A DNA stretch of 64,000 nt from Thermofilaceae archaeon (GTDB lineage: Archaea > Thermoproteota > Thermoprotei > Thermofilales > Thermofilaceae), in assembly GCA_038727095.1 (NCBI GenBank), contig JAVYWK010000009.1:1-64000 (forward strand), in the 5' to 3' direction. The position numbers and the translations under genes are program-made. The notes under the pieces are model-generated. The model searched no databases. It was given only the letters and a program-made list of their open reading frames with translations, and was not told where the DNA came from. Shown piece after piece: positions 1-64,000 of this stretch (positions within the stretch are counted from its first letter, which is position 1; each line of letters begins with the position of its first letter).

Positions 1-25
1 GTTGAAAGTCTCTTCCGAGATGTAA

Positions 26-1360
26 ATGCCTAAACCACTGACCGGGGATATTTCCAGGCTCAACGTGGCCCTGAGGGAGTGCGCCGAGCTGGCCGGACAG
101 CACGGCTACGTGACGGCGCAAGCGCTCGCCGCCCGGATGGGCGTCACGGAGAGGATGGCTCGGAACTACCTCATGGACCTCCTGGACTTGGGGGCGCTTG
201 AGTACGCGGGGGGCGGCCGGTCCGTGCTCACCGGTGCTGCTCGAGCCAAGCTGGAGGAGGGTGAAGTCCTCGGCGGGGAGTACACCGTTGAAGCCGTCGC
301 GTCAGCCCGGGGGTGGGGAGGCGAGCTCTCCGAGTACATGATGGAGAAGGTGTACCGGCTCAAGGGCGCGCTTAGGGAGTTGGGGAGCAGGGAGGGGGTT
401 AGGCGGAAGCTGCTTCAAGCTGAACCACCGGAGGGCTTCAGCGGCGGCAGGCTGATCCTCTCCTCGAGGGACGTGGAGCGCAGGGAGGTAAGGCGGGTGG
501 CCGGCGAGGCGAGCGGCTACGCCTTGAGGGGCTACGTGTTGGCTGGGCTCGTCCCGATCACGGTCGCCTACATGTGCTCGGTGGCCGCCATCGTCGAGCT
601 GAACGAGGTGGGGCAGGTGGAGGACCTCAAGTTCCTGAGGAGGCCTGACGTCCGCGACTTCAGGGGTGGTGAGCCCTTCGACGAGGGTCTCGTCGAGCTG
701 GCGGTCGAGCACCCGGAGCTGCTGATCGCGGGCCGCAAGGTTGCGGCGAGGCTCCTCTGCGCGAGGCTCAAGCTCACGAACATGCTGGACGCAGTCGAGA
801 GGGGCGTGGAGCTGGCCGTGAGCAAGGGCACCCTCCTCCCCCACGGCTTCGTGCTGCCGGGGAGCGAGCTCTTCAAGAGGCTGGAGAGGGAGGTCGCCGA
901 GAGGTACGAGAAGCTCGTCGAGAGGGCCCGGGAGAGGGGGGTGACACTCGCCTCGATCATCGACGAGCCGAGGGACTACAGGTTCTACGAGGCGGTCAGG
1001 AGCCTGCTGGGGTTCAAGCTGGCCAGGGTGAGCGACGCAGCCTTCCTGAGCTACGTCCTAGACCAGTGGGAGTACACGGCCCCCCTGCGCGTCTCCAGGG
1101 AGCGCGGGAGGAGCGTTGAGGACTGGTACGAGTTCTACTGGAAGGTGGGCGAGAGGCTGATCAAGGTCGAGTACGTAACGCGGGGCGACCCGGTGGAAGC
1201 CCAGCGGGAGCTCATCGCCTCTCTGGCCCCCAACCTGCAGGTTGGGGGCATGCCCGTCGGCGTCTCGGAAGCCGAGAGCGCGGCGAAGGCCCACCTCAGC
1301 TGGATCAGGAGGGCCTTCGAGCAGGCGCTGAACCGGGCCTTCAGGGAGGGTGGGCCGTGA
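26..1360 (+). CDS. N-terminal winged-HTH fused to a NurA-like domain with apparently substituted catalytic residues
   Basis: HTH-like TAQALAARMGVTERMARNYLMDL; NurA-like layout (VAGEAS, AVSKGTLLP, SDAAFL, GMPVGVSEAE); overlaps herA start (GTGA). Confidence 0.7.
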   Translation: MPKPLTGDISRLNVALRECAELAGQHGYVTAQALAARMGVTERMARNYLMDLLDLGALEYAGGGRSVLTGAARAKLEEGEVLGGEYTVEAVASARGWGGELSEYMMEKVYRLKGALRELGSREGVRRKLLQAEPPEGFSGGRLILSSRDVERREVRRVAGEASGYALRGYVLAGLVPITVAYMCSVAAIVELNEVGQVEDLKFLRRPDVRDFRGGEPFDEGLVELAVEHPELLIAGRKVAARLLCARLKLTNMLDAVERGVELAVSKGTLLPHGFVLPGSELFKRLEREVAERYEKLVERARERGVTLASIIDEPRDYRFYEAVRSLLGFKLARVSDAAFLSYVLDQWEYTAPLRVSRERGRSVEDWYEFYWKVGERLIKVEYVTRGDPVEAQRELIASLAPNLQVGGMPVGVSEAESAAKAHLSWIRRAFEQALNRAFREGGP

Positions 1361-2754
1361 GGGTCGGCTACGTCATATCCAGGAGGCCGCCCACCAACTC
1401 CAGCTTCGAGTTCGAGCTCGAGGAGCCGGGCAGCGTCGCGGTGGGGGACTTCGTCGAGGTCCCCCTGGATAGGGGGGCTCTACTCGCCAGGGTCGCGAAA
1501 GCCTACGTGGAGAACCAGCTGCTCTCGAGCCCCGGGCTCGTCAGGGAGCACTCGCTCTACGGGCTCAAGCTGCCCAGCAGAGCCGCCCTGGAGACCTCCG
1601 AGGTCCACGTAGCCAGGGCCGAGGCGGTCGGCATCGTGGCTGAGGACGGCATCCACCCTCCGAGCACCCCACCTACCCCCGGCTCCCCCGTGTACACGGC
1701 GGCCGGCACCTCCCTCGCCCGGCTCCTCGGCTTCGTGGAGGGAGGGGTTAGGCTGGGGCGCGTCTGGAGGAGCGGGGTTGAAGCGGTGCTGGACGCGGAG
1801 CTTCTGCTGAAGCACCACGTTGCGGTTCTGGGGGCGACGGGCTCGGGGAAGTCCTACACGTGCGGAGTGCTGGCCGAGGAGGTTCTGGAGCTCGGACTCC
1901 CCCTCGTCGTCCTCGACCCCCACGGCGAGTACGCGACCCTCTCCGAGCGCTACAGGGTGAGGCGACTGCGGGCCGACCGGGTCGCCATCCCGCCCGGTGA
2001 GGTTTCGCCGGACGCGATAGCCGAGGCCACCGAGATGAGCGACGTGCAGAGGGACCTGCTCTACCTGGCCTGGCAGGAGGCCGAGGGCCCCTACCTCGAG
2101 GACCTCGAGGAGGCGGTGAGGAGGGTTACGGCTCAGTACCGTTTCAGGGACGAGACGCTGATCGCGCTGGTGAGGAGGCTCAGAGTCCTCAAGGCCTACG
2201 GCGCCTTCACTGGGAAGGGCGAGCGGCTCGAGCTGGCCGAGGGCGAGGCGCTCATCATCGACGTGGGGCTCGGGATGCCGGAGCACGTAACGAGGGCGCT
2301 GGCCGGCTCCATCGTCTGGCGCCTCTTCGAGGCGAGGAAGCTGGGCGACACGCCGCCCTTCGCCCTGATCGTCGACGAGGCCCAACGCTTCCTGCCCGTC
2401 GACGAGGAAACGTTCTCGAGGACGGCGCTCCGTACGGTGGCTAGGGAGGGGAGGAAGTTCGGGGCCTCCCTCACCATCGCCAGCCAGAGGGTCGTGGGCC
2501 TCGACAAGGACGTGCTCAGCCAGTGCGGGACGAAGATCCTCCTGCGGATGGACAGCCCAACCGACCTGGCGATGCTCAAGCCCGCCCTGGGGAGCTACGC
2601 GAAGCTCCTCCCCCACCTGCCCACCGGCGTGGCGCTCGTGACCGGCGTCTCCGCCCGCTACCCAGTCCTCGTCGAGGTTAGAGGGAGGAAGACCACCCAC
2701 GGAGGCTCCGGAGTCAAGCTCCGGATAAAGGCGCCGAGCGGAGGCACAGGCTAG
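1357..2754 (+). CDS. herA: HerA/FtsK-family ATPase (HAS barrel plus RecA-like domain)
   Basis: Walker A GATGSGKS, LDPHGEY, Walker B LIVDEAQ, REGRKFG, SQR, LPTGVALV. Confidence 0.9.
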   Translation: MRVGYVISRRPPTNSSFEFELEEPGSVAVGDFVEVPLDRGALLARVAKAYVENQLLSSPGLVREHSLYGLKLPSRAALETSEVHVARAEAVGIVAEDGIHPPSTPPTPGSPVYTAAGTSLARLLGFVEGGVRLGRVWRSGVEAVLDAELLLKHHVAVLGATGSGKSYTCGVLAEEVLELGLPLVVLDPHGEYATLSERYRVRRLRADRVAIPPGEVSPDAIAEATEMSDVQRDLLYLAWQEAEGPYLEDLEEAVRRVTAQYRFRDETLIALVRRLRVLKAYGAFTGKGERLELAEGEALIIDVGLGMPEHVTRALAGSIVWRLFEARKLGDTPPFALIVDEAQRFLPVDEETFSRTALRTVAREGRKFGASLTIASQRVVGLDKDVLSQCGTKILLRMDSPTDLAMLKPALGSYAKLLPHLPTGVALVTGVSARYPVLVEVRGRKTTHGGSGVKLRIKAPSGGTG

Positions 2755-2814
2755 AACGCCACGACAATCGATTCTCCCGCCCGCTGGAGCGGGCTTCAAG
2801 CTCTCGCAGCCCCA

Positions 2815-3267
2815 TCAGGCGGTGAGCTCGTCGGGCGACACCAGCGTATCCCTCAACCCGATCCTGCGGACGAACTCCTTCAGCTCCCTGTCGAGCGTGA
2901 GGAACCTCAAGTTGTAGCGGACTGAGGCAGCGTAGAGGATGTTGTCGATCATGTCCCTGTGGCCGAGCGCGTACAACCTGGCAGCCTCCGCGAAGACCCA
3001 AGCGTCCTCCCTAACCTCCCGGTAGACCCCGCTCTCCAGGATGCTCGTAAGCCCCTCGCTGAGGGCCTCGCGAGCCTCCGGGCTCGAAAGCCTCCTGGCA
3101 GCAACCCAGAGAGCCTCCAGGATGCTGAAGCGCGAGTAATAGACCTCCAGGCCTGAGTCGGCGAGAGCCCTCAAGCCCCTGAGAACCTCCCCTCCCACGT
3201 CGATCCCGAGGGTCGGGAGGATGAAGGACGTGTCAAGCAGAACCCCCGTACCTCGCCTGCTCCTCAA
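2815..3267 (-). CDS. vapC: PIN-domain VapC toxin
   Basis: LLDTSFILP, E in SILEALW, DMIDNILYA, LTLDREL; overlaps the AbrB gene. Confidence 0.9.
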   Translation of the reverse strand: MRSRRGTGVLLDTSFILPTLGIDVGGEVLRGLRALADSGLEVYYSRFSILEALWVAARRLSSPEAREALSEGLTSILESGVYREVREDAWVFAEAARLYALGHRDMIDNILYAASVRYNLRFLTLDRELKEFVRRIGLRDTLVSPDELTA

Positions 3268-3487
3268 GGCTCATCGCCTCAACCTCCTCCGGGCTCACGG
3301 AGGCGAACTTCCTGCCCGCCAGGGCCAGCCGGATGGGGTCGCGGACCAACTCCAGCACGATCCTACCCCCCTCAACCCTGATCAGCAGGCCATCCCCCTC
3401 CCGCAGCCCCACGGCTTCAACCACGGCTCTCGGGAGGTACACGGCGTACTTCCTCCCCACGCGAGCCCTAAAGACCGCAGCCACCAA
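3233..3487 (-). CDS. vapB: AbrB/SpoVT-type antitoxin
   Basis: RVGRKYAVYLPRAVVEAVGLREGD AbrB signature. Confidence 0.85.
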   Translation of the reverse strand: MVAAVFRARVGRKYAVYLPRAVVEAVGLREGDGLLIRVEGGRIVLELVRDPIRLALAGRKFASVSPEEVEAMSLEEQARYGGSA

Positions 3488-3605
3488 CCCGCACCAGGCT
3501 AAAGGGCCCCACCAGGTTATAAGAATTTAGTCAGGTTAACAGGCCGAAACCAGGCTAAGGTGGGTGAGCGAAGCCGGTGGCTTCAAACCCGCGATCAGGC
3601 CGGGG

Positions 3606-5120
3606 CTACCCGCGGCTGCAGTAGACCTCGACGCCATCGTAGGGTAGGCCTGAGTGGGTGATGAACACCCTATCCCTGTAGCTGGGCTGGTAACAGTCCC
3701 TGTACCTCAGGATCACCCGCTCCCTCGCGGCCCTCCGGAACCCCCTGTCCTCCAGGAGCTCCTCCCAGCGCTCCCGCAATTCCCTCTCCCGCTCCCTGGC
3801 CTCGCGCTCCAGCTCCCTGAAGCTGCACCACCGCTCCAGCTTGCCGCAAGCCTCCGCCGCGAGGAGGCACTTGAGGAGGTTGTTCTCCTCGTTGCTGAGG
3901 AGGTACTCGACGTGCGGCGCCGTAGGCTTTAAGTGCTGCTCAGCGAAGCTCCAGAGGTCCGACAGCCTGTAGCCCCTCCTACCCCCCACCTCAACAGGCC
4001 GGTAGCGCTCCACGGCCTCGAGCAGGGCCTCCGCGGCCGAGTAAGCCTCGAGCAGCACCTCCAGCGTCCGCCACCTCCCCTCGCTGATGAGGCACGCCGT
4101 GTCCACGGTGACCTCACCCCCCTCCTCAGCGAGCTTGACACCTCTCAAGGCCTTCGCGACGGCACCGATCAGCTCGTCCACCACCTCCCTGAGCCTCGGC
4201 AGCTGGGCGCGCCCCAGCAGCCTGGGTGCATAGTCGAGGGCTACCAGCGGGAAGCCGAAGCTGGCCGCGTACCACAGGCTCTCGAAAACCTCCCTGGCGC
4301 CGGAGAGCCTCTCACCAAGCTCCCGGAGGCCTCCAGCAACCCCCCTGAAGTCTACCGAGAGGAGCGTCTGCGGCTGCTGGAGGAGGTCCAGCACGTCGTG
4401 GAGCAGCCTCCTCCCCCGCCCCGCCTCAGGGTTGGGGAACTGGTAGAAGCCCGGGTCCAGCACCATCTCGTGCACCGCGAGCTCAACGAGCCCACCCTCA
4501 GGGCCGGGGAAGGGGTCGGAGTTCAGGATCCTCAAGCGCAGGTCCTTGAGCTTGAACCTGAGGACCCTGAGCGCCGCCAGAACGGCGACCAGCGCCGTGC
4601 TCGGCATGTAGTTGACGCCGTGGGTGAGGTCCAGCCAGACCTCGTCAACCCCGCCCGCGTCGAGAACTTTCTTCAGCACGTGGAGGAGAACCACGCTCTT
4701 GTAGAGCTGCAGCGAGCCCCTGAAGACCAACCAGCGATCCTTGAGCCTGAAGCGGCCGAACCCCGGGCACACCAGAACCTCAACCGAGCCCTTCAGCCAC
4801 CCCCTCACCCCCTCGTTGAGAGACTCCTCCTCAACTTCGAAGACGTCAACGAACTCGCCGTAAACCTTCTCAACCCAGCACCTAACCTCACGCTCCAACT
4901 CCCCCCAAATTCCCGGCAGCGAGCCAGCCCGGAGGCCGAGCGAAGCGTAGAGCGTGTCCGGAACGAGGATGAGCGCCCTCGCGCCGCGGCCAGCCCCATA
5001 GAGGATCAGCGGCAGAGCACTCCTAGCCCTACCCGCGAGCTCGCGAAACCTGTACCTAACCCCCGCCCACCGCGAAGGGTCACCCCACGTCGAAACTATC
5101 AGAACACCGCCGGACACCAC
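3606..5120 (-). CDS. csx1: Csx1 CARF-HEPN ribonuclease
   Basis: N-terminal STWGDP, DLTHGVNY (DxTHG), NSDP, C-terminal R-x4-H (RVFITH). Confidence 0.88.
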   Translation of the reverse strand: MVSGGVLIVSTWGDPSRWAGVRYRFRELAGRARSALPLILYGAGRGARALILVPDTLYASLGLRAGSLPGIWGELEREVRCWVEKVYGEFVDVFEVEEESLNEGVRGWLKGSVEVLVCPGFGRFRLKDRWLVFRGSLQLYKSVVLLHVLKKVLDAGGVDEVWLDLTHGVNYMPSTALVAVLAALRVLRFKLKDLRLRILNSDPFPGPEGGLVELAVHEMVLDPGFYQFPNPEAGRGRRLLHDVLDLLQQPQTLLSVDFRGVAGGLRELGERLSGAREVFESLWYAASFGFPLVALDYAPRLLGRAQLPRLREVVDELIGAVAKALRGVKLAEEGGEVTVDTACLISEGRWRTLEVLLEAYSAAEALLEAVERYRPVEVGGRRGYRLSDLWSFAEQHLKPTAPHVEYLLSNEENNLLKCLLAAEACGKLERWCSFRELEREARERERELRERWEELLEDRGFRRAARERVILRYRDCYQPSYRDRVFITHSGLPYDGVEVYCSRG

Positions 5121-5551
5121 CCGTCAAATGCAGTGGACACAAGGGTTATTTCTGGGCAACGCTGAAACAAGCGGCCTACAATAAATGGTACATTAATGGA
5201 ATTATGAGGTAGTGAAGTCGCCCCCGGCGTTTGCAGGGAACGCCATGGATGGGGAGAAGAGGGGTATCGCGCACGTGGTCTCACGGCATCTAGCGCGTAG
5301 CCCGGAGATCTGCAATCCGTGCTTGCCAAGGGCAGCCGCGCTCGCCCGGAGCGCGACGCACCACCAAAGGTTAACAAAAGTGCTGCTAGATTAGAGGATG
5401 TTACACGGACCCATGCTGCGAAGCAAGCCGTCGAAAACGTTCGATTACAGCTTCCGACGCCTCAAGACGTGGTGAAAAGCGGGCGAGCGATACCGCGCTA
5501 CCGGGCATCGCGTTCGGGCGTTTTCGCTCAATTGCTCTGGGGTTGCGGAGG

Positions 5552-5878
5552 CTAGCCGAGGGCTCTGCAGAGGGTGCTGTAGGCGCAGTAGCCGCAGCGG
5601 GGTCCCCTGAGCGGGGCTGGTGGCAGCTGCGCGGCGACCATCCTCCAGAGCCCGCGGGCCAGCGACTCGACGTACCGGCGGGTGGCGGGCGTGACCCTCT
5701 CCTCCACCGGGCCGTTGGAGCCGACGACGATGACGCTCGCGAGGGTGAGCCTCATCGTCTCCTCCGCGCAGAGGCCGTAGGCGATAGCTTGCGCGAGCAC
5801 GTGCCTCAGCCTGCCCCTCAGCGCCCTCCAGGAGACGGGGGTATGGGCTTTCACCTCTCCATCCTCGAGCTCCAGCAC
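5552..5878 (-). pseudogene. Truncated Cas4-like remnant (C-terminal half)
   Basis: QAIAYGL motif and C-terminal RCGYCAYSTLC cysteine cluster; N-terminal half missing. Confidence 0.65.
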
Positions 5879-5879
5879 C

Positions 5880-6397
5880 TCACCCCCCTTTCCTCCTCAG
5901 GTAGTCGAGCGAGAGGGTCACGGTGCCATGATCGGTGAGCATTAGGATGAGGGCGCTGTCACGGACGAGGGCCCCTCTCACCCACTCGTCTAGCTCCCTC
6001 AGAATCCTGCCTACGTACTCGCTTAGGAGCCGGAATCGGACGATGTTGCTAAGCGAAGCATACAGGCTATAGTCCACACTGATCAAGGCCTTAACCGCGG
6101 CCAGGAGGTCCACGAAGCAGGGTTTGCTCTCCGCGAAGCGCCAGTCGAAGGATCCCTCCCCGCCCGGCGCGCTTGACAGGTACTGGGCAGCGGCACTAAC
6201 GGACTTGCTCGGGTAGACGGCGCCGGCCGAGCGGAGGCTCGCGTCAGAGACGTTCACGACAATCAGCCTCCATCGCCGCAGCGTTCATTCAGGTTCTTGT
6301 AGGCTCTGCCGGCCCGCTGGATCAGCGCTCCCAGCGCCGCGACCTCCGCCACCACGGCGTCGAAGTCCACCTCAGCCTCCAGGAACCTGGGACTCAT
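5880..6397 (-). pseudogene. Cas3 helicase C-terminal remnant, frameshifted
   Basis: Minus strand 6397-6263 reads MSPRFLEAEVDFDAVVAEVAALGALIQRAGRAY (helicase motifs V/VI), then continues in another frame (AVYP). Confidence 0.65.
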
Positions 6398-6419
6398 GCA
6401 TGTTCATAAATGGCAACTA

Positions 6420-6639
6420 CTTTCCATCATTTTGATCGCGTCTTCTATCTCCTTCTTCATACTCTCCTCGACGAGGTTGTAGAGTTTTCTAATCTCTTGA
6501 TCGCTTGGGAGGGGATCTGCTTCGCCAGAGGCGCGAGGTATGAGTACTTTCTACTATCTCTTGATTGCTTCATGGAAGAGATAATAGAAGCTATCAAAGG
6601 ATCAACCGGTAAAGAACTTTCTATTATCTCTTGATCGCG
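6420..6639 (-). CRISPR. Degenerate mini-array, repeat family C (4 repeats)
   Basis: ctttct(a/c)tatctcttgat(c/t)gc copies at 6420, 6485, 6547, 6617 with 42-48 nt spacers; leader-like stretch from 6640. Confidence 0.75.
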
Positions 6640-6879
6640 TCTGTTGTCTGTTTCGGGTGGGGTTTTTAAGCTCTTCCATTCTTTTCGCGCTCCCTCTTTC
6701 CCTTTTTGCGCACAAACCCTTTCCGTGTATGGTTGCGGCTGCCTGTCCCCAGCCCCGGACGGTATTTTCAGCCTTGTTTCCAACCCCAGTACGAAACCCT
6801 TAAAGATCCGCTGCCCTGAATGTTCCCACACATTTCCGTTATTTTTCTGCTGCTTCGGTTTTCGGGTTGAGGGCTTCGG

Positions 6880-7143
6880 CGATAAGGAGGGCGAGCCGAG
6901 TTGCCTTGTAGGCGGTGGGTCTTCGGTTTTACGCTTGGAGGAGGTTGAGGGGGCGAGGGCGCGGATGTGGCGGGCTAGGGTGGACTCATCCCTGCCCAGC
7001 TGCTGGGAGAGCTTCTTGACGGTGGCTTCGCGCTTCGATAGGGCCTGGAGGATCCCGATCTTCTCCAGCGTCTCCCCCCTCTGCTCCAACGCGTACCTTG
7101 TGTCGGGGGGCGGCAACTGGTGGAAGCATGGAGGCAGCTTCAT
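6880..7143 (-). pseudogene. wHTH remnant resembling the C-terminus of Csa3
   Basis: ILQALSKREATVKKLSQQLGRDESTLARHIRAL; no CARF part; frame degenerates downstream. Confidence 0.5.
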
Positions 7144-7507
7144 TTCGTGAAGCGCGAGCCTGCCGGCAGCATGAGAGGGTCAGAGTTGAATGCCTTCAAC
7201 TTCACGCTGTTAAGCTCGAACCTTAGGATTGTAGCGACTGAAAGGACGGCAGCCATTTTTGCGCAACGCTGTTTGCGGTCAGCGGGTGCCCGGGCTGCGA
7301 TCGAGTATGGCTTTAACGCTTCCCGCGGAGGAGCGGAAGAACCCGAGAGACGGAGGGACTACCTCCTAGAGGTAACGGGGACCTGTGATCCGCGTTCCAA
7401 CGTAGCTCGAGCCGGGCGGCTTCCCATTGAAGATGGAAGAAGCTGTTGAAGGGTTGATGAGCTGGAAGAGGGGAAAATAACCGGCTTCGGGGTGGGTTGC
7501 GGGGGTC

Positions 7508-8572
7508 CTACTGCATGGTTAGGGGTATGGGGATTGCCGTCCCGTATCCTAGCTGGCCGCCAGCCTCGCTCAGCGAGCTCCAGTAGAGCTGTTCCAGTGG
7601 GCGGGGGTCGGGGAGGTCGACGAAGATTATCGAGCCTGGCTCGAGGGCTAGGTACACCGGCTTCCTCCTGCCCTTGGACAGGCTGAAGCCCGCCCCGAGC
7701 AGGGCTGTTGAGCCGACAATTCCTAATACTCTTGCGCTGTAGGTGCTAAGCTTTTCCGCGATTACTTCGAGCAGCTTCTCCCTTGTTAGCCCGCACTTGA
7801 ACAGTGCTGGCGAGGCGAGGTAGAGGGCTATGGATCCCTCAGCCTTCTCTCTACCCCTCCAAATCACGCTCTTGATCGTGGTGAGGACGGCGGACCCCTT
7901 CCTGAGGGCAGTGACCCTGCCCTCGCCCCCCAGCTTGACTGCGTAGAAGCTGTCTTCGAGCTGAAGGTTTCTCGCGTCTACGCAGATCTCGACCCCTTCG
8001 GTGTCCGCCGCGGAGAGGACGTAGTCGACGTAGCTGGCGGCGTACAGCAGCCCCCGCTTCTCGTCCGCGACTTTCACGCCCTCAGTTCTCTTCAGCAGTC
8101 CGACGCCTACCCTCTCCTGCAGCTTCCCTAATGCCTGAGCCTTTCTCTCAAGCTCCTTGATCAACTCTCTGTGCAACAGCACCCACTCCTTCGCTTCGCT
8201 GTAGGTCTTCGCCCCCGTCTGGGCTAGCCTCCAGTAGCCCACCGCTAGGCCCGGTAGCTCCCCTAGCCTGAGCCCCCGCTCGCCGTAAGCCACTTGGAAG
8301 TCCCCGCTCTTTAACAGGTAGGGGCCTCTCAACTCCGCGTTGCCCAGCACCGACTTGATCTCCTCCTCCCAGCTCTCCCCACCAGGCATGAGCCCGGGGT
8401 TCTGCTCGAGGATGAGGGTGGCGACAGCGCCCGCGATTGTCGAGGGTGTCGGCAGGCTGAAGCTTCTAGCGCTAGAGTAGATGCCTCTAGAGCTCGGGTC
8501 GAACTCGCCCGCCCTCCTAAACATCATGGGCTCCAGGATTCTGAACCTCAAGCTGAAAGTCTCCCCGCTCAC
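7508..8572 (-). CDS. cmr3: Type III-B Cmr3
   Basis: LEPMMFR, LPTPSTIAGA, KLGGEGR, LYLASPA, PGS, C-terminal LGYG. Confidence 0.9.
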   Translation of the reverse strand: MSGETFSLRFRILEPMMFRRAGEFDPSSRGIYSSARSFSLPTPSTIAGAVATLILEQNPGLMPGGESWEEEIKSVLGNAELRGPYLLKSGDFQVAYGERGLRLGELPGLAVGYWRLAQTGAKTYSEAKEWVLLHRELIKELERKAQALGKLQERVGVGLLKRTEGVKVADEKRGLLYAASYVDYVLSAADTEGVEICVDARNLQLEDSFYAVKLGGEGRVTALRKGSAVLTTIKSVIWRGREKAEGSIALYLASPALFKCGLTREKLLEVIAEKLSTYSARVLGIVGSTALLGAGFSLSKGRRKPVYLALEPGSIIFVDLPDPRPLEQLYWSSLSEAGGQLGYGTAIPIPLTMQ

Positions 8573-11500
8573 ACGAACCCCCTCACCCCGCTCCTAGCGA
8601 GCCTAACGAGCTTGATGATCTCCAGGACTAGAGGCCTGGCTCTACCCGCTCCCTCTCCAGCCTCGAGCAGGAACGCGTTGTAGGAGGCGAGGCTCGCGGC
8701 TAGCCTATCCGCTAAGTCCTCTCCAGCTTTCCTGGCGGCCTTCAGGTTCCTCCTGAGGAGTGTGCGGAAGTAGGGTGCCAACAGCTGCTGGTACCCGAGC
8801 AGGCGCTCCAGCAGAGCGGCGCTGGCAGGGTCAAGCGCGTCGTAGACTAGCGACTCTGAGAACACGCCGCTATCTAGGGCTTTGAGGACGCTTTCAGCGA
8901 GCTCGAGTGCTCCGCAAACGTCGCCGGCCTTGCTGATGCTTTTGCTCTCTCTGAGCAGGACGCAAGCTGTCCTCTCTCCCCCTCCTGGCGCGTAAACCGC
9001 TACTAGCGTGTCTTTCTCGATCGTGCCTTTCGGCGTGCTCCACTTCGCCTCCTTAGCCTGCTGCTCCAACACTTCGTGGGACCTACGCAGCACAGCCGAC
9101 ATCGGGTACCTGTAGTGCGCCTCGTAGACAGCGTAGCTTCTGCCCGCTGGAATCAGAGAGGGCACATGATAGCTTCCCAGTTTCTCGAAGCCCAAATGCT
9201 TCGTTCCTTTACTCTTGCTCCCGACCCCGAACGAGAGCCTCGTCTCAGAGGCGATAGCGAGGGCTCTGGAAACTGGGGCCAGTGCGAGCAAGTCGTCCCC
9301 ACCGGAGTAGACGGCAAAGCCGTCCAGCTCTTCCACGATCTCAATGTCTCTTACCGCAGTTCTCATCAAGGCTCCGCTCAGGGACGCGTGGTAGAGCGGG
9401 CTCACAAGCAGGCCCCCCTCCCTTTTCATCTCATCGACCAGCTCTTTAATCTCGGCGCTCGCTCCGAGCCTGGGCTCCTCCCCGCAGAGCGCGCTCTCCA
9501 CCTTGCTCCTCGCCTCGCCCTCGAGTGCCGAGAGGATGTGCTCCTCCAGCTTCACCCCGAGCGCCTCCTCCAGCTTCCCGGATATGAGCTTGCCAACGTT
9601 GTCGCAGTCCGCCCTTACCAGCGCGTAGTAGACGGTAGTGCCCCCGAGCCTGAGATCCCTGGCGAGGCTGAGCCACTTCTTCCTGTTCTCCTCGCTGAAC
9701 CAGAGTAGCTCCGCGCACATCGTCACAAGTAGCTCTAGCAACGCTAAGGACTGTTCCAGCTCCTTGCCCTTCCCGGCCCTCTCGCGGAGCTTGCCGAGCA
9801 ACACCTGCTGCTTCCTCCAGAATGCCGTGCCCTGCGGAGCGACTGGCCTTCCGAGCTGGAAGAGACTGTCCATCAAGGTTTTCACCACCTTCTCCCGTGC
9901 CTCCCCGCTCTCTAGCGCCTTCTCCAGGAGCGCCTGCCTAAACTCTACCGAGGCTACGTCGGAGGTGGATGGGAATGATACCTCGAAGCGCCTAGGTTGC
10001 GCGGGCGCCCCGAGGAGGCTTTTCAGCATAATCTCCGGCTCTAGGGCCATGATCCTCTTGGCTAGGCAGTATGGGCAGAGCTTCTCGCCGCCAGAGAAGT
10101 AGGGCTCAAGGCTGAGAGCTAGGCTCCTCGCTTCATCGCGCGTCACGCCGAGCTCCCTCTCGAGGACTCTCAGGAACTCCTCTCTACCCTGCTCTCTGGG
10201 AACGATCAGCACTGCTGGGAGCTCTCCGCAGGAGGTGCAGTAGTCGAAGCCCCTCCCAGACCTAAACTCCTTGGGCCAGCCGACATCCCCGCTCGTCCAT
10301 GAGGTAAGGTCTAGCTCGCTCGCGTAGCTCACTCTGAAGAGTTTCTCCCTGCCCAGCTTGTACTGAAGCTTCGCGAATAGGCAGTGGTACAGCTTTTGCA
10401 AATGCTGTGGCCCCAGCTCCTCAAGGATTTCTGAGACCTCGACGGTTATCACCCTGATGGGCAACGGGGGAACCCGGTCGAACCCTACTTTCTCCACTCC
10501 CTCTAGCTGCTCAGCGAGCTTGCCTAAGAGCTTACCCATCGCGTCGCCGCCTCGCCCTTTCAACCCCAGGATTGAGCTCCAGATGGAACTCCACGCTTCC
10601 CTGTACCTCTCGACCGCGTATTTCTCCAGGCTCTCTCGGTCCTTTATCGTCGAGTCTACGTACTGCTGAAGAACCTCGTAGTCGGGGAGCACCAGCAGGA
10701 GCGTGCCCGGCACCACGGCGTAGAGCGGGTACGTGTCCCTCTCGGGGTTGTAGCCGCTGACCTTCTCAATCACGTCCTCCACGCTCTCAGCCAGCTGCCT
10801 ACTGCCGATCGATGAGAGGAGCGAATGGTAGTAGAATGGGTTGTACCTGCATGTCGGCATCACGAGCACGTCGGGGCCCAACTTCTCGATGAAAGTCCAA
10901 GCCGTCCTCCAGGCCAAGGCGGAGACGAGGTAGCTTGACACCCACAAGTCCCTGAGCTTCCTGGATCTGGAGATGAAGACCTGGATGCTGGGGATGTCGA
11001 TCATTAGGAGCAGCCCGCTCGGCTCCTCGCCATGGAGGAGCCAGTTCAGCGTCGAAGCCGTTGCGTAAACTTCGTCGAAGACTGTGGCGGTTGGGGCTCT
11101 GAGGTCTACAGGGTTTGAGGGTCCTCCCAGCCCTACCCAGAGAGCCTCGTAGAAAGCGTAGAGAAGGTGGTAGGCATCCCTCTCGCTGCTAGCCTTGCGG
11201 AGCAGCTCGTTAAGGCTAGCTGCTAATTCGCTGGTCACTCTGCTGACGCTGTCCGGGCTAGCCTCCACCTTCACCTCGAAAGCTGGGTTGAACAGGTTCT
11301 TGAGCTTCAGGCTCTTAGCGGGCGCTCCTCCTGCGAGCTCGGCCAGAAGTCTCTCAGCGCTCAGCGACAAGAGTCTAGCCTTCCTGATCCTCGGGTCTGT
11401 AAGCATGCCAGCCGCCTCCGCTAGGACGGTGTCTTTGAGGATCTCGCCAGCTACCCTTAGCGCTTCCTCCTCGTGAGGCTTGATCCCCTGAGGAGAAAGC

Positions 11501-11589
11501 GGCGCGCTGAGCACGCCAGTCTCCACCCAGGGCTTGTCCACCGGCTCGTGCAGCAGAGCCGCAGCCTTGAGGAGGAACACCTGCTTCAC
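8569..11589 (-). CDS. cas10: Cas10/Cmr2 with intact Palm2 GGDD and degenerate HD
   Basis: IQVFISRSRKLRDLWVSSYL, CxxC...CxxC zinc site, RADCDN, YSGGDDL; N-terminal LLHEP instead of LLHDP. Confidence 0.95.
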   Translation of the reverse strand: MKQVFLLKAAALLHEPVDKPWVETGVLSAPLSPQGIKPHEEEALRVAGEILKDTVLAEAAGMLTDPRIRKARLLSLSAERLLAELAGGAPAKSLKLKNLFNPAFEVKVEASPDSVSRVTSELAASLNELLRKASSERDAYHLLYAFYEALWVGLGGPSNPVDLRAPTATVFDEVYATASTLNWLLHGEEPSGLLLMIDIPSIQVFISRSRKLRDLWVSSYLVSALAWRTAWTFIEKLGPDVLVMPTCRYNPFYYHSLLSSIGSRQLAESVEDVIEKVSGYNPERDTYPLYAVVPGTLLLVLPDYEVLQQYVDSTIKDRESLEKYAVERYREAWSSIWSSILGLKGRGGDAMGKLLGKLAEQLEGVEKVGFDRVPPLPIRVITVEVSEILEELGPQHLQKLYHCLFAKLQYKLGREKLFRVSYASELDLTSWTSGDVGWPKEFRSGRGFDYCTSCGELPAVLIVPREQGREEFLRVLERELGVTRDEARSLALSLEPYFSGGEKLCPYCLAKRIMALEPEIMLKSLLGAPAQPRRFEVSFPSTSDVASVEFRQALLEKALESGEAREKVVKTLMDSLFQLGRPVAPQGTAFWRKQQVLLGKLRERAGKGKELEQSLALLELLVTMCAELLWFSEENRKKWLSLARDLRLGGTTVYYALVRADCDNVGKLISGKLEEALGVKLEEHILSALEGEARSKVESALCGEEPRLGASAEIKELVDEMKREGGLLVSPLYHASLSGALMRTAVRDIEIVEELDGFAVYSGGDDLLALAPVSRALAIASETRLSFGVGSKSKGTKHLGFEKLGSYHVPSLIPAGRSYAVYEAHYRYPMSAVLRRSHEVLEQQAKEAKWSTPKGTIEKDTLVAVYAPGGGERTACVLLRESKSISKAGDVCGALELAESVLKALDSGVFSESLVYDALDPASAALLERLLGYQQLLAPYFRTLLRRNLKAARKAGEDLADRLAASLASYNAFLLEAGEGAGRARPLVLEIIKLVRLARSGVRGFV

Positions 11590-12485
11590 CCTCTCAAACC
11601 CCGCGCCCAGTTGCCCCTTCCGACTCTCTCGTAGCTCTCGGCCCTGAGGGCTGAGTAGCCGGCAGACGTCTTAGCCCCCACGCCGAAGTACAGCGCGTAG
11701 AGTACTGCGAGGTCTACCAAGCCTAGCGCGCTCTTCTCCGGCTTAGGCTCTGCTGCTGCGTCGCTGCCCGCCTCCAGCTTGAGCTTCCTCTCGCCCCTCT
11801 CCGGCACGAAGTACACGTAGAACTGGAAGGAAGTACCGGGGGCGACGCACAGGTAGGTCACTGGCACTGGCTGGGCTTCTAGCTCAGTCCTAGCGCCTCG
11901 GTAGTGGGGCGTTAGCACGTCCGGGTAGAGGATGTACCCCTTTTCGCCCGCCTCCACGGGGTAAGCGTCCGTGAACCCGACGAGCCCAGCCCCGACCTCC
12001 GGGCTCCCGAAGAGGCGCTTTGCATCCTCCTCTCTCCCGCCGAGCGAGATGTAAGCGCTCCTGACAGCTCCCTTGATCGTGGAGGCCGGTATGAAGGGTG
12101 CGTTTAGGATAGGGTCGAAGGAGAGGCCGATGTCGAAGGCTACTCTCCCGAAAGACGTGCTAACCCCGAAAAGCCCTCTTGAAACCAGTTTCGCCCTAAC
12201 CCTCCTAACCTCATAGCCCAGGCTTATGAGGGCCCCCTCCAACTCCTCGAGAAGCTTCTCGATCTTCATCCTGTTCACGGTGAAAGTCCGTGCTGAGGCT
12301 TTCACAAGTTTCTCGAGAGTCTCTCTCTCCAGCTTCTCCACACCTTTCTGTTCACTCTTCTCGAGGGAGAGGTGTACGCTACTCAGCGCGATGTACGACC
12401 AGAAGCTCGTGCCCTCCGTAACGGCTTGATCTAGGATCTGCCTGAGGGAGCCGAGGTCAATCCTCTCCTCCTGCACGCGCCTCAC
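11586..12485 (-). CDS. cmr6: Type III-B Cmr6 (start probably GTG at 12485 or 12476)
   Basis: PFIPASTIKGAVR, LFGS, FTDAYP, DVLTPHY, GVGAKTSAGY. Confidence 0.92.
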   Translation of the reverse strand: MRRVQEERIDLGSLRQILDQAVTEGTSFWSYIALSSVHLSLEKSEQKGVEKLERETLEKLVKASARTFTVNRMKIEKLLEELEGALISLGYEVRRVRAKLVSRGLFGVSTSFGRVAFDIGLSFDPILNAPFIPASTIKGAVRSAYISLGGREEDAKRLFGSPEVGAGLVGFTDAYPVEAGEKGYILYPDVLTPHYRGARTELEAQPVPVTYLCVAPGTSFQFYVYFVPERGERKLKLEAGSDAAAEPKPEKSALGLVDLAVLYALYFGVGAKTSAGYSALRAESYERVGRGNWARGLRG

Positions 12486-13861
12486 CTCTGCAAAATCTCC
12501 ACTACGAAGTTCCATGCTGTCTCGAAGACCTCTACTAATTGCTGTTCCAGGCTCAGCCCCTCCAGGCTCCTGAGCTTCCCCGAACTCGGATCCCGTATTT
12601 CCCTTAGCAGTGAGCACACCGACTGCTCCCCTCCCCCACCTATGTGTACGAAGCTCTCTCTCTTTAAGAGGTCGAGCCAATCGAAAGTCAGGAACCCGCA
12701 CACCGCTACGTAGTAGCTCCTGCGACTGCCCTTCTCGGAGGGGATCACGGAGAACAGTATGGCCGATTGCCTCCTCAGGTTCTGGTATCCTGAGGCTGTC
12801 TGCTCAACGTAACCTGTCTTCTGACCCTCATATTCAGAGGATCTAGGCAGCCCTAGAATCCACGTGTGGTACTTCTCGCTCGATTCCTTCCTAGGGTCTA
12901 ACTTTAAAGCCTGTTTCCACGACGCTTTAAGCGTAGCACTCCCTATCCGGCTCAACGCGGAAGTCGGGTCGGGGAAAGGCTTATTGATAACCTGTATTCT
13001 AAAGAGGGGGGCACGGGTCTTGCCGACGGTAATCTCTTTCCTGCTCAACACTGGATAACGCGGTAGCTGTGTTCCCTGCGCCGGCTTGAGCTTCTCAGGT
13101 ATCCGCGATAGGTACTGCTTAGCTACGCTCATAGCGTTATCGATTAAGCTGTTGAGGCACTCCTGCACATCCTGGGGGTTTCCAGCTGCGTACATTCTGC
13201 TTAACGTGTCCTGCAGGATCCTACACCCCTTATCCGCGCACGACACGCTCAACTGCGTTGAGCCGAAACCCCTGTTCGTGATCGAGCCGACACCGCCGAG
13301 AGCCAGGCTCAGCACAAGCGAGTAAAGGGAGAACAGCTTCTCCTCGCTGGAGAGGCTAGCGTGAGGCCTCCTAAAAAGCTCTATGGTGAAGCGAAGCTTA
13401 CCGGGACTAAAGTAGCGCCTGGGATTCTCCTCACTCAGGTAGCGCCTCTTATCCTCACTGCGCGGCGGCCTAAACAGCTTTAGTCTCGCTATCCTTTTAA
13501 TTCTCTCCGCCTCCTCAACTCCCGCTTGCACGGTTCCAGCCGAGACTCTCAGCGAGAGCTTTGACGCTGAATTCGTGCTGCCCAAGACTGGCGCCACCAG
13601 CTCGTCGAGGTCCTCAAGGCTGGAGGGAAAGTCACTGTACTCCTCGTACCATGCGCCTGCTACGAGTGCTCTCGCCCACCATCTCCAAACTCCTCTGATC
13701 GCCTGAGACCTCGGCCTTTCCTGCAAGTCTAGCTCCGAGCTGTACGGCCGGGCGTTGTAGCCCCCTATTCTCGTTATCGTAACATTCCTCACGTGGATCC
13801 TCGCGACTAGACCCCCCCTAGATAGTTCCTCCGCGATCTCCTCAAAAGTAGGGCTCATCAC
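12482..13861 (-). CDS. cmr1: Type III-B Cmr1
   Basis: IRGVWRWWARA, LGGVGSITNRGFG, LGLPR, RRQS. Confidence 0.9.
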   Translation of the reverse strand: MMSPTFEEIAEELSRGGLVARIHVRNVTITRIGGYNARPYSSELDLQERPRSQAIRGVWRWWARALVAGAWYEEYSDFPSSLEDLDELVAPVLGSTNSASKLSLRVSAGTVQAGVEEAERIKRIARLKLFRPPRSEDKRRYLSEENPRRYFSPGKLRFTIELFRRPHASLSSEEKLFSLYSLVLSLALGGVGSITNRGFGSTQLSVSCADKGCRILQDTLSRMYAAGNPQDVQECLNSLIDNAMSVAKQYLSRIPEKLKPAQGTQLPRYPVLSRKEITVGKTRAPLFRIQVINKPFPDPTSALSRIGSATLKASWKQALKLDPRKESSEKYHTWILGLPRSSEYEGQKTGYVEQTASGYQNLRRQSAILFSVIPSEKGSRRSYYVAVCGFLTFDWLDLLKRESFVHIGGGGEQSVCSLLREIRDPSSGKLRSLEGLSLEQQLVEVFETAWNFVVEILQR

Positions 13862-14349
13862 TCTCCACCCGGCTTCTCCCTAGTGTAGACAGCCTCGGCC
13901 AGCTTCTTCAACTGGATACAGTAGGGCGTGAGGAGCTTAGCAGCTAGAACCTGCACGTCGACCAGCTCTCCCAACGCCTCCACTGGCTGCGCCGGGTCCT
14001 TCTTCAGAACCCCTAGCTCGCGGAGGTAGGAGAGCACCAGGAAAAGGTAAAACGCGTAGCCACCCTCTTCCTTCCCAATCACTTTCTTTCCCCTCTCTCG
14101 CTGAGCTTCCGCCCCCCACCCTTTTTGCCAGGCGCTTACCACTCTGTTGTATGTGCTCTTGGTAGCCCTCGCAAAGCAGAAGCTGAGCGCGGGAACCAGG
14201 CCCACGTCCTCAATCATGCTGAGTACCGATCTTGCCCTCGCCCTGAAGCTCTGGCCCATATCTTCGTCGAGGATGCCTGACTCGATGCCCTGTGCGATGA
14301 GGTTTTGTAGCTTGCTGAAATCCTCCACCGCCCTCCGAACCGGGTCCAT
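13858..14349 (-). CDS. cmr5: Type III-B Cmr5 (small subunit)
   Basis: FRARARSVLSMIEDVGLVPALSF, LKKLAEA; position in operon. Confidence 0.85.
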   Translation of the reverse strand: MDPVRRAVEDFSKLQNLIAQGIESGILDEDMGQSFRARARSVLSMIEDVGLVPALSFCFARATKSTYNRVVSAWQKGWGAEAQRERGKKVIGKEEGGYAFYLFLVLSYLRELGVLKKDPAQPVEALGELVDVQVLAAKLLTPYCIQLKKLAEAVYTREKPGGE

Positions 14350-14359
14350 GACCACCCCC

Positions 14360-15313
14360 CTACAGGAGCTCAAGCTTGACTATCCCGCGCCCTATGGTCT
14401 CGTGCCCGCCTATCACCAAGTAGTTCTCCCTCTCCCTCAGCTTCTTGAGGAGCTTCTCCCTAACTTCCCCGGCGCACAGCTCCTCTTTTCCAAAGACCTG
14501 CTTCATCCCATTCATCAGTTCCTTCGAGCTCCTAGGCACCCGAGGCTTCGAGTAGAGCAGTACTGTGTAAAGTAAAGTCTCCCTCGGTATGTACTCCTCA
14601 GTCCATAACCCCCCCTCCTCAACAGTCTTTGTCTCACGGCTCAGCCTCACGCGGGTCACCCTCATAAGGCTCTTCTCCACAGCCCTCCCCACCTCCTCGT
14701 CACTGAGCAGCATCAGCCTCTCCTCCTCAAGCCCGAGCACTCTGGCAAGCTCAGTGAGGCTCGAGCCCACACCGCTGTCGGACTTCGGGTTCAGCCAGAG
14801 TTCCTCGTTCACCACCACCTTGCTTAGCTGTGGAACCAGGAAGAGGTCGCTGCGAACCACATAGACCTCTCCCCTTCTCACACTTACTCCGGATAGTGCC
14901 TCCACCGCCCTCTTAAGACTCTGGAATTTGCTGCCTGCGGGGCCTGCCTTGCTGAGAGACCCTACCAGCTCGGCGTAACCTCTACACCTCTTCAGGAGCA
15001 AGGGAGCCGTCGCGTAGCCGTAAACCCCGATCAGGCTTCTAACCGGAAACGCCAGGAGGTAAGCGTCCAGCACCGCCACCGGCGAGGAGAACTTCTCCAC
15101 CTCCTCTACCTCCGGCCCGAAGAGGAAGCTAGCGAGGGCTCCACCGATAGTGCTCTTCATCGCGCCCTTGAGACTCGAGCCGTAGATCATGGGGAAGCCC
15201 AGCCCGTCCCTCTGCACAGGGAGATCGACAACCTCACCGCCCCTCCCAACCCCGGGGTGGAGCGCAGTAACCGTCTTTATGAGAGCAAAATCGGCTAGCT
15301 CATAGCTCATCAC
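14360..15313 (-). CDS. cmr4: Type III-B Cmr4 backbone RNase
   Basis: LHPGVG, VDLPVQRD (catalytic Asp present), GSSLKGA, LWTEEY, IGGHETIGRG. Confidence 0.95.
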   Translation of the reverse strand: MMSYELADFALIKTVTALHPGVGRGGEVVDLPVQRDGLGFPMIYGSSLKGAMKSTIGGALASFLFGPEVEEVEKFSSPVAVLDAYLLAFPVRSLIGVYGYATAPLLLKRCRGYAELVGSLSKAGPAGSKFQSLKRAVEALSGVSVRRGEVYVVRSDLFLVPQLSKVVVNEELWLNPKSDSGVGSSLTELARVLGLEEERLMLLSDEEVGRAVEKSLMRVTRVRLSRETKTVEEGGLWTEEYIPRETLLYTVLLYSKPRVPRSSKELMNGMKQVFGKEELCAGEVREKLLKKLRERENYLVIGGHETIGRGIVKLELL

Positions 15314-15473
15314 TACTAAAAGAAGCCTCAGGTAATTAAGCCTTATTACGACTCCGTCGCCAACCTCAAACCATGATTCAGGCTAAGCTGAAGAAGTTGG
15401 AAGTTTTCAGCCCAAGAAACGAAAGAACTCAGAGACCCAAACCTAGTGATTGGAGACAATGTACACCATGACT

Positions 15474-15676
15474 CAATTCAAGAGATAGAGTCTGTTGGAG
15501 AACCTTCACACAGTGTTCACAATTTATGATACAATCAAGAAATAATAGAAATTTCGAACCAATTAAAGAGCTTTTCATAGTCTGTTCGCTCGATGCAATC
15601 AAGAGATAATAGAAAGAAGCAATACGATGTATTTAGCCAGGGCTATGACTAGAATCAATTAAGAGATAATAGAAAG
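15474..15676 (+). CRISPR. Degenerate mini-array, repeat family C (3-4 repeats), convergent with array 1
   Basis: gcaatcaagagataatagaaag at 15595; variants at 15474, 15531, 15655; ~60 nt period. Confidence 0.75.
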
Positions 15677-15720
15677 TAACGCCTTCGGCCCGGCCAGGGG
15701 CTCCTCCGCAGCCATCGCCC

Positions 15721-18700
15721 CTTTCAATTCATTCCTTGTTGATACGTGAGCGTTTGGCCTGGGAAATACCTGTCGAAGCGCGGCATCTTTCAATTCATTC
15801 CTTGTTGATACTGGGACACCGGGTGGAGCGGAGGGAGCAGCGGCAGAAGGCTTTCAATTCATTCCTTGTTGATACCGTGATCGACCTGGCGAGGCGGCTG
15901 GGGGCGAAGGTCATTGTGCCCTTTCAATTCATTCCTTGTTGATACTCGAAAAGAAGAAAGGGGTTTCCCACTCGGTGGTCGACTTTCAATTCATTCCTTG
16001 TTGATACGTGGGTGTTGACGCGAAGCTTCTTCTCCGCGTACTTCTCTTTCAATTCATTCCTTGTTGATACGCGAAAGTATGAGATTCTGAGGAGGAGGGG
16101 TTTTACTGACTTTCAATTCATTCCTTGTTGATACGAGTTATACGTGGCGAAGCAATACGCAGCAGTGATTCACCTTTCAATTCATTCCTTGTTGATACAC
16201 TTAAAATTCCCCAAAAAATGGTAGAAAAAACTTTAGACTTTCAATTCATTCCTTGTTGATACACGTGTGCCGACAATGTGACGCCTATTTCGTTCAACTT
16301 ACTTTCAATTCATTCCTTGTTGATACAGAGGTGGCAGATCATCAGCCTCCTCCGAGACATAGCAGCCTTTCAATTCATTCCTTGTTGATACAACAACACC
16401 TTTGCCGGGACAGTGGATGTGAGGATTGCTTTCAATTCATTCCTTGTTGATACAGTGCTACGCCAGTGTTAGTAATACAATCACCCCGATTTACTTTCAA
16501 TTCATTCCTTGTTGATACCAAAGTTTATAAAGGCGCGTACGGTGTTAAGCAATGACTTTCAATTCATTCCTTGTTGATACCTGGCAGAGCTTGATACTAA
16601 AGTGGGAGCAATTTTGGACTTTCAATTCATTCCTTGTTGATACATTATTTTCAAAAACGTCTTTCCACGACAAGTTTCAATCTTTCAATTCATTCCTTGT
16701 TGATACTGATGGAGAGTGCTCGTGCTGCTGCTAGGGGTGTTTAACGTCTTTCAATTCATTCCTTGTTGATACTGATCCAGGTTTCAGCCGTAGCCGTGTG
16801 GCAGCGGAAGACTTTCAATTCATTCCTTGTTGATACCGCTCTCTACAATGTAGCTCCGGAGTGCAACGTAATCGTCTTTCAATTCATTCCTTGTTGATAC
16901 GTGTAGAGGATTACTGGTACACTAGACCGAACCTGTCTTTCAATTCATTCCTTGTTGATACGTAACGTTACACATTAGTGGAAAATGTCAGCGCTGCGGC
17001 TTTCAATTCATTCCTTGTTGATACGGAGGAAGACGGTTTAGGCTAGCCGTGATGGATTATCTTTCAATTCATTCCTTGTTGATACTTGATACAGCAGAAG
17101 CAGGACTACTGGGTTAAAACGCTCAGCTTTCAATTCATTCCTTGTTGATACGCGCCGGTGAAGTGCCCATTATTTTCTCTGTCTTAGACTTTCAATTCAT
17201 TCCTTGTTGATACCTGTAACCCTGCTTGATCAACCGCTCTAGCGCAACCATCAGCTTTCAATTCATTCCTTGTTGATACCAAAGGGTTTTATGCGAAATT
17301 ATCTGAGAAAGAGCTCTTTCAATTCATTCCTTGTTGATACTCGCAGCGATCTTCGGTTAACAATTCATATAGAGGTGACCTTTCAATTCATTCCTTGTTG
17401 ATACACGTTATAATTGTTTCGGAAACTGATGAAATTGTTGACTTTCAATTCATTCCTTGTTGATACATGTTCAAGCTATCGTAGGGTCACAGCCCGTTTC
17501 GCCGTCTTTCAATTCATTCCTTGTTGATACGCGAGCATATATCGATAAGAAACGTAAAGAATTAATGAAATCTTTCAATTCATTCCTTGTTGATACGATA
17601 GCGCCGGTCACGGCAATGGCTGCAGGCATTGCGTTAACTTTCAATTCATTCCTTGTTGATACTTGACAGTGAAAATCGATAATGCGTTGCAAACATTGAA
17701 CTTTCAATTCATTCCTTGTTGATACCAGAAGGGTGAACGCCTTGAATATCCGAGCCCTACAGATCTTTCAATTCATTCCTTGTTGATACTTACTAATTTT
17801 GATATGTATACTTCAGTGGCAGGTTTCTTTCAATTCATTCCTTGTTGATACCCGAAAGTTGCACCTGCTGTCACAACTGCCGTTACGACCTTTCAATTCA
17901 TTCCTTGTTGATACAGAGCGTGGTCGTTCAGCGGCTCATGGATATGGGGTTCAGCTTTCAATTCATTCCTTGTTGATACTTACGGTAAACTCTACTGGCG
18001 ATTCAACCGCTTTTATTTCTTTCAATTCATTCCTTGTTGATACTGGGTGCGAAGACCTATTTCTACTATCGATTGTATCCACTTTCAATTCATTCCTTGT
18101 TGATACGTTGCTGACGACGGCAACTGACGCGCCGAATGCAATTATCTTTCAATTCATTCCTTGTTGATACGTCATTGGTATCACCATACGATACGGCCGG
18201 CGATTAAATCTTTCAATTCATTCCTTGTTGATACCAGTGTTACCGATGTGGTTGCTTTTACTTTGAAATTCTTTCAATTCATTCCTTGTTGATACCCCTA
18301 TCACTGTCTACTGGGGCTAGACCCACGAAAGTGCTTTCAATTCATTCCTTGTTGATACACAATTTTGTGCGCTAGACAGTAACCCCACTCCCCCCATGCT
18401 TTCAATTCATTCCTTGTTGATACCAGCCTGAACGGGTCACCTGCATAGTGGCGACCCAACCTTTCAATTCATTCCTTGTTGATACAATTATGTTGTTTTT
18501 CGTAGCGTCGTTACGTTAGTATTTCTTTCAATTCATTCCTTGTTGATACGTGTACCAATTCCACTAGCATCTTGAACGCCGTTGTAAACTTTCAATTCAT
18601 TCCTTGTTGATACAAAAGGAATGATGAAATCGAAAAAGCCGCGAAGAAGGCTTTCAATTCATTCCTTGTTGATACCGTTATTGGCACCGATGCTGTAGCG

Positions 18701-20258
18701 CTGGTAGTAGACCTTTCAATTCATTCCTTGTTGATACTGTACGATCGCAGCAGGATCGTTGCGATCAAGAAGACTTTCAATTCATTCCTTGTTGATACCA
18801 TATTCCTTCACCATACAATTCTTCCTGCGATTAAATCTTTCAATTCATTCCTTGTTGATACGATACCGTACGATTTGGCGACAGTCGAAGCCTACCGGCC
18901 TTTCAATTCATTCCTTGTTGATACGTTTACGCAGCTGCGGTGAACGTAATGCTTATTGCCCTTTCAATTCATTCCTTGTTGATACGGACATTTCGTCCCC
19001 GCTAGAATAGGTTCTAATATAGCTAATCTTTCAATTCATTCCTTGTTGATACACAATACAACTCCCGACTGCGACATTATAACAAACATCTTTCAATTCA
19101 TTCCTTGTTGATACATGGAGGCGAAGAGCTGATATGAGCGCCAGGAGAGTCCCTTTCAATTCATTCCTTGTTGATACCTAAGAGCGGGGAGACGGGGAGG
19201 GTCGAGTTCGAGGACACCTTTCAATTCATTCCTTGTTGATACCGACGTACAGCGACGTCGAGCAACGGCTGCAGGACAACTTTCAATTCATTCCTTGTTG
19301 ATACGTTTAACCGATTATACGTTTTATAGTGCGATACTCAGCTTTCAATTCATTCCTTGTTGATACACAAGCTTCTAAGGCCCATGAGATGCTGAAAAAA
19401 CTCTTTCAATTCATTCCTTGTTGATACTAAATAATTTCCATCTTTGAGACTGGCAGTCTTTAACTCTTTCAATTCATTCCTTGTTGATACGGCAATCGGT
19501 GAGCCGCGGTACCTGGTTGTGAGGGGGGTCTTTCAATTCATTCCTTGTTGATACGCCCTACGGCTCGCCCTGGAGAGCCACGACGGCTTCCACTTTCAAT
19601 TCATTCCTTGTTGATACCTTAATCACTCCCTCTTTTATTTCTACTTTTTCTTTCACCTTTCAATTCATTCCTTGTTGATACCCTCTATGAATAATAGGAA
19701 AGTGCCGAAAACTATCACTTTCAATTCATTCCTTGTTGATACACCTGCCCGGCGGCACATCCACCACCACGTCATCCCGATCAACTTTCAATTCATTCCT
19801 TGTTGATACCTGGCCCGGGAGATCCAGACACCGCAGTTTGTGCACTCTTTCAATTCATTCCTTGTTGATACGCGGGGAGGAGCGGGGGTGCCGGCTGGTG
19901 GGCCCCAGACCTCTTTCAATTCATTCCTTGTTGATACTAAAGCGGTACAATTTGCTATTCTTTCGGATAACTTTATCTTTCAATTCATTCCTTGTTGATA
20001 CTGATCGGCAAGCGCGTCAACATCATTCTGCGCAACTACTTTCAATTCATTCCTTGTTGATACTTGACACAGTCGTAGACGCGATTGATTCCACATTAAG
20101 TGTTAACTTTCAATTCATTCCTTGTTGATACGCATAGTGTCAAAGATTGATGCTGTGTTGCAAACATCTTTCAATTCATTCCTTGTTGATACAAAAGAAA
20201 AATTTCAAAAGGAGTTAGAGAAATACGAAAAGCCTTTCAATTCATTCCTTGTTGATAC
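15721..20258 (-). CRISPR. CRISPR array 1, ~72 repeats GTATCAACAAGGAATGAATTGAAAG (family A)
   Basis: 25-bp ctttcaattcattccttgttgatac repeated with 36-45 nt spacers; orientation from the GAAAG 3' end and the leader at right. Confidence 0.99.
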
Positions 20259-20385
20259 CGTTGTCCCGCGTGTTTTCCTCGGGTGCTTTCTCCCTCAGGT
20301 TTGGCTCCTCGGGCTGGGTGTTAAGTTTTTCCTTGGGGAGTTGGGTTGCTCAACTCCCTCCACTCGGGGCTGCTCCACGCGCTGG
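20259..20385 (-). promoter_or_regulatory. Leader of array 1
   Basis: Reverse complement aligns with the array 2 leader (agcgcgtggag...caactccccaaggaaaaacttaa...ggaaaacacgcggg). Confidence 0.85.
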
Positions 20386-20442
20386 TGGTGGCTGCTTGAG
20401 TATTTTAGCGGTTAGTGTTTATTACCGCGCGCTTTTCTTCTC

Positions 20443-21402
20443 TTGATGGGTGCCTCGGTCACGGTGGTTCGGCTGCTGCTCAAGGCTGTGTCCGGTGGTG
20501 GGTTGCCCTGGTTTGTGGGTCACGAGTGCAGGGCTGGCTTCCTCAGGATGGTTTCGGAGCTGGACTCGGAGTTGGCGGCGCAGCTTCACGAGGGGGGTGG
20601 TGGGGCTGGGGGGAGGAGGAGGGCTGTCTTCTCGCTGAGGCCGCTCTCCTTCCTTTCGGGCTTCGAGCTGGTCTACCCGGATAGGGCTTTCTCGAGGTTC
20701 CCAGTTGATGGGAACGTGGTGTTCGGGCCGGGCGCGAGGGCGGTGATGAGCGTGTCGATCCTGAGGGAGGACTTGGCGGGTAGGTTCGTCGTACTGCTGC
20801 TGCCGAGGGTTCACGAGCTGAAGTTGGAGGTGAAGGGGTGCTTGTTCGAGGTGGAGCGGTTCGAGATCGAGGTTCTGGACGCGCGCAGCCTGGTCGAGAG
20901 GGGGGAGCCGTTCGAGGAGCTTGACGTCAGGTTCGAGACTCCGACTTACTTCAACCCGCTGCGCGGCAGTGCCAGGTACAAGGTGCTCTACCCTGACCCC
21001 GCGCACCTAATGGCCTCGCTCGTCGCGACGGCGCACCAGTTGACGGGTGCCAGCTACCCGAAGCCCGAGGAGCTGGCGGAGCAGGTCTACGTCAGCGGGC
21101 TGGACATCAAGACGCCCTACGTCAGGGAGGTGCGGCACCAGGCGCCCACTGGCTTTGTCGGCTGGGTCAAGCTGAAGGCGAGAGAGGAGGCCTGCGGGGA
21201 CGCGAGGAGGGGCATCGCGGGCCTGCTGAGGCTCGGGGAGGTCACCAACGTGGGCGGGAACAGGAGCGGCGGCTACGGAGTGGTGAAGGTGGAAGCATCC
21301 CGCGCGGGCGACCAGCGGAAGCGTAAGGCAGCGCGGAGAACAGGGGTTGCAGCCCAGCCGGCCGAGCAGCGCGCGGAGAACAGCCAATCCGAGCAGAGCT
21401 AG
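20443..21402 (+). CDS. cas6: Cas6 endoribonuclease
   Basis: FSLRPL, FETPTYF, GFVG, G-rich loop GEVTNVGGNRSGGYG. Confidence 0.92.
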   Translation: MMGASVTVVRLLLKAVSGGGLPWFVGHECRAGFLRMVSELDSELAAQLHEGGGGAGGRRRAVFSLRPLSFLSGFELVYPDRAFSRFPVDGNVVFGPGARAVMSVSILREDLAGRFVVLLLPRVHELKLEVKGCLFEVERFEIEVLDARSLVERGEPFEELDVRFETPTYFNPLRGSARYKVLYPDPAHLMASLVATAHQLTGASYPKPEELAEQVYVSGLDIKTPYVREVRHQAPTGFVGWVKLKAREEACGDARRGIAGLLRLGEVTNVGGNRSGGYGVVKVEASRAGDQRKRKAARRTGVAAQPAEQRAENSQSEQS

Positions 21403-22061
21403 GGCCCCCCTGTGCGAGTCCCAGGACCGGGGCTGCTTCCGGCCCGGATTGTGTGGAGCCGCTTGAGGATGGCGCCGGTTAGGGTGGGCTCGAAGACTCT
21501 ATCGGGCCTCCTGCGCGCCAAGCCCTTGGACACCAGGGATCTTAGGATCCTGGAGACCGTGGGCTTGCTTAGTTTGAGCTCGCGCGCCAGCTCGGAAACT
21601 CTAGCTGGGAGGAGGGCTAAGACCTCCGCCTGTCTACTGCTCAGCGCGCGTCTGGGTATCACCGGTACGGGGATTTCTATCCTCTCGCCGGTGGTCTCGG
21701 TGGTCATGTAGACGACTGTGACGCCGGAGAAGCAGGCGGCCAGGAAGAGGGAGAGGGCAATTATCCTGGGACCTCCGCTCGCGTCGACGATCGGGTTCTC
21801 GGACTCCTCGATGAGCCGGGCCAGCGCGGCGACGTTTTCGATGAGGTTCTTCTCATCGAGCCTCAAGACCTCCACCTTGACCTTAGGGTTGATCTTGCTC
21901 ACGAACTCCCGGATGCTCTGCAGCGCGCTCTCCGCCCTCGGGTGGGGGGTGGAGGACGTGATGATCCAAAGGCTGTCGCCGTCGGATAAACCCCTTTCGC
22001 CGATCAGCCTGACGATCGTCGACTGGTCAAAGCCGAGGCTGGCTATGAACGTCCTCCCCAT
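21399..22061 (-). CDS. csa3: Csa3 CARF-wHTH transcriptional regulator
   Basis: IASLGFD, DASGGPR, C-terminal VSELARELKLSKPTVSRIL. Confidence 0.92.
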   Translation of the reverse strand: MGRTFIASLGFDQSTIVRLIGERGLSDGDSLWIITSSTPHPRAESALQSIREFVSKINPKVKVEVLRLDEKNLIENVAALARLIEESENPIVDASGGPRIIALSLFLAACFSGVTVVYMTTETTGERIEIPVPVIPRRALSSRQAEVLALLPARVSELARELKLSKPTVSRILRSLVSKGLARRRPDRVFEPTLTGAILKRLHTIRAGSSPGPGTRTGGP

Positions 22062-22259
22062 GGGACTCCTCGAGTACCCGGGGTCGGAAAGTTATAAGGT
22101 TGGCGTGGTAGGTTAGAATGAGTTATGCAACTCTAACACCATCGATCAGGAGTCCCATCCTGGGGCAACCTCGCAGTTGAGCTGTACGGTGCAACTTAAA
22201 CTTAAAACTCGAGAGTAAAAGTATAAATACCTAAAGAATTTGTATTCTAGCGAAGAATT

Positions 22260-22805
22260 ATGAGTGAAGGTAGAGGTGTTTACGAACTGGCTAAAGTTTT
22301 GGCGGTGCTGCTAGTCGAGCAGGGCAGCTACTCATACGTTGATAAGCTCTCCCAAGTCTCCTCTAAGGATCTAGCCCTCTACCACTTGAGGGAAGCCCTC
22401 AGGGACTACCACTCCTTGGCTAGTAGGGGCTTCGAAAAAGAGGAGGTCGGCGAGCTGGCCAAAACCATAAATTTCGAGAAGTTGGAGGGCGAGATCGCTA
22501 GGCTCAAGGAGATTGCGGGCATTACGCAGCTGAGGGAGGAGATCTCCTTCGTTACGGCACAGGCGCTCGCTGAAGCTGGCAGGCTTATCAGCAGAGGAGA
22601 GTACTTACTCGCAAGGAGGGTGCTAGAGTACCTTAAGGCGCAGGACCTACTCAGGGGTGACGAGAAAGAGGTCTCTAAGATCATACGCGGGATGGCCAAG
22701 GCGATAAGCGGGGCGTTAGGGATACCCGAGGAGGATTTGAATAGAATAGCCAGCAACGAGCGGTTGATCAAGTCTCTGATCGAGAGGCTGAGGGGTGAGA
22801 AGTGA
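22260..22805 (+). CDS. csa5: Csa5 (Cas11) small subunit
   Basis: YSYVDKL...LREALR; directly upstream of cas7. Confidence 0.8.
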   Translation: MSEGRGVYELAKVLAVLLVEQGSYSYVDKLSQVSSKDLALYHLREALRDYHSLASRGFEKEEVGELAKTINFEKLEGEIARLKEIAGITQLREEISFVTAQALAEAGRLISRGEYLLARRVLEYLKAQDLLRGDEKEVSKIIRGMAKAISGALGIPEEDLNRIASNERLIKSLIERLRGEK

Positions 22806-23845
22806 TGGTCTACCTGTCGGTTAGAGGTAGGATCTGGCTCCAGGCAGAAGCGATGAACATGGTTGAGAGCGTCGGTAACTACATCAAGCACCGTAGGGTT
22901 CCGGTCATGGTGAGGACCGGCAACAGCTACGTCACGTTCTTCGTCCCAGCGGTGTCGGGAGAAAGCGTGGCACACACCTACCAGGTGCTGCTGGCGGAGG
23001 AGCTCAAGAAGCTCGGTGTGAGGGTGTGCAAGTACTGCGAGAGGGGCATATTTCTGAAGAGCACGAGCGGTGATGTCTACAAGGAGGTGACGGGCAGTGA
23101 TCCCCCTAAACTTGGCTCTTCTGCGAAGGGGGAGGAGATCATGAAAGCCGCGAAGGGTATTGAAGAGATCATCGTTAGGAGCTGCGGAGTGGAGGACATC
23201 GGAGGGTTCCTGTACGCGGAGAACCCAAACGTGAAGAGGACTTCCCACTTCTCGACCGGCTACGTTATCCCAGTCAAGGAGGTGCTGGAGGTGGTGAGCA
23301 TGGAGCCGCAGCTGCACAGCCGATACGCGCTGGGGACCAGGTTCGTGAGAACCGGTGAGGGTGCAGCAGGCCAAATGATCTACTACGTCGAGGTTTCGTC
23401 GGCAGTCTTCAGCTTCGCGTTCGACCTTGACACTAAGTATATCGGGAGGTACACGTTCCACATAGATAACTACGGTAGGCCCATAGTCGATATCCAGGAG
23501 ATAGACCGTAGGGTGCGCGCCTCGCTGGAGGCCTTGAAGAGGCTGCTCATCGAGTTCCCTGTGGGTGCTAAGAGGACGCGGTTCAACCCGGCGGACTTGA
23601 GGTGGGAGTCTATCGCCATAGCGGTTTCGGACGACGTCTGGACAATGCCGTCGAGCTTCGTCGGAGACTACATCCAGAGGGCCGTCGCGAAGAAGAGCAA
23701 GTTCAGCTGCAATACTACAGTGCACGCCTATGCTGAGGGCGGATGCTCAGGCGTCGATAAGTGCTACAGCACTCTCGAAGAGGCCGTGGTCGGCTCCCTG
23801 GAAGACGCGCTCAACAGGTGGGCCAGGGAGGTTCAATCGTCCTAA
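22802..23845 (+). CDS. cas7: Cas7/Csa2 backbone
   Basis: NMVESVGNYIKHR, VPAVSGES, EDIGGFL, VKRTS, HSRY, GAKRTRF. Confidence 0.95.
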   Translation: MMVYLSVRGRIWLQAEAMNMVESVGNYIKHRRVPVMVRTGNSYVTFFVPAVSGESVAHTYQVLLAEELKKLGVRVCKYCERGIFLKSTSGDVYKEVTGSDPPKLGSSAKGEEIMKAAKGIEEIIVRSCGVEDIGGFLYAENPNVKRTSHFSTGYVIPVKEVLEVVSMEPQLHSRYALGTRFVRTGEGAAGQMIYYVEVSSAVFSFAFDLDTKYIGRYTFHIDNYGRPIVDIQEIDRRVRASLEALKRLLIEFPVGAKRTRFNPADLRWESIAIAVSDDVWTMPSSFVGDYIQRAVAKKSKFSCNTTVHAYAEGGCSGVDKCYSTLEEAVVGSLEDALNRWAREVQSS

Positions 23846-23878
23846 TGAAGCGCTCCACCCAGCATATAGGGTGTTTGA

Positions 23879-24664
23879 ATGAAGGGCTTTCTCGCTGACG
23901 TTGAGTTCATCTGGGGCTTCCAGTCGCGTGTGGTAGGAATGTCTAAGAGCTCCCCCTCGTTCCTGCTGCCCCCTCCGACGACCGTATTGGGAGCAATCGC
24001 TGAGGCTTACGCGCGCAGGAAGGGGTTGAGCGAGGGTAGGGCATCCGCTACGATGACTGAGCTGGCCAAGGATCTCCTACTCCTCACGTACAAGCCTCTC
24101 AACGCTGTACCGCTCTCCTACCAGGACCTGAACAGGATTCTGGCTGTTAGAACCTCCGCCGGCGTTAGTTACCCGTCGACCAAGGACCCTTACGGCTCCT
24201 ACGATGCGCCAGCGAGAGGGAAGACCATCCTCTCCACGGTGGACGAGAGGCCTCCCACTCTTAGGATCTTCGCAGTGTTTAAGGATTCGGCGGACGTAGA
24301 GGCAAGCGACCTGTGGAGGGTGAGGAGGATAGGCAGCAAGGAAAGCATGGTCTCCGTCGTAGAGGTTGTCGAAGGGGAACCTGAAGTGATAAGGGGGGGT
24401 GGGGTGGAGACTGACTACCTTCTACCCTTGACGCCCGAGTTAGAGAGGGCGCTGAGCGGGAGAACCGGACTCCTCGAGCTAGAGTTCGTCCCAGTCTATA
24501 GCCTGAGGCAGGGCGAGCCGCCGGCTAAGCTGTACCTGGAGGGCAGGACGGTCAAGCACGTCGTGAGCGTGCCGCCGTTTAGGCGGGGGGTGAGAGTAAG
24601 GCTGCCGCCCGGCTACGTAGGATACAAGATGGGAGAGGAGGTGGCTGTGGGCCATGAGGGTTAA
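23879..24664 (+). CDS. cas5: Cas5 type I-A
   Basis: WGFQSR, PPPTTVLGAIA, RIGSKES. Confidence 0.92.
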   Translation: MKGFLADVEFIWGFQSRVVGMSKSSPSFLLPPPTTVLGAIAEAYARRKGLSEGRASATMTELAKDLLLLTYKPLNAVPLSYQDLNRILAVRTSAGVSYPSTKDPYGSYDAPARGKTILSTVDERPPTLRIFAVFKDSADVEASDLWRVRRIGSKESMVSVVEVVEGEPEVIRGGGVETDYLLPLTPELERALSGRTGLLELEFVPVYSLRQGEPPAKLYLEGRTVKHVVSVPPFRRGVRVRLPPGYVGYKMGEEVAVGHEG

Positions 24665-25781
24665 GGTCCTTACGCCACCTGACGAGACCCTGCTCTCCTC
24701 GATGCTCTACGAGGGTTACCTCAGGATAGTGAGCGAGTGCGGGGAAGAGGCCACTGAGGAGTGTGTGAGTAAAGCTGTCCAGCAGCTCCTCGAGGAGAAG
24801 GAAGTGTACTTCGGTTTTGCTGGCAATGATCTCAAGTACACCTTGAATAAAATTTCAAAGGAGTTCAACGTTGACCAAAGCGAGTTTAGTGGGCTGAAGT
24901 TTCTATTGAAGCTCAAGGTTCAAGATCTGGCAGTTGCGGTAAGGCTAGTAAAGCTGTCCAGTGGGAAGGATGCTGTTCTCGTAGGGACTTCAGGCTTTGA
25001 CGGTACGGCTGGCTACACGTTCCAGATAATGAAAGTGGATAGGTACAAGGGGATTTCGAGCCCCGAGAGCAAGGTTTTCTGGAAGGATGTGACCACCTAC
25101 GCTGACTTGAGCGGAGTCTTCCTGTTCTTCACAGGGCTCGCCTCCTCGTACGTCACGAGGGTTAGAGAAGTCGAGGAGGGGGAGAGCTACTACTTCCTCT
25201 TTTTCGACACAGAGACCTTGCTGAACCGCGTGATCGGGGGCAACCTGAGAAACTGGATTGCCGTTAAAGACGAGCTGCTGAAAAGGATAAAGGAGAGAAT
25301 AGAAAGGTATGGCGGCATAAACGACGAGGCTATAACCCTCACGGTTCTATTCAACACCTACCTCCTGGAAGAGCTTGAGCGCAGCCAGGTAAGGTACGTC
25401 GGGTTCAGACTGGTGAGGGTGAACAGGGAGGGGCAAACCTACAAGGTGTACGTGGATATGCCTCTGCGCGTATACCATGGAAGGAGGATTTACGAGAGCA
25501 TCGGAGAGGATAGAGAGGCTGTCGAGAGGATAAACAGGATAGTTGACACGCTGGTTGAGCCGGCCGCGAGGTTCGTCAGGGGGCGCGACGACGTGGGTGA
25601 CGGGTACCACGCCTTCAAAGCGCTCCGGTACCTATTCATGTACATCACCACCGAGAACCCGCTTTACGTGGGAATGATGCATAGGGAGCTGCACGAGGCT
25701 TACCGGGCGAGGAAGAGTAGAGGGAAGCCAGGCGCGGAGAGGTACCTTGCATGCTTCTTGAAGCCTACGATAGGGTACTAG
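24654..25781 (+). CDS. cas8a: Cas8a large subunit
   Basis: Position between cas5 and cas3'; LTPP, GNDL, QIMKVDRY. Confidence 0.7.
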   Translation: MRVKVLTPPDETLLSSMLYEGYLRIVSECGEEATEECVSKAVQQLLEEKEVYFGFAGNDLKYTLNKISKEFNVDQSEFSGLKFLLKLKVQDLAVAVRLVKLSSGKDAVLVGTSGFDGTAGYTFQIMKVDRYKGISSPESKVFWKDVTTYADLSGVFLFFTGLASSYVTRVREVEEGESYYFLFFDTETLLNRVIGGNLRNWIAVKDELLKRIKERIERYGGINDEAITLTVLFNTYLLEELERSQVRYVGFRLVRVNREGQTYKVYVDMPLRVYHGRRIYESIGEDREAVERINRIVDTLVEPAARFVRGRDDVGDGYHAFKALRYLFMYITTENPLYVGMMHRELHEAYRARKSRGKPGAERYLACFLKPTIGY

Positions 25782-27319
25782 CGTACGTGAGAAGCAGTAA
25801 GGGCGCTGCTGCTAGAAGGCCCCTGCAAGTTAAAGCGTTAGAGAGAATCGAGGGGTCTGGGAGGGATAGCTTCCTGGTGTGCGCTCCCACCGGCTACGGG
25901 AAGAGCCTCATAACGATGAGCATCGCGCTGCATGAGTTCCTCCAGGACTCCAAGGTCATAGCGGCCTACCCGCTCAGAGCCCTCATAGAGGAGCAGGTCT
26001 CCGATATGAAGAAGCTGTTCAGCTTCCACGGTATCTGCAGTGAGTTCGTCGGGGCCAGGCATATGGGTTCACGCGAGTCCCCCTACCTCGTACACCCGGT
26101 TACTCTGACCACGATAGACACCCTCTCCCTCACGGCGTTGGGCTTGTCTCCAGAGGACATAGGCAGGGTGTTCAGGAAGGTGAGCGGTTCGTTGTTCGGC
26201 AGCCTGGGCCACTACCTCTTCTCCTGGTCATCGGTATTCTCGTCCTCCTTCATCATTATGGACGAGATCCACCTGATGTACGACAGCAGCAAGTCCCTCA
26301 GCTTCCTGAGGGCTTTGATGGACATGTGCGAGGATACCGGGGTCAGGACGGTCCTCATGACGGCTACCCTTCCGAGGAAGTTCGAGGGAGTACTGCCCCG
26401 CGGCAAGGTGGAGAGGTTGGGGTTCAGCAGGGACGACGACCCAGAGTTTTACGGGGAGCGCAGTTCCAAGAAGTACAGAGTAGAGCTACTATACCTCAAA
26501 AGCGGGGAGAAGCTCTCCAGGATAAGAGAAGTGCTCGCGAAGAGCGACTTCAGGAGGGCCCTCGTCGTCTTCAACACTGTCGAGGATGCCGTAAGCTTCT
26601 ACAAGCTGCTCGAGGGGAGGAAGGTTCTCCTGCACTCCCGCTTCACCGAGGAGGATAAGAGAGACAAGCTGCGCAGGCTCAAGGAGCTTCAGGATCTCGG
26701 CGAGAAGCACGTGGTCGTCGGCACCCAAGCCATAGAGGCTGGCGTAAACATCTCCTCGGACTTGATAGTGACAGAGGTCGCTCCACCCATCTCACTGGTC
26801 CAGAGGTTCGGAAGGTTCCTGCGCTACGCTGAGAAGAGTGGGAGGGCTTTCGTGTGGGTTGAAGAGGACTCGCTGGACAGCGAGAGTGAGGTCTACAAGG
26901 TGTACAACAAGGAGCTGGTGAAGAGGACCCTGGACTACCTGAACAGCAACAGCGACGTAAACCTGCACATCTCCTACGACGACTTCATGGATAAGGTGTA
27001 CCTCGAAGAGCCGCGTGTGGATTATGACATAATCAGAAAAATGAGGGTGATTCTCACGGATCTCACCCGGCCTTCAACGTCTGCGCTGAAGCTCTTCATA
27101 AGGCTTGAGGGGAGCTTCGTGAGGGAGGGCAGCCTCTTCACTGTAGTCAGCGAGAACGGGTACGAGGTAAACGTAAGCTTCGAGTACCTGTACAGGCAGA
27201 AAAGGATGGGACTCTGCGATGACTGCCCTGAGGACGTTTATGAGGCGCTCATTGACTCGCTGGCTGGCAGGAGGTTTCACGTCCACGTCGGCTACGATAG
27301 GGAGGTGGGCCTCACTTGA
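25751..27319 (+). CDS. cas3: Cas3' SF2 helicase
   Basis: APTGYGKS, DEIH, TAT, HSRF, TQAIEAGV, QRFGR. Confidence 0.95.
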   Translation: MLLEAYDRVLAYVRSSKGAAARRPLQVKALERIEGSGRDSFLVCAPTGYGKSLITMSIALHEFLQDSKVIAAYPLRALIEEQVSDMKKLFSFHGICSEFVGARHMGSRESPYLVHPVTLTTIDTLSLTALGLSPEDIGRVFRKVSGSLFGSLGHYLFSWSSVFSSSFIIMDEIHLMYDSSKSLSFLRALMDMCEDTGVRTVLMTATLPRKFEGVLPRGKVERLGFSRDDDPEFYGERSSKKYRVELLYLKSGEKLSRIREVLAKSDFRRALVVFNTVEDAVSFYKLLEGRKVLLHSRFTEEDKRDKLRRLKELQDLGEKHVVVGTQAIEAGVNISSDLIVTEVAPPISLVQRFGRFLRYAEKSGRAFVWVEEDSLDSESEVYKVYNKELVKRTLDYLNSNSDVNLHISYDDFMDKVYLEEPRVDYDIIRKMRVILTDLTRPSTSALKLFIRLEGSFVREGSLFTVVSENGYEVNVSFEYLYRQKRMGLCDDCPEDVYEALIDSLAGRRFHVHVGYDREVGLT

Positions 27320-28077
27320 CTGTCGTGTACAGCTTCTACAGGGTGGTCGACGGCTCGCTGATAGTTGAGAGGCTTAAAGATCACGTGGAGCGCGCGCTGG
27401 AGGTCTTCGACGAGGACAGTAGGCTGGTGCGCTACGGGCGCCGCTTCCACCAGTCGTTCCTCGAGCTCCTCAGGTACGCGATCGTCCTCCACGACTTCGG
27501 TAAAGTCCCCTTTAACCTGGCAGGTCGACCTACCACCTTCGATGGACACGAAGTACTGTCAGCGTGGTTCGCCAACGAGTACTTGAGGCAGGTGGAGTGG
27601 AGCGGCGCAATAGAGCCGATTGATAGGGAAATCGTGGTCCTTGCAGTCCTCCTGCATCACCACCCAATGGACTTACGGGAGCGGGCCAAGAAACTCGTGG
27701 AGAGGGGCCTTTGCATCGATAGGGAGGCCGTCAAGATCTTCTACGAGGAGCTCAGAGGAATGCTCGACCCCCACGAAATTCCTTTGGAGAAGCCGGTGTG
27801 CGCCAAAGAAGCGATCCAAGAAGTGCTCGGCTCCACCGTGCACATTGGGCTCTTCGGTGAAAGCTGGACAGATGTCTGGATGAACGGGGGACCAGCCGTC
27901 AGGAAGGCCTTCCTGCTTCTAGCTCAGGGGGTGGTAGCCGCCGATTACAGGTCAGCCAGTCTGGGCAGGCGTGGGGAGTCCACGAAGTTCTTGGAGGCGG
28001 TGCAGGTCTTCCTGAGGCACTACGGCTCCGCGTCTGTGCGCACACCTGAGCCGGGTGCCGGTGGGGTGCGCTCTTGA
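27316..28077 (+). CDS. cas3'': Cas3'' HD nuclease
   Basis: LKDH, LHDFGK, HEVLS, LHHH, AADY. Confidence 0.93.
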   Translation: MTVVYSFYRVVDGSLIVERLKDHVERALEVFDEDSRLVRYGRRFHQSFLELLRYAIVLHDFGKVPFNLAGRPTTFDGHEVLSAWFANEYLRQVEWSGAIEPIDREIVVLAVLLHHHPMDLRERAKKLVERGLCIDREAVKIFYEELRGMLDPHEIPLEKPVCAKEAIQEVLGSTVHIGLFGESWTDVWMNGGPAVRKAFLLLAQGVVAADYRSASLGRRGESTKFLEAVQVFLRHYGSASVRTPEPGAGGVRS

Positions 28078-28367
28078 TGGAGTACGTGGCCTTGGTCATC
28101 TACGACATCAGGGACGATAAGCTGAGGCTGGAGGTGGCGAGGTTTCTCAAGAGGACTGGGCTCACGAGGATTCAGAAGAGCGCCTTCGCAGGGCTCGTGA
28201 AGCCCTCCGACAGGGCTAACATAGAGGCTGGCATCAGGAGGGTGACCAGGGGTTGGAGCAACTACAACGTGCAGATCTACTTCATCACGCCCGCAGCCTA
28301 TTCCCAGAGGATCGTGATGTCCGAGGGCTACTCGCTGGAGGAGGAGGAGGATGAGTTCCTCATTTAG
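28074..28367 (+). CDS. cas2: Cas2
   Basis: VIYDIRDD, RIQKSAF. Confidence 0.95.
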   Translation: MMEYVALVIYDIRDDKLRLEVARFLKRTGLTRIQKSAFAGLVKPSDRANIEAGIRRVTRGWSNYNVQIYFITPAAYSQRIVMSEGYSLEEEEDEFLI

Positions 28368-28974
28368 CCGGCCTTTCCTCCTTCAAGCTGCTGTAGGGGC
28401 AAGCCCTCAGGAAGTTGCAGGAGGAGCACTTGCCCAGCGAGGGCTTCGGCTCCCTTCGCCCCTCAGCTATCTCCCTGATCCTTTCGAGGGCTTTGAGAAC
28501 CTCGAGCTTGAGGCTGTAGTCGATATTTACCCTGACCAGCCTACCCTGGGGCCTCAGGTAGTAGATGTAACCCGTCTTGACCGAGTACCTCTCCCCCGGG
28601 TACGTCCTCTCGAGGAGCAGGGCGTAGGCGGCCATCTGGAGCGCGTGATCCCTCTTAGCCGCCCCGTGCCTGCCGGGCTCAGCCCATTTCACCTCAACCG
28701 GTATCAGCTCCCCGTGCTTGGAGATTATCACGTAGTCCGGGCTGCCGCAAAGCTTGAGCTCCCTAGAGCACAGGAGGGGCTTCTTGATGATGAAGCTCGC
28801 CTTAAGCTTGGCAGCTATGAAGCCAAGGTTCTTCTCCTTCTCTATCTCCCTGCCGTACTCCATGTACTCCGTCGCTTGCTCTCCGAGCCCGAGGAAGCGC
28901 TCTATGTACACGATCGCTTCGCAGTATGCGTAGTGCTTCACGTCCGTTACCGTTATGTAACCTTCCTCCGCCAC
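28360..28974 (-). CDS. cas4: Cas4
   Basis: YAYC, GSPD, PVEVK, QMAAYA, CSSCNFLRAC. Confidence 0.95.
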   Translation of the reverse strand: MAEEGYITVTDVKHYAYCEAIVYIERFLGLGEQATEYMEYGREIEKEKNLGFIAAKLKASFIIKKPLLCSRELKLCGSPDYVIISKHGELIPVEVKWAEPGRHGAAKRDHALQMAAYALLLERTYPGERYSVKTGYIYYLRPQGRLVRVNIDYSLKLEVLKALERIREIAEGRREPKPSLGKCSSCNFLRACPYSSLKEERPAK

Positions 28975-29012
28975 GCACCTTCATATACATGTGGGCCTCC
29001 TGTTATTAGGGT

Positions 29013-29945
29013 ATGTTCCTCACGTGGGATGACGTAACGAGGTTCTCTAGGGAGATCAGGAGGCTACCGCAGCCTGAAATAGACGAGGAGCTGCGGGGCT
29101 GGTCGTGGAGCGGTTCAGCGGTCGCGTCAACGACCTCGTGGCTGCTGGGAGTCTCGGACATCACCAGCGGCTTCTGCCCCAACGGCAGGGACGTCTACCT
29201 AAGGTACGTCCTAAGGGTTAAACAGGCGGACAATAGAGTGCTCCAGAGGGGTAGGTTGGTTCACGAGGTCTTCAGCTTGGCCGTGAGCACGGTCAAGCGC
29301 TTCATATACGGGAGTGGGGGCAGTATCGATGGCGCAGAGCTCTACCGGCTGATGTCCGATGCCGGAGAAAGGGTTGAGAGCGAGGTATTCTCTAAGTACG
29401 ACCTGCTGAGCCGCGAAGAAGCAGCGTGGGTGTTCGAAAGGCTGTGGGACGAGGCCGCGAGGACCTACTCGGCCGCTCTCGACAGGGCGCTCTCCAGATC
29501 CGCGTACATGGCCCTCGAAAGCCTCGTCACCGCCACGATCCCCATGATCACCGAGTTCCCCATAGACGGTTCACATATAGGGTTGAGCAGGACCCTGAGG
29601 GTGGACGCCTTTGTGCCACCCTCACTGCTAGTCGAGATTAAAACCAGGAAGCCCAACCCGATCTATGAGCTCTCCCTAGCGGGCTACGCACTGGCCTTCG
29701 AGAGCCAGTACGAGATACCCGTCAACTACGGCATACTGATGTACGTAGACGTCGACCCGGCCGCGAAGAGGATCCTCGTGAGGCCCTCCCTCGTGCAGAT
29801 AACTTCCAAAGCCAGATCGGAGTTCCTCGAGCTGAGGGACCGGAGGAAGGAGATACTCGCCTACGGGGAGGCCCCCAGGGTCGCCGAGCGCTGCTCCGCA
29901 GAGTGCCCGTACATCCGCTACTGCAGGGGCGGCCCCGATGGGTGA
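29013..29945 (+). CDS. csa1: Csa1 (Cas4-like, type I-A)
   Basis: EELRGWSW, FCPNGRDVYL, VEIK, LAGYALAFES, C-terminal Cys cluster. Confidence 0.92.
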   Translation: MFLTWDDVTRFSREIRRLPQPEIDEELRGWSWSGSAVASTTSWLLGVSDITSGFCPNGRDVYLRYVLRVKQADNRVLQRGRLVHEVFSLAVSTVKRFIYGSGGSIDGAELYRLMSDAGERVESEVFSKYDLLSREEAAWVFERLWDEAARTYSAALDRALSRSAYMALESLVTATIPMITEFPIDGSHIGLSRTLRVDAFVPPSLLVEIKTRKPNPIYELSLAGYALAFESQYEIPVNYGILMYVDVDPAAKRILVRPSLVQITSKARSEFLELRDRRKEILAYGEAPRVAERCSAECPYIRYCRGGPDG

Positions 29946-30951
29946 CGTACTGCTCGTGGACAAGCACGGCGCCTACCTAGGGGTCCAAGAGGGCCTCTTC
30001 GTCCTCAGGGTCAGGGAGGAGGGGAAGTGGAAGGACGTGGTCAAGGTCTCGCCAGCCCAGCTCGACTCCATAGTCATCACCGTTGAGGGCGCCAGCATCA
30101 GCGCTGCGGCGGCCGTCCTAGCCGGTTCCCACGGCATCGACCTGGTATTCATCTCCGGGCACGAGCCAGCATGCAGGCTGCTTCCCGCCACCTACGGTTC
30201 CTCGCTTAAGGTCTGGCTCAAGCAGCTGAGGCAGTCCGCCAGCAGGGTTAGGCGCGCAGAGCTGGCCAGGGCCTTCGTCGAGGGAAAGATCCACAACCAG
30301 AAGGTGATCCTGAGAACCTTCCACAAGGTGGAAGTAGGCAGCGGGAGGCGGGCAGAATCCCTGAAGGAAGCTGTTGAGAAGCTGGAGGAGATCGGCCGCA
30401 AGCTGAGCGGCGTGCAGGACTGGAGGGAGGCAGGCGCGGTGGAGGCGAGCGCCGCTCGCGTGTACTGGGAGGCTGTGAGAGAACTCGTACCAAGAGAGCT
30501 GGGGTTCACCAAGAGGCTTAAAAGGTGGAGCTTACCACCGGGGGAGCAGCCGGATCCCTTCAACGTGGCGCTAAACATTGGATACTCGGCACTCGCCAAG
30601 GAGGTTTGGAGAGCCGTGTTCATAGCGGGCCTGAACCCGTACGTGGGCTTCCTCCACGCTAGGAGGCCCGGCAGGATAAGCCTGGTGTACGACCTGATGG
30701 AGGAGTTCAGACCAGTGGCGGTGGACAGGCCGCTAATCAAGATGGCTAGGAGGGAGCCGAAAGCGCTGAAGCAGCTCGTAGGCAGCGAGGAGAAAAGGAG
30801 GGAAGCGGCAAGGCAGGTATGGAAAGTCGTGCTCTCGACGCTGAGGGACACGCAACCACCGCTGAGAAGCGAAATCACTTCTCAGGCGCGCAAGCTAGCC
30901 CGAGCAATCCTAGAGGGCGGGGAGTACACCCCCTACAAGACCAGGTGGTAG
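29938..30951 (+). CDS. cas1: Cas1 integrase
   Basis: GKIHNQ, EASAARVYW, DPFNVALNIGY, GFLH, SLVYDLMEEFR. Confidence 0.96.
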   Translation: MGDVLLVDKHGAYLGVQEGLFVLRVREEGKWKDVVKVSPAQLDSIVITVEGASISAAAAVLAGSHGIDLVFISGHEPACRLLPATYGSSLKVWLKQLRQSASRVRRAELARAFVEGKIHNQKVILRTFHKVEVGSGRRAESLKEAVEKLEEIGRKLSGVQDWREAGAVEASAARVYWEAVRELVPRELGFTKRLKRWSLPPGEQPDPFNVALNIGYSALAKEVWRAVFIAGLNPYVGFLHARRPGRISLVYDLMEEFRPVAVDRPLIKMARREPKALKQLVGSEEKRREAARQVWKVVLSTLRDTQPPLRSEITSQARKLARAILEGGEYTPYKTRW

Positions 30952-31074
30952 CGCGTGGAGTCCCCCCGTGTGGATAACGTCGGGCTCTGCAACTCCTCAA
31001 GGAAAACTTTAACTCCCGCCTCTAGGAGTTGCACTGGAACGAGGGAGCACGAGCGGAAAACACGCGGGGGATCG
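30952..31074 (+). promoter_or_regulatory. Leader of array 2 with BRE/TATA-like aggaaaactttaa
   Basis: Similar to the array 1 leader; 10-bp inverted repeat tgcaactcct/aggagttgca flanks the TATA-like element. Confidence 0.85.
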
Positions 31075-33983
31075 GTATCAGTGAAGAATGAATTGAAAGA
31101 AACCCTCCCCGCAGGCACGGGGACGGAGGAGGAACGGGGGTGTATCAGTGAAGAATGAATTGAAAGCGTGTTTCGGTTCGAATAAATGGCATCGACAATG
31201 GTGGGTATCAGTGAAGAATGAATTGAAAGATTCTTCGGTTCGAGTACATTGCTCGCTCAACGCCGTTCAGTATCAGTGAAGAATGAATTGAAAGATCCAC
31301 TCGCTCACCTTTTTCCCAGTGATTTTCTGTGCTGTATCAGTGAAGAATGAATTGAAAGTCCCAATTGTATCCTGGCGCCGGCTGCCAGACTTTCACTGTA
31401 TCAGTGAAGAATGAATTGAAAGGTGACGATAGCGGCGAGGCCCGGCCTCAACACCCGCGTCAGTATCAGTGAAGAATGAATTGAAAGGTTTTACAGTATT
31501 CCGTAACGTTTAGACAAGAGTCAAGTATGTATCAGTGAAGAATGAATTGAAAGGACTAGGCTGCTGCCTGATGGTGGTCTGCTGTGCCCGTATCAGTGAA
31601 GAATGAATTGAAAGAATCTCTAGTGAGAACTCCCAGCCACTAGCGCCGATATACGTATCAGTGAAGAATGAATTGAAAGACGTTAAACACCCCTAGCAGC
31701 AGCACTAGCACTCTCCGTGTATCAGTGAAGAATGAATTGAAAGAGTGGAACGAGAGAACTATAGCGAACGGGCCTGGAGAGTATCAGTGAAGAATGAATT
31801 GAAAGCTCAACTATTTCCCATTTTCCATTCATTTTGGTTCATGTATCAGTGAAGAATGAATTGAAAGATATAGCTGTGCTCGTGAAGTAGGCGTACGTTT
31901 TTCTCCGTATCAGTGAAGAATGAATTGAAAGGACAGTTCTTTGTGAACAACTCGTGCAAAAACGGCCGGTGTATCAGTGAAGAATGAATTGAAAGTTCTT
32001 TTCGATTTCAAACAATACTTTTCCGTCTCGTACTAGTATCAGTGAAGAATGAATTGAAAGAAGTCTTGGTTTTTAAATGTTTCGTCTTTCACAACATATG
32101 TATCAGTGAAGAATGAATTGAAAGTACATAGCGGGGCGTATGTAATCGTCTATATTGTTTATGTATCAGTGAAGAATGAATTGAAAGGTGATGGTTGATG
32201 AAGTGCCGGGTCAGCAGGGCGTCTTCATCACCATCAAGTATCAGTGAAGAATGAATTGAAAGTTCTGATAACTTTGTCGCGTGGCAAGCGAATAAGTGTA
32301 GAGTATCAGTGAAGAATGAATTGAAAGGACTGGAGCCAGCGTGACATTGTGAATAATATAGACGACTGTATCAGTGAAGAATGAATTGAAAGCTGGCTCG
32401 GGTTTTTGGAGTGTTTTGTTGTCTGTGTTGTATCAGTGAAGAATGAATTGAAAGATAACCGTATTTGTAGATGTAAATGTAAGCATAATTGTATCAGTGA
32501 AGAATGAATTGAAAGCCCAGCAGCGACAGCCTGGCTGACGCCGTGTAGCTGGCGGGTATCAGTGAAGAATGAATTGAAAGACAATTACATCATCGAACTA
32601 TGCGAACGGTACCGGATACCGGTATCAGTGAAGAATGAATTGAAAGATGATTCAACTGTCTTGACGTTTACGATTCCAGATAATTTTGTGTATCAGTGAA
32701 GAATGAATTGAAAGCTAACTAGAGGAAAGCATTATCTGAAAATTTGGGAGTATCAGTGAAGAATGAATTGAAAGTCGCTTTCTTTATGGTTATTGTAGCG
32801 ATATGGGCTCTGGTATCAGTGAAGAATGAATTGAAAGTTCTCTATCTCGAAAAACCACCCTTTCCACTTGGTGTGTATCAGTGAAGAATGAATTGAAAGA
32901 CGACTATGATGGCACGATGACCGGAACCGTAGGCGCGTATCAGTGAAGAATGAATTGAAAGGCCTCGCCATCGGCTTCGCAATCTTGCAAGCCACGGCTT
33001 CAGTATCAGTGAAGAATGAATTGAAAGACCGGCTGCAGTACCGAAAGCGGCAGCCCCCGCTCACACGTATCAGTGAAGAATGAATTGAAAGTTGATATCG
33101 TGAGGCGCGGGGTGGCGTTCATGCTGGCGCGTATCAGTGAAGAATGAATTGAAAGAGAAGGCGCGCCTGAGTCAGCAGAGGCAGCTTGAGCTGGTATCAG
33201 TGAAGAATGAATTGAAAGACCAGCTGGCCCAGGCAGCGCTGGCGGCAACCGCAGGTATCAGTGAAGAATGAATTGAAAGTGAGCGACCTTAAGAGCGCGC
33301 ACACAGCTGTGGAGCAGGGTATCAGTGAAGAATGAATTGAAAGCCTCAGGCGGCAGGGCATAGACTTCCTCGCCGACCTGAGTATCAGTGAAGAATGAAT
33401 TGAAAGATTTTTGGTTTGTAAAATGCCAATTTACCGAGAATATGTATCAGTGAAGAATGAATTGAAAGTATTAATCCAGTTGCGAAACGGTGCACGCATA
33501 TCTGAAGTATCAGTGAAGAATGAATTGAAAGGCCTCAGCTCAGCCTCATGCGGCAGCTCTCTAGGGCAGGTATCAGTGAAGAATGAATTGAAAGACACGG
33601 GTGGCAGCGGGGTGCGGTTGATGTACATGAAGGTATCAGTGAAGAATGAATTGAAAGTGGACGGGTAAGCCGCAGCGTATCGTCACCTTCACGATCTGGT
33701 ATCAGTGAAGAATGAATTGAAAGATGATCTTCTCAGCCATCTCCCTAGCCTTCTTCGCTAATGTATCAGTGAAGAATGAATTGAAAGAAATCCTAACGTA
33801 ACAGCGCCATAAAAACCAATAATTTAAGTATCAGTGAAGAATGAATTGAAAGAAAAATAGGTCCCGGTACGGTATGTGTAATTTTGGATATGTGTCAGTG
33901 AAGAATGAATTGAAAGATGAGAAGATGAAGGAGGCGGGTGCCGCGGGTGCGTGGGTTGGTATCAGTGAAGAATGAATTGAAAG
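31075..33983 (+). CRISPR. CRISPR array 2, ~46 repeats GTATCAGTGAAGAATGAATTGAAAG (family B)
   Basis: 25-bp repeat with 35-50 nt spacers; variant repeat near 33893; degenerate trailer near 34008. Confidence 0.99.
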
Positions 33984-34191
33984 AAGATGCTGTTTCGGTA
34001 AAATATGGTATCGATTTGGAAAACATTCAAAAATCGCTATCGTCGTAGCTACGGTAACCTATGAAGTCTGTGTAGAGCTTAGGTAGCTTCACTGTAATCA
34101 CAGCTTTTACGCCGCGTGTGCTTGAACTATTATTGAACTTAGTGGGAAGCTTTATTAAAAAGGCTGAACCCGTTCGGGTGGTTAGAAGCCT

Positions 34192-35187
34192 GTGTCGGCG
34201 TCATGGCGTGAAGCTCTAAGGAATGCTGCAACCGAGGAGGGGCTGGGCAGCAGTCGGAATGTGCTCAGAGCGTACCAGTTTGTTATGGAGAGGCTTTCCA
34301 GAATTGATCTATCTAAGCTTCTACAGCTTGAAAAAAGCAGGCGTGGTGCTGAGGGGAGGCTAGTCTTCATCGGGATGGCCGACGTTGCCAGCAGCCGTTG
34401 GTGCGCCGCTAAGAGTCTTTTAGCGAGCTTGGAAGGGGAACTTGCTTATTTCGGGGCCTATCTGTTCGACAGGCTAGCGTACTCGCTCGTGCTGGGGTAC
34501 GTGAGGGAGCTACCGGTGCGCGATGAAGAGCTCCTGCACGTTGGCGATGAGATAACTTTTGCTGATATTGAGAGGCTTCTAAAAGAGAAGAGAAGGCAAG
34601 AGAGTACAGGTGGTATTGGTATTATTTTCACAGCAATTACTTTTCCTGAGGAGGGGGTTGCAGCTCTAAACCCTCGACTTGCACCTGAGAAGAAAGCTGT
34701 GGAGAAGAAGCGCTTAGAGAAGGAGGGTTTCAGGGTCTTGGATTTAAAGGATCTATCGCCTATTGCGAGAGGCCAGGCTTATCACCTATTCTTTGCAGAG
34801 AAGTATGCAAGCATTAGGTGGAACTTCAGCTGGGAGGACTACGTTGTTGTAGGAGTCCCGGACGGAATAACTGATGAGTTCGTCTACGAGTTCAAGACGA
34901 CTAGGGATAGATTCCTCCTAAACTATGTAAAGTGGCCCGCGCTAACCCAGGGGGATCTCTACGGGTACTTCTTCAGGCGTGGAAAGAAGAGAGTGCAGAT
35001 ATACGTTGTGGATGAAGACGAGATACTGACGTGGCACGGGGAGGTGGATAGGGCGAACGCCGAAGACACGCTCAAAGCGTTCAAGGATGTTGATGAGAAC
35101 CGCGAGTTCCCACTCCCAAAGAAATGGAAGTGCAAGAGCTGCGAGTATAGAGGGCAGTGCCAAGCATTGAAGCCTAGGTCGAGTTAA
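34192..35187 (+). CDS. Stand-alone Cas4-like PD-(D/E)xK nuclease with Fe-S cysteines
   Basis: SRWC, GVPDG, YEFKT, QGDLY, CKSCEYRGQC; start uncertain. Confidence 0.75.
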   Translation: MSASWREALRNAATEEGLGSSRNVLRAYQFVMERLSRIDLSKLLQLEKSRRGAEGRLVFIGMADVASSRWCAAKSLLASLEGELAYFGAYLFDRLAYSLVLGYVRELPVRDEELLHVGDEITFADIERLLKEKRRQESTGGIGIIFTAITFPEEGVAALNPRLAPEKKAVEKKRLEKEGFRVLDLKDLSPIARGQAYHLFFAEKYASIRWNFSWEDYVVVGVPDGITDEFVYEFKTTRDRFLLNYVKWPALTQGDLYGYFFRRGKKRVQIYVVDEDEILTWHGEVDRANAEDTLKAFKDVDENREFPLPKKWKCKSCEYRGQCQALKPRSS

Positions 35188-35537
35188 GTAAACGGAAAGG
35201 AGATACAGCAGGACAGAACGCGAGTAGCACAAGTGTCGAACTGCAACGCTGCTACGATGTATCGGGAACGGACTCTGTTACTTTAGCTAAGTCTCACGAT
35301 GCACATGCGCGAGATAGTCGCCCCCGCCGTTAGATGCTAGCTCGACGCAGCCATTTCTTTTCGCCTGGGGCTGCGACGATCCCCCTCAAGGTTTGAAGGG
35401 GTACGTAGATGGAGAGCATTACATCTACACCTTGTATCTTCTAGGCCTCCAATCGCACCGCATCACTTGCTTATAACGTTACATAGCGCTCCCCGCCTCG
35501 TTGAAACAGATGGGCGAAGAGAAGGGCCAGAAGGGAC

Positions 35538-35752
35538 GCAATCAAGAGATAATAGAAAGACAGCATTTTCACATTATTTTCACATTCACTTTTACATTGA
35601 AAAAGAAAAGAAAAATGCAATCAAGAGATTATAGGAAGCCTCCCTTCATCAAAGTCAGCGGCGCAATCGAGAGATGAGATAAAAGGAGGGCAGTTTACGA
35701 AGATTATTCCCTTGTGCTCAAACATTGATTGGGGCAATCGAGATGATGGGAG
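35538..35752 (+). CRISPR. Degenerate mini-array, repeat family C
   Basis: gcaatcaagagataatagaaag at 35538; decaying copies at 35617, 35663, 35734. Confidence 0.6.
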
Positions 35753-36966
35753 GACTGTTCTGCTCTGATAGTCCTTTGTGAGATCCCCTAGGTGCTTGAG
35801 GCAAAAGAAAGATGGTCAGAGGGGCGCGGTGGAGCGCTATCTGAGAGAGTACCGCCATTTTCGTCCTCCTCTTTTTACTTTTACAGCTACTTCGAGTGAG
35901 GGCTAGTAAACGAAGCGTTGTCTGGGCGCCCCGCAGCATAATGTACGGGGATTGCGCAAGACTCTGAGCACTCCAGCCGGTGGTCCATGCTGGTTGGTGC
36001 GTTGCGAGCGCTTGCCACTATCCCGTCCTAACGTGCGACAGACGCATGGAAAAATGATGCATGCACTCGTGACCCGACACCCCCGAAGCCGAGAGTCACG
36101 AGGTGCAAAGCGGGAATCTTCATGATGAAAGAGCCCCTTACGATCAAAAGTCTCCAGCCTCGACTTGAAGGCCGACTGGGCTCACACCATGAAGCCCTTC
36201 TGACCGCAGAGGAGGATGGTTGCGCCGTCAGAAGCCTCTCACCCTCAAGCGGCGCTCAGCTGACGCTGCGCCTGCATACCCTTCCCCTTGGTTGAGCCCC
36301 TGTGGGTTGGGTGGGACCGCGGACTTGGTGCCAGCTTGGATCGGGATGTACCGTCGTCGGGCTGGGGGCTCATGGGTTGGGTGGAGGGGTACGTGATGCG
36401 CGAGAGGACGGATGTGGCTCTTAAAGGGGCTTGAGATAACCGTTTACTAGCACCCTGGGAAGGAAATTCATGTGGCAACTTTGCAGTAATCGTAGCAGTT
36501 ACGCTCGAGAAGATAAGGTATGCTTTAGGATACTGCGATGAATCAGGCTGCTATCAACAGCAATACCGGCGTAATACTATTTTTTAGTTTATGGTCGCAT
36601 TACAGAAAATTTACCCTTTATCTTAGGTGGCACCCAGCCACTAAAAGTATGCTAACCATCACCTTTTTCTACAGCTCTGTATTAAGAATAGTTCTTTCTA
36701 CAAGATTGTTCACCAATTTGTTTTCAGTTTTCACGTCCATGTTGTAAAATGATGTCGCTTGCTTAGTACTGTAAATTTGGCCTATTATCTTTGCAACTGC
36801 TAGTACTGTCGCCTCGATAAGCATGGTATGAGGCTTAATGCATCAAGGATAGAAGATTGAGGGGCTCCTGAAAAGAGCCTGTATTCACCCCGATTAGATC
36901 TTTCCGCTCCTTACTTTGAAGCTTAATGCGGCGCTCAGCTCGCCCGTTGGCAGTATAGAGGAGCTG

Positions 36967-38682
36967 TCAGTAATTTGCGGTTGTTTGCTCTGCGGTTTTC
37001 CTCGATGCCTTTTGCACGTAGTGGCCTGCGATGGAAAGCGTGAGGGTGGTGGCGATGGCCAGCGCCATCCCTACAAGCGTTGTGAAGGAGGCTTTGGTGA
37101 GGTAGAGGAAGAACCTGAAACCCTCCCTCCAGTCGGGTGGGGGGAATCGCACTGTTGAGCCGTAGCTGACGTAGAAGGGTGCCGCGTAGGCGAGGCTCAG
37201 GGCCACCGCTAGGGTCATCGCCGTGAGCGCCGGCACGAGGGCCTTTGGTAGGCCCGCCCTGAAGGGGGTCAGCTCTGCTAAGCCCAGCAGGAGCCCCACA
37301 GTTAAGCCGGCTACAGCCGAGGCGAGCATCACCTTGTCCATGAGATCGCCTAGGGCTTTCACGTCTGAGAGGCTGAACGGCCCCCTCGCTGAGCGGTAGG
37401 TGGCCCAGAAGGTGATCTCGTAGGCGAGGATCGCCGCCAGCACGAGGATGTGGCTCCTGGTGCTGAGGAGGCGGGCCTTGAGCGGGGCGTAGAGGCCGGC
37501 CGGTACCAGGAGCGCGAGCGCAAGGGCCGCGGCCAGCCTGAAGCCCATGCCCTCGCTGTACAGCCTGCCGGTGATCACCCCGTAGGCCTCCAAGGGGTCT
37601 GCGCCCTCGGGGACCCTCACGCTCGAAGCCTCGCTGAGCGCCCCAACGACCCTCCAGGCCTGCTCCAGTGAAGCCTTCCTGTACGCCTCAACCCTATCGC
37701 TCGGCAGGTTGAAGCCCTCCTCGAGGGGCCTCCCGATCGATTGGGCCGGAAGCCTCAACCCCATGAGCATCGCCACCGTGGGCGCGATGTCGTTGTGGGT
37801 GTAGCCGGTGGTGTCCACCCCCGGCCTCACGCCGGGCCCGATGAGCAGCGTGAAGACCCTCCTGACCTCGGGCTCCGGCCCACCGTGGTGTCCACCCCTC
37901 TTGAAGCTGTGGTCGCTGAGGATCACCACGAGCGCGTCCTCCCCCGCGAGCGCCTCTACCGCGTTGATGGTGAGCTTGACCACGTTCACCACCGTGGAGT
38001 TGTACTCCGGTGCGCCTGCGCCGCCCGCCAAGTGGCCGATCAGGTCCACGTCGTTGACGCTGATCCAGAGGAAGACGCTGTGCCCAATCCCCGAGTACCT
38101 CCTGAGTAGGCTTAAGCCCTCAGCCAGCGCCAGCGCCCCCTGGCCGCCCCCCTCCTCCACCGGGGCGCACTCGTCGATGTACTCCCTGAACAGCATCTCC
38201 ACGGACGCGTCCCCGGAGCACAGGATCTTGAACCCGGCCTCCCTGGCCGCCCTCACTATGCTGTCAACCCCCACCGCACCCGTGTACTCGTTCGAGAGGA
38301 CTCCGTTGATCTCCGGGGGAGCTCCGGTGAGTATGGAAGCCCTCGCGGGGATGGAGTACGTTGGCGTGTTGGCCAGCCCGTTGGGGTAGAAGGCGCCCAT
38401 CGAGACCAGGCGGGCCGCGTCGCCACCCCTCCGGATCAGGTCCTCGAGCGCGTCCACGCTCAACCCGTCCAGGAGGATGAAGACGACGTGCCTCGCGACG
38501 GGCGCACCCGAAACCCGGACCGGCTCCACCCGCCCCAGGGCGTCTGCGTACGGGTTCCGGTAGCCCACCCAGCTGTTGTAAGCCCCCTGCGCCGCGCTCA
38601 TCGAAGCCAGGGCTAGCGCAACGGCAGCTAAGGCTGCAGCAGCGATATGCAAGTAGACAAGCTTCGAACCCGCCATTGACAC
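36967..38682 (-). CDS. Membrane-anchored alkaline-phosphatase-superfamily enzyme (phosphodiesterase/phosphoethanolamine transferase-like)
   Basis: Signal peptide, ILLDGL, PTYSIPARASILTG, DLIGH, SDH, HGG, multi-TM C-terminus. Confidence 0.8.
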   Translation of the reverse strand: MSMAGSKLVYLHIAAAALAAVALALASMSAAQGAYNSWVGYRNPYADALGRVEPVRVSGAPVARHVVFILLDGLSVDALEDLIRRGGDAARLVSMGAFYPNGLANTPTYSIPARASILTGAPPEINGVLSNEYTGAVGVDSIVRAAREAGFKILCSGDASVEMLFREYIDECAPVEEGGGQGALALAEGLSLLRRYSGIGHSVFLWISVNDVDLIGHLAGGAGAPEYNSTVVNVVKLTINAVEALAGEDALVVILSDHSFKRGGHHGGPEPEVRRVFTLLIGPGVRPGVDTTGYTHNDIAPTVAMLMGLRLPAQSIGRPLEEGFNLPSDRVEAYRKASLEQAWRVVGALSEASSVRVPEGADPLEAYGVITGRLYSEGMGFRLAAALALALLVPAGLYAPLKARLLSTRSHILVLAAILAYEITFWATYRSARGPFSLSDVKALGDLMDKVMLASAVAGLTVGLLLGLAELTPFRAGLPKALVPALTAMTLAVALSLAYAAPFYVSYGSTVRFPPPDWREGFRFFLYLTKASFTTLVGMALAIATTLTLSIAGHYVQKASRKTAEQTTANY

Positions 38683-38859
38683 TAGACGAAAGCGGAGGTA
38701 AAAATGACTTGCCGAGCCCCAAAGGCTGAAGAAGACGCGATCCCATCAAATCAAATCGTCAGCAGGATCAACAGCTCGGTAAAGAAACCAAAACACCATC
38801 AGGCGGGTCTGGAAAACCCGTCAAACCCCCGAGCCCTCCTCGAGCTGCAGGAGCGAGCA

Positions 38860-39180
38860 GGATATTCTCGGTCGATTAACCGCGGAGCTCCGTCGAAGCC
38901 CCTTTCGTCAGGCATGACCGCTCTGCTTCTCGGTGCTGTGGCCGGTTGCGCGGCATCCTCGCGGTCGATGTCGTACCCCCGCGTTGCTGCCCCGGTTTTG
39001 TCCTCTACCGCTAGAGGTGCCCCCTTAGGCCGGGCTGGTTCCCCATCGATCCCATACCTCCTTGTTAGCCGTCCCGTTTCGAGTTCATTCGGTTTCCATC
39101 CCTACAAGGCACCAGAGTCCCCATCGTCTGAGCTTACGACGCCTTACCGCACCTGCAACTGGGAGCGGCGATCGTGCAGC
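38860..39180 (-). pseudogene. Heavily decayed PIN/VapC remnant(s)
   Basis: Minus strand reads YDIDREDAAQPATA...DERGFD, resembling the PIN C-terminal DFED/NDRDFD pattern. Confidence 0.35.
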
Positions 39181-39353
39181 TAAGCGGGGGCTCTCGGTTC
39201 GGGGGCTGGCGAGCTGGATGAGCTGTTGAGCGAGGATGAGGTCCCGCCCATATTGTTCTGAGCTGTTCGCAGCCTGTGAGCCTCAGGGGTTGCTCTCGAG
39301 ATGAAGGGCGCTCATGACCGTGCTCGGCCGTGGAGCGAGCTGCAGGGGCTCGT

Positions 39354-39755
39354 CTAGCCCCGCTGTTCTTGCTTGAAGAGCTCCTCGATTTTCCCTATGA
39401 TCCTCTCGGCCGTTGTGAGGAGCTTCTGGGAGGTCCCCTGTGCTATCTCCTTCCAAGGCTTCCTCAGCCCTGCGTTGGGGTACCTTGCTACCACGTAGTA
39501 GGGTGAGAGCTCTGAGAGCCCCTCGATCTCGCTGGAGTCCAGCTGTATCTCTGCCTCTGCGGCCAGCTCTACGAGATCTCGTGTTCTGGGGGGCCTCACC
39601 CTCTTGAAGGCTATGATGTACGCCTTCAGCGCCTTCTCGACGGCCTGGTGGGCTAGGAATGCGAAGAGGTGGTAGCTTCCGCTAGAGTGCGCCTCTCTCG
39701 CCTCCCTCAGGTCGACGAGGGAGCTTTCAAGCCAATCCAGTGCCTCCTCCCTCAC
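39354..39755 (-). CDS. HEPN-domain protein (HEPN-MNT pair 1)
   Basis: AFLAHQAVEKALKA, YVVARYPNA. Confidence 0.9.
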   Translation of the reverse strand: MREEALDWLESSLVDLREAREAHSSGSYHLFAFLAHQAVEKALKAYIIAFKRVRPPRTRDLVELAAEAEIQLDSSEIEGLSELSPYYVVARYPNAGLRKPWKEIAQGTSQKLLTTAERIIGKIEELFKQEQRG

Positions 39756-39767
39756 TGCGCCCAGCCT

Positions 39768-40103
39768 CTAGGCTATCTTGATCCAGTACTCGGCTGCATC
39801 CTGAATGACTATGCTCCTCCTCTTGGCCTCCTCAAACTCCTCCGGCGTGTAAGTCAGGATCTCGAAGCCCCTGTCGCGCGGCAGGAGCCCTCTCACGAGC
39901 GCGTACCTCCTCCCCAGATCCAAACCCTTGAAGGCGTCTGACACGACTATGAGGTCTACGTCGCTATCGGAGAGCCAATCACCCCGAGCGTAACTACCGA
40001 AAAGGTAAACCTCTACGCTGCCCAAAACGCTCTTCGCCCTCTCAGCAAAACCCCTGAGAAGCTCCAACACGTCCTCAGGCACGCGGCCCGGCACGGGTAT
40101 CAT
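39768..40103 (-). CDS. Minimal nucleotidyltransferase (MNT)
   Basis: LFGSYARGDWLSDSDVDLIVVS. Confidence 0.92.
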   Translation of the reverse strand: MIPVPGRVPEDVLELLRGFAERAKSVLGSVEVYLFGSYARGDWLSDSDVDLIVVSDAFKGLDLGRRYALVRGLLPRDRGFEILTYTPEEFEEAKRRSIVIQDAAEYWIKIA

Positions 40104-40379
40104 TTCATCTTCTGATACTTTAATGTTCCCGCATTTGAGCCCTTGGCGATTCCGGCAGTAGACGCGTTACGAAGAGGGGCCCCGATCGGTGAAGCAGTGC
40201 GGCCTTGAGGGGTTCGAACTGGGGACCTGGGGGTGGGGTAGGCTCAGATGGGAAACCCTCGCTGCGCGGGGCAGCGCCCTTCACCGGGTTGGGTGTGGCG
40301 CACCGGCGGCCGCGTAAGCGGCATGCGTTCGATGCGACTGTCAAGCCTCCCGATTTTCCCTAGGAGGTTGGGCGCTCGT

Positions 40380-40930
40380 GCCAGTTCCGTTGGCGCTCTT
40401 CAGGAGGCGCGGAGCGTTTACGGCAGTACCGGCTTCGGGTTTCTTGCGGCTGTGGTGTCTTCGGCGAGCATGAGCGGCAGCACGAGGAGGACCGCAACCA
40501 CCATTTACTGAGCGCTTTCGAACCCTCACCCGGATCAGTTGATGCCCGCCTCGTCGGGTATTCCGGACGTATACCGTCACTACGTTTGCAAACTCCTCAT
40601 TTAACAGGTGCAGCTGGACAGCTGTGACCCTGAGGGCTTAGAGGTAGTGCTCAACGTCCTCCAGCAGCCGGGTTCGATGGGGAACTGCTCGCTGAGCGCC
40701 AGCTTCGCCAGCATCGCCTCAACGTCCTCCAGCTTCTCGGCCACACTCGATGAATCGGCGCACCTCATATCGCAGTTGGTTGAGCAGGTCGCTGACGTAG
40801 TGGAAATCGTAGAAGCGAGAGCCCCAGTCGACCACTCCCTGAAGATATTGCATCCATGGGGGAACGCTTACAGCTCGGGCTCAACAGCGGCTAGCGCCTT
40901 TGCCGCGTCATCGGATACCCTCCATTATCT
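40380..40930 (-). pseudogene. Pseudogene of unknown family, paralogue of 42085-42350
   Basis: VAEKLEDVEAMLAKL...EHYL*ALRVTAVQLHLL with frameshifts. Confidence 0.5.
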
Positions 40931-41081
40931 CACGGTTGCGTTGAATCACACCTGTAATGAATAAGCTGGCATTAATGCTAGAGAAAAAGGAGTACGGGCT
41001 GTCTGGAGAGGATAGAGGCTATTTCAACCGGCCGCTCCAGCAGCTTCCGTAACCGTTAGACCGCACTGGTGAACCGCTCTT

Positions 41082-41525
41082 TCAACCCATCCAGCACGCG
41101 TAGTACAGCTCCAGTGCAGCCCACCTGGATGTACCGCCACTATCAATGACGGTTGCACCGTAGTCGGGCCTCCGGGGCGGCCCGTACAGTTCACCCAGCA
41201 GCTGGAGCATTCTTTCCGTATCAATGCTCTTCCACTGGCACTCTAAAACCGTGTACAGCAGCTCCTCCATTATCCTCTCCACCGTATCCACGGTTAAAAC
41301 ACTCCTCCTCTCAGGCACTGGTGGAACCAGAACGATCCTAGCCAGGAACGGTAACGCTCCAGCCACCTTCCCCACTCTAACCTTTATCCGCGGCACCTCC
41401 ATCCTCCACGAGTCCACTTTGATGACGCTACCCTGCACATCGATCCGGATGGGTTTACCCCCTAACAGTAGAACCGCAGCCTCCCTAGCCACCCGTTTCA
41501 CATCCTCCTCCAAACCCATACCCAT
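41082..41525 (-). CDS. Hypothetical protein (orphan)
   Basis: 147-aa ORF with GGGG RBS and AT-rich upstream promoter; no motif recognised. Confidence 0.6.
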   Translation of the reverse strand: MGMGLEEDVKRVAREAAVLLLGGKPIRIDVQGSVIKVDSWRMEVPRIKVRVGKVAGALPFLARIVLVPPVPERRSVLTVDTVERIMEELLYTVLECQWKSIDTERMLQLLGELYGPPRRPDYGATVIDSGGTSRWAALELYYACWMG

Positions 41526-41551
41526 CCCCGGCTTACAACCACGCTAAGGTT

Positions 41552-41622
41552 TTTAAACATTTTGTTTAAATAAGCACAATTTTGTGCCGCAATTCCTTAA
41601 ACATTATGGTACAAATTTGTGC
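41552..41622. promoter_or_regulatory. Three palindromic operator-like sites
   Basis: tttaaaca-ttt-tgtttaaa (41552), gcacaattttgtgc (41574), gtacaaatttgtgc (41609). Confidence 0.55.
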
Positions 41623-41624
41623 TA

Positions 41625-41762
41625 TTTTCTACTATCTCTTGATAGCGCCGATAATGACGAAGCTTTATTGGAAAATAAGTTTATGAAAAACTTTCTACTA
41701 ACCTCTTGATCGCGTTCAACTACAAGTACTTGTGGGAGAATTTAACTCTTCCTCTTATCGCG
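41625..41762 (-). CRISPR. Mini-array, repeat family C (2 clear plus 1 degenerate repeat)
   Basis: ttttctactatctcttgatagcg (41625), ctttctactaacctcttgatcgcg (41691); 43-nt spacer. Confidence 0.65.
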
Positions 41763-42084
41763 CACGCTTTTTTGTAAACAACCATGCAGACTCTGAGACG
41801 CTTACTTCGCTCCTCTCTCCCTGAGCTCGCGGCTCGGAAGTAGAGAGCTGAGGCGTGGAGTCTGTGACACGGTCGTTCTCGATAAAGTCTGCCTCCTCTA
41901 CAGGCTTCCCCCGCATAGCCCACGTACTGTTCAGTAAAGACAGTCTGCACAACGATAGCGAGAGGAATCTGTCGTACTTGAGGTACATTCGGGATGACAT
42001 CAGCATCCCACAGCGAGTCCCCAGCCATACCGCTTCAACCACTTCACCTACGACCACGGCTTGAGAGGAGTCCCCCCTTGAAGA

Positions 42085-42350
42085 CTAGGTGCGCTGATAC
42101 ATCGAGTAGGCTGAGAGGCTGAGGCTAGAGGATGTGGAGGCGATGCTGGTGAAATTGGACAGCGTCGCCGCGTACCGATACATCGAGCCCGAGCTGATGA
42201 TCTTCAATCCCTAGCACTACCTCGAGTACCTCAAGAACCTGGCTCTCCAGCTGCTCTGGCTCCTCGAGGGGCCCAGAGGCGAATGCAAGCCGGTCGTGTA
42301 CATCGCGCAGAGGCTCGGCGAGAAGCCGGATCGGATCTACCTCGGGGCTG
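42085..42350 (+). pseudogene. Pseudogene of unknown family, possible C-terminal HTH
   Basis: AERLRLEDVEAMLVKL...NP*HYLEYLKNLALQLLWLL...VVYIAQRLGEKPDRIY. Confidence 0.5.
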
Positions 42351-42401
42351 AGAGAGTGCGCGCCGGAGCTGCTCTCTCGGCCTCGGCTGGTGTTCACTAG
42401 T

Positions 42402-42546
42402 CTTTCAATATTGATACTGACGGCGAAAACACACGAGAAAAATATCAATCGATTCTTCGCTTTCAATTCATTCCTTGTTGATACCCGCGTTTCCTTGACG
42501 TGGTATTTGCGCTGGAGGATGCTTTCGATTCATTCCTTATTGATAC
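42402..42546 (-). CRISPR. Orphan mini-array with family A repeat (3 repeats, 2 spacers)
   Basis: Perfect repeat at 42460, 2-mismatch copy at 42522, internally deleted copy at 42402. Confidence 0.85.
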
Positions 42547-42843
42547 GAGCTGGGTTTAAGGTTAGTATACTGGGAGCAAAACGGGGTTTCCGCCTCGGCT
42601 TCAACATTGGGTCTCCGCGCGCTTCTGCCCCCCTGGTGGTTTACCGGGGGCAGCTTCGCCATCCGACGCAGATTCTGCGCGCCTGCCTTGGTCCATGGTG
42701 TCGGCGTGTGTCTCGGGCCGCCCGGGAGGCACGTTTTGGTGCCTGGTGCGCGTGGAGCCCCGGTCTGTGAGTGCTTTGCCCCCCGGGGTGCTGCGCGATC
42801 TTTAGCGGCTTCGCGCGCTTGATGCTGCTCGCGGTTTGGCTTC

Positions 42844-43284
42844 TCAGGTTTGCAGGACGTTGAAGCCGCTGGCGCTCGCTATTCTGGCCAGCTTCTTGTC
42901 GAAGGTGAGGAGGGCTTCGAAGCCCTCGGCTGATGCCAGCTGGACGGCGTCGGCCAGGTAGATGCCGTGCTTGAACGTGTAGTCCACGGCTCTCGTGATG
43001 ACTCTGAGGCTCAGGGGGACGAGCTTCAGCTGGTTGAGTTTGACGAGGAGGCGGGATTCGCCGATGAACTTAGCGAAGACCGTTCTCGCGTCCCTCAAGA
43101 CCCCCCTCCTCTCGTACTTGTGCAGGACCACCGCCACCTCGCCGATGTTCCACACCGAGAAGCCGACCTTGACTCTCCCGGCGTAGGCTTCGCTGTAGAG
43201 CTTGTCGACGCTCTCGCTGTGCTCCTCCCAGACGTACCTTTTCACCAGGGCGCTAGTGTCCAGGTAGACGCTCCGCGCGCTCAT
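42844..43284 (-). CDS. vapC: PIN-domain VapC toxin
   Basis: YLDTSALVKRY, GE, LADAVQLASA, TFD. Confidence 0.9.
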   Translation of the reverse strand: MSARSVYLDTSALVKRYVWEEHSESVDKLYSEAYAGRVKVGFSVWNIGEVAVVLHKYERRGVLRDARTVFAKFIGESRLLVKLNQLKLVPLSLRVITRAVDYTFKHGIYLADAVQLASAEGFEALLTFDKKLARIASASGFNVLQT

Positions 43285-43540
43285 CCCTGACCTCCCTAAC
43301 CGCCTCCTCCGCTCTAAGCCCCCTGGGCCTGCCCGCCTCAACCTCGGACCCCGTGTAGTACCTCTTCTCTAGGCCCAGAGCCTCGCAGAGCCTCTCGAGG
43401 AACTCGGCCTCCTCGTAAAGGGTCAGGGACTCCTCGACAACCTCGCTGAGAGTCCTCCCCTCCAGCGCGAGCTTGCTCTTCAAGCTCCTGACCAGGTCGC
43501 CCCTCAGCGAGAGCGTCACTTTGACCTTCCCGACCACCAT
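43253..43540 (-). CDS. RHH-type antitoxin
   Basis: KVTLSLRGDLVRSLK...LSEVVEESL; overlaps the PIN gene. Confidence 0.8.
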   Translation of the reverse strand: MVVGKVKVTLSLRGDLVRSLKSKLALEGRTLSEVVEESLTLYEEAEFLERLCEALGLEKRYYTGSEVEAGRPRGLRAEEAVREVRDERAERLPGH

Positions 43541-44188
43541 ACCGCCGGCAGTACATACGTACAGCAGTATATAAGTATCGCTCGGCGCCTTTAGCCTCCC
43601 GCTCTCTCCCGGCTCCATCCGGCGCACACGCCGGTCCAGCCCCACCTCCACGGGTGCAGAAACAGGGTTGTCCGAGTTTTCCCAGAGTGGAACGCGGCCG
43701 CTTCTGGGGCGAGATCGGCCGGCTTGTAGCCCATCGCTAGTAGTGACTATGGAAGCTCAAACCCCCGGAAGGAGATAACGCGTACCTTGGCTCAACTGTG
43801 AGACTGTGAAGGGTCGATGCCTTAGAGTGTCTCCCGCCCGGCATCAGGTCGAGGGGGATGCGCCAGAGGCACTGTGAGTTTGAGCGGCTTCGATGGGTGA
43901 CGTATTGCAGGCGGGCAGGCACAGCGCTACCTTAGAGTCCACGAGGGCCTCGTTTGTCCTAGGGGAGGGTAGGGAGTGAAAAGATGTTGTCGGCGTCTCC
44001 CAGCCTAGCTCAACCAGGCAACCATCGCTGTAGAGTGCCGGCATCAGCGTCGCAGCCACTGCCCCGGCCGGTTCCTCAGCGTTGACCTAGTATCCGTCTC
44101 TGGGCTTGAGACGGCGTGCAGGCTGCCCCCGATGCGTGCGGCTCCTCGCTCGAGGTCTGGCTTAAGCTGGAAGCGCGAGCGCCGGCTG

Positions 44189-44659
44189 CTATAGCGGGCC
44201 CTGCGTCGGTGAGAGCACCTGCAGATCCCCGAGCTCGTGCTTGCGGGCGACCTTGCTCCAGGCGGACGCGATGCGCCTCCAGTGCTCTAGGTCCTCGGTG
44301 ACGATGATCTCAGCCCCACCTTCTGCTGCGAGAGCGGCGTGCAGCGCGTCGTAGGTGACGTTGGCCAGCTCTGCGACATCCCTCGCTACTTTCAGCGTCC
44401 TCCTGGTGGGTGCTACGAGCTTGATCGGCAGGCTAAGGTAGGCGTCCGCAGCCTCGTATGCTGCCACGGGGCTGAGCTTGGAGAGCGCGCCGAACAACTC
44501 GAATAGGACGAGGTGCGAACCCAAGCCCCGGGCCTCCCCCTTGGCGACCATCTCGAGGACCTCCATGCAGGCGCTGTAGAACTCCGGGTGGCCGGTGGCA
44601 ACGTAGACGAAGACGTTCGTGTCAATGTACGCCCGTCTCCCCCTCAAGAGACCCTTCAA
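44189..44659 (-). CDS. vapC: PIN-domain VapC toxin
   Basis: YIDTNVFVY, FE, YDALHAA, TED. Confidence 0.9.
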   Translation of the reverse strand: MKGLLRGRRAYIDTNVFVYVATGHPEFYSACMEVLEMVAKGEARGLGSHLVLFELFGALSKLSPVAAYEAADAYLSLPIKLVAPTRRTLKVARDVAELANVTYDALHAALAAEGGAEIIVTEDLEHWRRIASAWSKVARKHELGDLQVLSPTQGPL

Positions 44660-44876
44660 CGAGCTTCACCGCGTCTACGCGCTGCGGCCCGCCCAGCAGG
44701 CGCGAAGCGATGCTCCCCAACCTCTCCAGAGCCTTCTCGGGCTTCACGGGCTCCAGCACGATGCTGCCGCCGACAACCCTCACCGACAGCCTGTCGCCCA
44801 CTTTGATACCCAGCTTCTCGCGGACAGCCTTGGGGATCGTAACCTGGTACTTCCTGGTGACCACGACCTCCTCCAT
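44622..44876 (-). CDS. vapB: AbrB-type antitoxin
   Basis: VTRKYQVTIPKAVREKLGIKVGD. Confidence 0.92.
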   Translation of the reverse strand: MEEVVVTRKYQVTIPKAVREKLGIKVGDRLSVRVVGGSIVLEPVKPEKALERLGSIASRLLGGPQRVDAVKLVEGSLEGETGVH

Positions 44877-45184
44877 CGTAGTACTGTAGTGCAGTAGTAC
44901 CGGATAAGCCTTTCCATTTTTGCAGTCCGCGCCTCACCGAAAGCCTCCTGCAGCGCGCCCAGCCCGACCCTCGGAGAGCTCTGCTGCCTATTGGGAGGGG
45001 AGCGAAGCCTCTGCCGCCTCCCTCCCCGCCAGTATGGATACTGTTATTCCTGCAGACCCCTCTTCCTTTTCTAACGATGCATGTATTCGTCAAATCTGAA
45101 TAACTGTTACGACTATAATCTGTAGGAGGATTAGACCCTGCTCTCAGGCAGCTGTTGAGGCTTTAATGCTCATATAACTCCTTA

Positions 45185-45373
45185 TCAGTCCACCCTGAGT
45201 TCATAGAGTTCCTAGTAAGGGCCAGTATCGATTCGGTTTCAATCAATCCTGATGCTGTAGTGTTCGCGAGGAAGCTTGTTGCATCCATAGGACAACGAAT
45301 AATGCTAGAGAAGGCTCTTGGCCAGGTTAAGGTTGACCCTGACTGGGACCTGCCTGATCCTGACGAGGAGTAA
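45185..45373 (+). pseudogene. 3' fragment of PEP synthase (ppsA-like)
   Basis: [35 protein letters not shown] matches the PEP-utilising C-terminal GIDSISVNPD pattern. Confidence 0.65.
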
Positions 45374-45394
45374 GTTTTCTCAAAAGTTTTAATT

Positions 45395-45637
45395 CTAATC
45401 GTAAAAATATGGTTTCAATTCTTCCTCAGGGATGAATCTTAAGGCTTGCCTGTAGATGGCTTTCAAAGTTCCCTTATCCAATTCTTCATGGAGAGGAATA
45501 GTTAAAGATTGTTTTGTTCCATCCGGTAGGATCCTCCTAAGTTTCACATGACTACCTTTTTGAGAAATTATCGTAAACCCGAATCTCGACAATATTTTGA
45601 CTACTTCTCTCCCACTTAATACCTTAAGTCTCGGCAT
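45395..45637 (-). CDS. hicA: HicA toxin
   Basis: LSGREVVKIL, QKGSHVKL, IPLHEELDKGTL. Confidence 0.92.
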   Translation of the reverse strand: MPRLKVLSGREVVKILSRFGFTIISQKGSHVKLRRILPDGTKQSLTIPLHEELDKGTLKAIYRQALRFIPEEELKPYFYD

Positions 45638-45851
45638 AGGAGGGGACTTCTATGCTGACTAGAATGGAATAGCCTGGAAGAATATCCCATTCGCTCAAGT
45701 CCTCCCCCTCGAGATGAAGGCTTATCGCTTCCCTTATGTTCTTCACAGCTTCATCCAAAGTTTTACCCTGGCTGACAACCGGCAGGTCAACACACTCAGC
45801 AACATAGTACTTTTCCCCTTTGTAAATCCTTACCTGTATTATTTTTTTCAT
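45624..45851 (-). CDS. hicB: HicB antitoxin
   Basis: YYVAECVDLPVVSQGKTLDEAVKNIREAI. Confidence 0.92.
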   Translation of the reverse strand: MKKIIQVRIYKGEKYYVAECVDLPVVSQGKTLDEAVKNIREAISLHLEGEDLSEWDILPGYSILVSIEVPSYAET

Positions 45852-46338
45852 ACGGTTTGCTTTAATATTCTCCCCCTCATTTTTAAGCTTTACCCTAGGA
45901 AATAATTGCTAAGACTCTAGCGGGCTACTTGACGAAAGAGATAATCGAGGACGTCATCAAGCCAACCGAGGCGGGGTCCACGAAGTAGCAGTTGTGAGCA
46001 ACGCCGTGTGCTCCCTGGACATCCGACCCCCGAAGCTGCGAGTCGTGAAGCTCAGCGAGCTCAGGATAGCGGACTTTATCTACTTCAGCGAAAGGTACGC
46101 TGCAAGGAGCCTGACGCCGGATCAAATGAGCCGCGCGGTAGAGCTCGTCAGGGAGCTGGGGATCGAATTTGCGTAACCGCGATCCACGCCCTACTTACCC
46201 CGGCCGCAGCGCATCACTACCTCTCAAACGCTTCGTTGTTCAGGGGCTCTCCGCCCACCGGTACATATACCGTTAGGGCTCTGGCAGAGTGGGGATGTAG
46301 ACCCCGACTTTGTCAAGGTCCACGCGGCTAGCTGATCT

Positions 46339-46614
46339 CTACCCCTCTTCAACCTCCTCGACGATCCACCTCCTCCCGATCGACCTGCCGCGGAGCCGCG
46401 GGGACCTGAGCCTGAGGTAGCCGGTCGTGCTCGGCTTCCACAAAACCGTGAGGTACCTGGAGCCTTTCTCGCCCGCCCTCAGCTTCTCCTCCAGAGCCCT
46501 CGCTATGAACTCGCTCCTCGACATCCTCAGCTGCCTGCAGAGGGCGTCCACCCTCTTCAAGAGATCCTCCGGGAGGCTCACGCTCACCTTGACAGTCGTC
46601 ACACCCTGCAACAA
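46339..46614 (-). CDS. CopG/RHH protein
   Basis: VSVSLPEDLLKRVD...SRSEFIARAL. Confidence 0.75.
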   Translation of the reverse strand: MLQGVTTVKVSVSLPEDLLKRVDALCRQLRMSRSEFIARALEEKLRAGEKGSRYLTVLWKPSTTGYLRLRSPRLRGRSIGRRWIVEEVEEG

Positions 46615-46870
46615 CTCTTACCACCGGCTAATCAAGCTTTCCGCTACCACAGCCGCAGAGCCCATGAAGCACGCTCGCCTAAGCCGGTCCCGGCCGGTGC
46701 GATGGGTAAAGCCCTAATGCGCCTAGAGGCGAATGCGGGGAGGGTAGCGTGGCGCTTCGGGGCCCAGCTCTCGAACAGCTACCGGTTTAGAGTGATTGGG
46801 GGTCCGATTCCAAGCTCCACTCGACAATCCCACCGTTAGCGCACTCTAGCTGCGATCCCGGGCTCCTGCT

Positions 46871-47236
46871 TCACAGCAGGTACAGCTCCACTCTCTCCAG
46901 CTGCCCTGTCCTCGGGTTCACCCTCAGGCCGAGCTTCTCGAGCACCGTATTGCCGATCAGCGCGTCCACACCGGGTGGCGTCCTCAACCCCTCCCAGACC
47001 TCCACGTCCGCGGCGGTCACCATCCCCTCGATCTCGACCTCCCCCACCCCGTACTTCACGCTCACCCTGCCACCGTCGGGCAGCACCCTCACCCTCTCGT
47101 GCTTCAGCTCGACGCCCGCCTCCTCGACAGCCTCGGGCCTGGCGATCAAGTCGCCGTAGAAGCCGGTGTCGACTAAAGCCCTGAGCACCACCTCGCCCCT
47201 GGCTCTGACCTTAACTGGGATTACGGCGGCCCCCAT
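46871..47236 (-). CDS. Clan AA (retropepsin-like) aspartic protease
   Basis: ALVDTGF, LPDG flap, ALIG, LEKLGLRVNP. Confidence 0.85.
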   Translation of the reverse strand: MGAAVIPVKVRARGEVVLRALVDTGFYGDLIARPEAVEEAGVELKHERVRVLPDGGRVSVKYGVGEVEIEGMVTAADVEVWEGLRTPPGVDALIGNTVLEKLGLRVNPRTGQLERVELYLL

Positions 47237-47390
47237 CACCAGCTCGCTGACGCGCGAGATCTTAAGCTTGACCGCGGGGAGACCGTTACAACTTGCAGGG
47301 TTGAGGGCAGGCTCGCGTGCTCGTGCGGGCTCCTTGCGGCTGGAGCTGGCGGGGCTCACCGGGAGGGGTGCCGCGGCACCCCGCGGAGCG

Positions 47391-47714
47391 CTACGGCTTG
47401 ATCTCGATCCAGTACCTCGAAACCTCCTTGAAGAAGGCGCGCCCCGATCTCTCGCTGAACTCCCTGGGCGTTAGGGCTACTATGTCGAAGCCAAACTCCC
47501 GCGGCAGCTTCAACCTCACGAGCGCAACCCTTTCCGCGTACTCCATGCCCTCGAAGCGCTCGCACACGACGACCACGTCCACGTCGCTCTCAAGCGTGTG
47601 ATCCCCCCTCGCGTAGCTCCCGAAGAGGTACACCGTCGCGCCGAGCTCCCTGGCGAGCCTCTCCAGCGCCTCAAGGACCTCCCTACGGGTCTTGTAGAGC
47701 TTTTGCGACCTCAT
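47391..47714 (-). CDS. MNT (pair 2)
   Basis: LFGSYARGDHTLESDVDVVVV. Confidence 0.9.
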   Translation of the reverse strand: MRSQKLYKTRREVLEALERLARELGATVYLFGSYARGDHTLESDVDVVVVCERFEGMEYAERVALVRLKLPREFGFDIVALTPREFSERSGRAFFKEVSRYWIEIKP

Positions 47715-48087
47715 CAAGGACCCCTCTAGCCGTCGAGACAGCCTCCTCCGCCTGCTCCCTTGTGATCTCCTCGGAGGGCCTCTCCACGCCGGCACTCGGG
47801 GACCTGGCCACCGTGTAGTACGCTGAGAGCCTGAAGAGGGCCCCCTCGCTAATCTCGCCGAGCAAAATGCCAGCGCCCTTGGCTCTGCGGTAGAGCTTGA
47901 CGAGGTCGTGCCTTCGAGCGTACCCGCCCAGAGCGTGCAGTATCAGAGCCTTCAACGCCTTCTCGGCCGCCTGCTGGGCCGCGAAGCAGGCCCAGTTGTA
48001 GTCGCCCACGCTGATGCTCACCTCCGCGTGACGGAGGTCTGCTCTAGCCTCCGCCAGCCAATCCAGCGCCTCATCCCTTACGGGCAT
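47683..48087 (-). CDS. HEPN-domain protein (pair 2)
   Basis: YNWACFAAQQAAEKALKA, HDL, YTVARSP. Confidence 0.9.
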   Translation of the reverse strand: MPVRDEALDWLAEARADLRHAEVSISVGDYNWACFAAQQAAEKALKALILHALGGYARRHDLVKLYRRAKGAGILLGEISEGALFRLSAYYTVARSPSAGVERPSEEITREQAEEAVSTARGVLDEVAKALQDP

Positions 48088-48292
48088 CACCGCACCCCCT
48101 GGATCCCCCAAAGCTCGCAGGCAGATTAAAAGCGTCACCAGCGCAAAGCGCGAGGGAAGCGGAGCGCCCGCGCTTCAACCACAGCAGGAGTCAGCCACCT
48201 CCGCAGAAACTGCCGTCCCGTGGCCGCATGCTGAAGTGTGATGCCGATGGAGTGTTGTCGGCTGCGCGAGGGGTGCGCATGCCAGAGAAGGG

Positions 48293-48727
48293 TTGAGCGG
48301 TGATGTTGTGAAAGCCTTCGAGGTCGCAAACCACCAGGCTTATTTGGATCGCCCGAGGGCTTTTCCGGGTGAGGGTGTGCACGTGAGGGAGGCTGTCAAG
48401 CTGCACTGCGGTGGCAGGTCGGTAGAGGTTGCAGCGCTTGTGGATACAGGCGCTACCGCGCTGGTCCTGCCCAGGCGCGTGGCCGAGGAGCTGGGGGTGA
48501 AGCCCCTGGGGAGGATGGTCGCTGAGCTCGCGGACGGGACCGTGAGAGAGGTGGACTACGGGGCTGTTGAAGTCGAGGTGAGCGGCAGAAGGGCGCCCGT
48601 GCTCGCCGCAATCGTTGAGGGAGGAGAGGTCCGCCTGGGAGCGGAGGCCCTGGAGAGGCTAGGCCTAGCCGTTGACCCAACTACCGGTAAGATCCATCCC
48701 ACGAGAAGGTTCGTGACGAGACTCTGA
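48293..48727 (+). CDS. Clan AA aspartic protease (true start probably near 48377)
   Basis: ALVDTGA, LADG, RLGAEALERLGLAVDP. Confidence 0.85.
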   Translation: MSGDVVKAFEVANHQAYLDRPRAFPGEGVHVREAVKLHCGGRSVEVAALVDTGATALVLPRRVAEELGVKPLGRMVAELADGTVREVDYGAVEVEVSGRRAPVLAAIVEGGEVRLGAEALERLGLAVDPTTGKIHPTRRFVTRL

Positions 48728-48830
48728 AAGCCACTAGGCCGGCGCCACCTGGCACTGTCGAGAGGCACCTCACCGTAGAGCTCCCGCTTGAACCCACCCT
48801 TAGGGCTATCAGGTGGCCTCTGCTATTGTA

Positions 48831-48852
48831 CTTTCTACTATCTCTTGATTGC
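48831..48852 (-). repeat. Solitary family C CRISPR repeat
   Basis: ctttctactatctcttgattgc, identical to the copy at 6547. Confidence 0.75.
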
Positions 48853-48864
48853 TCCGAAGCGTTG

Positions 48865-49260
48865 AATAGTGCAGCTGTTCGCTCGCCTCGAGGCGGCTTA
48901 AGCTACAGCGAAGCTGCTTTGCTCGCGGAGAGGCGTTGAGAACGCGAAAGCTGGCGAGAGGATCTTACGCGGAGGGAACTACGACATTGAGCCTCCGTGG
49001 CCTATCATGCCGTCCAGCTGCTCTTGAAGCCTGCTACTCGCGCTGGCGGGCGAGGTACGCCGCACCAATGCCGTCGAGCGGCTGCCATCCACGCTCAGGG
49101 ACCTAACGAGTGACTCTTGCTTCGACGATTTTGTCTGAGAGGAGAGAGCTCGTTCACAAGGCCTACGGATGCTCACATAGGCTCGCGCTACCTACCTGGG
49201 CGTACAGGGGGCTGAGAGGCTCGAAGCGAGAGCTAGTGGTTTGGCCGAAGAGTTGGCCTG
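48865..49260 (+). pseudogene. Decayed HEPN gene
   Basis: Fragments EGNYDI, QLLLK, DAHIGSRYLP across frameshifts. Confidence 0.5.
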
Positions 49261-49557
49261 CATCAGCGAGGGGGTAGCCCGTCTATGCGCGGCAACAGAG
49301 AGGGAGGGTGATGGATCTCTTCGGCTTCAGCCTGATTTTCGGCCCTAAGTTAGGAAGGGTACCCCTAAGCCTCTGGCCGCAGACGTCCGGCTCAGCCTAG
49401 CGGCTTAAGAGGCTGTGAACGCTTGCGTCGCTTATGATGCGTTTGATTTAACTCTCGGTAGCACGTTTATCGAAGTTTCGGATGCTTACCCTACTAAGAT
49501 CGTGATCTTAAGTAATGTTTATAAAAACTGTTGGATAAAATCAGAGCGGTCTTGCGA

Positions 49558-51633
49558 ATGAGTGTTAAGGGAAAGATGCCCGGTATGGTTTATATTTTGG
49601 TTTCATTTATACCTTGGATCATTTACTGGGTGTTTACTGGTTTAGGCTTATCCCTTGGTATCCTTCTATCGCTTACCGCTTCCCTTCTCCTTCTGGTGCC
49701 GCAGGTTTTGAGGAGGAATTTCTACTTTATGGATGTTTTCAGCTTCTTTTACTTTCTCGTGGCTTCCATGGCGACTTTCCTGCTTGGGGTGGGCTTCTTT
49801 GTGGAGTATAGCGGGTTTGTGGGCTACTTGACGCTCTCGCTGATGGCTACGTCCTCTATTGCTCTCGGTGTACCGTTCACGCTTCAGGTTTCTAGGCGGG
49901 ATTGGCCGGAGGTGTACTGGAGGGATAGGGCGTTCCTGCAGATCAACAACCTTGTTTCAGCCGCGTGGGCGCTGGTCTTCATCACTAACGCGCTGGTCTA
50001 CCTGTTCCTCAAGCACCCGTACAACGCGGCGGTTTCGAATGTTCTCGTGGTGTTGGGTACTGTTTTCTCGGTGGTGTTCCCGGCGAGAGCTTCAGCCTTC
50101 TTTGTCGCGAAGAGGTACGTGGAGCCGCTTGAGAGGTTCGATTGGAAGGTTCGGGTGAGCCCCGGTGCCTCCAAGGGTGAGGATGAGTACGACGTTGTGA
50201 TCGTGGGGGCGGGCATCGGGGGGTTGGCGTGTGGCAGCTTGCTGGCGAAGTGGGGGTACAGGGTTTTGGTGCTGGAGCAGCACTACCGGGTTGGAGGCTA
50301 CTGCTCCTCGTTTAGGAGGCTGGGGTTCACATTCAACACTGGAGTTGAGGATGTGAGCGGGCTTTGGGAGAAGGGACCCATTTCGTACCTGCTCCGCGAG
50401 CTGGGGTTGGAGAAGGAGGAGCTGTTCGTGAGGAACAGGACGAGGTTCATCTTCAAGGGGAGGATCATCGAGGCGGAAGGCTTGGAGGAGTTCGTAGAGA
50501 AGCTATCGGAGCTGTTCCCCCACGAGAGGGAGAACGTGGCCCGCTTCTTCGAGGATGCTCGGAGGGCGTACGAAGAGTGCTACCGGGAGGCCGAAGTTTA
50601 CGGCGTACCGCTCCCGGGCGAGTTGATCGCGAAGGTTTTCGGAGTAGAGAAGCTCGTGGACTACCCGAGGGAGCACCCGCACTTCTACGATTGGATGAGT
50701 AAGACGTACAGGCAGAAGCTGGACGAGTACTTCAGGGATGAGGATTTGAAGCTGCTGTTGAGCGCGTTGATCGGCTACGTCGGTGCAGAGCCGGAGAAAG
50801 TTTCCGCGGCGAGCGCGCTCACTGCCTGCGTCTCCTACTACCTGCACGGAGGCTACTACCCGAAGGGGGGAGCCCAGAGGTTTGCGAACAGCTTGAGGGA
50901 TGCCATCGAGAGGAACGGGGGGCGGGTTCTGGTTCGGCAGAGGGTTGACAGGATCCTCGTTGAGAACGGGGAGGTGAAAGGGGTTGCCGCGGGGGGTAGG
51001 GTTTTCAGGAGCAGCGTTGTGGTCGCCAACGTGAACGCCAAGACTGCTCTCTTGGAGCTCGTTGGGGAGGAGCACCTGGGTAGAGAGTACGCGGGCTACA
51101 TCACGGGGTTGAAGATGTCCCCATCGGCTTTCATGGTCTTCCTGGGGGTTGACATGGACCTATCGGGCTACCCGACGCTCATCAAGGATCTGGACGGGGG
51201 CATCGGGGTAGTCATAAACTCCAACGCGGATCCCTCCCTCGCGCCGAAGAGCATGGCCAGCGTCACCATCATAACGCTGGCGAACTACCACGATTTCCCC
51301 CCGAGAGGGACGGAGGAATACCTGAGGAGGAAGAGGGAAGTTGCAGACGAGCTGATCCTGAGAGCGGAGAAGGTCATCCCGGGCTTGAGCGAGCGCATCG
51401 TTGTCCGAGACGCGGCGACGCCGAAAACCTTCGAGAGGTACACTTCGATGCCGGAGGGTGCGATCTACGCGTTCGACCAGTCGATTGAAACCCGGAGGCC
51501 CTTCTTCAAGACGCCCATTAAAGGGTTGTACCTCGTCGGTGCATCAACTTTCCCCGGCGGCGGGGTAGAGGCGGTCGTCATCTCCGGGATCATCTGCGCG
51601 AACGATATACGCGGCTGGAGGCTTGAGCGGTAA
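49558..51633 (+). CDS. FAD-dependent phytoene desaturase/retinol saturase-like oxidoreductase with N-terminal membrane domain
   Basis: IVGAGIGGL, LEQHYRVGGY, YPKGGAQ, TPKTFERYT, GLYLVGASTFPGGG; ~6 N-terminal TM segments. Confidence 0.85.
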   Translation: MSVKGKMPGMVYILVSFIPWIIYWVFTGLGLSLGILLSLTASLLLLVPQVLRRNFYFMDVFSFFYFLVASMATFLLGVGFFVEYSGFVGYLTLSLMATSSIALGVPFTLQVSRRDWPEVYWRDRAFLQINNLVSAAWALVFITNALVYLFLKHPYNAAVSNVLVVLGTVFSVVFPARASAFFVAKRYVEPLERFDWKVRVSPGASKGEDEYDVVIVGAGIGGLACGSLLAKWGYRVLVLEQHYRVGGYCSSFRRLGFTFNTGVEDVSGLWEKGPISYLLRELGLEKEELFVRNRTRFIFKGRIIEAEGLEEFVEKLSELFPHERENVARFFEDARRAYEECYREAEVYGVPLPGELIAKVFGVEKLVDYPREHPHFYDWMSKTYRQKLDEYFRDEDLKLLLSALIGYVGAEPEKVSAASALTACVSYYLHGGYYPKGGAQRFANSLRDAIERNGGRVLVRQRVDRILVENGEVKGVAAGGRVFRSSVVVANVNAKTALLELVGEEHLGREYAGYITGLKMSPSAFMVFLGVDMDLSGYPTLIKDLDGGIGVVINSNADPSLAPKSMASVTIITLANYHDFPPRGTEEYLRRKREVADELILRAEKVIPGLSERIVVRDAATPKTFERYTSMPEGAIYAFDQSIETRRPFFKTPIKGLYLVGASTFPGGGVEAVVISGIICANDIRGWRLER

Positions 51634-51963
51634 CGTGAGAGACCGTTAACGGCTCGATCCGTGAGGCGTAGGAGCCGGGGGGCTGTTTCAAAACCTATCA
51701 AAGGGTACGCTCGATCCATGTTGGGGCGTAACGCTTTTTGCTGCGGGATGAGTTTCATTGTGTGGAAAAAAGGAAGAGTAAAAGGCGGAGGAAGCGCCGT
51801 AAGGAGGATGAGTGCGACGACGGTTTCTTCATGCGAGCTGGGATCGCAATCGCATCCCAAGCCCGGGCGGTTTGAAGGATGAGGGGACGCGCTCGCCGAA
51901 GGCGTCGACCCCCATGCGAGGGTGTTGAAACACCCCTTGTCAAGCTTTGGAGCCTAGCGGGCT

Positions 51964-52341
51964 TCACTGCGCCGGCCTCGTCTGGAGCTTGCGTAGGTCG
52001 AGCTTGACGCCCTTTTCCAGGGCTTCGGTTACGACCACCTTCCTGCCCTTGTACTTCTCCAGCTGCTCGGGAGTGTAGGGGAACATCTCCAGCGTGAAGG
52101 ATCCGTCCCAGAGCCTGCTGAGGAGCTCCATGTTCTCGATGAAGCTCCTCTCCCTAAACTTCTCTGAGACGACCACCATGTCGAGATCGCTATCCGCCAG
52201 CGGGGTGCCGTAGACTCTCGAGCCGAAGAGGTAGACCTCGCTAACGTCGAGCTCATCCCTCAAGCGCTTGAGGAAGGCTAGGAGCTCCCTCTTCTGCTTC
52301 TTCGAGAGCCGCACCCTGTCGAGCTCAGGGAAGGTTTCCAC
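51964..52341 (-). CDS. MNT (pair 3)
   Basis: LFGSRVYGTPLADSDLDMVVVS. Confidence 0.9.
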   Translation of the reverse strand: METFPELDRVRLSKKQKRELLAFLKRLRDELDVSEVYLFGSRVYGTPLADSDLDMVVVSEKFRERSFIENMELLSRLWDGSFTLEMFPYTPEQLEKYKGRKVVVTEALEKGVKLDLRKLQTRPAQ

Positions 52342-52711
52342 GGCTCCTCACCCACTCTAGGACCCTCTGGGCCGCTGCAAGGCACCTCTCGCAGATCTCC
52401 CTCGTGTACGCTTCGCTAGGCACCGTGTTCGCCGCGTTGGGGTACCTCGCCACCACGTAATGGGGGTTTAGGATCCTCAGCTCGTCCATCACCTCCTCGG
52501 CGTCAAGAGCCTTCCCGAGCTTCACGAGGTCCTGGCCCCTGGGAGGGAGCCCCGCCTTCATAGCTATGTAGAGGGCCTTCAAAGCCTTCTCCGCCGCTTG
52601 GTGGCAGAGGAAAGCGGCTACGCTGTACTCCTCTATACCGAAGTTCTTCCTAGCCTGCCTGAGATTGTGCTTCGCTTCGCTCCACCAATCTAAGGCCTCC
52701 TCCCTTATCAC
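52325..52711 (-). CDS. HEPN-domain protein (pair 3)
   Basis: AAFLCHQAAEKALKA, YVVARYPNA. Confidence 0.9.
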   Translation of the reverse strand: MIREEALDWWSEAKHNLRQARKNFGIEEYSVAAFLCHQAAEKALKALYIAMKAGLPPRGQDLVKLGKALDAEEVMDELRILNPHYVVARYPNAANTVPSEAYTREICERCLAAAQRVLEWVRSRGNLP

Positions 52712-52985
52712 TCAGTCATAACCCGACCCACGAGGTTTAAACCTGCCTTTACAGCATTGCGTAGCCTAACGGGGCTTGCGCTCAAGCCGACCCTCGGAGC
52801 GGGGAACACGCTTCAGAATTCGCTTCGGAAGCCTCACCCGTCGAGAAGCATTCTACGCTCGGATCCTACACTCCAAGTAAATTCTCAGCAAAGCATACAC
52901 TCCCTATGGTTTCATCCAGAAGGATTCCGGCTTTTCAAGGCGCGGCCTGTAGCGGATTTAAAGGAGGGTTCACTCTGACTGTGAG

Positions 52986-53384
52986 GTGGGTAGACTGAAA
53001 GGTGTAGGGCTTCCTGCGGGGTGGGCGGAGAAAGCGGAGATTTTTCTCGAGGATGCGGAGAAGCACTTGGCGGAAGGGCACTTCTGGCTTACGTGCTTCG
53101 AGTCCCACCAAGCCGCCGAACTGTACTTGAAATCCCTGATAGTGGCGGCGACGGGGTTCCACCCCTACACGCACGATTTGACGGAGCTGCTTGAAGCTCT
53201 AAAGAGGGTTGGCTTCACCGCGGGTGAAGATATCGTGATCGCATCGGAGATCCTGACGCCCCACTACGCCCTGTCCCTGTACCCGGGGGAGCGCGCCATA
53301 AGCTACACGAGGGAGAGGGCGGAGAGGTGCTTGAGATCGGCTAGGTCTATTATCAACTGGGTGAAGGAGGTTGCCGACCCGTGA
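52986..53384 (+). CDS. HEPN-domain protein (pair 4)
   Basis: CFESHQAAELYLKS, THDL, HYALSLYP. Confidence 0.88.
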   Translation: MGRLKGVGLPAGWAEKAEIFLEDAEKHLAEGHFWLTCFESHQAAELYLKSLIVAATGFHPYTHDLTELLEALKRVGFTAGEDIVIASEILTPHYALSLYPGERAISYTRERAERCLRSARSIINWVKEVADP

Positions 53385-53850
53385 CGAACTCGGGCTGCGC
53401 CTGCTTCAGGAGGCGGCAAAGAGGGTAGCGGAGTGGCAAGAGGCGTTCGAGCAGTACGTTGAGGAAGTGCGTAGGAGCGGGCTGGTGAAGGAGCTCTACC
53501 TCATCGGCTCGAGAGCGAGGGGGGAGCACCTCCCCTCCAGCGACTTCGACCTCCTGGCAGTCGTGAGCAGGGGTGCGGATCCGTTGGAGGTGGCCGAGAA
53601 GCTCAGGTTGCTGAAGAAGAGGAGCTTCCCGCTGGATATCGTAGTCCTAACAGAGGAGGAGTTGGAGGACCCCATCTACAGCGAGATGCTCAGAGGAAGG
53701 AAGAAGCTCATGTGGCCAATCGGGCGCGCGAGAAGCCGAACCGTTGGGCAACCCCAGCGCCAGCGGGCTCGCGACTCCAACCTCATCGGTTCTCCGCAGA
53801 CCGGGCCGCCGCTCAAAACAGCCCTCTCCCGCAGAGCTCTAGTGAGGTAA
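53371..53850 (+). CDS. MNT (pair 4)
   Basis: LIGSRARGEHLPSSDFDLL. Confidence 0.85.
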   Translation: MPTRDELGLRLLQEAAKRVAEWQEAFEQYVEEVRRSGLVKELYLIGSRARGEHLPSSDFDLLAVVSRGADPLEVAEKLRLLKKRSFPLDIVVLTEEELEDPIYSEMLRGRKKLMWPIGRARSRTVGQPQRQRARDSNLIGSPQTGPPLKTALSRRALVR

Positions 53851-54188
53851 GAGTCACGGTGCTCCTCACACTTAAGGGCGGTACCTCCACCGCGTCGCAG
53901 GATCAGAGGCTGCCGGGTGGCGGTGCCGACTTCGCGAGCAATAGGAGGTTATCGTGGGGCGGCGCGCCTGTAGATCTGCCCTGCCGCCAGCCCTCGAACG
54001 AGTTGCCGTCGGTGACGGGAGGGTGGCTGGTTATGAGGCGCGCTAACGGGCGTAGCGTCCCCTGGCGTGGAGGATGCGCATCTCGAGCCCCTCTCGAGGG
54101 GTTCGTTGCATGTTACGCTGGCCCCCAGCTCGTTCCTTAACGATCTTCTGCCCGCGGTGGGTTGCCCGGCTACCGCTCCAGGTACCCT

Positions 54189-54623
54189 TTAGAACCAGTA
54201 CTGGGGGGCTTCGCTCTCCCTAACGACATCCTCGTCGGAGAACCTCCACTTTCCTCTTAAGTCCAGGATCACTATCCCCAGCTCCCCTCCGAGCTTGTCG
54301 CTGATCAGCACTTCGTACTCGAGGTGGGAGATCATCACGTCGCACCGAACGGGGCCCACGACCCTATCCTTAGCCTCGGCGAGCACCTCGGCTGCCCCAG
54401 GAACTAGGTAGTTCCTCACCGGTCCCCCGGCGGTGCCCACCTCCACTAGGTAGGCGTCCTCCGGCGGTGGCCATAAGCCCAGTTCTAGGGCTAGCCTGCG
54501 CGGGATGAGGAGCTGTGGGGTTTCTGCCTCGAAGCCGGAGTTGACGAGCGCGCTGCTAACTACCTTCCTCCCGCTCCTCAGCGACCTTACCCTCAGCTTC
54601 ACCCTCACCGCCACGATGAGCAC
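54189..54623 (-). CDS. Retropepsin-like protein with NSG in place of DTG/DSG
   Basis: ALVNSGFEAETPQLLIP, TAGG flap, VLISD. Confidence 0.75.
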   Translation of the reverse strand: MLIVAVRVKLRVRSLRSGRKVVSSALVNSGFEAETPQLLIPRRLALELGLWPPPEDAYLVEVGTAGGPVRNYLVPGAAEVLAEAKDRVVGPVRCDVMISHLEYEVLISDKLGGELGIVILDLRGKWRFSDEDVVRESEAPQYWF

Positions 54624-54631
54624 CCCTCTTA

Positions 54632-54686
54632 ATCGGGTAGATGTGCCCGACCCTCCTCCTGATCGGGTAGATGTGCCCGATCCTCG
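54632..54686. repeat. 30-bp-period tandem duplication
   Basis: atcgggtagatgtgcccga(c/t)cctc twice. Confidence 0.8.
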
Positions 54687-55019
54687 CCCTCAACCTGTGA
54701 ATGCTCATTCACCCTCGAATAACACGCCCCCAGCCACTAATAACTCTACCTAGCCCAGGCCTTGAACGGATCTCCCAACCGGGAAGTAGTGTAAAGCGCG
54801 GTTTCACGCTCCGCATCCCTCGTAGACGAGCCTGAACAGTCGACAGCCTACCATTCCCTTCACCGCTCGCAACAGCTTACAGGGGACTCGATCCTTCGGT
54901 CAGCCAAAAAGAATCGTCTGGCAGAGTAATCCTTCAACGGGCCTTGAAGCTTAAATGCTCCACCGGAGTAGCAGCTCCTCGAGTACCACCCGCATAGCCA
55001 GCTAGCGAAAGGGGAGGGA

Positions 55020-55125
55020 CTGCTCACGGAATAAGACAAGGTTCGTCCTTAAAGACTGTTGAGGCGAAGAGCTTAGAGGAGTTGGTGGAGAAGCTCTCGG
55101 AGCTGTTCCCCTACGAGGGGGAAGC
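55020..55125 (+). pseudogene. Internal fragment of a paralogue of the 49558-51633 oxidoreductase
   Basis: gaggagttggtggagaagctctcggagctgttcccctacgag closely matches 50484-50526. Confidence 0.65.
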
Positions 55126-55310
55126 GAAGCTTGCTGGAGGCATTGACCATTCTCATCGGTGGAAATTCGAAAGAGCCAGAGCAGGTCGTAGTTAAAGGAC
55201 CCTATACTTCTGGAGAGGAAAGGTTGCTAAGAAAGAAGTTTAAGGTAATATTGGTTTAGATGCTCTAAAGATATTATCTTAAACTATTATGTTTATCTGG
55301 AATATGTGCT

Positions 55311-56066
55311 TCATTTTTCTATCTTTATACCCTTCATTTCAGCTAGTTCTCTTAACGGTGGAATTTCCTCTAGCATCTCTTTCGTGACTAGTGCCCAGTT
55401 TATGCCTTTCGGCTTCTTCATTTTGCTCCCTGTGAAAATGACACGTGAGGGTGTAACGATGATGTCAGCGACAGTATCGTGGGGTTCTACGGGTAGGTTA
55501 GCTTCAATCACCTGGACGTCGTGGGCGATTACGACGACTGGTGTCATGTCGTCCACGACACCTATCTCTGATAGCATCCCCCACTCCAGGTCGAAGAAGC
55601 CTTCACCCTTGCCGAAGCGTACGCCAGATGTATTAACAAGTGAAACCCCCGTGAAGACCATATCGAATTTGCCAAGAGATGCGATGTCCCTTAGTGAAAC
55701 TCTTACTCCAAATCTTTCCGCTCCGTCGAGGGATGCGGCGAAATCCTCCTTGCCATGCGGTACCAGCCTTCTCTCAAGCAGGATAAAGCCACGCCGAATG
55801 CCGTAGGTCGGCATGACGAATGTCTTCCCATCGATTATTGCAGCTTCTCTCAGCTGTTCCAGACAGTTATCAGGTGTGATGAATAGAAGTCTCGATCGCT
55901 TGTACAAGCTCATTTCCCTTACTTTTTCAACACAGAGCTCGCTGCCCTCAAAATCAGGGATGAAATGACTGAAGTCATAATGGAACCTCGAGTCAGGTTT
56001 TGCAACATGCCTCAGCTTCTCCCAAACACTTATCCTAAACTTCATTTTTTCTGCCGAGTTAACCAT
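55311..56066 (-). CDS. 5-formyltetrahydrofolate cyclo-ligase-like protein (COG0212 paralogue type)
   Basis: IPDFEGS, ITPD, RFGKGEGFFDLE, HDTVADIIVTP. Confidence 0.85.
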   Translation of the reverse strand: MVNSAEKMKFRISVWEKLRHVAKPDSRFHYDFSHFIPDFEGSELCVEKVREMSLYKRSRLLFITPDNCLEQLREAAIIDGKTFVMPTYGIRRGFILLERRLVPHGKEDFAASLDGAERFGVRVSLRDIASLGKFDMVFTGVSLVNTSGVRFGKGEGFFDLEWGMLSEIGVVDDMTPVVVIAHDVQVIEANLPVEPHDTVADIIVTPSRVIFTGSKMKKPKGINWALVTKEMLEEIPPLRELAEMKGIKIEK

Positions 56067-57732
56067 GGATTACCACCTCCTTGAGAGTGAATGCAGGCTT
56101 CCCGACAAGCTTCAGCATAAGTTTTGCTAAAGGAGGGACGTCGAGACCTATCTCCTCTAAATTCCCAAAATGCATACTAAAGACACTCCGCGGCGAACCT
56201 AGCGCGACCAGATGCCCACCGCTGAGAACGGCAACCCTCTTTGCGTACTCGCAAACTAATCTCACATCATGAGTGATGACTATCACCGTGGTACCGTTCG
56301 CATTAAGCTTAGACAGGATTTCCATGATCCTGCGCGAGTTCTTCTCGTCTTGTCCGGTCGTTGGCTCATCGACGATTAGTAAGCGGGGTTTAACCGCCAG
56401 GACTGTGGCTAACGCGAGCCTCTGCCTTTCGCCCTTGCTAAGGAAGTACGGAGCCTCGTTCTCTAGGCCCGACAAACCGACGGTCTCGAGGGCCCAGCTA
56501 ACTCGATTCTCCAGCTCCTCACCACCGATACCTCGCAGCCTTAGCGGAAGGGCCACCTCATCTCTGACCGTGTTGCAAACCAGCTGGTGATCTGGGTTCT
56601 GGAAAACATATCCAACTAATGCGGCCAACTGGCTAGGAGATGCCTTCCTCGTGTCTAATCCCATCACCAGAACATGACCTCGTGTGGGCTTGATCAAGCC
56701 CGTCAGGAGCTTCGCCATAGTAGTCTTGCCAGAGCCGTTGGGTCCCATGACAGCAAGAAATTCGCCCTCGTAAATGCTTAAGTTTAACCCCTTAATGGCT
56801 ACTGTCCCATCCCCATACTCGTACCAAACATCGATGAAATGTGCCACGGGTGTCTTGTACATATTATCCGTTTCTTCGGTCTCGTTCACGCGAAGTAGTC
56901 CTCTTAAGGGGCGCAGGACATTAAAAGCTTCCGAAACTGTGAAAGGTAAGGATCCATTAGTGAGGCTCACCCTGACTGCCAGCATAGCTAGTTGAGGTAC
57001 TCTTACTCCAATTCTCTCAAGCTCGTTTACCCTTGAGAATACGTAGCGGGGATGGCCTTCAAGTAGGATCTTACCCTCATTCATGACTACTACTCTGTCC
57101 GCGAACTTAGCCAGCTCGTCAGTATTGTGATCAACTATGATCACTGTTGTCCTGTAGTTGTCTCTCAATCTCTCTACGACCTCCAATACCTCCCTCTTAC
57201 CTACCGGGTCTAGATCCGAGGTGGCCTCATCTATGATCAACAATTTCGGTCGCTTCGCGATGGCAGCTGCAAGGGCCACCCTCTGCTTCTGTCCTCCGCT
57301 GAGCTCATGCGGCGGTTTACTTGCATACTTCCTCATCCCCACAAACTCCAGTGCTTCTTCAACCCTCTGGATCAACTCGTCGCGAGGCACTCCTGCGTTC
57401 TCAAGTGCGAACGCGACCTCATCAAACACTTTCATTGTCACGAATTGTACATCGGGATCCTGAAGAACAAGTGCAACATGGTTTGAGAGTTCTCTGACGC
57501 TGGCGTTCGCCGCATCCAAGCCGAAAACCCTCAAAGACCCTTTATGCTCACCCCTTGTGACTTTAAACAGGATCCCGCTTACACAAAGGCATAGCGTGGT
57601 CTTTCCTGCCGAGCTCGGTCCGATAATGCCCACGATTTCGCCCTCCATCACGGTTAAGCTGATCCCCCTGAGTGTCCATTCAAGCCGTGAAGGGTAGCGC
57701 CACCAGAAATCTTCGATTTCTACTACGTTCAT
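56059..57732 (-). CDS. ECF transporter duplicated ATPase (A-A')
   Basis: Two Walker A motifs (GPSSAGKT, GPNGSGKT), LSGGQ/LSKGE, QDPD/QNPD. Confidence 0.92.
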   Translation of the reverse strand: MNVVEIEDFWWRYPSRLEWTLRGISLTVMEGEIVGIIGPSSAGKTTLCLCVSGILFKVTRGEHKGSLRVFGLDAANASVRELSNHVALVLQDPDVQFVTMKVFDEVAFALENAGVPRDELIQRVEEALEFVGMRKYASKPPHELSGGQKQRVALAAAIAKRPKLLIIDEATSDLDPVGKREVLEVVERLRDNYRTTVIIVDHNTDELAKFADRVVVMNEGKILLEGHPRYVFSRVNELERIGVRVPQLAMLAVRVSLTNGSLPFTVSEAFNVLRPLRGLLRVNETEETDNMYKTPVAHFIDVWYEYGDGTVAIKGLNLSIYEGEFLAVMGPNGSGKTTMAKLLTGLIKPTRGHVLVMGLDTRKASPSQLAALVGYVFQNPDHQLVCNTVRDEVALPLRLRGIGGEELENRVSWALETVGLSGLENEAPYFLSKGERQRLALATVLAVKPRLLIVDEPTTGQDEKNSRRIMEILSKLNANGTTVIVITHDVRLVCEYAKRVAVLSGGHLVALGSPRSVFSMHFGNLEEIGLDVPPLAKLMLKLVGKPAFTLKEVVIHG

Positions 57733-58553
57733 ACAAAAGGCCACCCAGGAAAGCCAAACAGGCCGAGAATTCTTAGCAGTGCAGAGGTAGCTAACAGCAC
57801 CGCGAGGAGTATGGCAGCGACTACATCTTCCTGCTTCCAAACGAACTCGTAAATATACGTTCTTTTACCTTTTGGTAGGAAACCTTTCAGTTCCAGAACA
57901 TACGAAAGTTCTTGCATTCTTTTAAGGGCTAAAACCATGAGAGGCACCCCTGTGAGTAAGACTGAATGTGCTCTCTCAATCACGTTGCCAGCATCGAGAC
58001 GAGCCCCCTTCAACAGCATAGCCTCGCTGATTCTAGCGTAATCCTCGATAAATAGTATGGAGAACCGCATAGAGAGAGCTATAGTGAAGGCTGCTGTGAA
58101 GGGGAAACCCAAGCCCATAAGGCCGTAAACAAGGTCCACATCACGTAGCGAAAGGAAGACTAGCGTTGAACCGAGAATCATGCAAGAAATCCTCAGCATA
58201 ACTGTTACCATGTACATAAGAGTTCTATCGCTCACGAAGGAACCCCAGGGCAGCTCAAAGTAGACAACACTTCCGGGAATCTTGCTCCCTAGAATATAGC
58301 TTACAGTGACGGCTTGAGCGACAAGCAGCAGGTAGGGAAGAGCTTTAGCCAAGCTGCGAAACGGTACTCGCAACACAGGGTAGAGAGAGGCTAAAGCGAC
58401 GAAGTAGGCTAAAAGGGGGATGGGAGCTTCGATGATCCAGGCGACCACATTGAAAATGATGAGGGCCAGAACTTTCACACAGGGATGGAGCAGGAGGAGA
58501 GGGTTAGAACTGTCCAGGTAGGTCAAAAAAGTTTTCGTTTTGAGCTTATCCAT
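57729..58553 (-). CDS. ecfT: ECF transporter T component
   Basis: LHPCVK, LSMRF, EAMLLKG, LELKGF; multi-TM. Confidence 0.85.
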   Translation of the reverse strand: MDKLKTKTFLTYLDSSNPLLLLHPCVKVLALIIFNVVAWIIEAPIPLLAYFVALASLYPVLRVPFRSLAKALPYLLLVAQAVTVSYILGSKIPGSVVYFELPWGSFVSDRTLMYMVTVMLRISCMILGSTLVFLSLRDVDLVYGLMGLGFPFTAAFTIALSMRFSILFIEDYARISEAMLLKGARLDAGNVIERAHSVLLTGVPLMVLALKRMQELSYVLELKGFLPKGKRTYIYEFVWKQEDVVAAILLAVLLATSALLRILGLFGFPGWPFV

Positions 58554-58554
58554 A

Positions 58555-59124
58555 CTACTCCCTCCATATGTACATGGGCGATTGTTTAACGAAACTCGTA
58601 AGGGTACGAAGCAACGGCGTACCCACGATGAACACGGCGAGGCTATCTCCGATGAAGTACGTAACAACGCCAACCCACCAGAACGGCGGAGTAATCACGC
58701 CAAAAAGGAGGTTAACCGTGTGAACCCAGAGCCCACACACTAGGCTGGCTACGGGAACGGCAATCAACCAAGCAATACGATCTTTCTTCCGCTGAAGGTC
58801 GGGGCGAGCGTCCATCAGCTTGAAGATTAGGAGCGCGCAGAGAGGCGCTATTAAGTCGCCTATTGCCCCGTCAAGCCACACGTGTAGTGTGTACCCCTGG
58901 AAGTAGCCCATAGCTAAGAAAGTTGCAATATGTCCGCCAAGCGCGCCCCATATGCCGAACCAGAGGGTCAGCGGGAAGTAGAAACCAGCGGGTATCCAGA
59001 AGCCGGAAGCTGCCGGAAGACCTGGGATGGGGACGAGGATTATGGCGAATAGCGCAAGGGGTAAGCATATTCCAGCTGTAACAGCCGTCACAGCCACTTT
59101 CCGCGCATCAATCATTCCCACCAC
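58555..59124 (-). CDS. Putative ECF S component
   Basis: ~6 TM segments, LWFGIWGALGG; upstream of T and A-A'. Confidence 0.7.
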   Translation of the reverse strand: MVGMIDARKVAVTAVTAGICLPLALFAIILVPIPGLPAASGFWIPAGFYFPLTLWFGIWGALGGHIATFLAMGYFQGYTLHVWLDGAIGDLIAPLCALLIFKLMDARPDLQRKKDRIAWLIAVPVASLVCGLWVHTVNLLFGVITPPFWWVGVVTYFIGDSLAVFIVGTPLLRTLTSFVKQSPMYIWRE

Positions 59125-59125
59125 C

Positions 59126-59374
59126 TCACAGGCTAATCTGACCCATCAGAATCTGGCCGATGAACGCCACGATCAGCCAAACGACGGCCATTTCGCACAG
59201 AAGTTTGAAGATGTGTATGTATAGGAGCTTGCGATTGCTAGAAACGGCGTTCTCTAAGGCAGCTCTTAGCTCACGTCTCTCGAAGAAATCTAGAACTATT
59301 GTTACAACCATGGTCGTATACACACTCATGATAAATAAGTACGTATAGCTCAATTCCTCCACCGAAAACCCCAT
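59126..59374 (-). CDS. Small two-TM membrane protein, first gene of the ECF operon
   Basis: Hydrophobic ORF with GGGGGTGA RBS, 1 bp from the next gene. Confidence 0.65.
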   Translation of the reverse strand: MGFSVEELSYTYLFIMSVYTTMVVTIVLDFFERRELRAALENAVSSNRKLLYIHIFKLLCEMAVVWLIVAFIGQILMGQISL

Positions 59375-59413
59375 CCATCACCCCCTTATTAACATAACTT
59401 TTACAAATATTAT

Positions 59414-59443
59414 TTAACACATTTGTGTTAATAATGTGTTAAT
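59414..59443. promoter_or_regulatory. Palindromic operator-like site upstream of the ECF operon
   Basis: ttaacacatttgtgttaa plus a repeated half-site tgtgttaat. Confidence 0.55.
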
Positions 59444-59894
59444 AAAATACTATTCCGTCGGGAATTGGCCGAGCGGTGAAACCTTTCAAGTTGCGGCGCT
59501 TTCATTATTCGTCCGCATAGAATGACTGATCCGGATGTTCTAGGAGGTCATGACTTTCAGCATGAAACCTTATTGTTTTTACAAGCTTTTACTCGACAAA
59601 GGGCGTTGCGCAATAGGTATTCGTAAGCTCTAGGAAGATAGCGAGGAAAAATAAGGAAAAAGTGAAATAACTCAGGAGCGAAGCACTCTAGATCACTCCT
59701 GTGATTCTCTCGAGTGAGCGTCGAAGGCCTAGTGGCGGAATCACGCTTCATCTATTCTTTGCCGCGTGTATAGGGGTAGCGAGTTTCGCGTGAGGGGCTG
59801 CAGTGTAGCTTGCCCGCGGCTCGCAATGCCAGTGATGAAAGTGGCGGTTGACGTGGTTCGACACGCTTATATGCTCAAAAGAGCTTGATTAAAC

Positions 59895-61289
59895 GTGGCC
59901 GAGGGCAGTTACGGAAGCTCTTTCTGCGCTACGACTTGGGGTAACCCGGCTTCCTGGAGGTTGGCTAACTACGTGAATGGAGGATTGAGCGATACGGGTT
60001 TCTCAACACTAGGGATGCTGCAGAAGCTTGAGAAGCCGCGGATGCCGGTGCTCGTTGCGGTAGTAGATAGCCTCGCCGCCGAGGCTGAGTGCGAAACGTC
60101 CGACTACTCCGAGCTTAGGCGCGCGGTGGTGGAGTACGTGCGGAAGCACCTGTGCGGCGTGGAGGCGGAAGTCGAGGTGCTGCCCGGCATCTTGAGGGCG
60201 GTGAAGGATGGGCGCCAGTACACGTTTAAGGCGGATCTAGGAGATTTCCGCCTCCTCTACACTTACTCTCTCTACACGAGAGCCCTCAAGGCGGCGTGCG
60301 GAAGCGTTACCCGCATCGCCCTCGACATCAGCCACGGCGTGAACTACATGCCAACCCTCGCCCTCGACGCAGCGCAGGAGGCAGCGGCGATGCTCGCGGC
60401 AGCCCTGGCGCAGACCGTGGAGTTGAGGGTGTACCAGGCCGACCCCTACCCCCAACTCGGCCCCCAGGCTTCCAAGCTGGGTAGAAACCCCAGCAACCCT
60501 TGCGAGCCAATCGACCCGAGCGTGTCTCCGCCGGAGCTCGGCTACAACATTGTGCGCGAGTTTCGCGTGAACCCGTGGGACCTGGCCCGCTTCGTGGGGT
60601 ATCAGGCGTCAAAGGTCGAGAAGGTCCTGACCGATGAGAGGGTCCTCGGGGAAGCTCGGGCTGAGGTTCGGCGGGTCGTTAGGAGCGCGCTCTGCATCCT
60701 CGGCGCCTATAGGCTTGGCGCACTGGTCCAGCTGGCAGTTCTCGCGAAGACTACTTCACCCGAGGACCTCGAGCGCATCATTGAGGCGGCCGTTGAGGGT
60801 TGGCGGAAAGCCCGAACCGTGTACTGGAAGGGCTCAGCTGTGACCGTTGAGAGCAGAGCTAGGCTGAGCGAGGGGTTCCGCGCCCTACTCAACGCCCATG
60901 CTGTCCTAACCGGCGCGCGCAAGCTTCTAGGCCAGGCTGACCGGTGCTCACTGGAGGAGTGTACCGTGAGCTTCGACGAACTGCTTAGGCTCAAGCAGCT
61001 CGTCAAGGGCTCCCGCATAATCGTCAGGCTCATCGATAGGGAGCTCTCGAAGCTCAGCTACCTGAAGAGCCGCCTCGATCGGGAGTGGAAACCGTACTCG
61101 AGCTACAGGGGGCCTGAGGGGGTGGCTGACAGCCGGGAAGGCACGTTTGATCGGGACTTCATCGCCCACGCAGGCTTCCACTCGGACGTGCTTCTGGTGA
61201 GGCTGGCGGATAGTCAGCCGGAGCTAAAGGTAGACCTTAGCAGGTGGGAGAGCGTGGAGCGGGTCCTATTGAACACCGTTTACGCCTAA
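59895..61289 (+). CDS. csx1: Second Csx1 CARF-HEPN ribonuclease
   Basis: TTWGNP, DISHGVNY, QADP, RDFIAH (R-x4-H). Confidence 0.88.
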   Translation: MAEGSYGSSFCATTWGNPASWRLANYVNGGLSDTGFSTLGMLQKLEKPRMPVLVAVVDSLAAEAECETSDYSELRRAVVEYVRKHLCGVEAEVEVLPGILRAVKDGRQYTFKADLGDFRLLYTYSLYTRALKAACGSVTRIALDISHGVNYMPTLALDAAQEAAAMLAAALAQTVELRVYQADPYPQLGPQASKLGRNPSNPCEPIDPSVSPPELGYNIVREFRVNPWDLARFVGYQASKVEKVLTDERVLGEARAEVRRVVRSALCILGAYRLGALVQLAVLAKTTSPEDLERIIEAAVEGWRKARTVYWKGSAVTVESRARLSEGFRALLNAHAVLTGARKLLGQADRCSLEECTVSFDELLRLKQLVKGSRIIVRLIDRELSKLSYLKSRLDREWKPYSSYRGPEGVADSREGTFDRDFIAHAGFHSDVLLVRLADSQPELKVDLSRWESVERVLLNTVYA

Positions 61290-61610
61290 CTCGATCGCCA
61301 GTTAGGCGGACATCAAGGAGCATTAGTGCAGATCGAAGCTAGTGGACAGGTTCCTATCGACAATAGCTTCCCCGCATCCCCGCTCAACCCGCAGCAGCTG
61401 TGGCTCCTTCGAGCCTACGCCTCAAAGTGAGATAGCAGCTGTTTCCTAAGCCTCAAGCTCCCCGCTCCACCAGGCCCCTGTCGCCAGGAGAGCCCATTTT
61501 GGAAGGTTTATCGAAGCTTCTAGAGGCTAGGGATCTTTTTCGCGAAGTGCTTAAAGCCGTGGGAGCCCCCAAGGCTTAGCTGGTAGTTCGGCGCGAAAAG
61601 GTGGTGTGAC

Positions 61611-62027
61611 GTGGCGGAGACCGTGGCTGAGAGAGCGGTGGCACTCCTTGAGTCAGCGCGCAGGCTATACAGGGAAGCCGTGAGGGAGTTCGAGTCTGGC
61701 GTGGGGGAGGGCGGTTGGGTGAGGATCGCGGTTGCAGTTGAGAAGGCGTCCGGTGCTGTGGAGCAGGCGACTAAAGCCTTAGTTCTCATGCTGAAGGGTA
61801 AGCTGCCCAGCAGTTGGGAGGAGGATAGAGTCCTCGTGGAGCTCGAGACCAGCTTCCCCGAGGTGGCTAGGTTGAGGATCAGGGATAGGTATGCTGCTAG
61901 GCTCTCGTACCTCAGCCGTTTCCGCTACAGCCTCTACTCCTCTAACCTAAAGCTTGCGGAGTATGAGCTAGAGAAGGTTAAAGAGTACCTGGACGATATA
62001 TCGAGGCTGCTGAAGCAGCTGCAGTAG
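61611..62027 (+). CDS. PaREP1/HEPN-like protein
   Basis: AVEKASGAVEQATKAL, RDRY; helical HEPN-like pattern. Confidence 0.65.
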   Translation: MAETVAERAVALLESARRLYREAVREFESGVGEGGWVRIAVAVEKASGAVEQATKALVLMLKGKLPSSWEEDRVLVELETSFPEVARLRIRDRYAARLSYLSRFRYSLYSSNLKLAEYELEKVKEYLDDISRLLKQLQ

Positions 62028-62360
62028 CTGCAGGTACTAGCCCCGCCCAGCCTCCTACGCGGAGGGGGTCGCTTGCTGTCGAGGCCACATTGATGGGGCT
62101 GGGCCGCCGGCACCCCCACTCCTGACTAGTGCTTCGAGAACGGTACCCGCCGCGCAGGCTTGCGCCGCACTTTCAGCGTGTCTGCGGGATGCCGGAGGGC
62201 TCGCATCGGAAGCACAGCGCTGTACAAAGCTTCTGGGGCCGCGGGGGGCTGGGTCGTGCTCACACTACCGTTTTTCGGAAGGTGTCCGCACTCGGCGAGC
62301 CCCGCGGGTCTGCGCGGCGCCGGTAGTGCACTTAACACCGGATATGCTTATTTCATACCG

Positions 62361-62681
62361 ATGGGTAGGAGGAGTGTGCTCCTGCAGGTGAAGGTTCCCG
62401 AGAGCGTGGTTGCCGCGCTGGATAGGCTGGTTGAAGCGGGGATTTTCCGCTCAAGGAGCGAAGCTGTCGCTGAAGGGATTCGCCGCGTCTTAAGCGCTTA
62501 CAGCGTGCTGGGTGAGGGGTTGGCGCTCATCGAGGGGTACGTTGCCGGCCGCGTTGAAAGGAGCTTGGGTCCAGGTAGCCTGGTTGAAGTCGACGTGGAG
62601 GAGGCGAGGCGGAGGATTGCTGCCTTCTTCGGGACAGACGATGTCTCCGAGGTTCTGCGCAGGCTAAGGGTGAGGCTTTGA
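62361..62681 (+). CDS. RHH antitoxin
   Basis: QVKVPESVVAALDRLVEAGIFRSRSEAV. Confidence 0.8.
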   Translation: MGRRSVLLQVKVPESVVAALDRLVEAGIFRSRSEAVAEGIRRVLSAYSVLGEGLALIEGYVAGRVERSLGPGSLVEVDVEEARRRIAAFFGTDDVSEVLRRLRVRL

Positions 62682-63131
62682 TCGCCGTTGACACCGACGT
62701 GCTGGCAGTCTACTTCATCTTCAGGCGGGACTCGAGGTTCGAGCACGCTAATAGCGGTCGTCGACTCCGACCAGCTCAAGGCGACTACCGCGGTTAACGC
62801 GCTAGAGCTCGCCAGCTTGATGAGCATTACGCAGAGCGGGGTGAAGGCGAGAGAGCTCTTCAACCTCCTGCACAGGAGAAGGGACTTCCAAGTGCTCTAC
62901 TGGAGGAGCTGGCCCGACCAGCCGGTTTTTGTCGCTCGAGCGCTGGAGTACGTAGCAGCCCGCAGAAGCCCTCTCGTCGACGCGCTGATCGGATGGATCC
63001 TCGAGGAGAACGGTGTCGAGCTCCTCGTCACGTGGAACACGAGGCACTACTCGGGCCGCTACCCCTTCGAGGTTGCGACACCAGAGCAGTACTTTAGGCC
63101 GGCTGAGCCGCAGCTAGCCGCTGCAGTCTAA
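62678..63131 (+). pseudogene. Frameshifted PIN toxin
   Basis: TTG start gives IAVDTDVLAVYF, then a frameshift into NALELAS...DALI...TWN. Confidence 0.7.
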
Positions 63132-63519
63132 GCGCGAGCTTCCCGAGCGGGTCGGCACTCGAGGAAGCTTCGCGCGGAAATATGGAGCGGAGAGCCGGGC
63201 AGGGCGAGCCACCTCCCTCGGTGAGCTTCCGCAGGCTTTTCCCCCTCGCTGGCAGTCCTGGGAGGGTTGAACCTCACCGCGCCGCGGAGGTGAGCGTGCT
63301 TAAGATCTGGTGCACCGGTATAGCTCTGCTGAGCGCTCGCAGCTAGAGCTGGCAGCGCGCTGCAGGGTCGCACTTGCTCCTCCACACGCCCACCCTGGAA
63401 GGATGGACTGAGCCGCTGCTCAAGGAGCCGAGAGGGCCTTGCGAGCGCTCTTCCGGTTCTGCGGGATCCGGAGGGTGTTCTCAGCGGCTAGGCTGGAGTG
63501 CGGCGCGCCTGGAGCTCTT

Positions 63520-63892
63520 TCATAAGCAAGCGGGCTGGCCTGATCTCCCTGCGGAGAGGGTCGAGCACCAAGCCGAAGATGTCCAGCGTGACGGTACCAA
63601 GGGTGTTTTCATCCTCACTCTCGCCTAAGATCACGGGAGTGTGCTACTCGCCGTAGCCTTTAAGCTCGATCAGCACCTCTGAGACACCTCGCTTTATAGT
63701 CGTTCCGTCGGCGAGAACGAGCTCGACGTCCCCCATCTTCTCCAAACCTAACCTCTCCCAAACGTCGCGCTCAAGCACGGTGTAAGTCGCGCCTGAATCG
63801 ACCAGCAGCTTAACCGGTAGCGCTACACAACCTTTCTTGACAACAGCTTCAACGTGGACTAGGCTCACGGCGCTACGAAAACGCGGCCGCAC
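63520..63892 (-). pseudogene. Clan AA aspartic protease with in-frame TAG at 63644-63646
   Basis: LLVDSGA, LADG, then TAG followed in frame by HTPVILG...TLGTVTLDIFGLVLDP. Confidence 0.75.
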
Positions 63893-64000
63893 TTAGCCTT
63901 TTCCCTTCGAATGCCGTGAAGAGACCCTAAAACCACCCAAAGAGCCTGCGAAGTGCTCTTTAAGCTCTATCCCGCAGCTGAACACGGTCCTCATCTACAC

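Follow-up and report, generated by a model that had tools for sequence, protein, structure and literature searches.

The source of prespacers in archaeal type I-A and type III CRISPR systems is unsettled, and NurA-HerA has been proposed as their supplier on indirect grounds, namely joint regulation by Csa3a and linkage of the genes in Pyrobaculum. In S. islandicus, according to the accessible text of PMC5587795, Csa3a activates nurA/herA together with the adaptation cas genes, and a RecBCD-like supply of fragments was suggested; an adaptation role for CRISPR-linked nurA-herA was also proposed by Bernick et al. (PMC3396285, available part). The locus described here raises the question of what such a pair might do for a CRISPR system when its NurA has kept the fold and lost the canonical active site. 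The window analyzed is a stretch of 64,000 nt, positions 1 to 64,000 of the forward strand of contig JAVYWK010000009.1 (assembly GCA_038727095.1, Thermofilaceae archaeon), and starts at contig position 1. The host of the pair is a hot-spring archaeon. We use the name NurA* for the NurA-fold partner that is fused to a winged-helix-turn-helix (wHTH) domain and lacks the canonical site.

The gene pair

The features at the left end of the window are as follows.

1 to 8, plus strand: possible 3' end of a CRISPR repeat, GTTGAAAG, at the contig start, 17 nt before nurA*
26 to 1360, plus strand: NurA-like ORF (NurA*), 444 amino acids
26 to 271, plus strand: predicted wHTH domain of NurA*, residues 1 to 82 (AF2 elements, Foldseek)
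272 to 427, plus strand: helical linker of NurA*, residues 83 to 134, counterpart of the N-terminal helical extension of NurA
428 to 1360, plus strand: predicted NurA-fold (RNase H-like) domain of NurA* without the canonical active site, residues 135 to 444 (structure alignment, hhalign)
1357 to 2754, plus strand: HerA ORF, 465 amino acids, ATPase/translocase with intact motifs

The GTG start of herA (1357 to 1359) overlaps the TGA stop of nurA* (1358 to 1360), which gives a 4-nt overlap. In one RNA library, contigs cover 394 to 1610, 1776 to 2148, and 2238 to 2624, and one of them spans the nurA*-herA junction; DNA carry-over could account for such contigs, and we read them as a hint that the pair is expressed. 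The eight bases at the contig start, GTTGAAAG, match the end of the array 2 repeat, ATTGAAAG, at 7 of 8 positions, which is no more than a hint that they are what remains of the 3' end of a CRISPR repeat. If so, the gene pair would have an array immediately upstream.

NurA* has the NurA architecture and an added winged-helix domain

The AF2 model of NurA* has a mean pLDDT of 84. In VIA-align, residues 83 to 444 of the model superimpose on residues 1 to 332 of S. solfataricus (Sso) NurA (2ygk_A) with a Z score of 20.5 and an rmsd of 3.6 over 281 residues, and the T. kodakarensis (9x1m_G, Z 19.2) and P. furiosus (3tai_A, Z 17.6) proteins follow; Foldseek also matches 2ygk_A (E 9.4e-10). The N- and C-terminal helical extensions that NurA uses for its toroidal dimer fall inside the aligned range, with linker helices of NurA* predicted at 88 to 94, 98 to 119, and 122 to 131. 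At the level of profiles, hhalign of the NurA* family against 29 canonical NurAs gives a probability of 98.5% (E 1.8e-14). The Pfam NurA match (PF09376) is weak and partial, scoring 28.5 bits where 21 are required and pairing residues 233 to 421 with profile positions 65 to 253 of 254, and only 4 of the 16 NurA-like relatives scanned reach E <= 1e-3 with this profile. Together, the structure and profile comparisons show that NurA* is built like NurA, terminal helical extensions included.

The N-terminal domain, folded alone, forms a helix-helix-helix-strand-strand arrangement with a pLDDT of 92 to 97 over residues 11 to 70. The AF2 elements are helices at 5 to 26, 31 to 38, and 42 to 55, strands at 58 to 62 and 65 to 68, and a helix at 70 to 82, that is, a three-helix bundle followed by a beta-hairpin wing as is found in wHTH domains. 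Its best Foldseek matches are MarR, IdeR, and MntR regulators (E 3e-3 to 3e-2), with an rmsd of 1.7 over 62 columns to 8pw0_A, and a PDB profile search returns 4o5v_A (E 0.0031). Pfam HTH_11 scores 22.2 bits (E 1.3e-4), below its cut-off of 25. Six residues of the domain (R43, Y48, L52, Y60, G62, and G64) are invariant among 14 sequences. The structure predictions thus show a winged-helix domain at the N terminus of NurA*, as an earlier note on this DNA had claimed.

Because this domain resembles those of MarR- and DtxR-type repressors, NurA* could instead act mainly as a regulator or as a binder of the array or leader, with HerA as a remodeling motor (e.g., clearing or loading proteins at arrays) and no part in prespacer supply. 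The position of the pair beside cas6 and arrays, and a contig start, 17 nt from the gene, that may be what is left of a repeat, would suit such a role. Regulators, however, rarely need an obligatory hexameric dsDNA translocase, and it is the entire NurA scaffold of about 310 residues that is conserved, not the wHTH alone. We regard a mainly regulatory role as quite unlikely.

The canonical active site is missing across the family

In the hhalign alignment, the columns that hold Asp, Glu, Asp, Lys, Tyr, and His in canonical NurAs are occupied in NurA* by A159, K249, K267, D313, M409, and E417, the last of these replacing the C-terminal His of the YPxPLxxAH motif. These columns were equated with Sso D58, E116, D133, K202, and Y298 by motif order, the Sso sequence itself lying outside the alignment, and K249 was placed in the Glu column from a low-confidence hhalign stretch together with equal spacing (18 residues separate the Glu and Asp columns in each group). 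The earlier note had quoted the altered motifs as VAGEAS, SKGTL, IIDE, and MPVGVSEAE, and they read exactly so, at residues 158 to 163, 266 to 270, 311 to 314, and 409 to 417, respectively. The Glu of the triad is lost as well (K249), which goes beyond the losses listed there.

Among the 54 distinct members of the NurA* family, the first Asp and the Glu are acidic in none (0/54 each) and the second Asp in 3; the Lys column holds Lys in 1 and Arg in 5, Tyr is found at its column in 0/54, and His at its column in 1. In canonical NurAs, the corresponding columns are Asp in 29/29, Glu in 24/29, Asp in 29/29, Lys in 28/29, and Tyr in 25/29. As judged from these sequences, the Asp-Glu-Asp triad and the essential Lys and Tyr are missing across the whole family, and the suggestion that this is a NurA without canonical catalytic residues is borne out, the fold by the structure and profile alignments to NurA and the loss of the residues by the profile alignment.

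Other polar residues are near-invariant in the family: E224 (52/54), R242 (52/54), H273 (53/54), D317 (51/54), D337 (54/54), and E369 (52/54). D337 is also common to canonical NurAs (28/29), whereas E224, H273, D317, and E369 are not conserved there. These residues might make up a new site for catalysis or for binding a ligand. NurA* might therefore still be a nuclease, with a metal site rebuilt from E224, H273, D317, D337, and E369 (plus E161, D313, and E415 in Thermofilaceae), in which case the pair would degrade DNA as a normal HerA-NurA does. Three acidic residues and one His that canonical NurAs do not conserve, along with D337, are indeed kept in 51 to 54 of the 54 members, and since H273 stands six residues past the lost second Asp and D317 four past the lost Lys, both are close to the old site along the chain. 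Within the Thermofilaceae branch, the same strand carries E161 two residues past the lost Asp, and Glu occupies that position in 18/54. Against a rebuilt site, five residues needed or conserved in NurA are all gone together, and E161, D313, and E415 are unconserved beyond one branch. The available text of PMC3326311 adds that the K202A change abolishes the nuclease activity of Sso NurA and that K202A or D58A alone is enough to do so. We therefore consider a surviving nuclease unlikely.

The members of the NurA* family have open frames and identities down to 18%, and those named come from Thermofilum, Infirmifilum, Bathyarchaeia, Asgardarchaeia, Jordarchaeales, and Freyarchaeota. A single branch (SH-like support 100) parts them from 29 to 30 canonical NurAs, with and without the wHTH columns. 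By sequence comparison, then, the family is old, conserved, and under selection.

The weak Pfam match, and the two other NurA-HerA pairs in the genome that keep their catalytic motifs, might suggest that NurA* is a decaying, functionless paralogue. Yet 54 distinct intact members occur in three or more archaeal lineages and share nine near-invariant residues, HerA is always coupled, and a single split separates them from canonical NurAs. Because the site loss is held across the family, with no homologue retaining the canonical first Asp or Glu, simple decay is excluded. The conservation data rule out a decaying paralogue, and we assign this explanation virtually no probability.

An intact HerA always follows NurA*

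HerA carries Walker A (GATGSGKS, 159 to 166), Walker B (LIVDEAQ, 337 to 343), and REGRK (363 to 367) motifs, all of which align with Sso HerA (4d2i_A, E 1.8e-28). Pfam DUF87 (PF01935) matches at 1.5e-28 and the HAS-barrel (PF09378) at 6.9e-4, below its cut-off. These features correspond to the HAS barrel and the RecA-like core of HerA proteins, with both Walker motifs and an arginine finger. Wherever the downstream gene could be assessed, herA lies directly after nurA* (19/19 loci: 7/7 Thermoproteota loci with downstream sequence and 12/12 metagenome loci). The ATPase motifs are thus intact and HerA always follows NurA*; with the 4-nt overlap, this agrees with the intact, tightly coupled HerA of the earlier note.

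Scores against the NCBIfam equivalogs NF040937 and NF040819 are 128 and 124 bits, where cut-offs of 800 and 970 apply, so this HerA is a divergent paralogue, not the repair ortholog. Of the two further NurA-HerA pairs in the genome, one is on contig C14. Among PADLOC HerA models, the best match is PDLC04105 (1e-41), and five models outscore the type III co-evolved HerA model PDLC01055 (1.8e-25).

The pair lies within CRISPR-cas loci

Downstream of herA, the window contains the following features.

2815 to 3487, minus strand: VapC (PIN) and AbrB/MazE-type antitoxin pair (PIN 4.6e-9, MazE_antitoxin 1.5e-10)
3606 to 5120, minus strand: Csx1, CARF and HEPN (Csx1_CARF 8.5e-29; TIGR01897 9.4e-30; PADLOC Csx1/Csm6 CARF+HEPN 3.1e-39)
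5558 to 5857, minus strand: Cas4 relic, C-terminal ~100 residues (tblastn, 70% identity to residues 141 to 238 of 242 of the Cas4 of L050, a same-genus relative)
7508 to 15313, minus strand: type III-B cmr effector genes (Cas_Cmr3 1.4e-20, Cmr2_N 6.9e-29, RAMPs)
15525 to 20300, no strand assigned: CRISPR array 1, with 72 copies of its repeat identified and, at the left edge, three degenerate repeats of another type
20443 to 30951, no strand assigned: cas6, csa3, type I-A effectors, and the genome's only adaptation module
28089 to 28307, within the preceding feature: cas2
28399 to 28953, minus strand, likewise: cas4
29013 to 29945, likewise: csa1
29938 to 30951, likewise: cas1
31075 to 33983, plus strand: CRISPR array 2, 46 repeats

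The pair sits inside CRISPR-cas loci, by cas6 and, in Thermoproteota, by cas4-cas2-cas1(-csa1). In 6/6 relatives, cas4-cas2-cas1, sometimes joined by csa1, comes immediately after herA; in L047 and L048 these genes share its strand and look like an operon. Cas genes are found in the fetched flanks of 8/9 Thermoproteota loci and 6/13 metagenome loci, 5 of the 7 cas-free metagenome loci being contigs that end in or just past herA. The clusters of L044, L045, and L046 have CRISPR arrays at their flanks. In the Asgard/Bathyarchaeia branch, no cas1 was seen beside the pair, and the neighbors are cas6 or type I-A effector genes; cas6 stands 80 to 180 nt after herA in 5 of the 7 Asgard/Bathyarchaeia-type metagenome loci that extend past herA. 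This cas6 and type I-A context fits any CRISPR-linked role, not adaptation in particular.

In the window, herA and the Cas4 relic stand on either side of the toxin-antitoxin pair and csx1, and the only cas1 is 27 kb from the pair, in the same supercluster. The relic reaches Pfam Cas_Cas4 at 1e-4 over profile positions 83 to 158 of 160, with PF01930 below its cut-off, and tblastn found no match to Cas2 or Cas1 in window positions 1 to 16000. The toxin-antitoxin pair is absent at that position from L050. We propose that adaptation genes originally beside the pair have been replaced here by the toxin-antitoxin pair, csx1, and the cmr module.

The earlier note had correctly placed csx1 and type III-B near the pair, and had suggested that NurA* loads or gates HerA without cutting, or docks another effector such as Csx1 or Cmr. 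A type III accessory that docks Csx1 or the Cmr complex, or gates one of them, could account for the distances in the window (850 nt to csx1 and 4.7 kb to cmr3) and for the type III module upstream in L044, and published surveys, as far as the accessible part of PMC6546367 goes, call such pairs type III co-evolved. Across loci, however, csx1 adjoins the pair in 1/7 Thermoproteota loci with downstream sequence (this window only) and a type III module in 2/9 (the window and L044), whereas cas4-cas2-cas1 and cas6 recur as described above. The csx1 and toxin-antitoxin block stands between herA and the Cas4 relic, the Asgard/Bathyarchaeia loci have type I-A genes and cas6, and the PADLOC type III co-evolved NurA model (PDLC01056) does not match ORF1 (E <= 0.01) or four other members (P0013, P0017, P0020, and P0032; E <= 1e-3). 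Docking of Csx1 or Cmr is therefore very improbable, while the other half of that suggestion, a non-nucleolytic partner of HerA, fits the precedent of Sso HerA with NurA D58A (PMC3326311, available part).

We also considered an independent HerA-based antiviral system, like bacterial Sir2-HerA or DUF4297-HerA, that merely clusters with CRISPR in defense islands. The matches of HerA to many PADLOC HerA defense models, the toxin-antitoxin pairs that flank the pair in several loci, and the BREX-like genes adjoining other NurA-HerA pairs would all be consistent with this. The pair, however, comes with no effector domain, the nuclease site is missing from NurA*, and the neighbors are particular cas genes, arranged much as in an operon in L047, L048, L090, and L091. 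We give this explanation little credence.

Relation to known systems

In two-gene organization, gene order, and folds, NurA*-HerA is like the canonical archaeal HerA-NurA resection complex (2YGK/4D2I; 9X1L-N; 3TAI). The canonical complex, however, has the triad, Lys, Tyr, and His, all of which NurA* lacks, and NurA* has the extra N-terminal wHTH. NurA*-HerA also lies inside CRISPR-cas loci and not with mre11-rad50, and the pair on C14 is a separate one with intact motifs.

A second parallel is the Sso complex with NurA D58A. The available text of PMC3326311 describes Sso HerA as showing helicase activity only with NurA, most clearly with the nuclease-dead D58A protein, and reports ATP-dependent unwinding of overhang and splayed-end DNA, branch migration, and triplex displacement. 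An active HerA on a non-cutting NurA scaffold would, from the sequences, be the natural state of the NurA* family. D58A is a laboratory point mutant, whereas NurA* has substitutions at five site residues, a newly conserved set of six other polar residues, and an additional wHTH.

NurA*-HerA also resembles the CRISPR "Cas NurA / Cas HerA" pairs (PMC3396285, PMC3973734, and PMC6546367 clusters 57/58; PADLOC PDLC01055/PDLC01056), which, in the accessible parts of these descriptions, are paralogue pairs apart from the repair pair in type I/III loci of Thermoproteota; Vestergaard 2014 (PMC3973734, available part) gives Cas NurA/HerA as specific to types I and III. In our loci, the pair is inside or beside CRISPR-cas cassettes, with NurA beside HerA, as the broad definition of Cas NurA/HerA has it. 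The Pyrobaculum nurA-csm6-herA cluster, as described in the accessible part of Bernick 2012 (PMC3396285), has csm6 between the two genes, and NurA*-HerA is set apart from it by that description, since an overlap of 4 nt leaves no csm6 between nurA* and herA. No Cas_APE2256 protein was found beside the pair in the loci scanned. The available portions of the Cas NurA/HerA descriptions (PMC3396285, PMC3973734, and PMC6546367) make no mention of a lost active site or a wHTH. Judged against these portions, the conserved NurA* family is a previously undescribed variant of the known Cas NurA/HerA pairs.

Bacterial HerA-scaffolded defense systems and TdpAB (8WFD; PMC11291478, accessible part) likewise combine a HerA hexamer with a partner, and the NurA* model aligns to the TdpB-like 8wfd_G with a Z score of 13.0. 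Their partners are active nuclease or NADase effectors, whereas NurA* lacks a nuclease site and has a cas context.

Proposed function

RecBCD and AddAB are helicase/translocases that work on DNA ends and feed Cas1-Cas2. As suppliers of prespacers (RecBCD is named in the available text of PMC5587795), they would be functional analogs of NurA*-HerA. The protein families are unrelated and the motor here would be non-cutting; we infer the likeness wholly from analogy.

The most likely role for the pair is that of a nuclease-free HerA translocase/helicase module for type I-A/III CRISPR loci, acting in spacer acquisition. We judge it somewhat more likely than not that NurA*-HerA is a CRISPR-associated HerA motor with a dedicated non-cutting NurA-fold partner that works as follows. 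By analogy with the Sso HerA-NurA D58A complex, a NurA* dimer would dock on the HerA hexamer and activate it to translocate along DNA and separate the strands with energy from ATP, leaving the DNA undegraded. The wHTH may add duplex binding or targeting. Cutting would be left to the adjoining RecB-type nucleases Cas4 and Csa1, and the complex would deliver DNA, or make it accessible, to Cas1-Cas2 for capture as spacers, as an archaeal, nuclease-free counterpart of RecBCD-type prespacer supply. A more detailed version is tentative: a wHTH-guided NurA* ring might make HerA a pure translocase/helicase, which would load onto DNA ends or the leader/array and pass unwound DNA on to Cas4/Csa1-Cas1-Cas2, with the six conserved polar residues possibly forming a pocket that senses DNA ends or nucleotides where the active site used to be.

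Because NurA* lacks a known cutting site, any contribution of the pair would have to come from translocation, unwinding, or DNA binding, which makes it a clean test case for NurA-HerA in prespacer supply. The annotation of the family is also corrected: its members have so far carried either the label "hypothetical protein" or the misleading one "DNA double-strand break repair nuclease NurA." By analogy, NurA* would be a natural pseudo-enzyme kept as the obligatory activator of its motor partner. If the proposed function is true, archaeal type I-A/III systems, Asgard included, would carry their own RecBCD-like prespacer supply, with the cutting outsourced.

The NurA-HerA pair and its surroundings in the window

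The window covers the first 64 kb of its contig, from a Thermofilaceae-type genome of 1.86 Mb. At its start lie two genes whose products are a winged-helix (wHTH) protein with a NurA fold, NurA*, and the ATPase HerA. They and the features discussed with them are as follows.

26-1360, + strand: NurA* (ORF1), 444 aa
1357-2754, + strand: HerA (ORF2), 465 aa; DUF87/HerA 1.5e-28 (Pfam)
2815-3487, - strand: VapC/AbrB pair, downstream of herA
3606-5120, - strand: csx1, downstream of the pair
7508-15313, - strand: cmr operon, downstream of the pair
15711-20300: CRISPR array 1, 72 repeats, opposite orientation to array 2
28089-30951, mixed strands: adaptation module of cas2 (+), cas4 (-), csa1 (+) and cas1 (+), the genome's only such module, with its only cas1 and cas2
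31075-33983: CRISPR array 2, 46 repeats, opposite orientation to array 1

The earlier note had described a NurA-like gene coupled to herA beside csx1 and a type III-B system, and both parts of that description hold: the GTG start of herA and the TGA stop of the NurA* gene overlap by 4 nt, and csx1 and the cmr operon are present. Beyond cmr, the window carries two CRISPR arrays, cas6, csa3, a type I-A effector module, and adaptation genes. The gene order and strand pattern of the adaptation module are unusual, and a HEPN/nucleotidyltransferase (MNT) toxin-antitoxin pair lies at 39354-40103 (-).

The 25-nt repeats of the two arrays are related yet different. A second repeat type, ending AATAGAAAG, is present as three degenerate copies at the margin of array 1 (15525-15676), and these are closer to the repeats at two relatives' loci (L044 and L046) than the window's own two arrays are. 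Within 1-25, the contig opens with GTTGAAAG, a near-match to the 3' terminus of the CRISPR repeats found locally (ATTGAAAG) that lies 17 nt before the ATG, and the break in the assembly probably fell within an array. Window 1-3556 is also covered by a public DNA contig of 5919 nt (run X7, record 25), which continues upstream for about another 2.4 kb. Hot-spring metagenomes contain this DNA, with at least half of the sampled words found in each of 17 runs, and one extra T follows intergenic position 3507 in 3/3 DNA runs relative to the window. In a single metatranscriptome library (run X18), contigs span most of the NurA* and HerA genes and one crosses their junction, while stretches without cover (1-393, 2625-3031, and others) are uninformative; this library gives only a hint that the pair is expressed.

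NurA* has a NurA fold without the canonical active site

Against the Pfam NurA profile, ORF1 gave a weak and partial match (28.5 bits, cut-off 21) in which residues 233-421 cover profile positions 65-253. A PDB search with the ORF1 sequence returned no NurA match, and one with the NurA* family profile returned wHTH regulators only and no NurA, so that recognizing the kinship required a fold search and hhalign. The AF2 model of NurA*, built from a 28-sequence alignment (mean pLDDT 84, pTM 0.72), has Sulfolobus solfataricus (Sso) NurA as its closest structure (Foldseek E 9.4e-10), and VIA-align places model residues 83-444 on residues 1-332 of the Sso NurA chain (Z 20.5, rmsd 3.6, 281 residues). 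The next matches are the NurAs of T. kodakarensis (Z 19.2) and P. furiosus (Z 17.6), with EndoV and Argonaute PIWI domains scoring far below the NurAs at Z about 11. Aligned by hhalign with 29 canonical NurAs drawn from same-class genomes, the NurA* family reached a probability of 98.5% (E 1.8e-14). Protein Atlas matches (0.80-0.90) to cyanobacterial and Bathyarchaeota clusters are leads only.

The catalytic residues of Sso NurA are reported to be D58, E116, and D133, with K202 and Y298 as further conserved active-site residues, and nuclease activity is abolished in the K202A mutant (PMC3326311). By motif order, we equated these five residues with columns of the canonical set, which is conserved as D (29/29), E (24/29), D-G (29/29), K (28/29), D (28/29), and Y (25/29). 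The residues found at these columns in NurA* are listed below.

Canonical NurA active-site columns, the residue aligned in the window NurA* (hhalign), and occupancy among 54 family members
First Asp: A159; 0 acidic
Glu: K249 (low-confidence hhalign stretch, with a Glu-to-Asp spacing that is nevertheless 18 residues in both); 0 acidic, His 22, Arg 10, Lys 9
Second Asp: K267; 3 acidic
Lys: D313; 1 Lys, 5 Arg
Tyr: M409; 0 Tyr
His of the YPxPLxxAH motif: E417; 1 His

Of the canonical columns, the window NurA* keeps G160, G268, D337, and Y371. By this alignment, the four altered motifs that had been noticed from the sequence are real, and the catalytic Glu is gone too.

The added N-terminal wHTH was likewise confirmed. 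The Pfam HTH_11 match to ORF1 lies below threshold. Residues 1-82, folded alone, form a helix-helix-helix-hairpin (pLDDT >90) whose top Foldseek matches are all winged-helix regulators of the MarR, IdeR, and MntR types, at weak E values of 3e-3 to 3e-2; 8pw0_A aligns with this domain at rmsd 1.7 over 62 columns, and the PDB matches of the family profile agree. HerA, as proposed, is intact, with Walker A (159-166), Walker B (337-343), and REGRK (363-367) all kept, and it matches Sso HerA (4d2i_A) at 1.8e-28.

Loss of the site is shared across a family

A word-indexed search turned up 12 close relatives of NurA*, and an exhaustive profile search gave 51 representatives at E<=1e-3, including 19 at E<=1e-30. 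Members from Asgardarchaeia, Jordarchaeales, Freyarchaeota, and Bathyarchaeia, found in a second profile search, are all annotated "hypothetical protein"; one Infirmifilum member is annotated as repair nuclease NurA. The family alignment holds 56 complete or almost complete sequences (54 distinct), whose identity to the window NurA* ranges from 98% down to 18%. NurA* is rare: a full-length match is present in 12 of 120 genomes from the class, and 10 of 401 genomes sampled across the phylum have a match at E<=1e-15, all of them from that class.

The site substitutions are common to these homologues, the Asp-Glu-Asp columns being acidic in 0/54, 0/54, and 3/54. In a FastTree phylogeny of full-length sequences (53 family and 30 catalytic rows, one 331-aa fragment left out), a single branch with SH-like support of 100 splits the NurA* family from the catalytic NurAs, and the same split, again at 100, was recovered with the wHTH removed (54 and 29 rows). 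Because the tree is midpoint-rooted only and has several long branches, it supports a single split and gives no direction. The reading of NurA* as a decaying gene is ruled out by the 54 distinct sequences, the shared loss of the site, and the single tree branch.

Other positions are nearly invariant among the 54 members: E224 (52), R242 (52), H273 (53), D317 (51), D337 (54), and E369 (52), along with Y371 (53), G160 (52), and G268 (54). The first six, polar and family-specific, could form a rebuilt catalytic or ligand-binding site, and two of them follow closely in the sequence on the lost Asp and Lys; we consider such a new site unlikely, and favor a NurA* that would move DNA with HerA rather than degrade it.

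The pair adjoins CRISPR adaptation genes in Thermoproteota relatives

We compared nine Thermoproteota loci, one being the window and the others coming from 8 of 11 further genomes that have full-length matches (G020, G039, and G017, on short contigs, were left out). HerA directly follows NurA* in all seven loci with downstream sequence; the other two, L049 and L051, stop at the NurA*-like gene. In 6/6 relatives with sequence past HerA, it is followed by cas4, cas2, and cas1, with csa1 as well in four. The adaptation genes are convergent with herA in L044, L045, L046, and L050, and in L047 and L048 they share its strand in an apparent operon, nurA*-herA-csa1-cas1-cas2-cas4. Upstream of the pair, cas6 is found in L045, L046, and L051, and the cluster is bordered by large arrays in L044, L045, and L046. 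Type III genes adjoin the pair in the window and L044 only, and csx1 in the window only.

The window itself retains a Cas4 relic at 5558-5857, with 70% identity to residues 141-238 of Cas4 from the same-genus relative L050, where cas4 directly adjoins herA. This relic indicates that the toxin-antitoxin pair, csx1, and the cmr module sit where the adaptation module once stood; no remains of the Cas4 N-terminus, Cas2, or Cas1 were found within window 1-16000. Within 5552-6257 (-), the relic is a 108-aa ORF in which just the last ~100 residues of Cas4 are recognizable; ahead of it comes a 125-aa ORF, in a different frame, without a family match. Between the relic and cmr3, a 228-aa ArsR/HTH_20 protein (6457-7143, -) is encoded in a lower-GC stretch (0.58) that may be inserted DNA.

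Searched for related loci, alignment A1 gave 2, and alignment A3 gave 13, the metagenome loci of the Asgard/Bathyarchaeia branch considered here. HerA follows the NurA*-like gene in 12/12 assessable loci, seven by Pfam and five by tblastn, with reading through for stops covering the herA frame of L088. Of seven loci reaching beyond herA, five have cas6 80-180 nt past it, and L084 and L088 carry type I-A effector genes; no cas1 was seen adjoining the pair among the loci of this branch. These loci support a CRISPR link, not adaptation specifically. In L088, a 1013-aa PglZ-domain protein (6666-9707) lies directly upstream of the NurA-like gene.

Comparison with other NurA-HerA pairs

The window's own genome encodes a second NurA-HerA pair on contig C14 with intact motifs (IDGS, LDGS, YPRPLSYVHH) and a third on contig C40 with motifs DAS and MDRS. 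Adjoining the third is a protein with a sub-cut-off match (E 7.2e-5) to an HFX_2341_N-like (CARF-like Rossmann) domain.

CRISPR-linked NurA-HerA pairs as such are already known. The PADLOC model for type III co-evolved NurA (PDLC01056), however, has no match in ORF1 or four other NurA* members, and the Pyrobaculum arrangement has csm6 between nurA and herA, whereas NurA* pairs have no csm6 there. Literature searches on CRISPR-linked NurA, supplementary tables aside, turned up nothing on loss of the active site or on fusion to an HTH. We regard NurA* as a variant of the Cas-NurAs, set apart by the PADLOC model and published descriptions.

Two Pyrobaculum-type candidates, from two other genomes of the class, were rejected as not CRISPR-linked. 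A nurA-csm6-herA candidate weakly matching PDLC01056 (L094) lies beside BREX-like genes, its NurA (Pfam 1.1e-40, both catalytic Asp kept) being next to BrxL and an Eco57I-type methylase at 4478-7298. A compact 250-aa NurA (L095; Pfam 2.7e-13) lies next to a 963-aa BrxC/D-like ATPase with a Cmi2-type HTH at 6534-10676.

A proposed role in spacer acquisition

Sso HerA alone is reported not to unwind DNA, but with NurA it becomes an ATP-dependent helicase/translocase, most clearly with nuclease-dead D58A; HerA-NurA D58A unwinds DNA that has overhangs or splayed ends, drives the migration of Holliday junctions, and displaces triplexes (PMC3326311). The NurA* family resembles a natural version of this complex, with the scaffold kept, the motor always there, and the cutting residues gone, and for these reasons we read the pair as a DNA translocase or helicase that would act without degradation. 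The helical extensions that build the toroidal NurA dimer fall inside the aligned range of NurA* (VIA-align), and from this fold coverage we infer that NurA* could dimerize and dock HerA. The wHTH may be an added duplex-binding head.

The fixed position of the pair beside cas4-cas2-cas1-csa1 and cas6 suggests that it serves spacer acquisition, with Cas4 and Csa1 acting as the nucleases. Published proposals concur: Csa3a is described as co-activating nurA/herA together with the adaptation genes, a RecBCD-like model being put forward (PMC5587795), and an adaptation role was proposed by Bernick et al. (PMC3396285). The NurA* family makes the proposed HerA-NurA role in archaeal adaptation directly testable.

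Follow-up and report, generated by a model that had tools for sequence, protein, structure and literature searches.

Repeat C and the modules between its units

The window considered here is a stretch of 64,000 nucleotides (JAVYWK010000009.1:1-64000) from a Thermofilaceae archaeon, and it contains five sites with units of a CRISPR repeat designated C, which together hold 16 direct units and one inverted partial unit (Table 1). The C fragments are separated by a Cmr module and by a distant type I-A module that has its own arrays A and B; sites 2 and 3 share the same orientation, and sites 4 and 5 are encountered further along the same variable island. Within the Cmr module the Pfam match to Cmr5 is weak (E 0.0033, below the curated cut-off), and comparison with congeners gave short, weak DNA matches only. 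The I-A(A/B) cassette is made up of array B (72 repeats, minus strand), a gene cluster running from cas6 to cas1 (20443-30951), array A (46 repeats, plus strand) and, at its end, a Csa1/Cas4-like ORF (34192-35187). This cassette is regarded as foreign to the genus because its DNA has no match in four of four congeners save 130 nt of cas1 at 71%, because A/B-type repeats are present in none of the four congeners versus five of eight genomes of another genus (g7), and because its proteins share 24-37% identity with the I-A(C) proteins of the close sister genome G002.

Table 1. Positions of the repeat C units and of the features surrounding them (window coordinates; fractions are identities to the 25-nt C consensus unless C′ is named)
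Feature	Position	Strand	Remarks
cas4 3′ fragment	5555..5857	-	relic of destroyed I-A(C) module; tblastn with G002 Cas4
Site 1	6420..6641	-	four-unit C/C′ stub array; units 1 and 2 near perfect, 3 and 4 degenerate
Site 1, unit 4	6420-6442	-	20/25
Site 1, unit 3	about 6483-6506	-	19-20/25
Site 1, unit 2	6547-6571	-	25/25 to C′
Inverted partial repeat in spacer 1 of site 1	about 6572-6590	+	14-nt exact reverse complement of repeat core
Site 1, unit 1	6617-6641	-	24/25
CRISPR leader of site 1	6642..6845	-	80.9% over 230 nt to leader of 35-unit C13 array
csa3 C-terminal (wHTH) fragment	6829..7065	-	relic; residues 155-235 of the 235-residue Csa3 of G002:C16
Type III-B (Cmr) module	7508..15313	-	between sites 1 and 2; Pfam Cmr3, Cmr2_N/Cas10 palm2, three RAMPs
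Site 2	15474..15676	+	four-unit leaderless C fragment, between cmr start (15313) and array B trailer end
Site 2, unit 1	about 15474-15495	+	19/25
Site 2, unit 2	15528-15552	+	21/25
Site 2, unit 3	15592-15616	+	24/25
Site 2, unit 4	15652-15676	+	22/25
Foreign type I-A(A/B) cassette	15721..35187	.	arrays B and A flanking cas6 to cas1
Site 3	35535..35753	+	four-unit leaderless C fragment; degrades towards 3′ end, trailer-like
Site 3, unit 1	35535-35559	+	25/25
Site 3, unit 2	35614-35638	+	21/25
Site 3, unit 3	about 35660-35685	+	22/25
Site 3, unit 4	about 35731-35753	+	17/25
Site 4	41625..41766	-	three-unit C′-like fragment, upstream of orphan ORF 41082-41525
Site 4, unit	41625-41649	-	21/25
Site 4, unit	about 41691-41717	-	23/25 to C′, with insertion
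Site 4, unit	about 41742-41766	-	18/25
B-family mini-array	42402..42546	-	two units and a 16-nt truncated unit; same 2.4 kb stretch as site 4
Site 5	48831..48854	-	solitary C′ unit, 24/25 to C′; intergenic

Candidate units were each aligned to the 25-nt consensus of repeat C, GACGCAATCAAGAGATAATAGAAAG, and a two-position variant, GAAGCAATCAAGAGATAGTAGAAAG, is referred to as C′. A scan of the window with GCRATCAAGAGATARTAGAAAG returned nine matches at three or fewer mismatches, a number reached by none of 100 dinucleotide-preserving shuffles (mean 0.00). The shuffle control and the unit-by-unit alignment confirm the coordinates and strands that a preliminary description, made from the sequence alone, had assigned to the five sites. 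The same description held that C has little beyond GAAAG in common with arrays 1 and 2, and this was overstated, as in ungapped comparison 16 of 25 positions are identical to repeat A and 15 of 25 to repeat B. With regard to array form, spacers are of similar length at sites 1 and 2 and irregular at sites 3 and 4, and site 5 is a single unit.

Repeat C is also found outside the window. A perfect 35-unit C array with a leader is located on another contig (C13) of the same genome, and G002 has C arrays of 113 and 78 units. Seven of 41 related genomes contain repeat C at two or fewer mismatches (191 matches in G002, 84 in G020), and C′ is present on at least 120 metagenome contigs in arrays of up to 76 units; the spacers of long C arrays measure 36-58 nt. 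C and C′ are a normal, currently used CRISPR repeat family of a Thermofilum-like hot-spring genus. The statement that only one cas6 is present applies to the window but not to the genome, where a second intact cas6 (PF10040) is encoded on contig C5 (3064-3912), about 4 kb to the left of window position 1 as judged from collinearity with G002. Homologs of this second cas6 are found in five of five genomes with at least five C units versus four of 36 others, these being related genomes and not independent samples. The sole cas1 found in the 92%-complete genome is that of the A/B module.

The counterpart locus in G002 and the remnants at site 1

Window positions 1113-5176 and 5488-5868 correspond to positions 1-4065 and 5296-5683 of contig C16 in G002, and window 36083-40379 corresponds to C16 25196-28760; these flanks of the intact G002 locus are 90-99% identical to the window. 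In G002 a complete type I-A module (C16 5367-15175) has the gene order cas4-cas1-csa1-cas3''-cas3'-(two ORFs)-cas7-csa5, followed by csa3, a leader, and, behind the leader, the 113-unit C array (C16 15361-22910). It is the G002 interval corresponding to 5.9-36 kb of the window that holds the intact I-A(C) locus. What remains of that locus in the window is the 3′ end of cas4, the 3′ end of csa3, the leader and four repeat units (site 1, inverted), whereas the C-type I-A module, including its adaptation genes, is deleted.

The truncated cas4 and csa3 sit at the break points. The cas4 fragment covers residues 80-180 of the 180-residue G002 Cas4 at 97%, with the 79 N-terminal residues absent, and it matches profile positions 83-158 of 160 only in Pfam Cas_Cas4; DNA homology to G002:C16 stops at window position 5868. 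The csa3 fragment lacks the N-terminal domain and is identical to the G002:C16 Csa3 at 49 of 84 positions, its first 38 or so residues differing at a single position before divergence sets in. The leader of site 1 aligns with the G002:C16 leader, and both share the upstream csa3 end; in an alignment of four leaders it is nonetheless the outlier, at 77-79% to the other three, whose mutual identity is 96-97%. As the start of the csa3 fragment is near identical and the adjoining leader is about 77% identical, the leader may have had a separate recombinational origin rather than having decayed in place.

A TATA-like CTTAAAAA box is located in this leader about 30 nt ahead of unit 1, and the spacers that follow measure 45, 40 and 40 nt. 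Spacer 1 contains the inverted partial repeat, a 14-nt stretch complementary to the repeat core whose length was reached by none of 200 shuffles, and which is predicted to pair with unit 2 (MFE -24.9 kcal/mol, z = -2.64; equalled by 4 of 200 shuffles). Contigs from four of four hot-spring DNA runs, representing four studies, cover site 1; the pieces listed span 5916-7018 (1104 nt) in three of the runs and 6149-6732 (585 nt) in X12, each with two to eight differing letters and one gap. Identity to the site 1 flanks is 98.5-99.8% in the metagenome contigs L074 and L092, and L092 matches the whole of window 5686-7096 at 99.3%. No spacer gain at site 1 was seen among the populations from the four runs. 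Since these populations are about 99% identical to the window, the unchanged state of site 1 is weak evidence for constraint.

Sites 2 to 5 and the content of the spacers

No leader similarity was detected at sites 2 to 5. The inner spacers of site 2 are 39 and 35 nt long, with 32 nt after the degenerate first unit, and its last unit lies 44 nt from the terminal B repeat in the opposite orientation; the site is found in four of four DNA runs, with a 3-nt insertion at 15500. Site 3 has spacers of 54, 21 and 45 nt, and the degenerate units among its four (GCAATCGAGAGATG...) are similar to the degenerate repeat that ends the C13 array. G002-syntenic DNA resumes 330 nt past site 3, where window 36083-36261 matches C16 25196-25375, downstream of the 113-unit array. 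Site 4 (spacers of about 24-30 and 41 nt) is situated in a 2.4 kb stretch, 40380-42762, that has no G002 counterpart, the flanks there being joined by 28 nt. A Pfam scan of the orphan ORFs 41082-41525 and 41720-42028 gave no match. The same stretch carries an inverted pair of a sequence of about 65 nt (40704-40765 and 42087-42153) that is multi-copy in G002, and its B-family mini-array shows that the formation of relics is not special to repeat C.

The preliminary description had proposed conservation across strains as a check, and the sites are not kept as units in G002: site 1 corresponds to the 113-unit array, sites 2 and 3 are without a counterpart, nothing corresponds to site 4, and the unit of site 5 has drifted. 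The positional ortholog of site 5 on contig C12 of G002 is changed at four of 25 positions (84% identical), and the alignment around it is identical at 784 of 927 positions (85%), so that the solo unit is no better conserved than its flanks. About 0.6 kb from this ortholog G002 has a 16.5 kb insert with Cmr-like DNA, cas6 and another repeat family. Evolution slower than that of the flanks was not seen in either of the two comparisons possible (site 5 and the site 1 leader), and conservation of the C mini-arrays is confined to populations that share about 99% identity with the window.

No match was obtained between the 12 mini-spacers and the 223 spacers of the three long C arrays, nor between the mini-spacers and the rest of the genome at E <= 0.1. 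Across the contig, the longest exact matches of the mini-spacers are 9-12 nt, the exception being the self-complementary spacer 1 of site 1; those of control spacers are 9-15 nt in 149 of 151 cases and 25 nt in two. Within 2.5 kb of the sites, the exact seeds of ten of the 12 spacers are 7-10 nt long, lengths reached by 22-200 of 200 shuffles, and the two exceptions are again the self-complementary spacer and a low-complexity 12-mer (2 of 200 shuffles). A search of the mini-spacers for matches to promoters, another of the proposed checks, thus produced nothing in exact seeds beyond control spacers or shuffles.

Origin of the dispersed units

The five sites are probably leftovers of one or more C/C′ arrays and of their type I-A module, remaining after rearrangement of the island. 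This reading is favoured because G002 keeps an intact syntenic locus, because cas4 and csa3 are truncated, and because the solo unit drifts in a neutral-looking manner. Of two origins that had been put forward for the sites, recombination scars of an older array family is therefore retained as regards the scars, on the strength of synteny, the truncated genes and solo-unit drift; the family is neither older nor extinct, as the 35-unit C13 array survives with its leader and a matching cas6 lies near the window. The events would have included the loss of I-A(C) genes over about 9 kb, one or more inversions, and the arrival of foreign modules, as insertions or replacements, by recombination within the array or beside it, after which the leaderless units would have drifted neutrally.

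Remnants of this kind have been described in V-A-negative Francisella, where a degenerate repeat and a solitary repeat unit are left after loss of the locus, and in the relevant part of that study 43% of I-A loci and 42% of III-B loci are reported to contain standalone repeat-like sequences, which in many cases show partial degradation (Shmakov et al. 2023, PMC10120712). As far as that account goes, the likeness is that degenerate or solitary units mark the place of the intact locus of relatives; the differences are that in the window a Cmr module and a distant I-A module have taken the place of the locus, which goes beyond simple loss, that the relics lie with shortened copies of cas4 and csa3 and a leader that persists, and that the C family is used elsewhere in the genome. 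Portions of a review describe the swapping of adaptation, interference and Cmr modules between genomes in Sulfolobales and other archaea, the co-variation of repeat, leader and Cas1, and the presence of several repeat families per genome, and they infer such exchange mainly from discordant trees (PMC4390879). In contrast to exchange deduced from trees, comparison of two sister genomes shows here the states before and after at a single chromosomal site, where the scars are still present. Papers by Shah and Garrett (2011) and Garrett et al. (2011) are cited in that review.

It is possible, though doubtful, that only sites 2 to 5 are scars and that site 1 is a live small array, serving as ordinary immune memory: its leader would drive transcription, the second Cas6 would cut the transcript, and the adjacent Cmr complex or Cascade would take up the products. 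This overlaps with the favoured reading and differs from it solely in whether site 1 still works. In favour of a live array are a leader homologous to that of the 35-unit array, with its CTTAAAAA box kept, the near-perfect units 1 and 2, the proximity of an intact cas6 whose occurrence goes with that of C arrays, the location immediately downstream of the cmr operon, which has the same orientation, and stability across the four runs. Against it, this leader is the most divergent of the four, units 3 and 4 have degenerated, the inverted piece in spacer 1 is predicted to sequester unit 2, the run populations show no spacer gain, the neighbouring C-type adaptation genes are deleted, and no viral match was obtained for a 22-nt piece of spacer 2. 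Under the reading of the sites as leftovers, site 1 is a leader-bearing stub that is possibly still transcribed: the promoter-like leader may still yield two or three crRNAs, which the second Cas6 would process and Cmr could load. Any such crRNAs would be a by-product of the way the site arose rather than the output of a circuit dedicated to regulation. Locus F of Saccharolobus (Sulfolobus) solfataricus is transcribed. Part of the review cited above describes this locus as leaderless and static while leader-bearing arrays turn over (PMC4390879); as described there, it resembles the window sites in being a small array without a leader whose spacer content is kept, and differs in that sites 2 to 5 are much shorter and have degenerate repeats.

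The other origin that had been put forward, a dispersed small-RNA regulatory network, is improbable. Cascade or Cmr would be guided by crRNA-like elements to the promoters of cmr, orphan and toxin-antitoxin genes, after the manner of the regulatory mini-arrays of CreTA, CreR and crlRNA (described in parts of PMC8501985, PMC9458426 and bioRxiv 10.1101/2023.03.10.532045). The form fits, in that one good unit is accompanied by degenerate units and a segment the size of a spacer lies between two repeat-like sequences of which one is degenerate, and so does the setting in a CRISPR-Cas island with toxin-antitoxin genes, HEPN/NT and PIN genes being nearby. Site 2 adjoins the cmr start, site 4 adjoins an orphan ORF with an AT-rich promoter-like region, and a csa5-cas7 operon on metagenome contig L133 is preceded, at a distance of about 180 nt, by a C′ mini-array, which is the position described for regulatory mini-arrays; according to part of the survey that covers Francisella, such elements occur in 6-12% of I-A and III-B loci (PMC10120712). 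Against this, the partial spacer-promoter match that, in the portions of the CreTA, CreR and crlRNA reports concerned, defines these systems was not found here with exact seeds, ten of the 12 spacers being no better than shuffles nearby and the contig-wide matches equalling those of control spacers; no site is a conserved mini-array in G002, and the presence of site 1 is accounted for, with no need of a function, by the cas gene fragments next to it.

Solitary repeat units can act as RNA anti-CRISPRs, and units might have been brought in by mobile elements, as such solitary units or as virus or plasmid mini-arrays, and become integrated in the island. Virus-borne mini-CRISPR arrays have been reported and, in the part of that report concerned, consist like the sites here of one to few units matching the repeat family of the host (PMC6858448). 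The 2.4 kb stretch of site 4, absent in G002 and bearing the inverted pair of about 65 nt, would suit such an origin, which is nevertheless very improbable overall: the setting is chromosomal, repeat C has no match among 2.9 million viral contigs, no tRNA genes are present, the ORFs scanned beside the sites have no integrase or viral Pfam matches, and sites 1 to 3 are accounted for by synteny with a chromosomal array. That repeat-bearing reads were mis-joined during assembly is hardly conceivable. The metagenome-assembled genome is in 52 contigs and 92% complete, and one X7 contig joins 6641 to 15591 via 24 repeat letters; independent contigs from four runs of four studies nonetheless span sites 1 and 2 with unique flanks, and of the two JGI contigs that match the site 1 locus (L074 and L092), L074 covers the DNA from outside site 1 up to the region upstream of cmr, with 94.6% identity there.

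Counting against the reading of the sites as leftovers, the units at 35535-35559, 6547-6571 and 48831-48854 match at 24-25 of 25 positions, which pure neutral decay would not preserve in the long term; either the events are recent or the units are maintained. A rather unlikely role for the C array is that of a landing pad, or recombination substrate, for the exchange of Cmr and I-A (plus arrays) modules, with site 1 kept for Cmr guides. If this were so, sites 2 and 3, in direct orientation, could still loop out the 20 kb I-A(A/B) cassette or move it between strains, the site 1 stub would be retained to supply a few C-type guides to the incoming Cmr complex, and CRISPR arrays would be portable attachment sites for cas-module traffic in hot-spring Thermofilaceae.

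Small C′ loci are also encountered elsewhere. Of the 120 metagenome C′ loci listed, 19 have four or fewer units, including interior solitary or two-unit perfect C′ elements. These elements, among them the one on L133, count against the leftover reading, "perfect" units being built into a sample that was chosen by exact repeat match. The same scar pattern as in the window is seen on contig C41 of G001, where the end of a C′ array is followed by a gene and then by a two-unit stub, and on L133, where the trailer of a different repeat family abuts C′ units.

The five repeat C sites and the matching locus of a sister genome

Repeat C (GACGCAATCAAGAGATAATAGAAAG) is a 25-nt CRISPR unit that occurs alongside a two-position variant, C' (GAAGCAATCAAGAGATAGTAGAAAG), and guides of this family would carry the handle ATAGAAAG. 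Every candidate unit was aligned to the full length of both forms, and reading combined with alignment yielded 16 direct units distributed over five sites; three of the units are perfect or near-perfect. The coordinates and strands put forward in the preliminary description hold, and its search pattern matches the window nine times (at most three mismatches) against a mean of 0.00 in 100 shuffles, such that none would be expected by chance. Its view that repeat C has little beyond a GAAAG ending in common with A and B, the two other repeat families of the window, understates the likeness, as C is identical to A at 16 and to B at 15 of 25 positions. Searches of the window recovered no Rfam family at gathering score and no tRNA genes.

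The flanks that the window shares with the close sister genome G002 are 90-99% identical, and contig C16 of G002 carries a complete type I-A module and a 113-unit C array between them. This contig, by alignment, appears to show the "before" state of the window locus. Parts of cas4 and csa3 remain in the window; after them come a leader and site 1 with its four units, a stub that is inverted relative to G002.

Features of the window and of the corresponding G002 contig
Feature	Location	Strand	Remarks
NurA-like gene (with HTH domain) and HerA-like ATPase gene	window 26-2754		left island edge; then PIN, csx1
PIN toxin-antitoxin gene	window 2815-3267		
csx1	window 3606-5120		
cas4 remnant, 3' part	window 5555-5857		residues 80-180 of 180, 97%
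Site 1	window 6420-6641	minus	4 units
csa3 remnant, C-terminal part	window 6829-7065		residues 155-235 of 235
Cmr module	window 7508-15313	minus	
Site 2	window 15474-15676	plus	4 units
Array B	window 15721-20258	minus	72 repeats
Type I-A module	window 20443-30951		cas6, csa3, cas7, cas5, cas3', HD protein, cas1
Window cas6	window 20443-21402		
Array A	window 31075-33983		46 repeats
Csa1/Cas4-like ORF	window 34192-35187		
Site 3	window 35535-35753	plus	4 units
HEPN/nucleotidyltransferase toxin-antitoxin genes	window 39354-40103		
Site 4	window 41625-41766	minus	3 units
PIN toxin-antitoxin gene	window 42844-43341		
Site 5	window 48831-48854	minus	1 unit
30-nt tandem duplication	window 54625-54685		2.0 copies, 90% match
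Shared segment	G002:C16 1-4065		window 1113-5176, 99%
Shared segment	G002:C16 5296-5683		window 5488-5868, 93%
Complete I-A module	G002:C16 5367-15175		cas4, cas1, csa1, cas3'', cas3', two ORFs, cas7, csa5 (minus), csa3 (plus)
Leader and C array	G002:C16 15361-22910		113 perfect C units
Shared segment	G002:C16 25196-28760		window 36083-40379, ~90%
Shared segment	G002:C16 28788-28982		window 42763-42956

What the individual sites retain

Four C-family leaders were aligned over about 205 columns. Those of contig C13 of the host genome and of G002 contigs C16 and C18 are 96-97% identical to one another, and that of site 1 reaches 77-79% against each of the three. The upstream csa3 end is common to the site 1 leader and G002:C16, and an upstream flank is likewise common to C13 and G002:C18; by position, site 1 therefore corresponds to the large G002 array. 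It has been cut down to a stub whose leader has diverged but retains a TATA-like box (CTTAAAAA). When compared with the leaders of C' arrays at 80 of 120 metagenome loci, the site 1 leader gave no match at E <= 1e-8 besides its own locus (metagenome contigs L074 and L092), and thus a C' origin of site 1 is not obvious; the C13 leader gave 24 matches at 71-77% among the same 80 loci. Spacer 1 of site 1 holds an inverted partial copy of the repeat, 14 nt of its core (0 of 200 shuffles gave one as long), that is predicted to pair with unit 2 (MFE -24.9 kcal/mol, z = -2.64); a scar of rearrangement is a likelier explanation for it than a target.

Contigs from four hot-spring DNA runs, belonging to four studies, span sites 1 and 2 with their flanks. 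In three runs the listed site 1 piece measures 1104 nt (5916-7018), and in the fourth it is shorter, at 585 nt (6149-6732); each differs by 2-8 letters and one gap with no spacer gained. Identity to the site 1 flanks is 98.5-99.8% in L074 and L092; the former extends to the region upstream of cmr, where identity is 94.6%. These contigs rule out an assembly artefact, but they come from populations that are nearly the same strain and say little on selection. A joint from 6641 to 15591, seen on one contig of a single run (X7) with 24 letters on its short side, was put down to repeats.

Sites 2 and 3 lie on the plus strand, as does the G002 array, and flank on either side the cassette that comprises array B, the I-A genes, array A and the Csa1/Cas4-like ORF. 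At 15677-15745 the last unit of site 2 faces the terminal repeat of array B across 44 nt, exactly one spacer length, and this is a tail-to-tail junction between arrays of two families. Site 3 begins 348 nt past the Csa1-like ORF, decays toward its 3' end, where the degenerate units (GCAATCGAGAGATG...) look like the terminal unit of the C13 array, and ends 330 nt short of DNA that is again syntenic with G002. Its first spacer (35564-35598) is unlike an ordinary one: an 11-12 nt motif (CATTTTCACATT) is repeated three times in tandem, and an A-rich run comes after it. The segment could be a protein-binding or promoter element.

The cassette between sites 2 and 3 is foreign to the genus. In the four congeners its only DNA match is 130 nt of cas1 at 71%, its proteins are 24-37% identical to those of the G002 I-A module, and A/B-type repeats occur in none of the four congeners, in five of eight genomes of genus g7 and in one of two of g6. 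Five g7 genomes yielded only patches of 64-78% identity and no close donor, and the cassette ends are therefore not mappable by homology. Comparison by eye of the DNA preceding site 3 with the 44-nt linker that follows site 2 showed no target-site duplication or common sequence.

Site 4 lies inside a stretch (40380-42762) that has no counterpart in G002, where the flanks are joined by 28 nt, and its ORFs have no Pfam matches. The same stretch contains, 0.7 kb from site 4, a B-family mini-array (42402-42546, minus strand) of two 25-nt units, one with two changes, and a 16-nt internally deleted unit; it shows no likeness to the array B leader. An inverted pair of a sequence of about 65 nt (40704-40765 and 42087-42153, 78% identical), a MITE-like or other dispersed element, also encloses site 4 and two orphan ORFs; G002 has copies on contig C3 (at ~122.4, 123.3 and 124.9 kb) and on C16 at ~23.8 kb, a little downstream of the 113-unit array.

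A positional ortholog of site 5 is present on G002 contig C12. Four of the 25 positions of the unit are changed there, and the alignment around it is identical at 784 of 927 positions (85%); hence the unit has been kept no better than its flanks. About 0.6 kb from site 5, at the point corresponding to window 49424/49547, G002:C12 carries a 16.5 kb insert (3305-19833, locus L011). Besides a cas6, this insert contains short matches to Cmr-like DNA and an array whose repeats (GAAGCAGCTAGGAAAGAATTGAAAG) belong to a fourth family, and the site 5 stretch is thus also part of the variable CRISPR-Cas island. A cmr3-like piece is found on G002:C71 between homologs of window 43673 and 45923.

Two readings: relics of a replaced locus or regulatory guides

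The five sites are quite probably relics of a replaced CRISPR locus. Scars of recombination had been offered as one of two readings in the preliminary description, and this reading is supported by the intact locus at the same place in G002 together with the scars still legible in the window, where cas4 and csa3 are both truncated, the leader survives and pieces of the array are left. In a parsimonious history judged by the present arrangement, about 9 kb of the C-type I-A genes would have been lost, the Cmr module and the A/B cassette would have arrived within the C array or next to it, and the csa3'-leader-stub segment would have been flipped by an inversion, with or without cmr; no contig that carries an intermediate stage was seen. 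Standalone repeat-like sequences are reported at 43% of I-A and 42% of III-B loci, many of them partly degraded, and remnants of a lost locus are known in Francisella (PMC10120712); for the Sulfolobales, modular CRISPR-Cas exchange and a leaderless static array are described (PMC4390879). The window is a clear new example of remnant repeats and module exchange, both already known, and does not reveal a new kind of system. It presents the same chromosomal site before and after replacement of a CRISPR-Cas module in two hot-spring sister genomes, a datable natural experiment of value for how archaeal CRISPR-Cas islands exchange modules.

The other reading, a dispersed network of regulatory small RNAs with spacers directed at promoters, is unlikely. 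A function of some kind would fit the three perfect or near-perfect units, the promoter-like leader of site 1 and short C' loci elsewhere. Among 120 C' metagenome loci, a sample chosen by exact repeat match, 19 have at most four units and several of these lie inside contigs; on contig C41 of the related genome G001, the end of a C' array is followed by a gene and a two-unit stub. In one of the 19, metagenome contig L133 (1-400), an array of another family (GATGCAACTTAGGAAGAATTGAAAG) ends in a degenerate trailer that directly abuts two C' units, one perfect and one degenerate. The two lie about 180 nt upstream of a csa5-cas7-...-cas3'-csa3 module, with a C' array after the module. A place upstream of a cas operon is described for regulatory mini-arrays (PMC10120712), but the L133 pair may equally be another junction of array ends. 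The spacers of the window lend the network no support. A blastn-short search of the 12 mini-spacers against the genome and 223 spacers of three long C arrays produced no hit at E <= 0.1 apart from chance words of 11-12 nt, and exact matches of the mini-spacers on the 68 kb contig reach at most 9-12 nt (9-15 nt for 149 of 151 control spacers, 25 nt for the other two). Within 2.5 kb of each site, with 200 shuffles per spacer, 10 of the 12 do not exceed shuffles; the exceptions are spacer 1 of site 1, whose inverted repeat piece alone stands out, and spacer 1 of site 3, with a low-complexity 12-mer that 2 of 200 shuffles equal and that is one among 12 tests. Four 22-nt pieces, each taken from a different mini-spacer (one per site for sites 1-4), have no match in viral contigs, a weak result since only exact matches count, and the repeat itself has no match there either. 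The window elements accordingly fall outside both the CreTA/CreR class, for which a spacer-promoter match was sought and none found, and the virus-borne solitary repeat units, for which a mobile setting was sought and none found. An ectopic repeat need not mean a regulator.

The repeat C family beyond the window and a second cas6

The repeat C family is ordinary and still alive. In the host genome (1.86 Mb, 52 contigs, 92% complete), C13 carries an array at 16409-18750 (locus L001, 16201-18830) with a leader, 35 C units that are perfect except the last (one change), spacers of 38-52 nt and one degenerate terminal unit. No cas genes adjoin it, its neighbours being ribose-5-phosphate isomerase and ABC transporters, and by its upstream flank it is orthologous to the array of G002:C18. 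No spacer is common to C13 (n = 34) and C18 (77 seen), the latter array reaching to about 185 nt from its contig end with a possibly unsampled trailer. The pattern (at most two mismatches) is present in 7 of 41 related genomes, including G002 (191 matches), G020 (84), G026 (36, a variant) and G001 (6, all C'), and public records with the repeat are MAGs titled Thermofilales archaeon, Thermofilum sp. and Desulfurococcaceae archaeon. C' occurs in at least 120 metagenome contigs, in arrays that reach 76 units.

With the C-type I-A module gone, the question is raised of which Cas6, effector and Cas1 serve the 35-unit array. A second intact cas6 is located on host contig C5 at 3064-3912 (PF10040, E 2.2e-11), 28% identical to the window cas6 and 96% to its G002 ortholog. 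Positions 1-4694 of this contig correspond to G002:C5 81027-76380 and window 1-1239 to G002:C5 81655-82893. Provided that host and G002 are collinear there, the gene would sit some 4 kb to the left of the window. Homologs (E <= 1e-10) occur in all five genomes with at least five C units and in 4 of 36 others, the genomes being related and non-independent, and its candidacy as the C-family Cas6 is only a lead.

A search of the literature on Thermofilum and CRISPR found no title or abstract on these repeats. The complete genome of a neighbouring genus (G015:C1) contains many dispersed A-like arrays of 3-10 units, at about 22, 345, 356, 359, 371, 455 and 570 kb, and short scattered arrays may be a general trait of the family.
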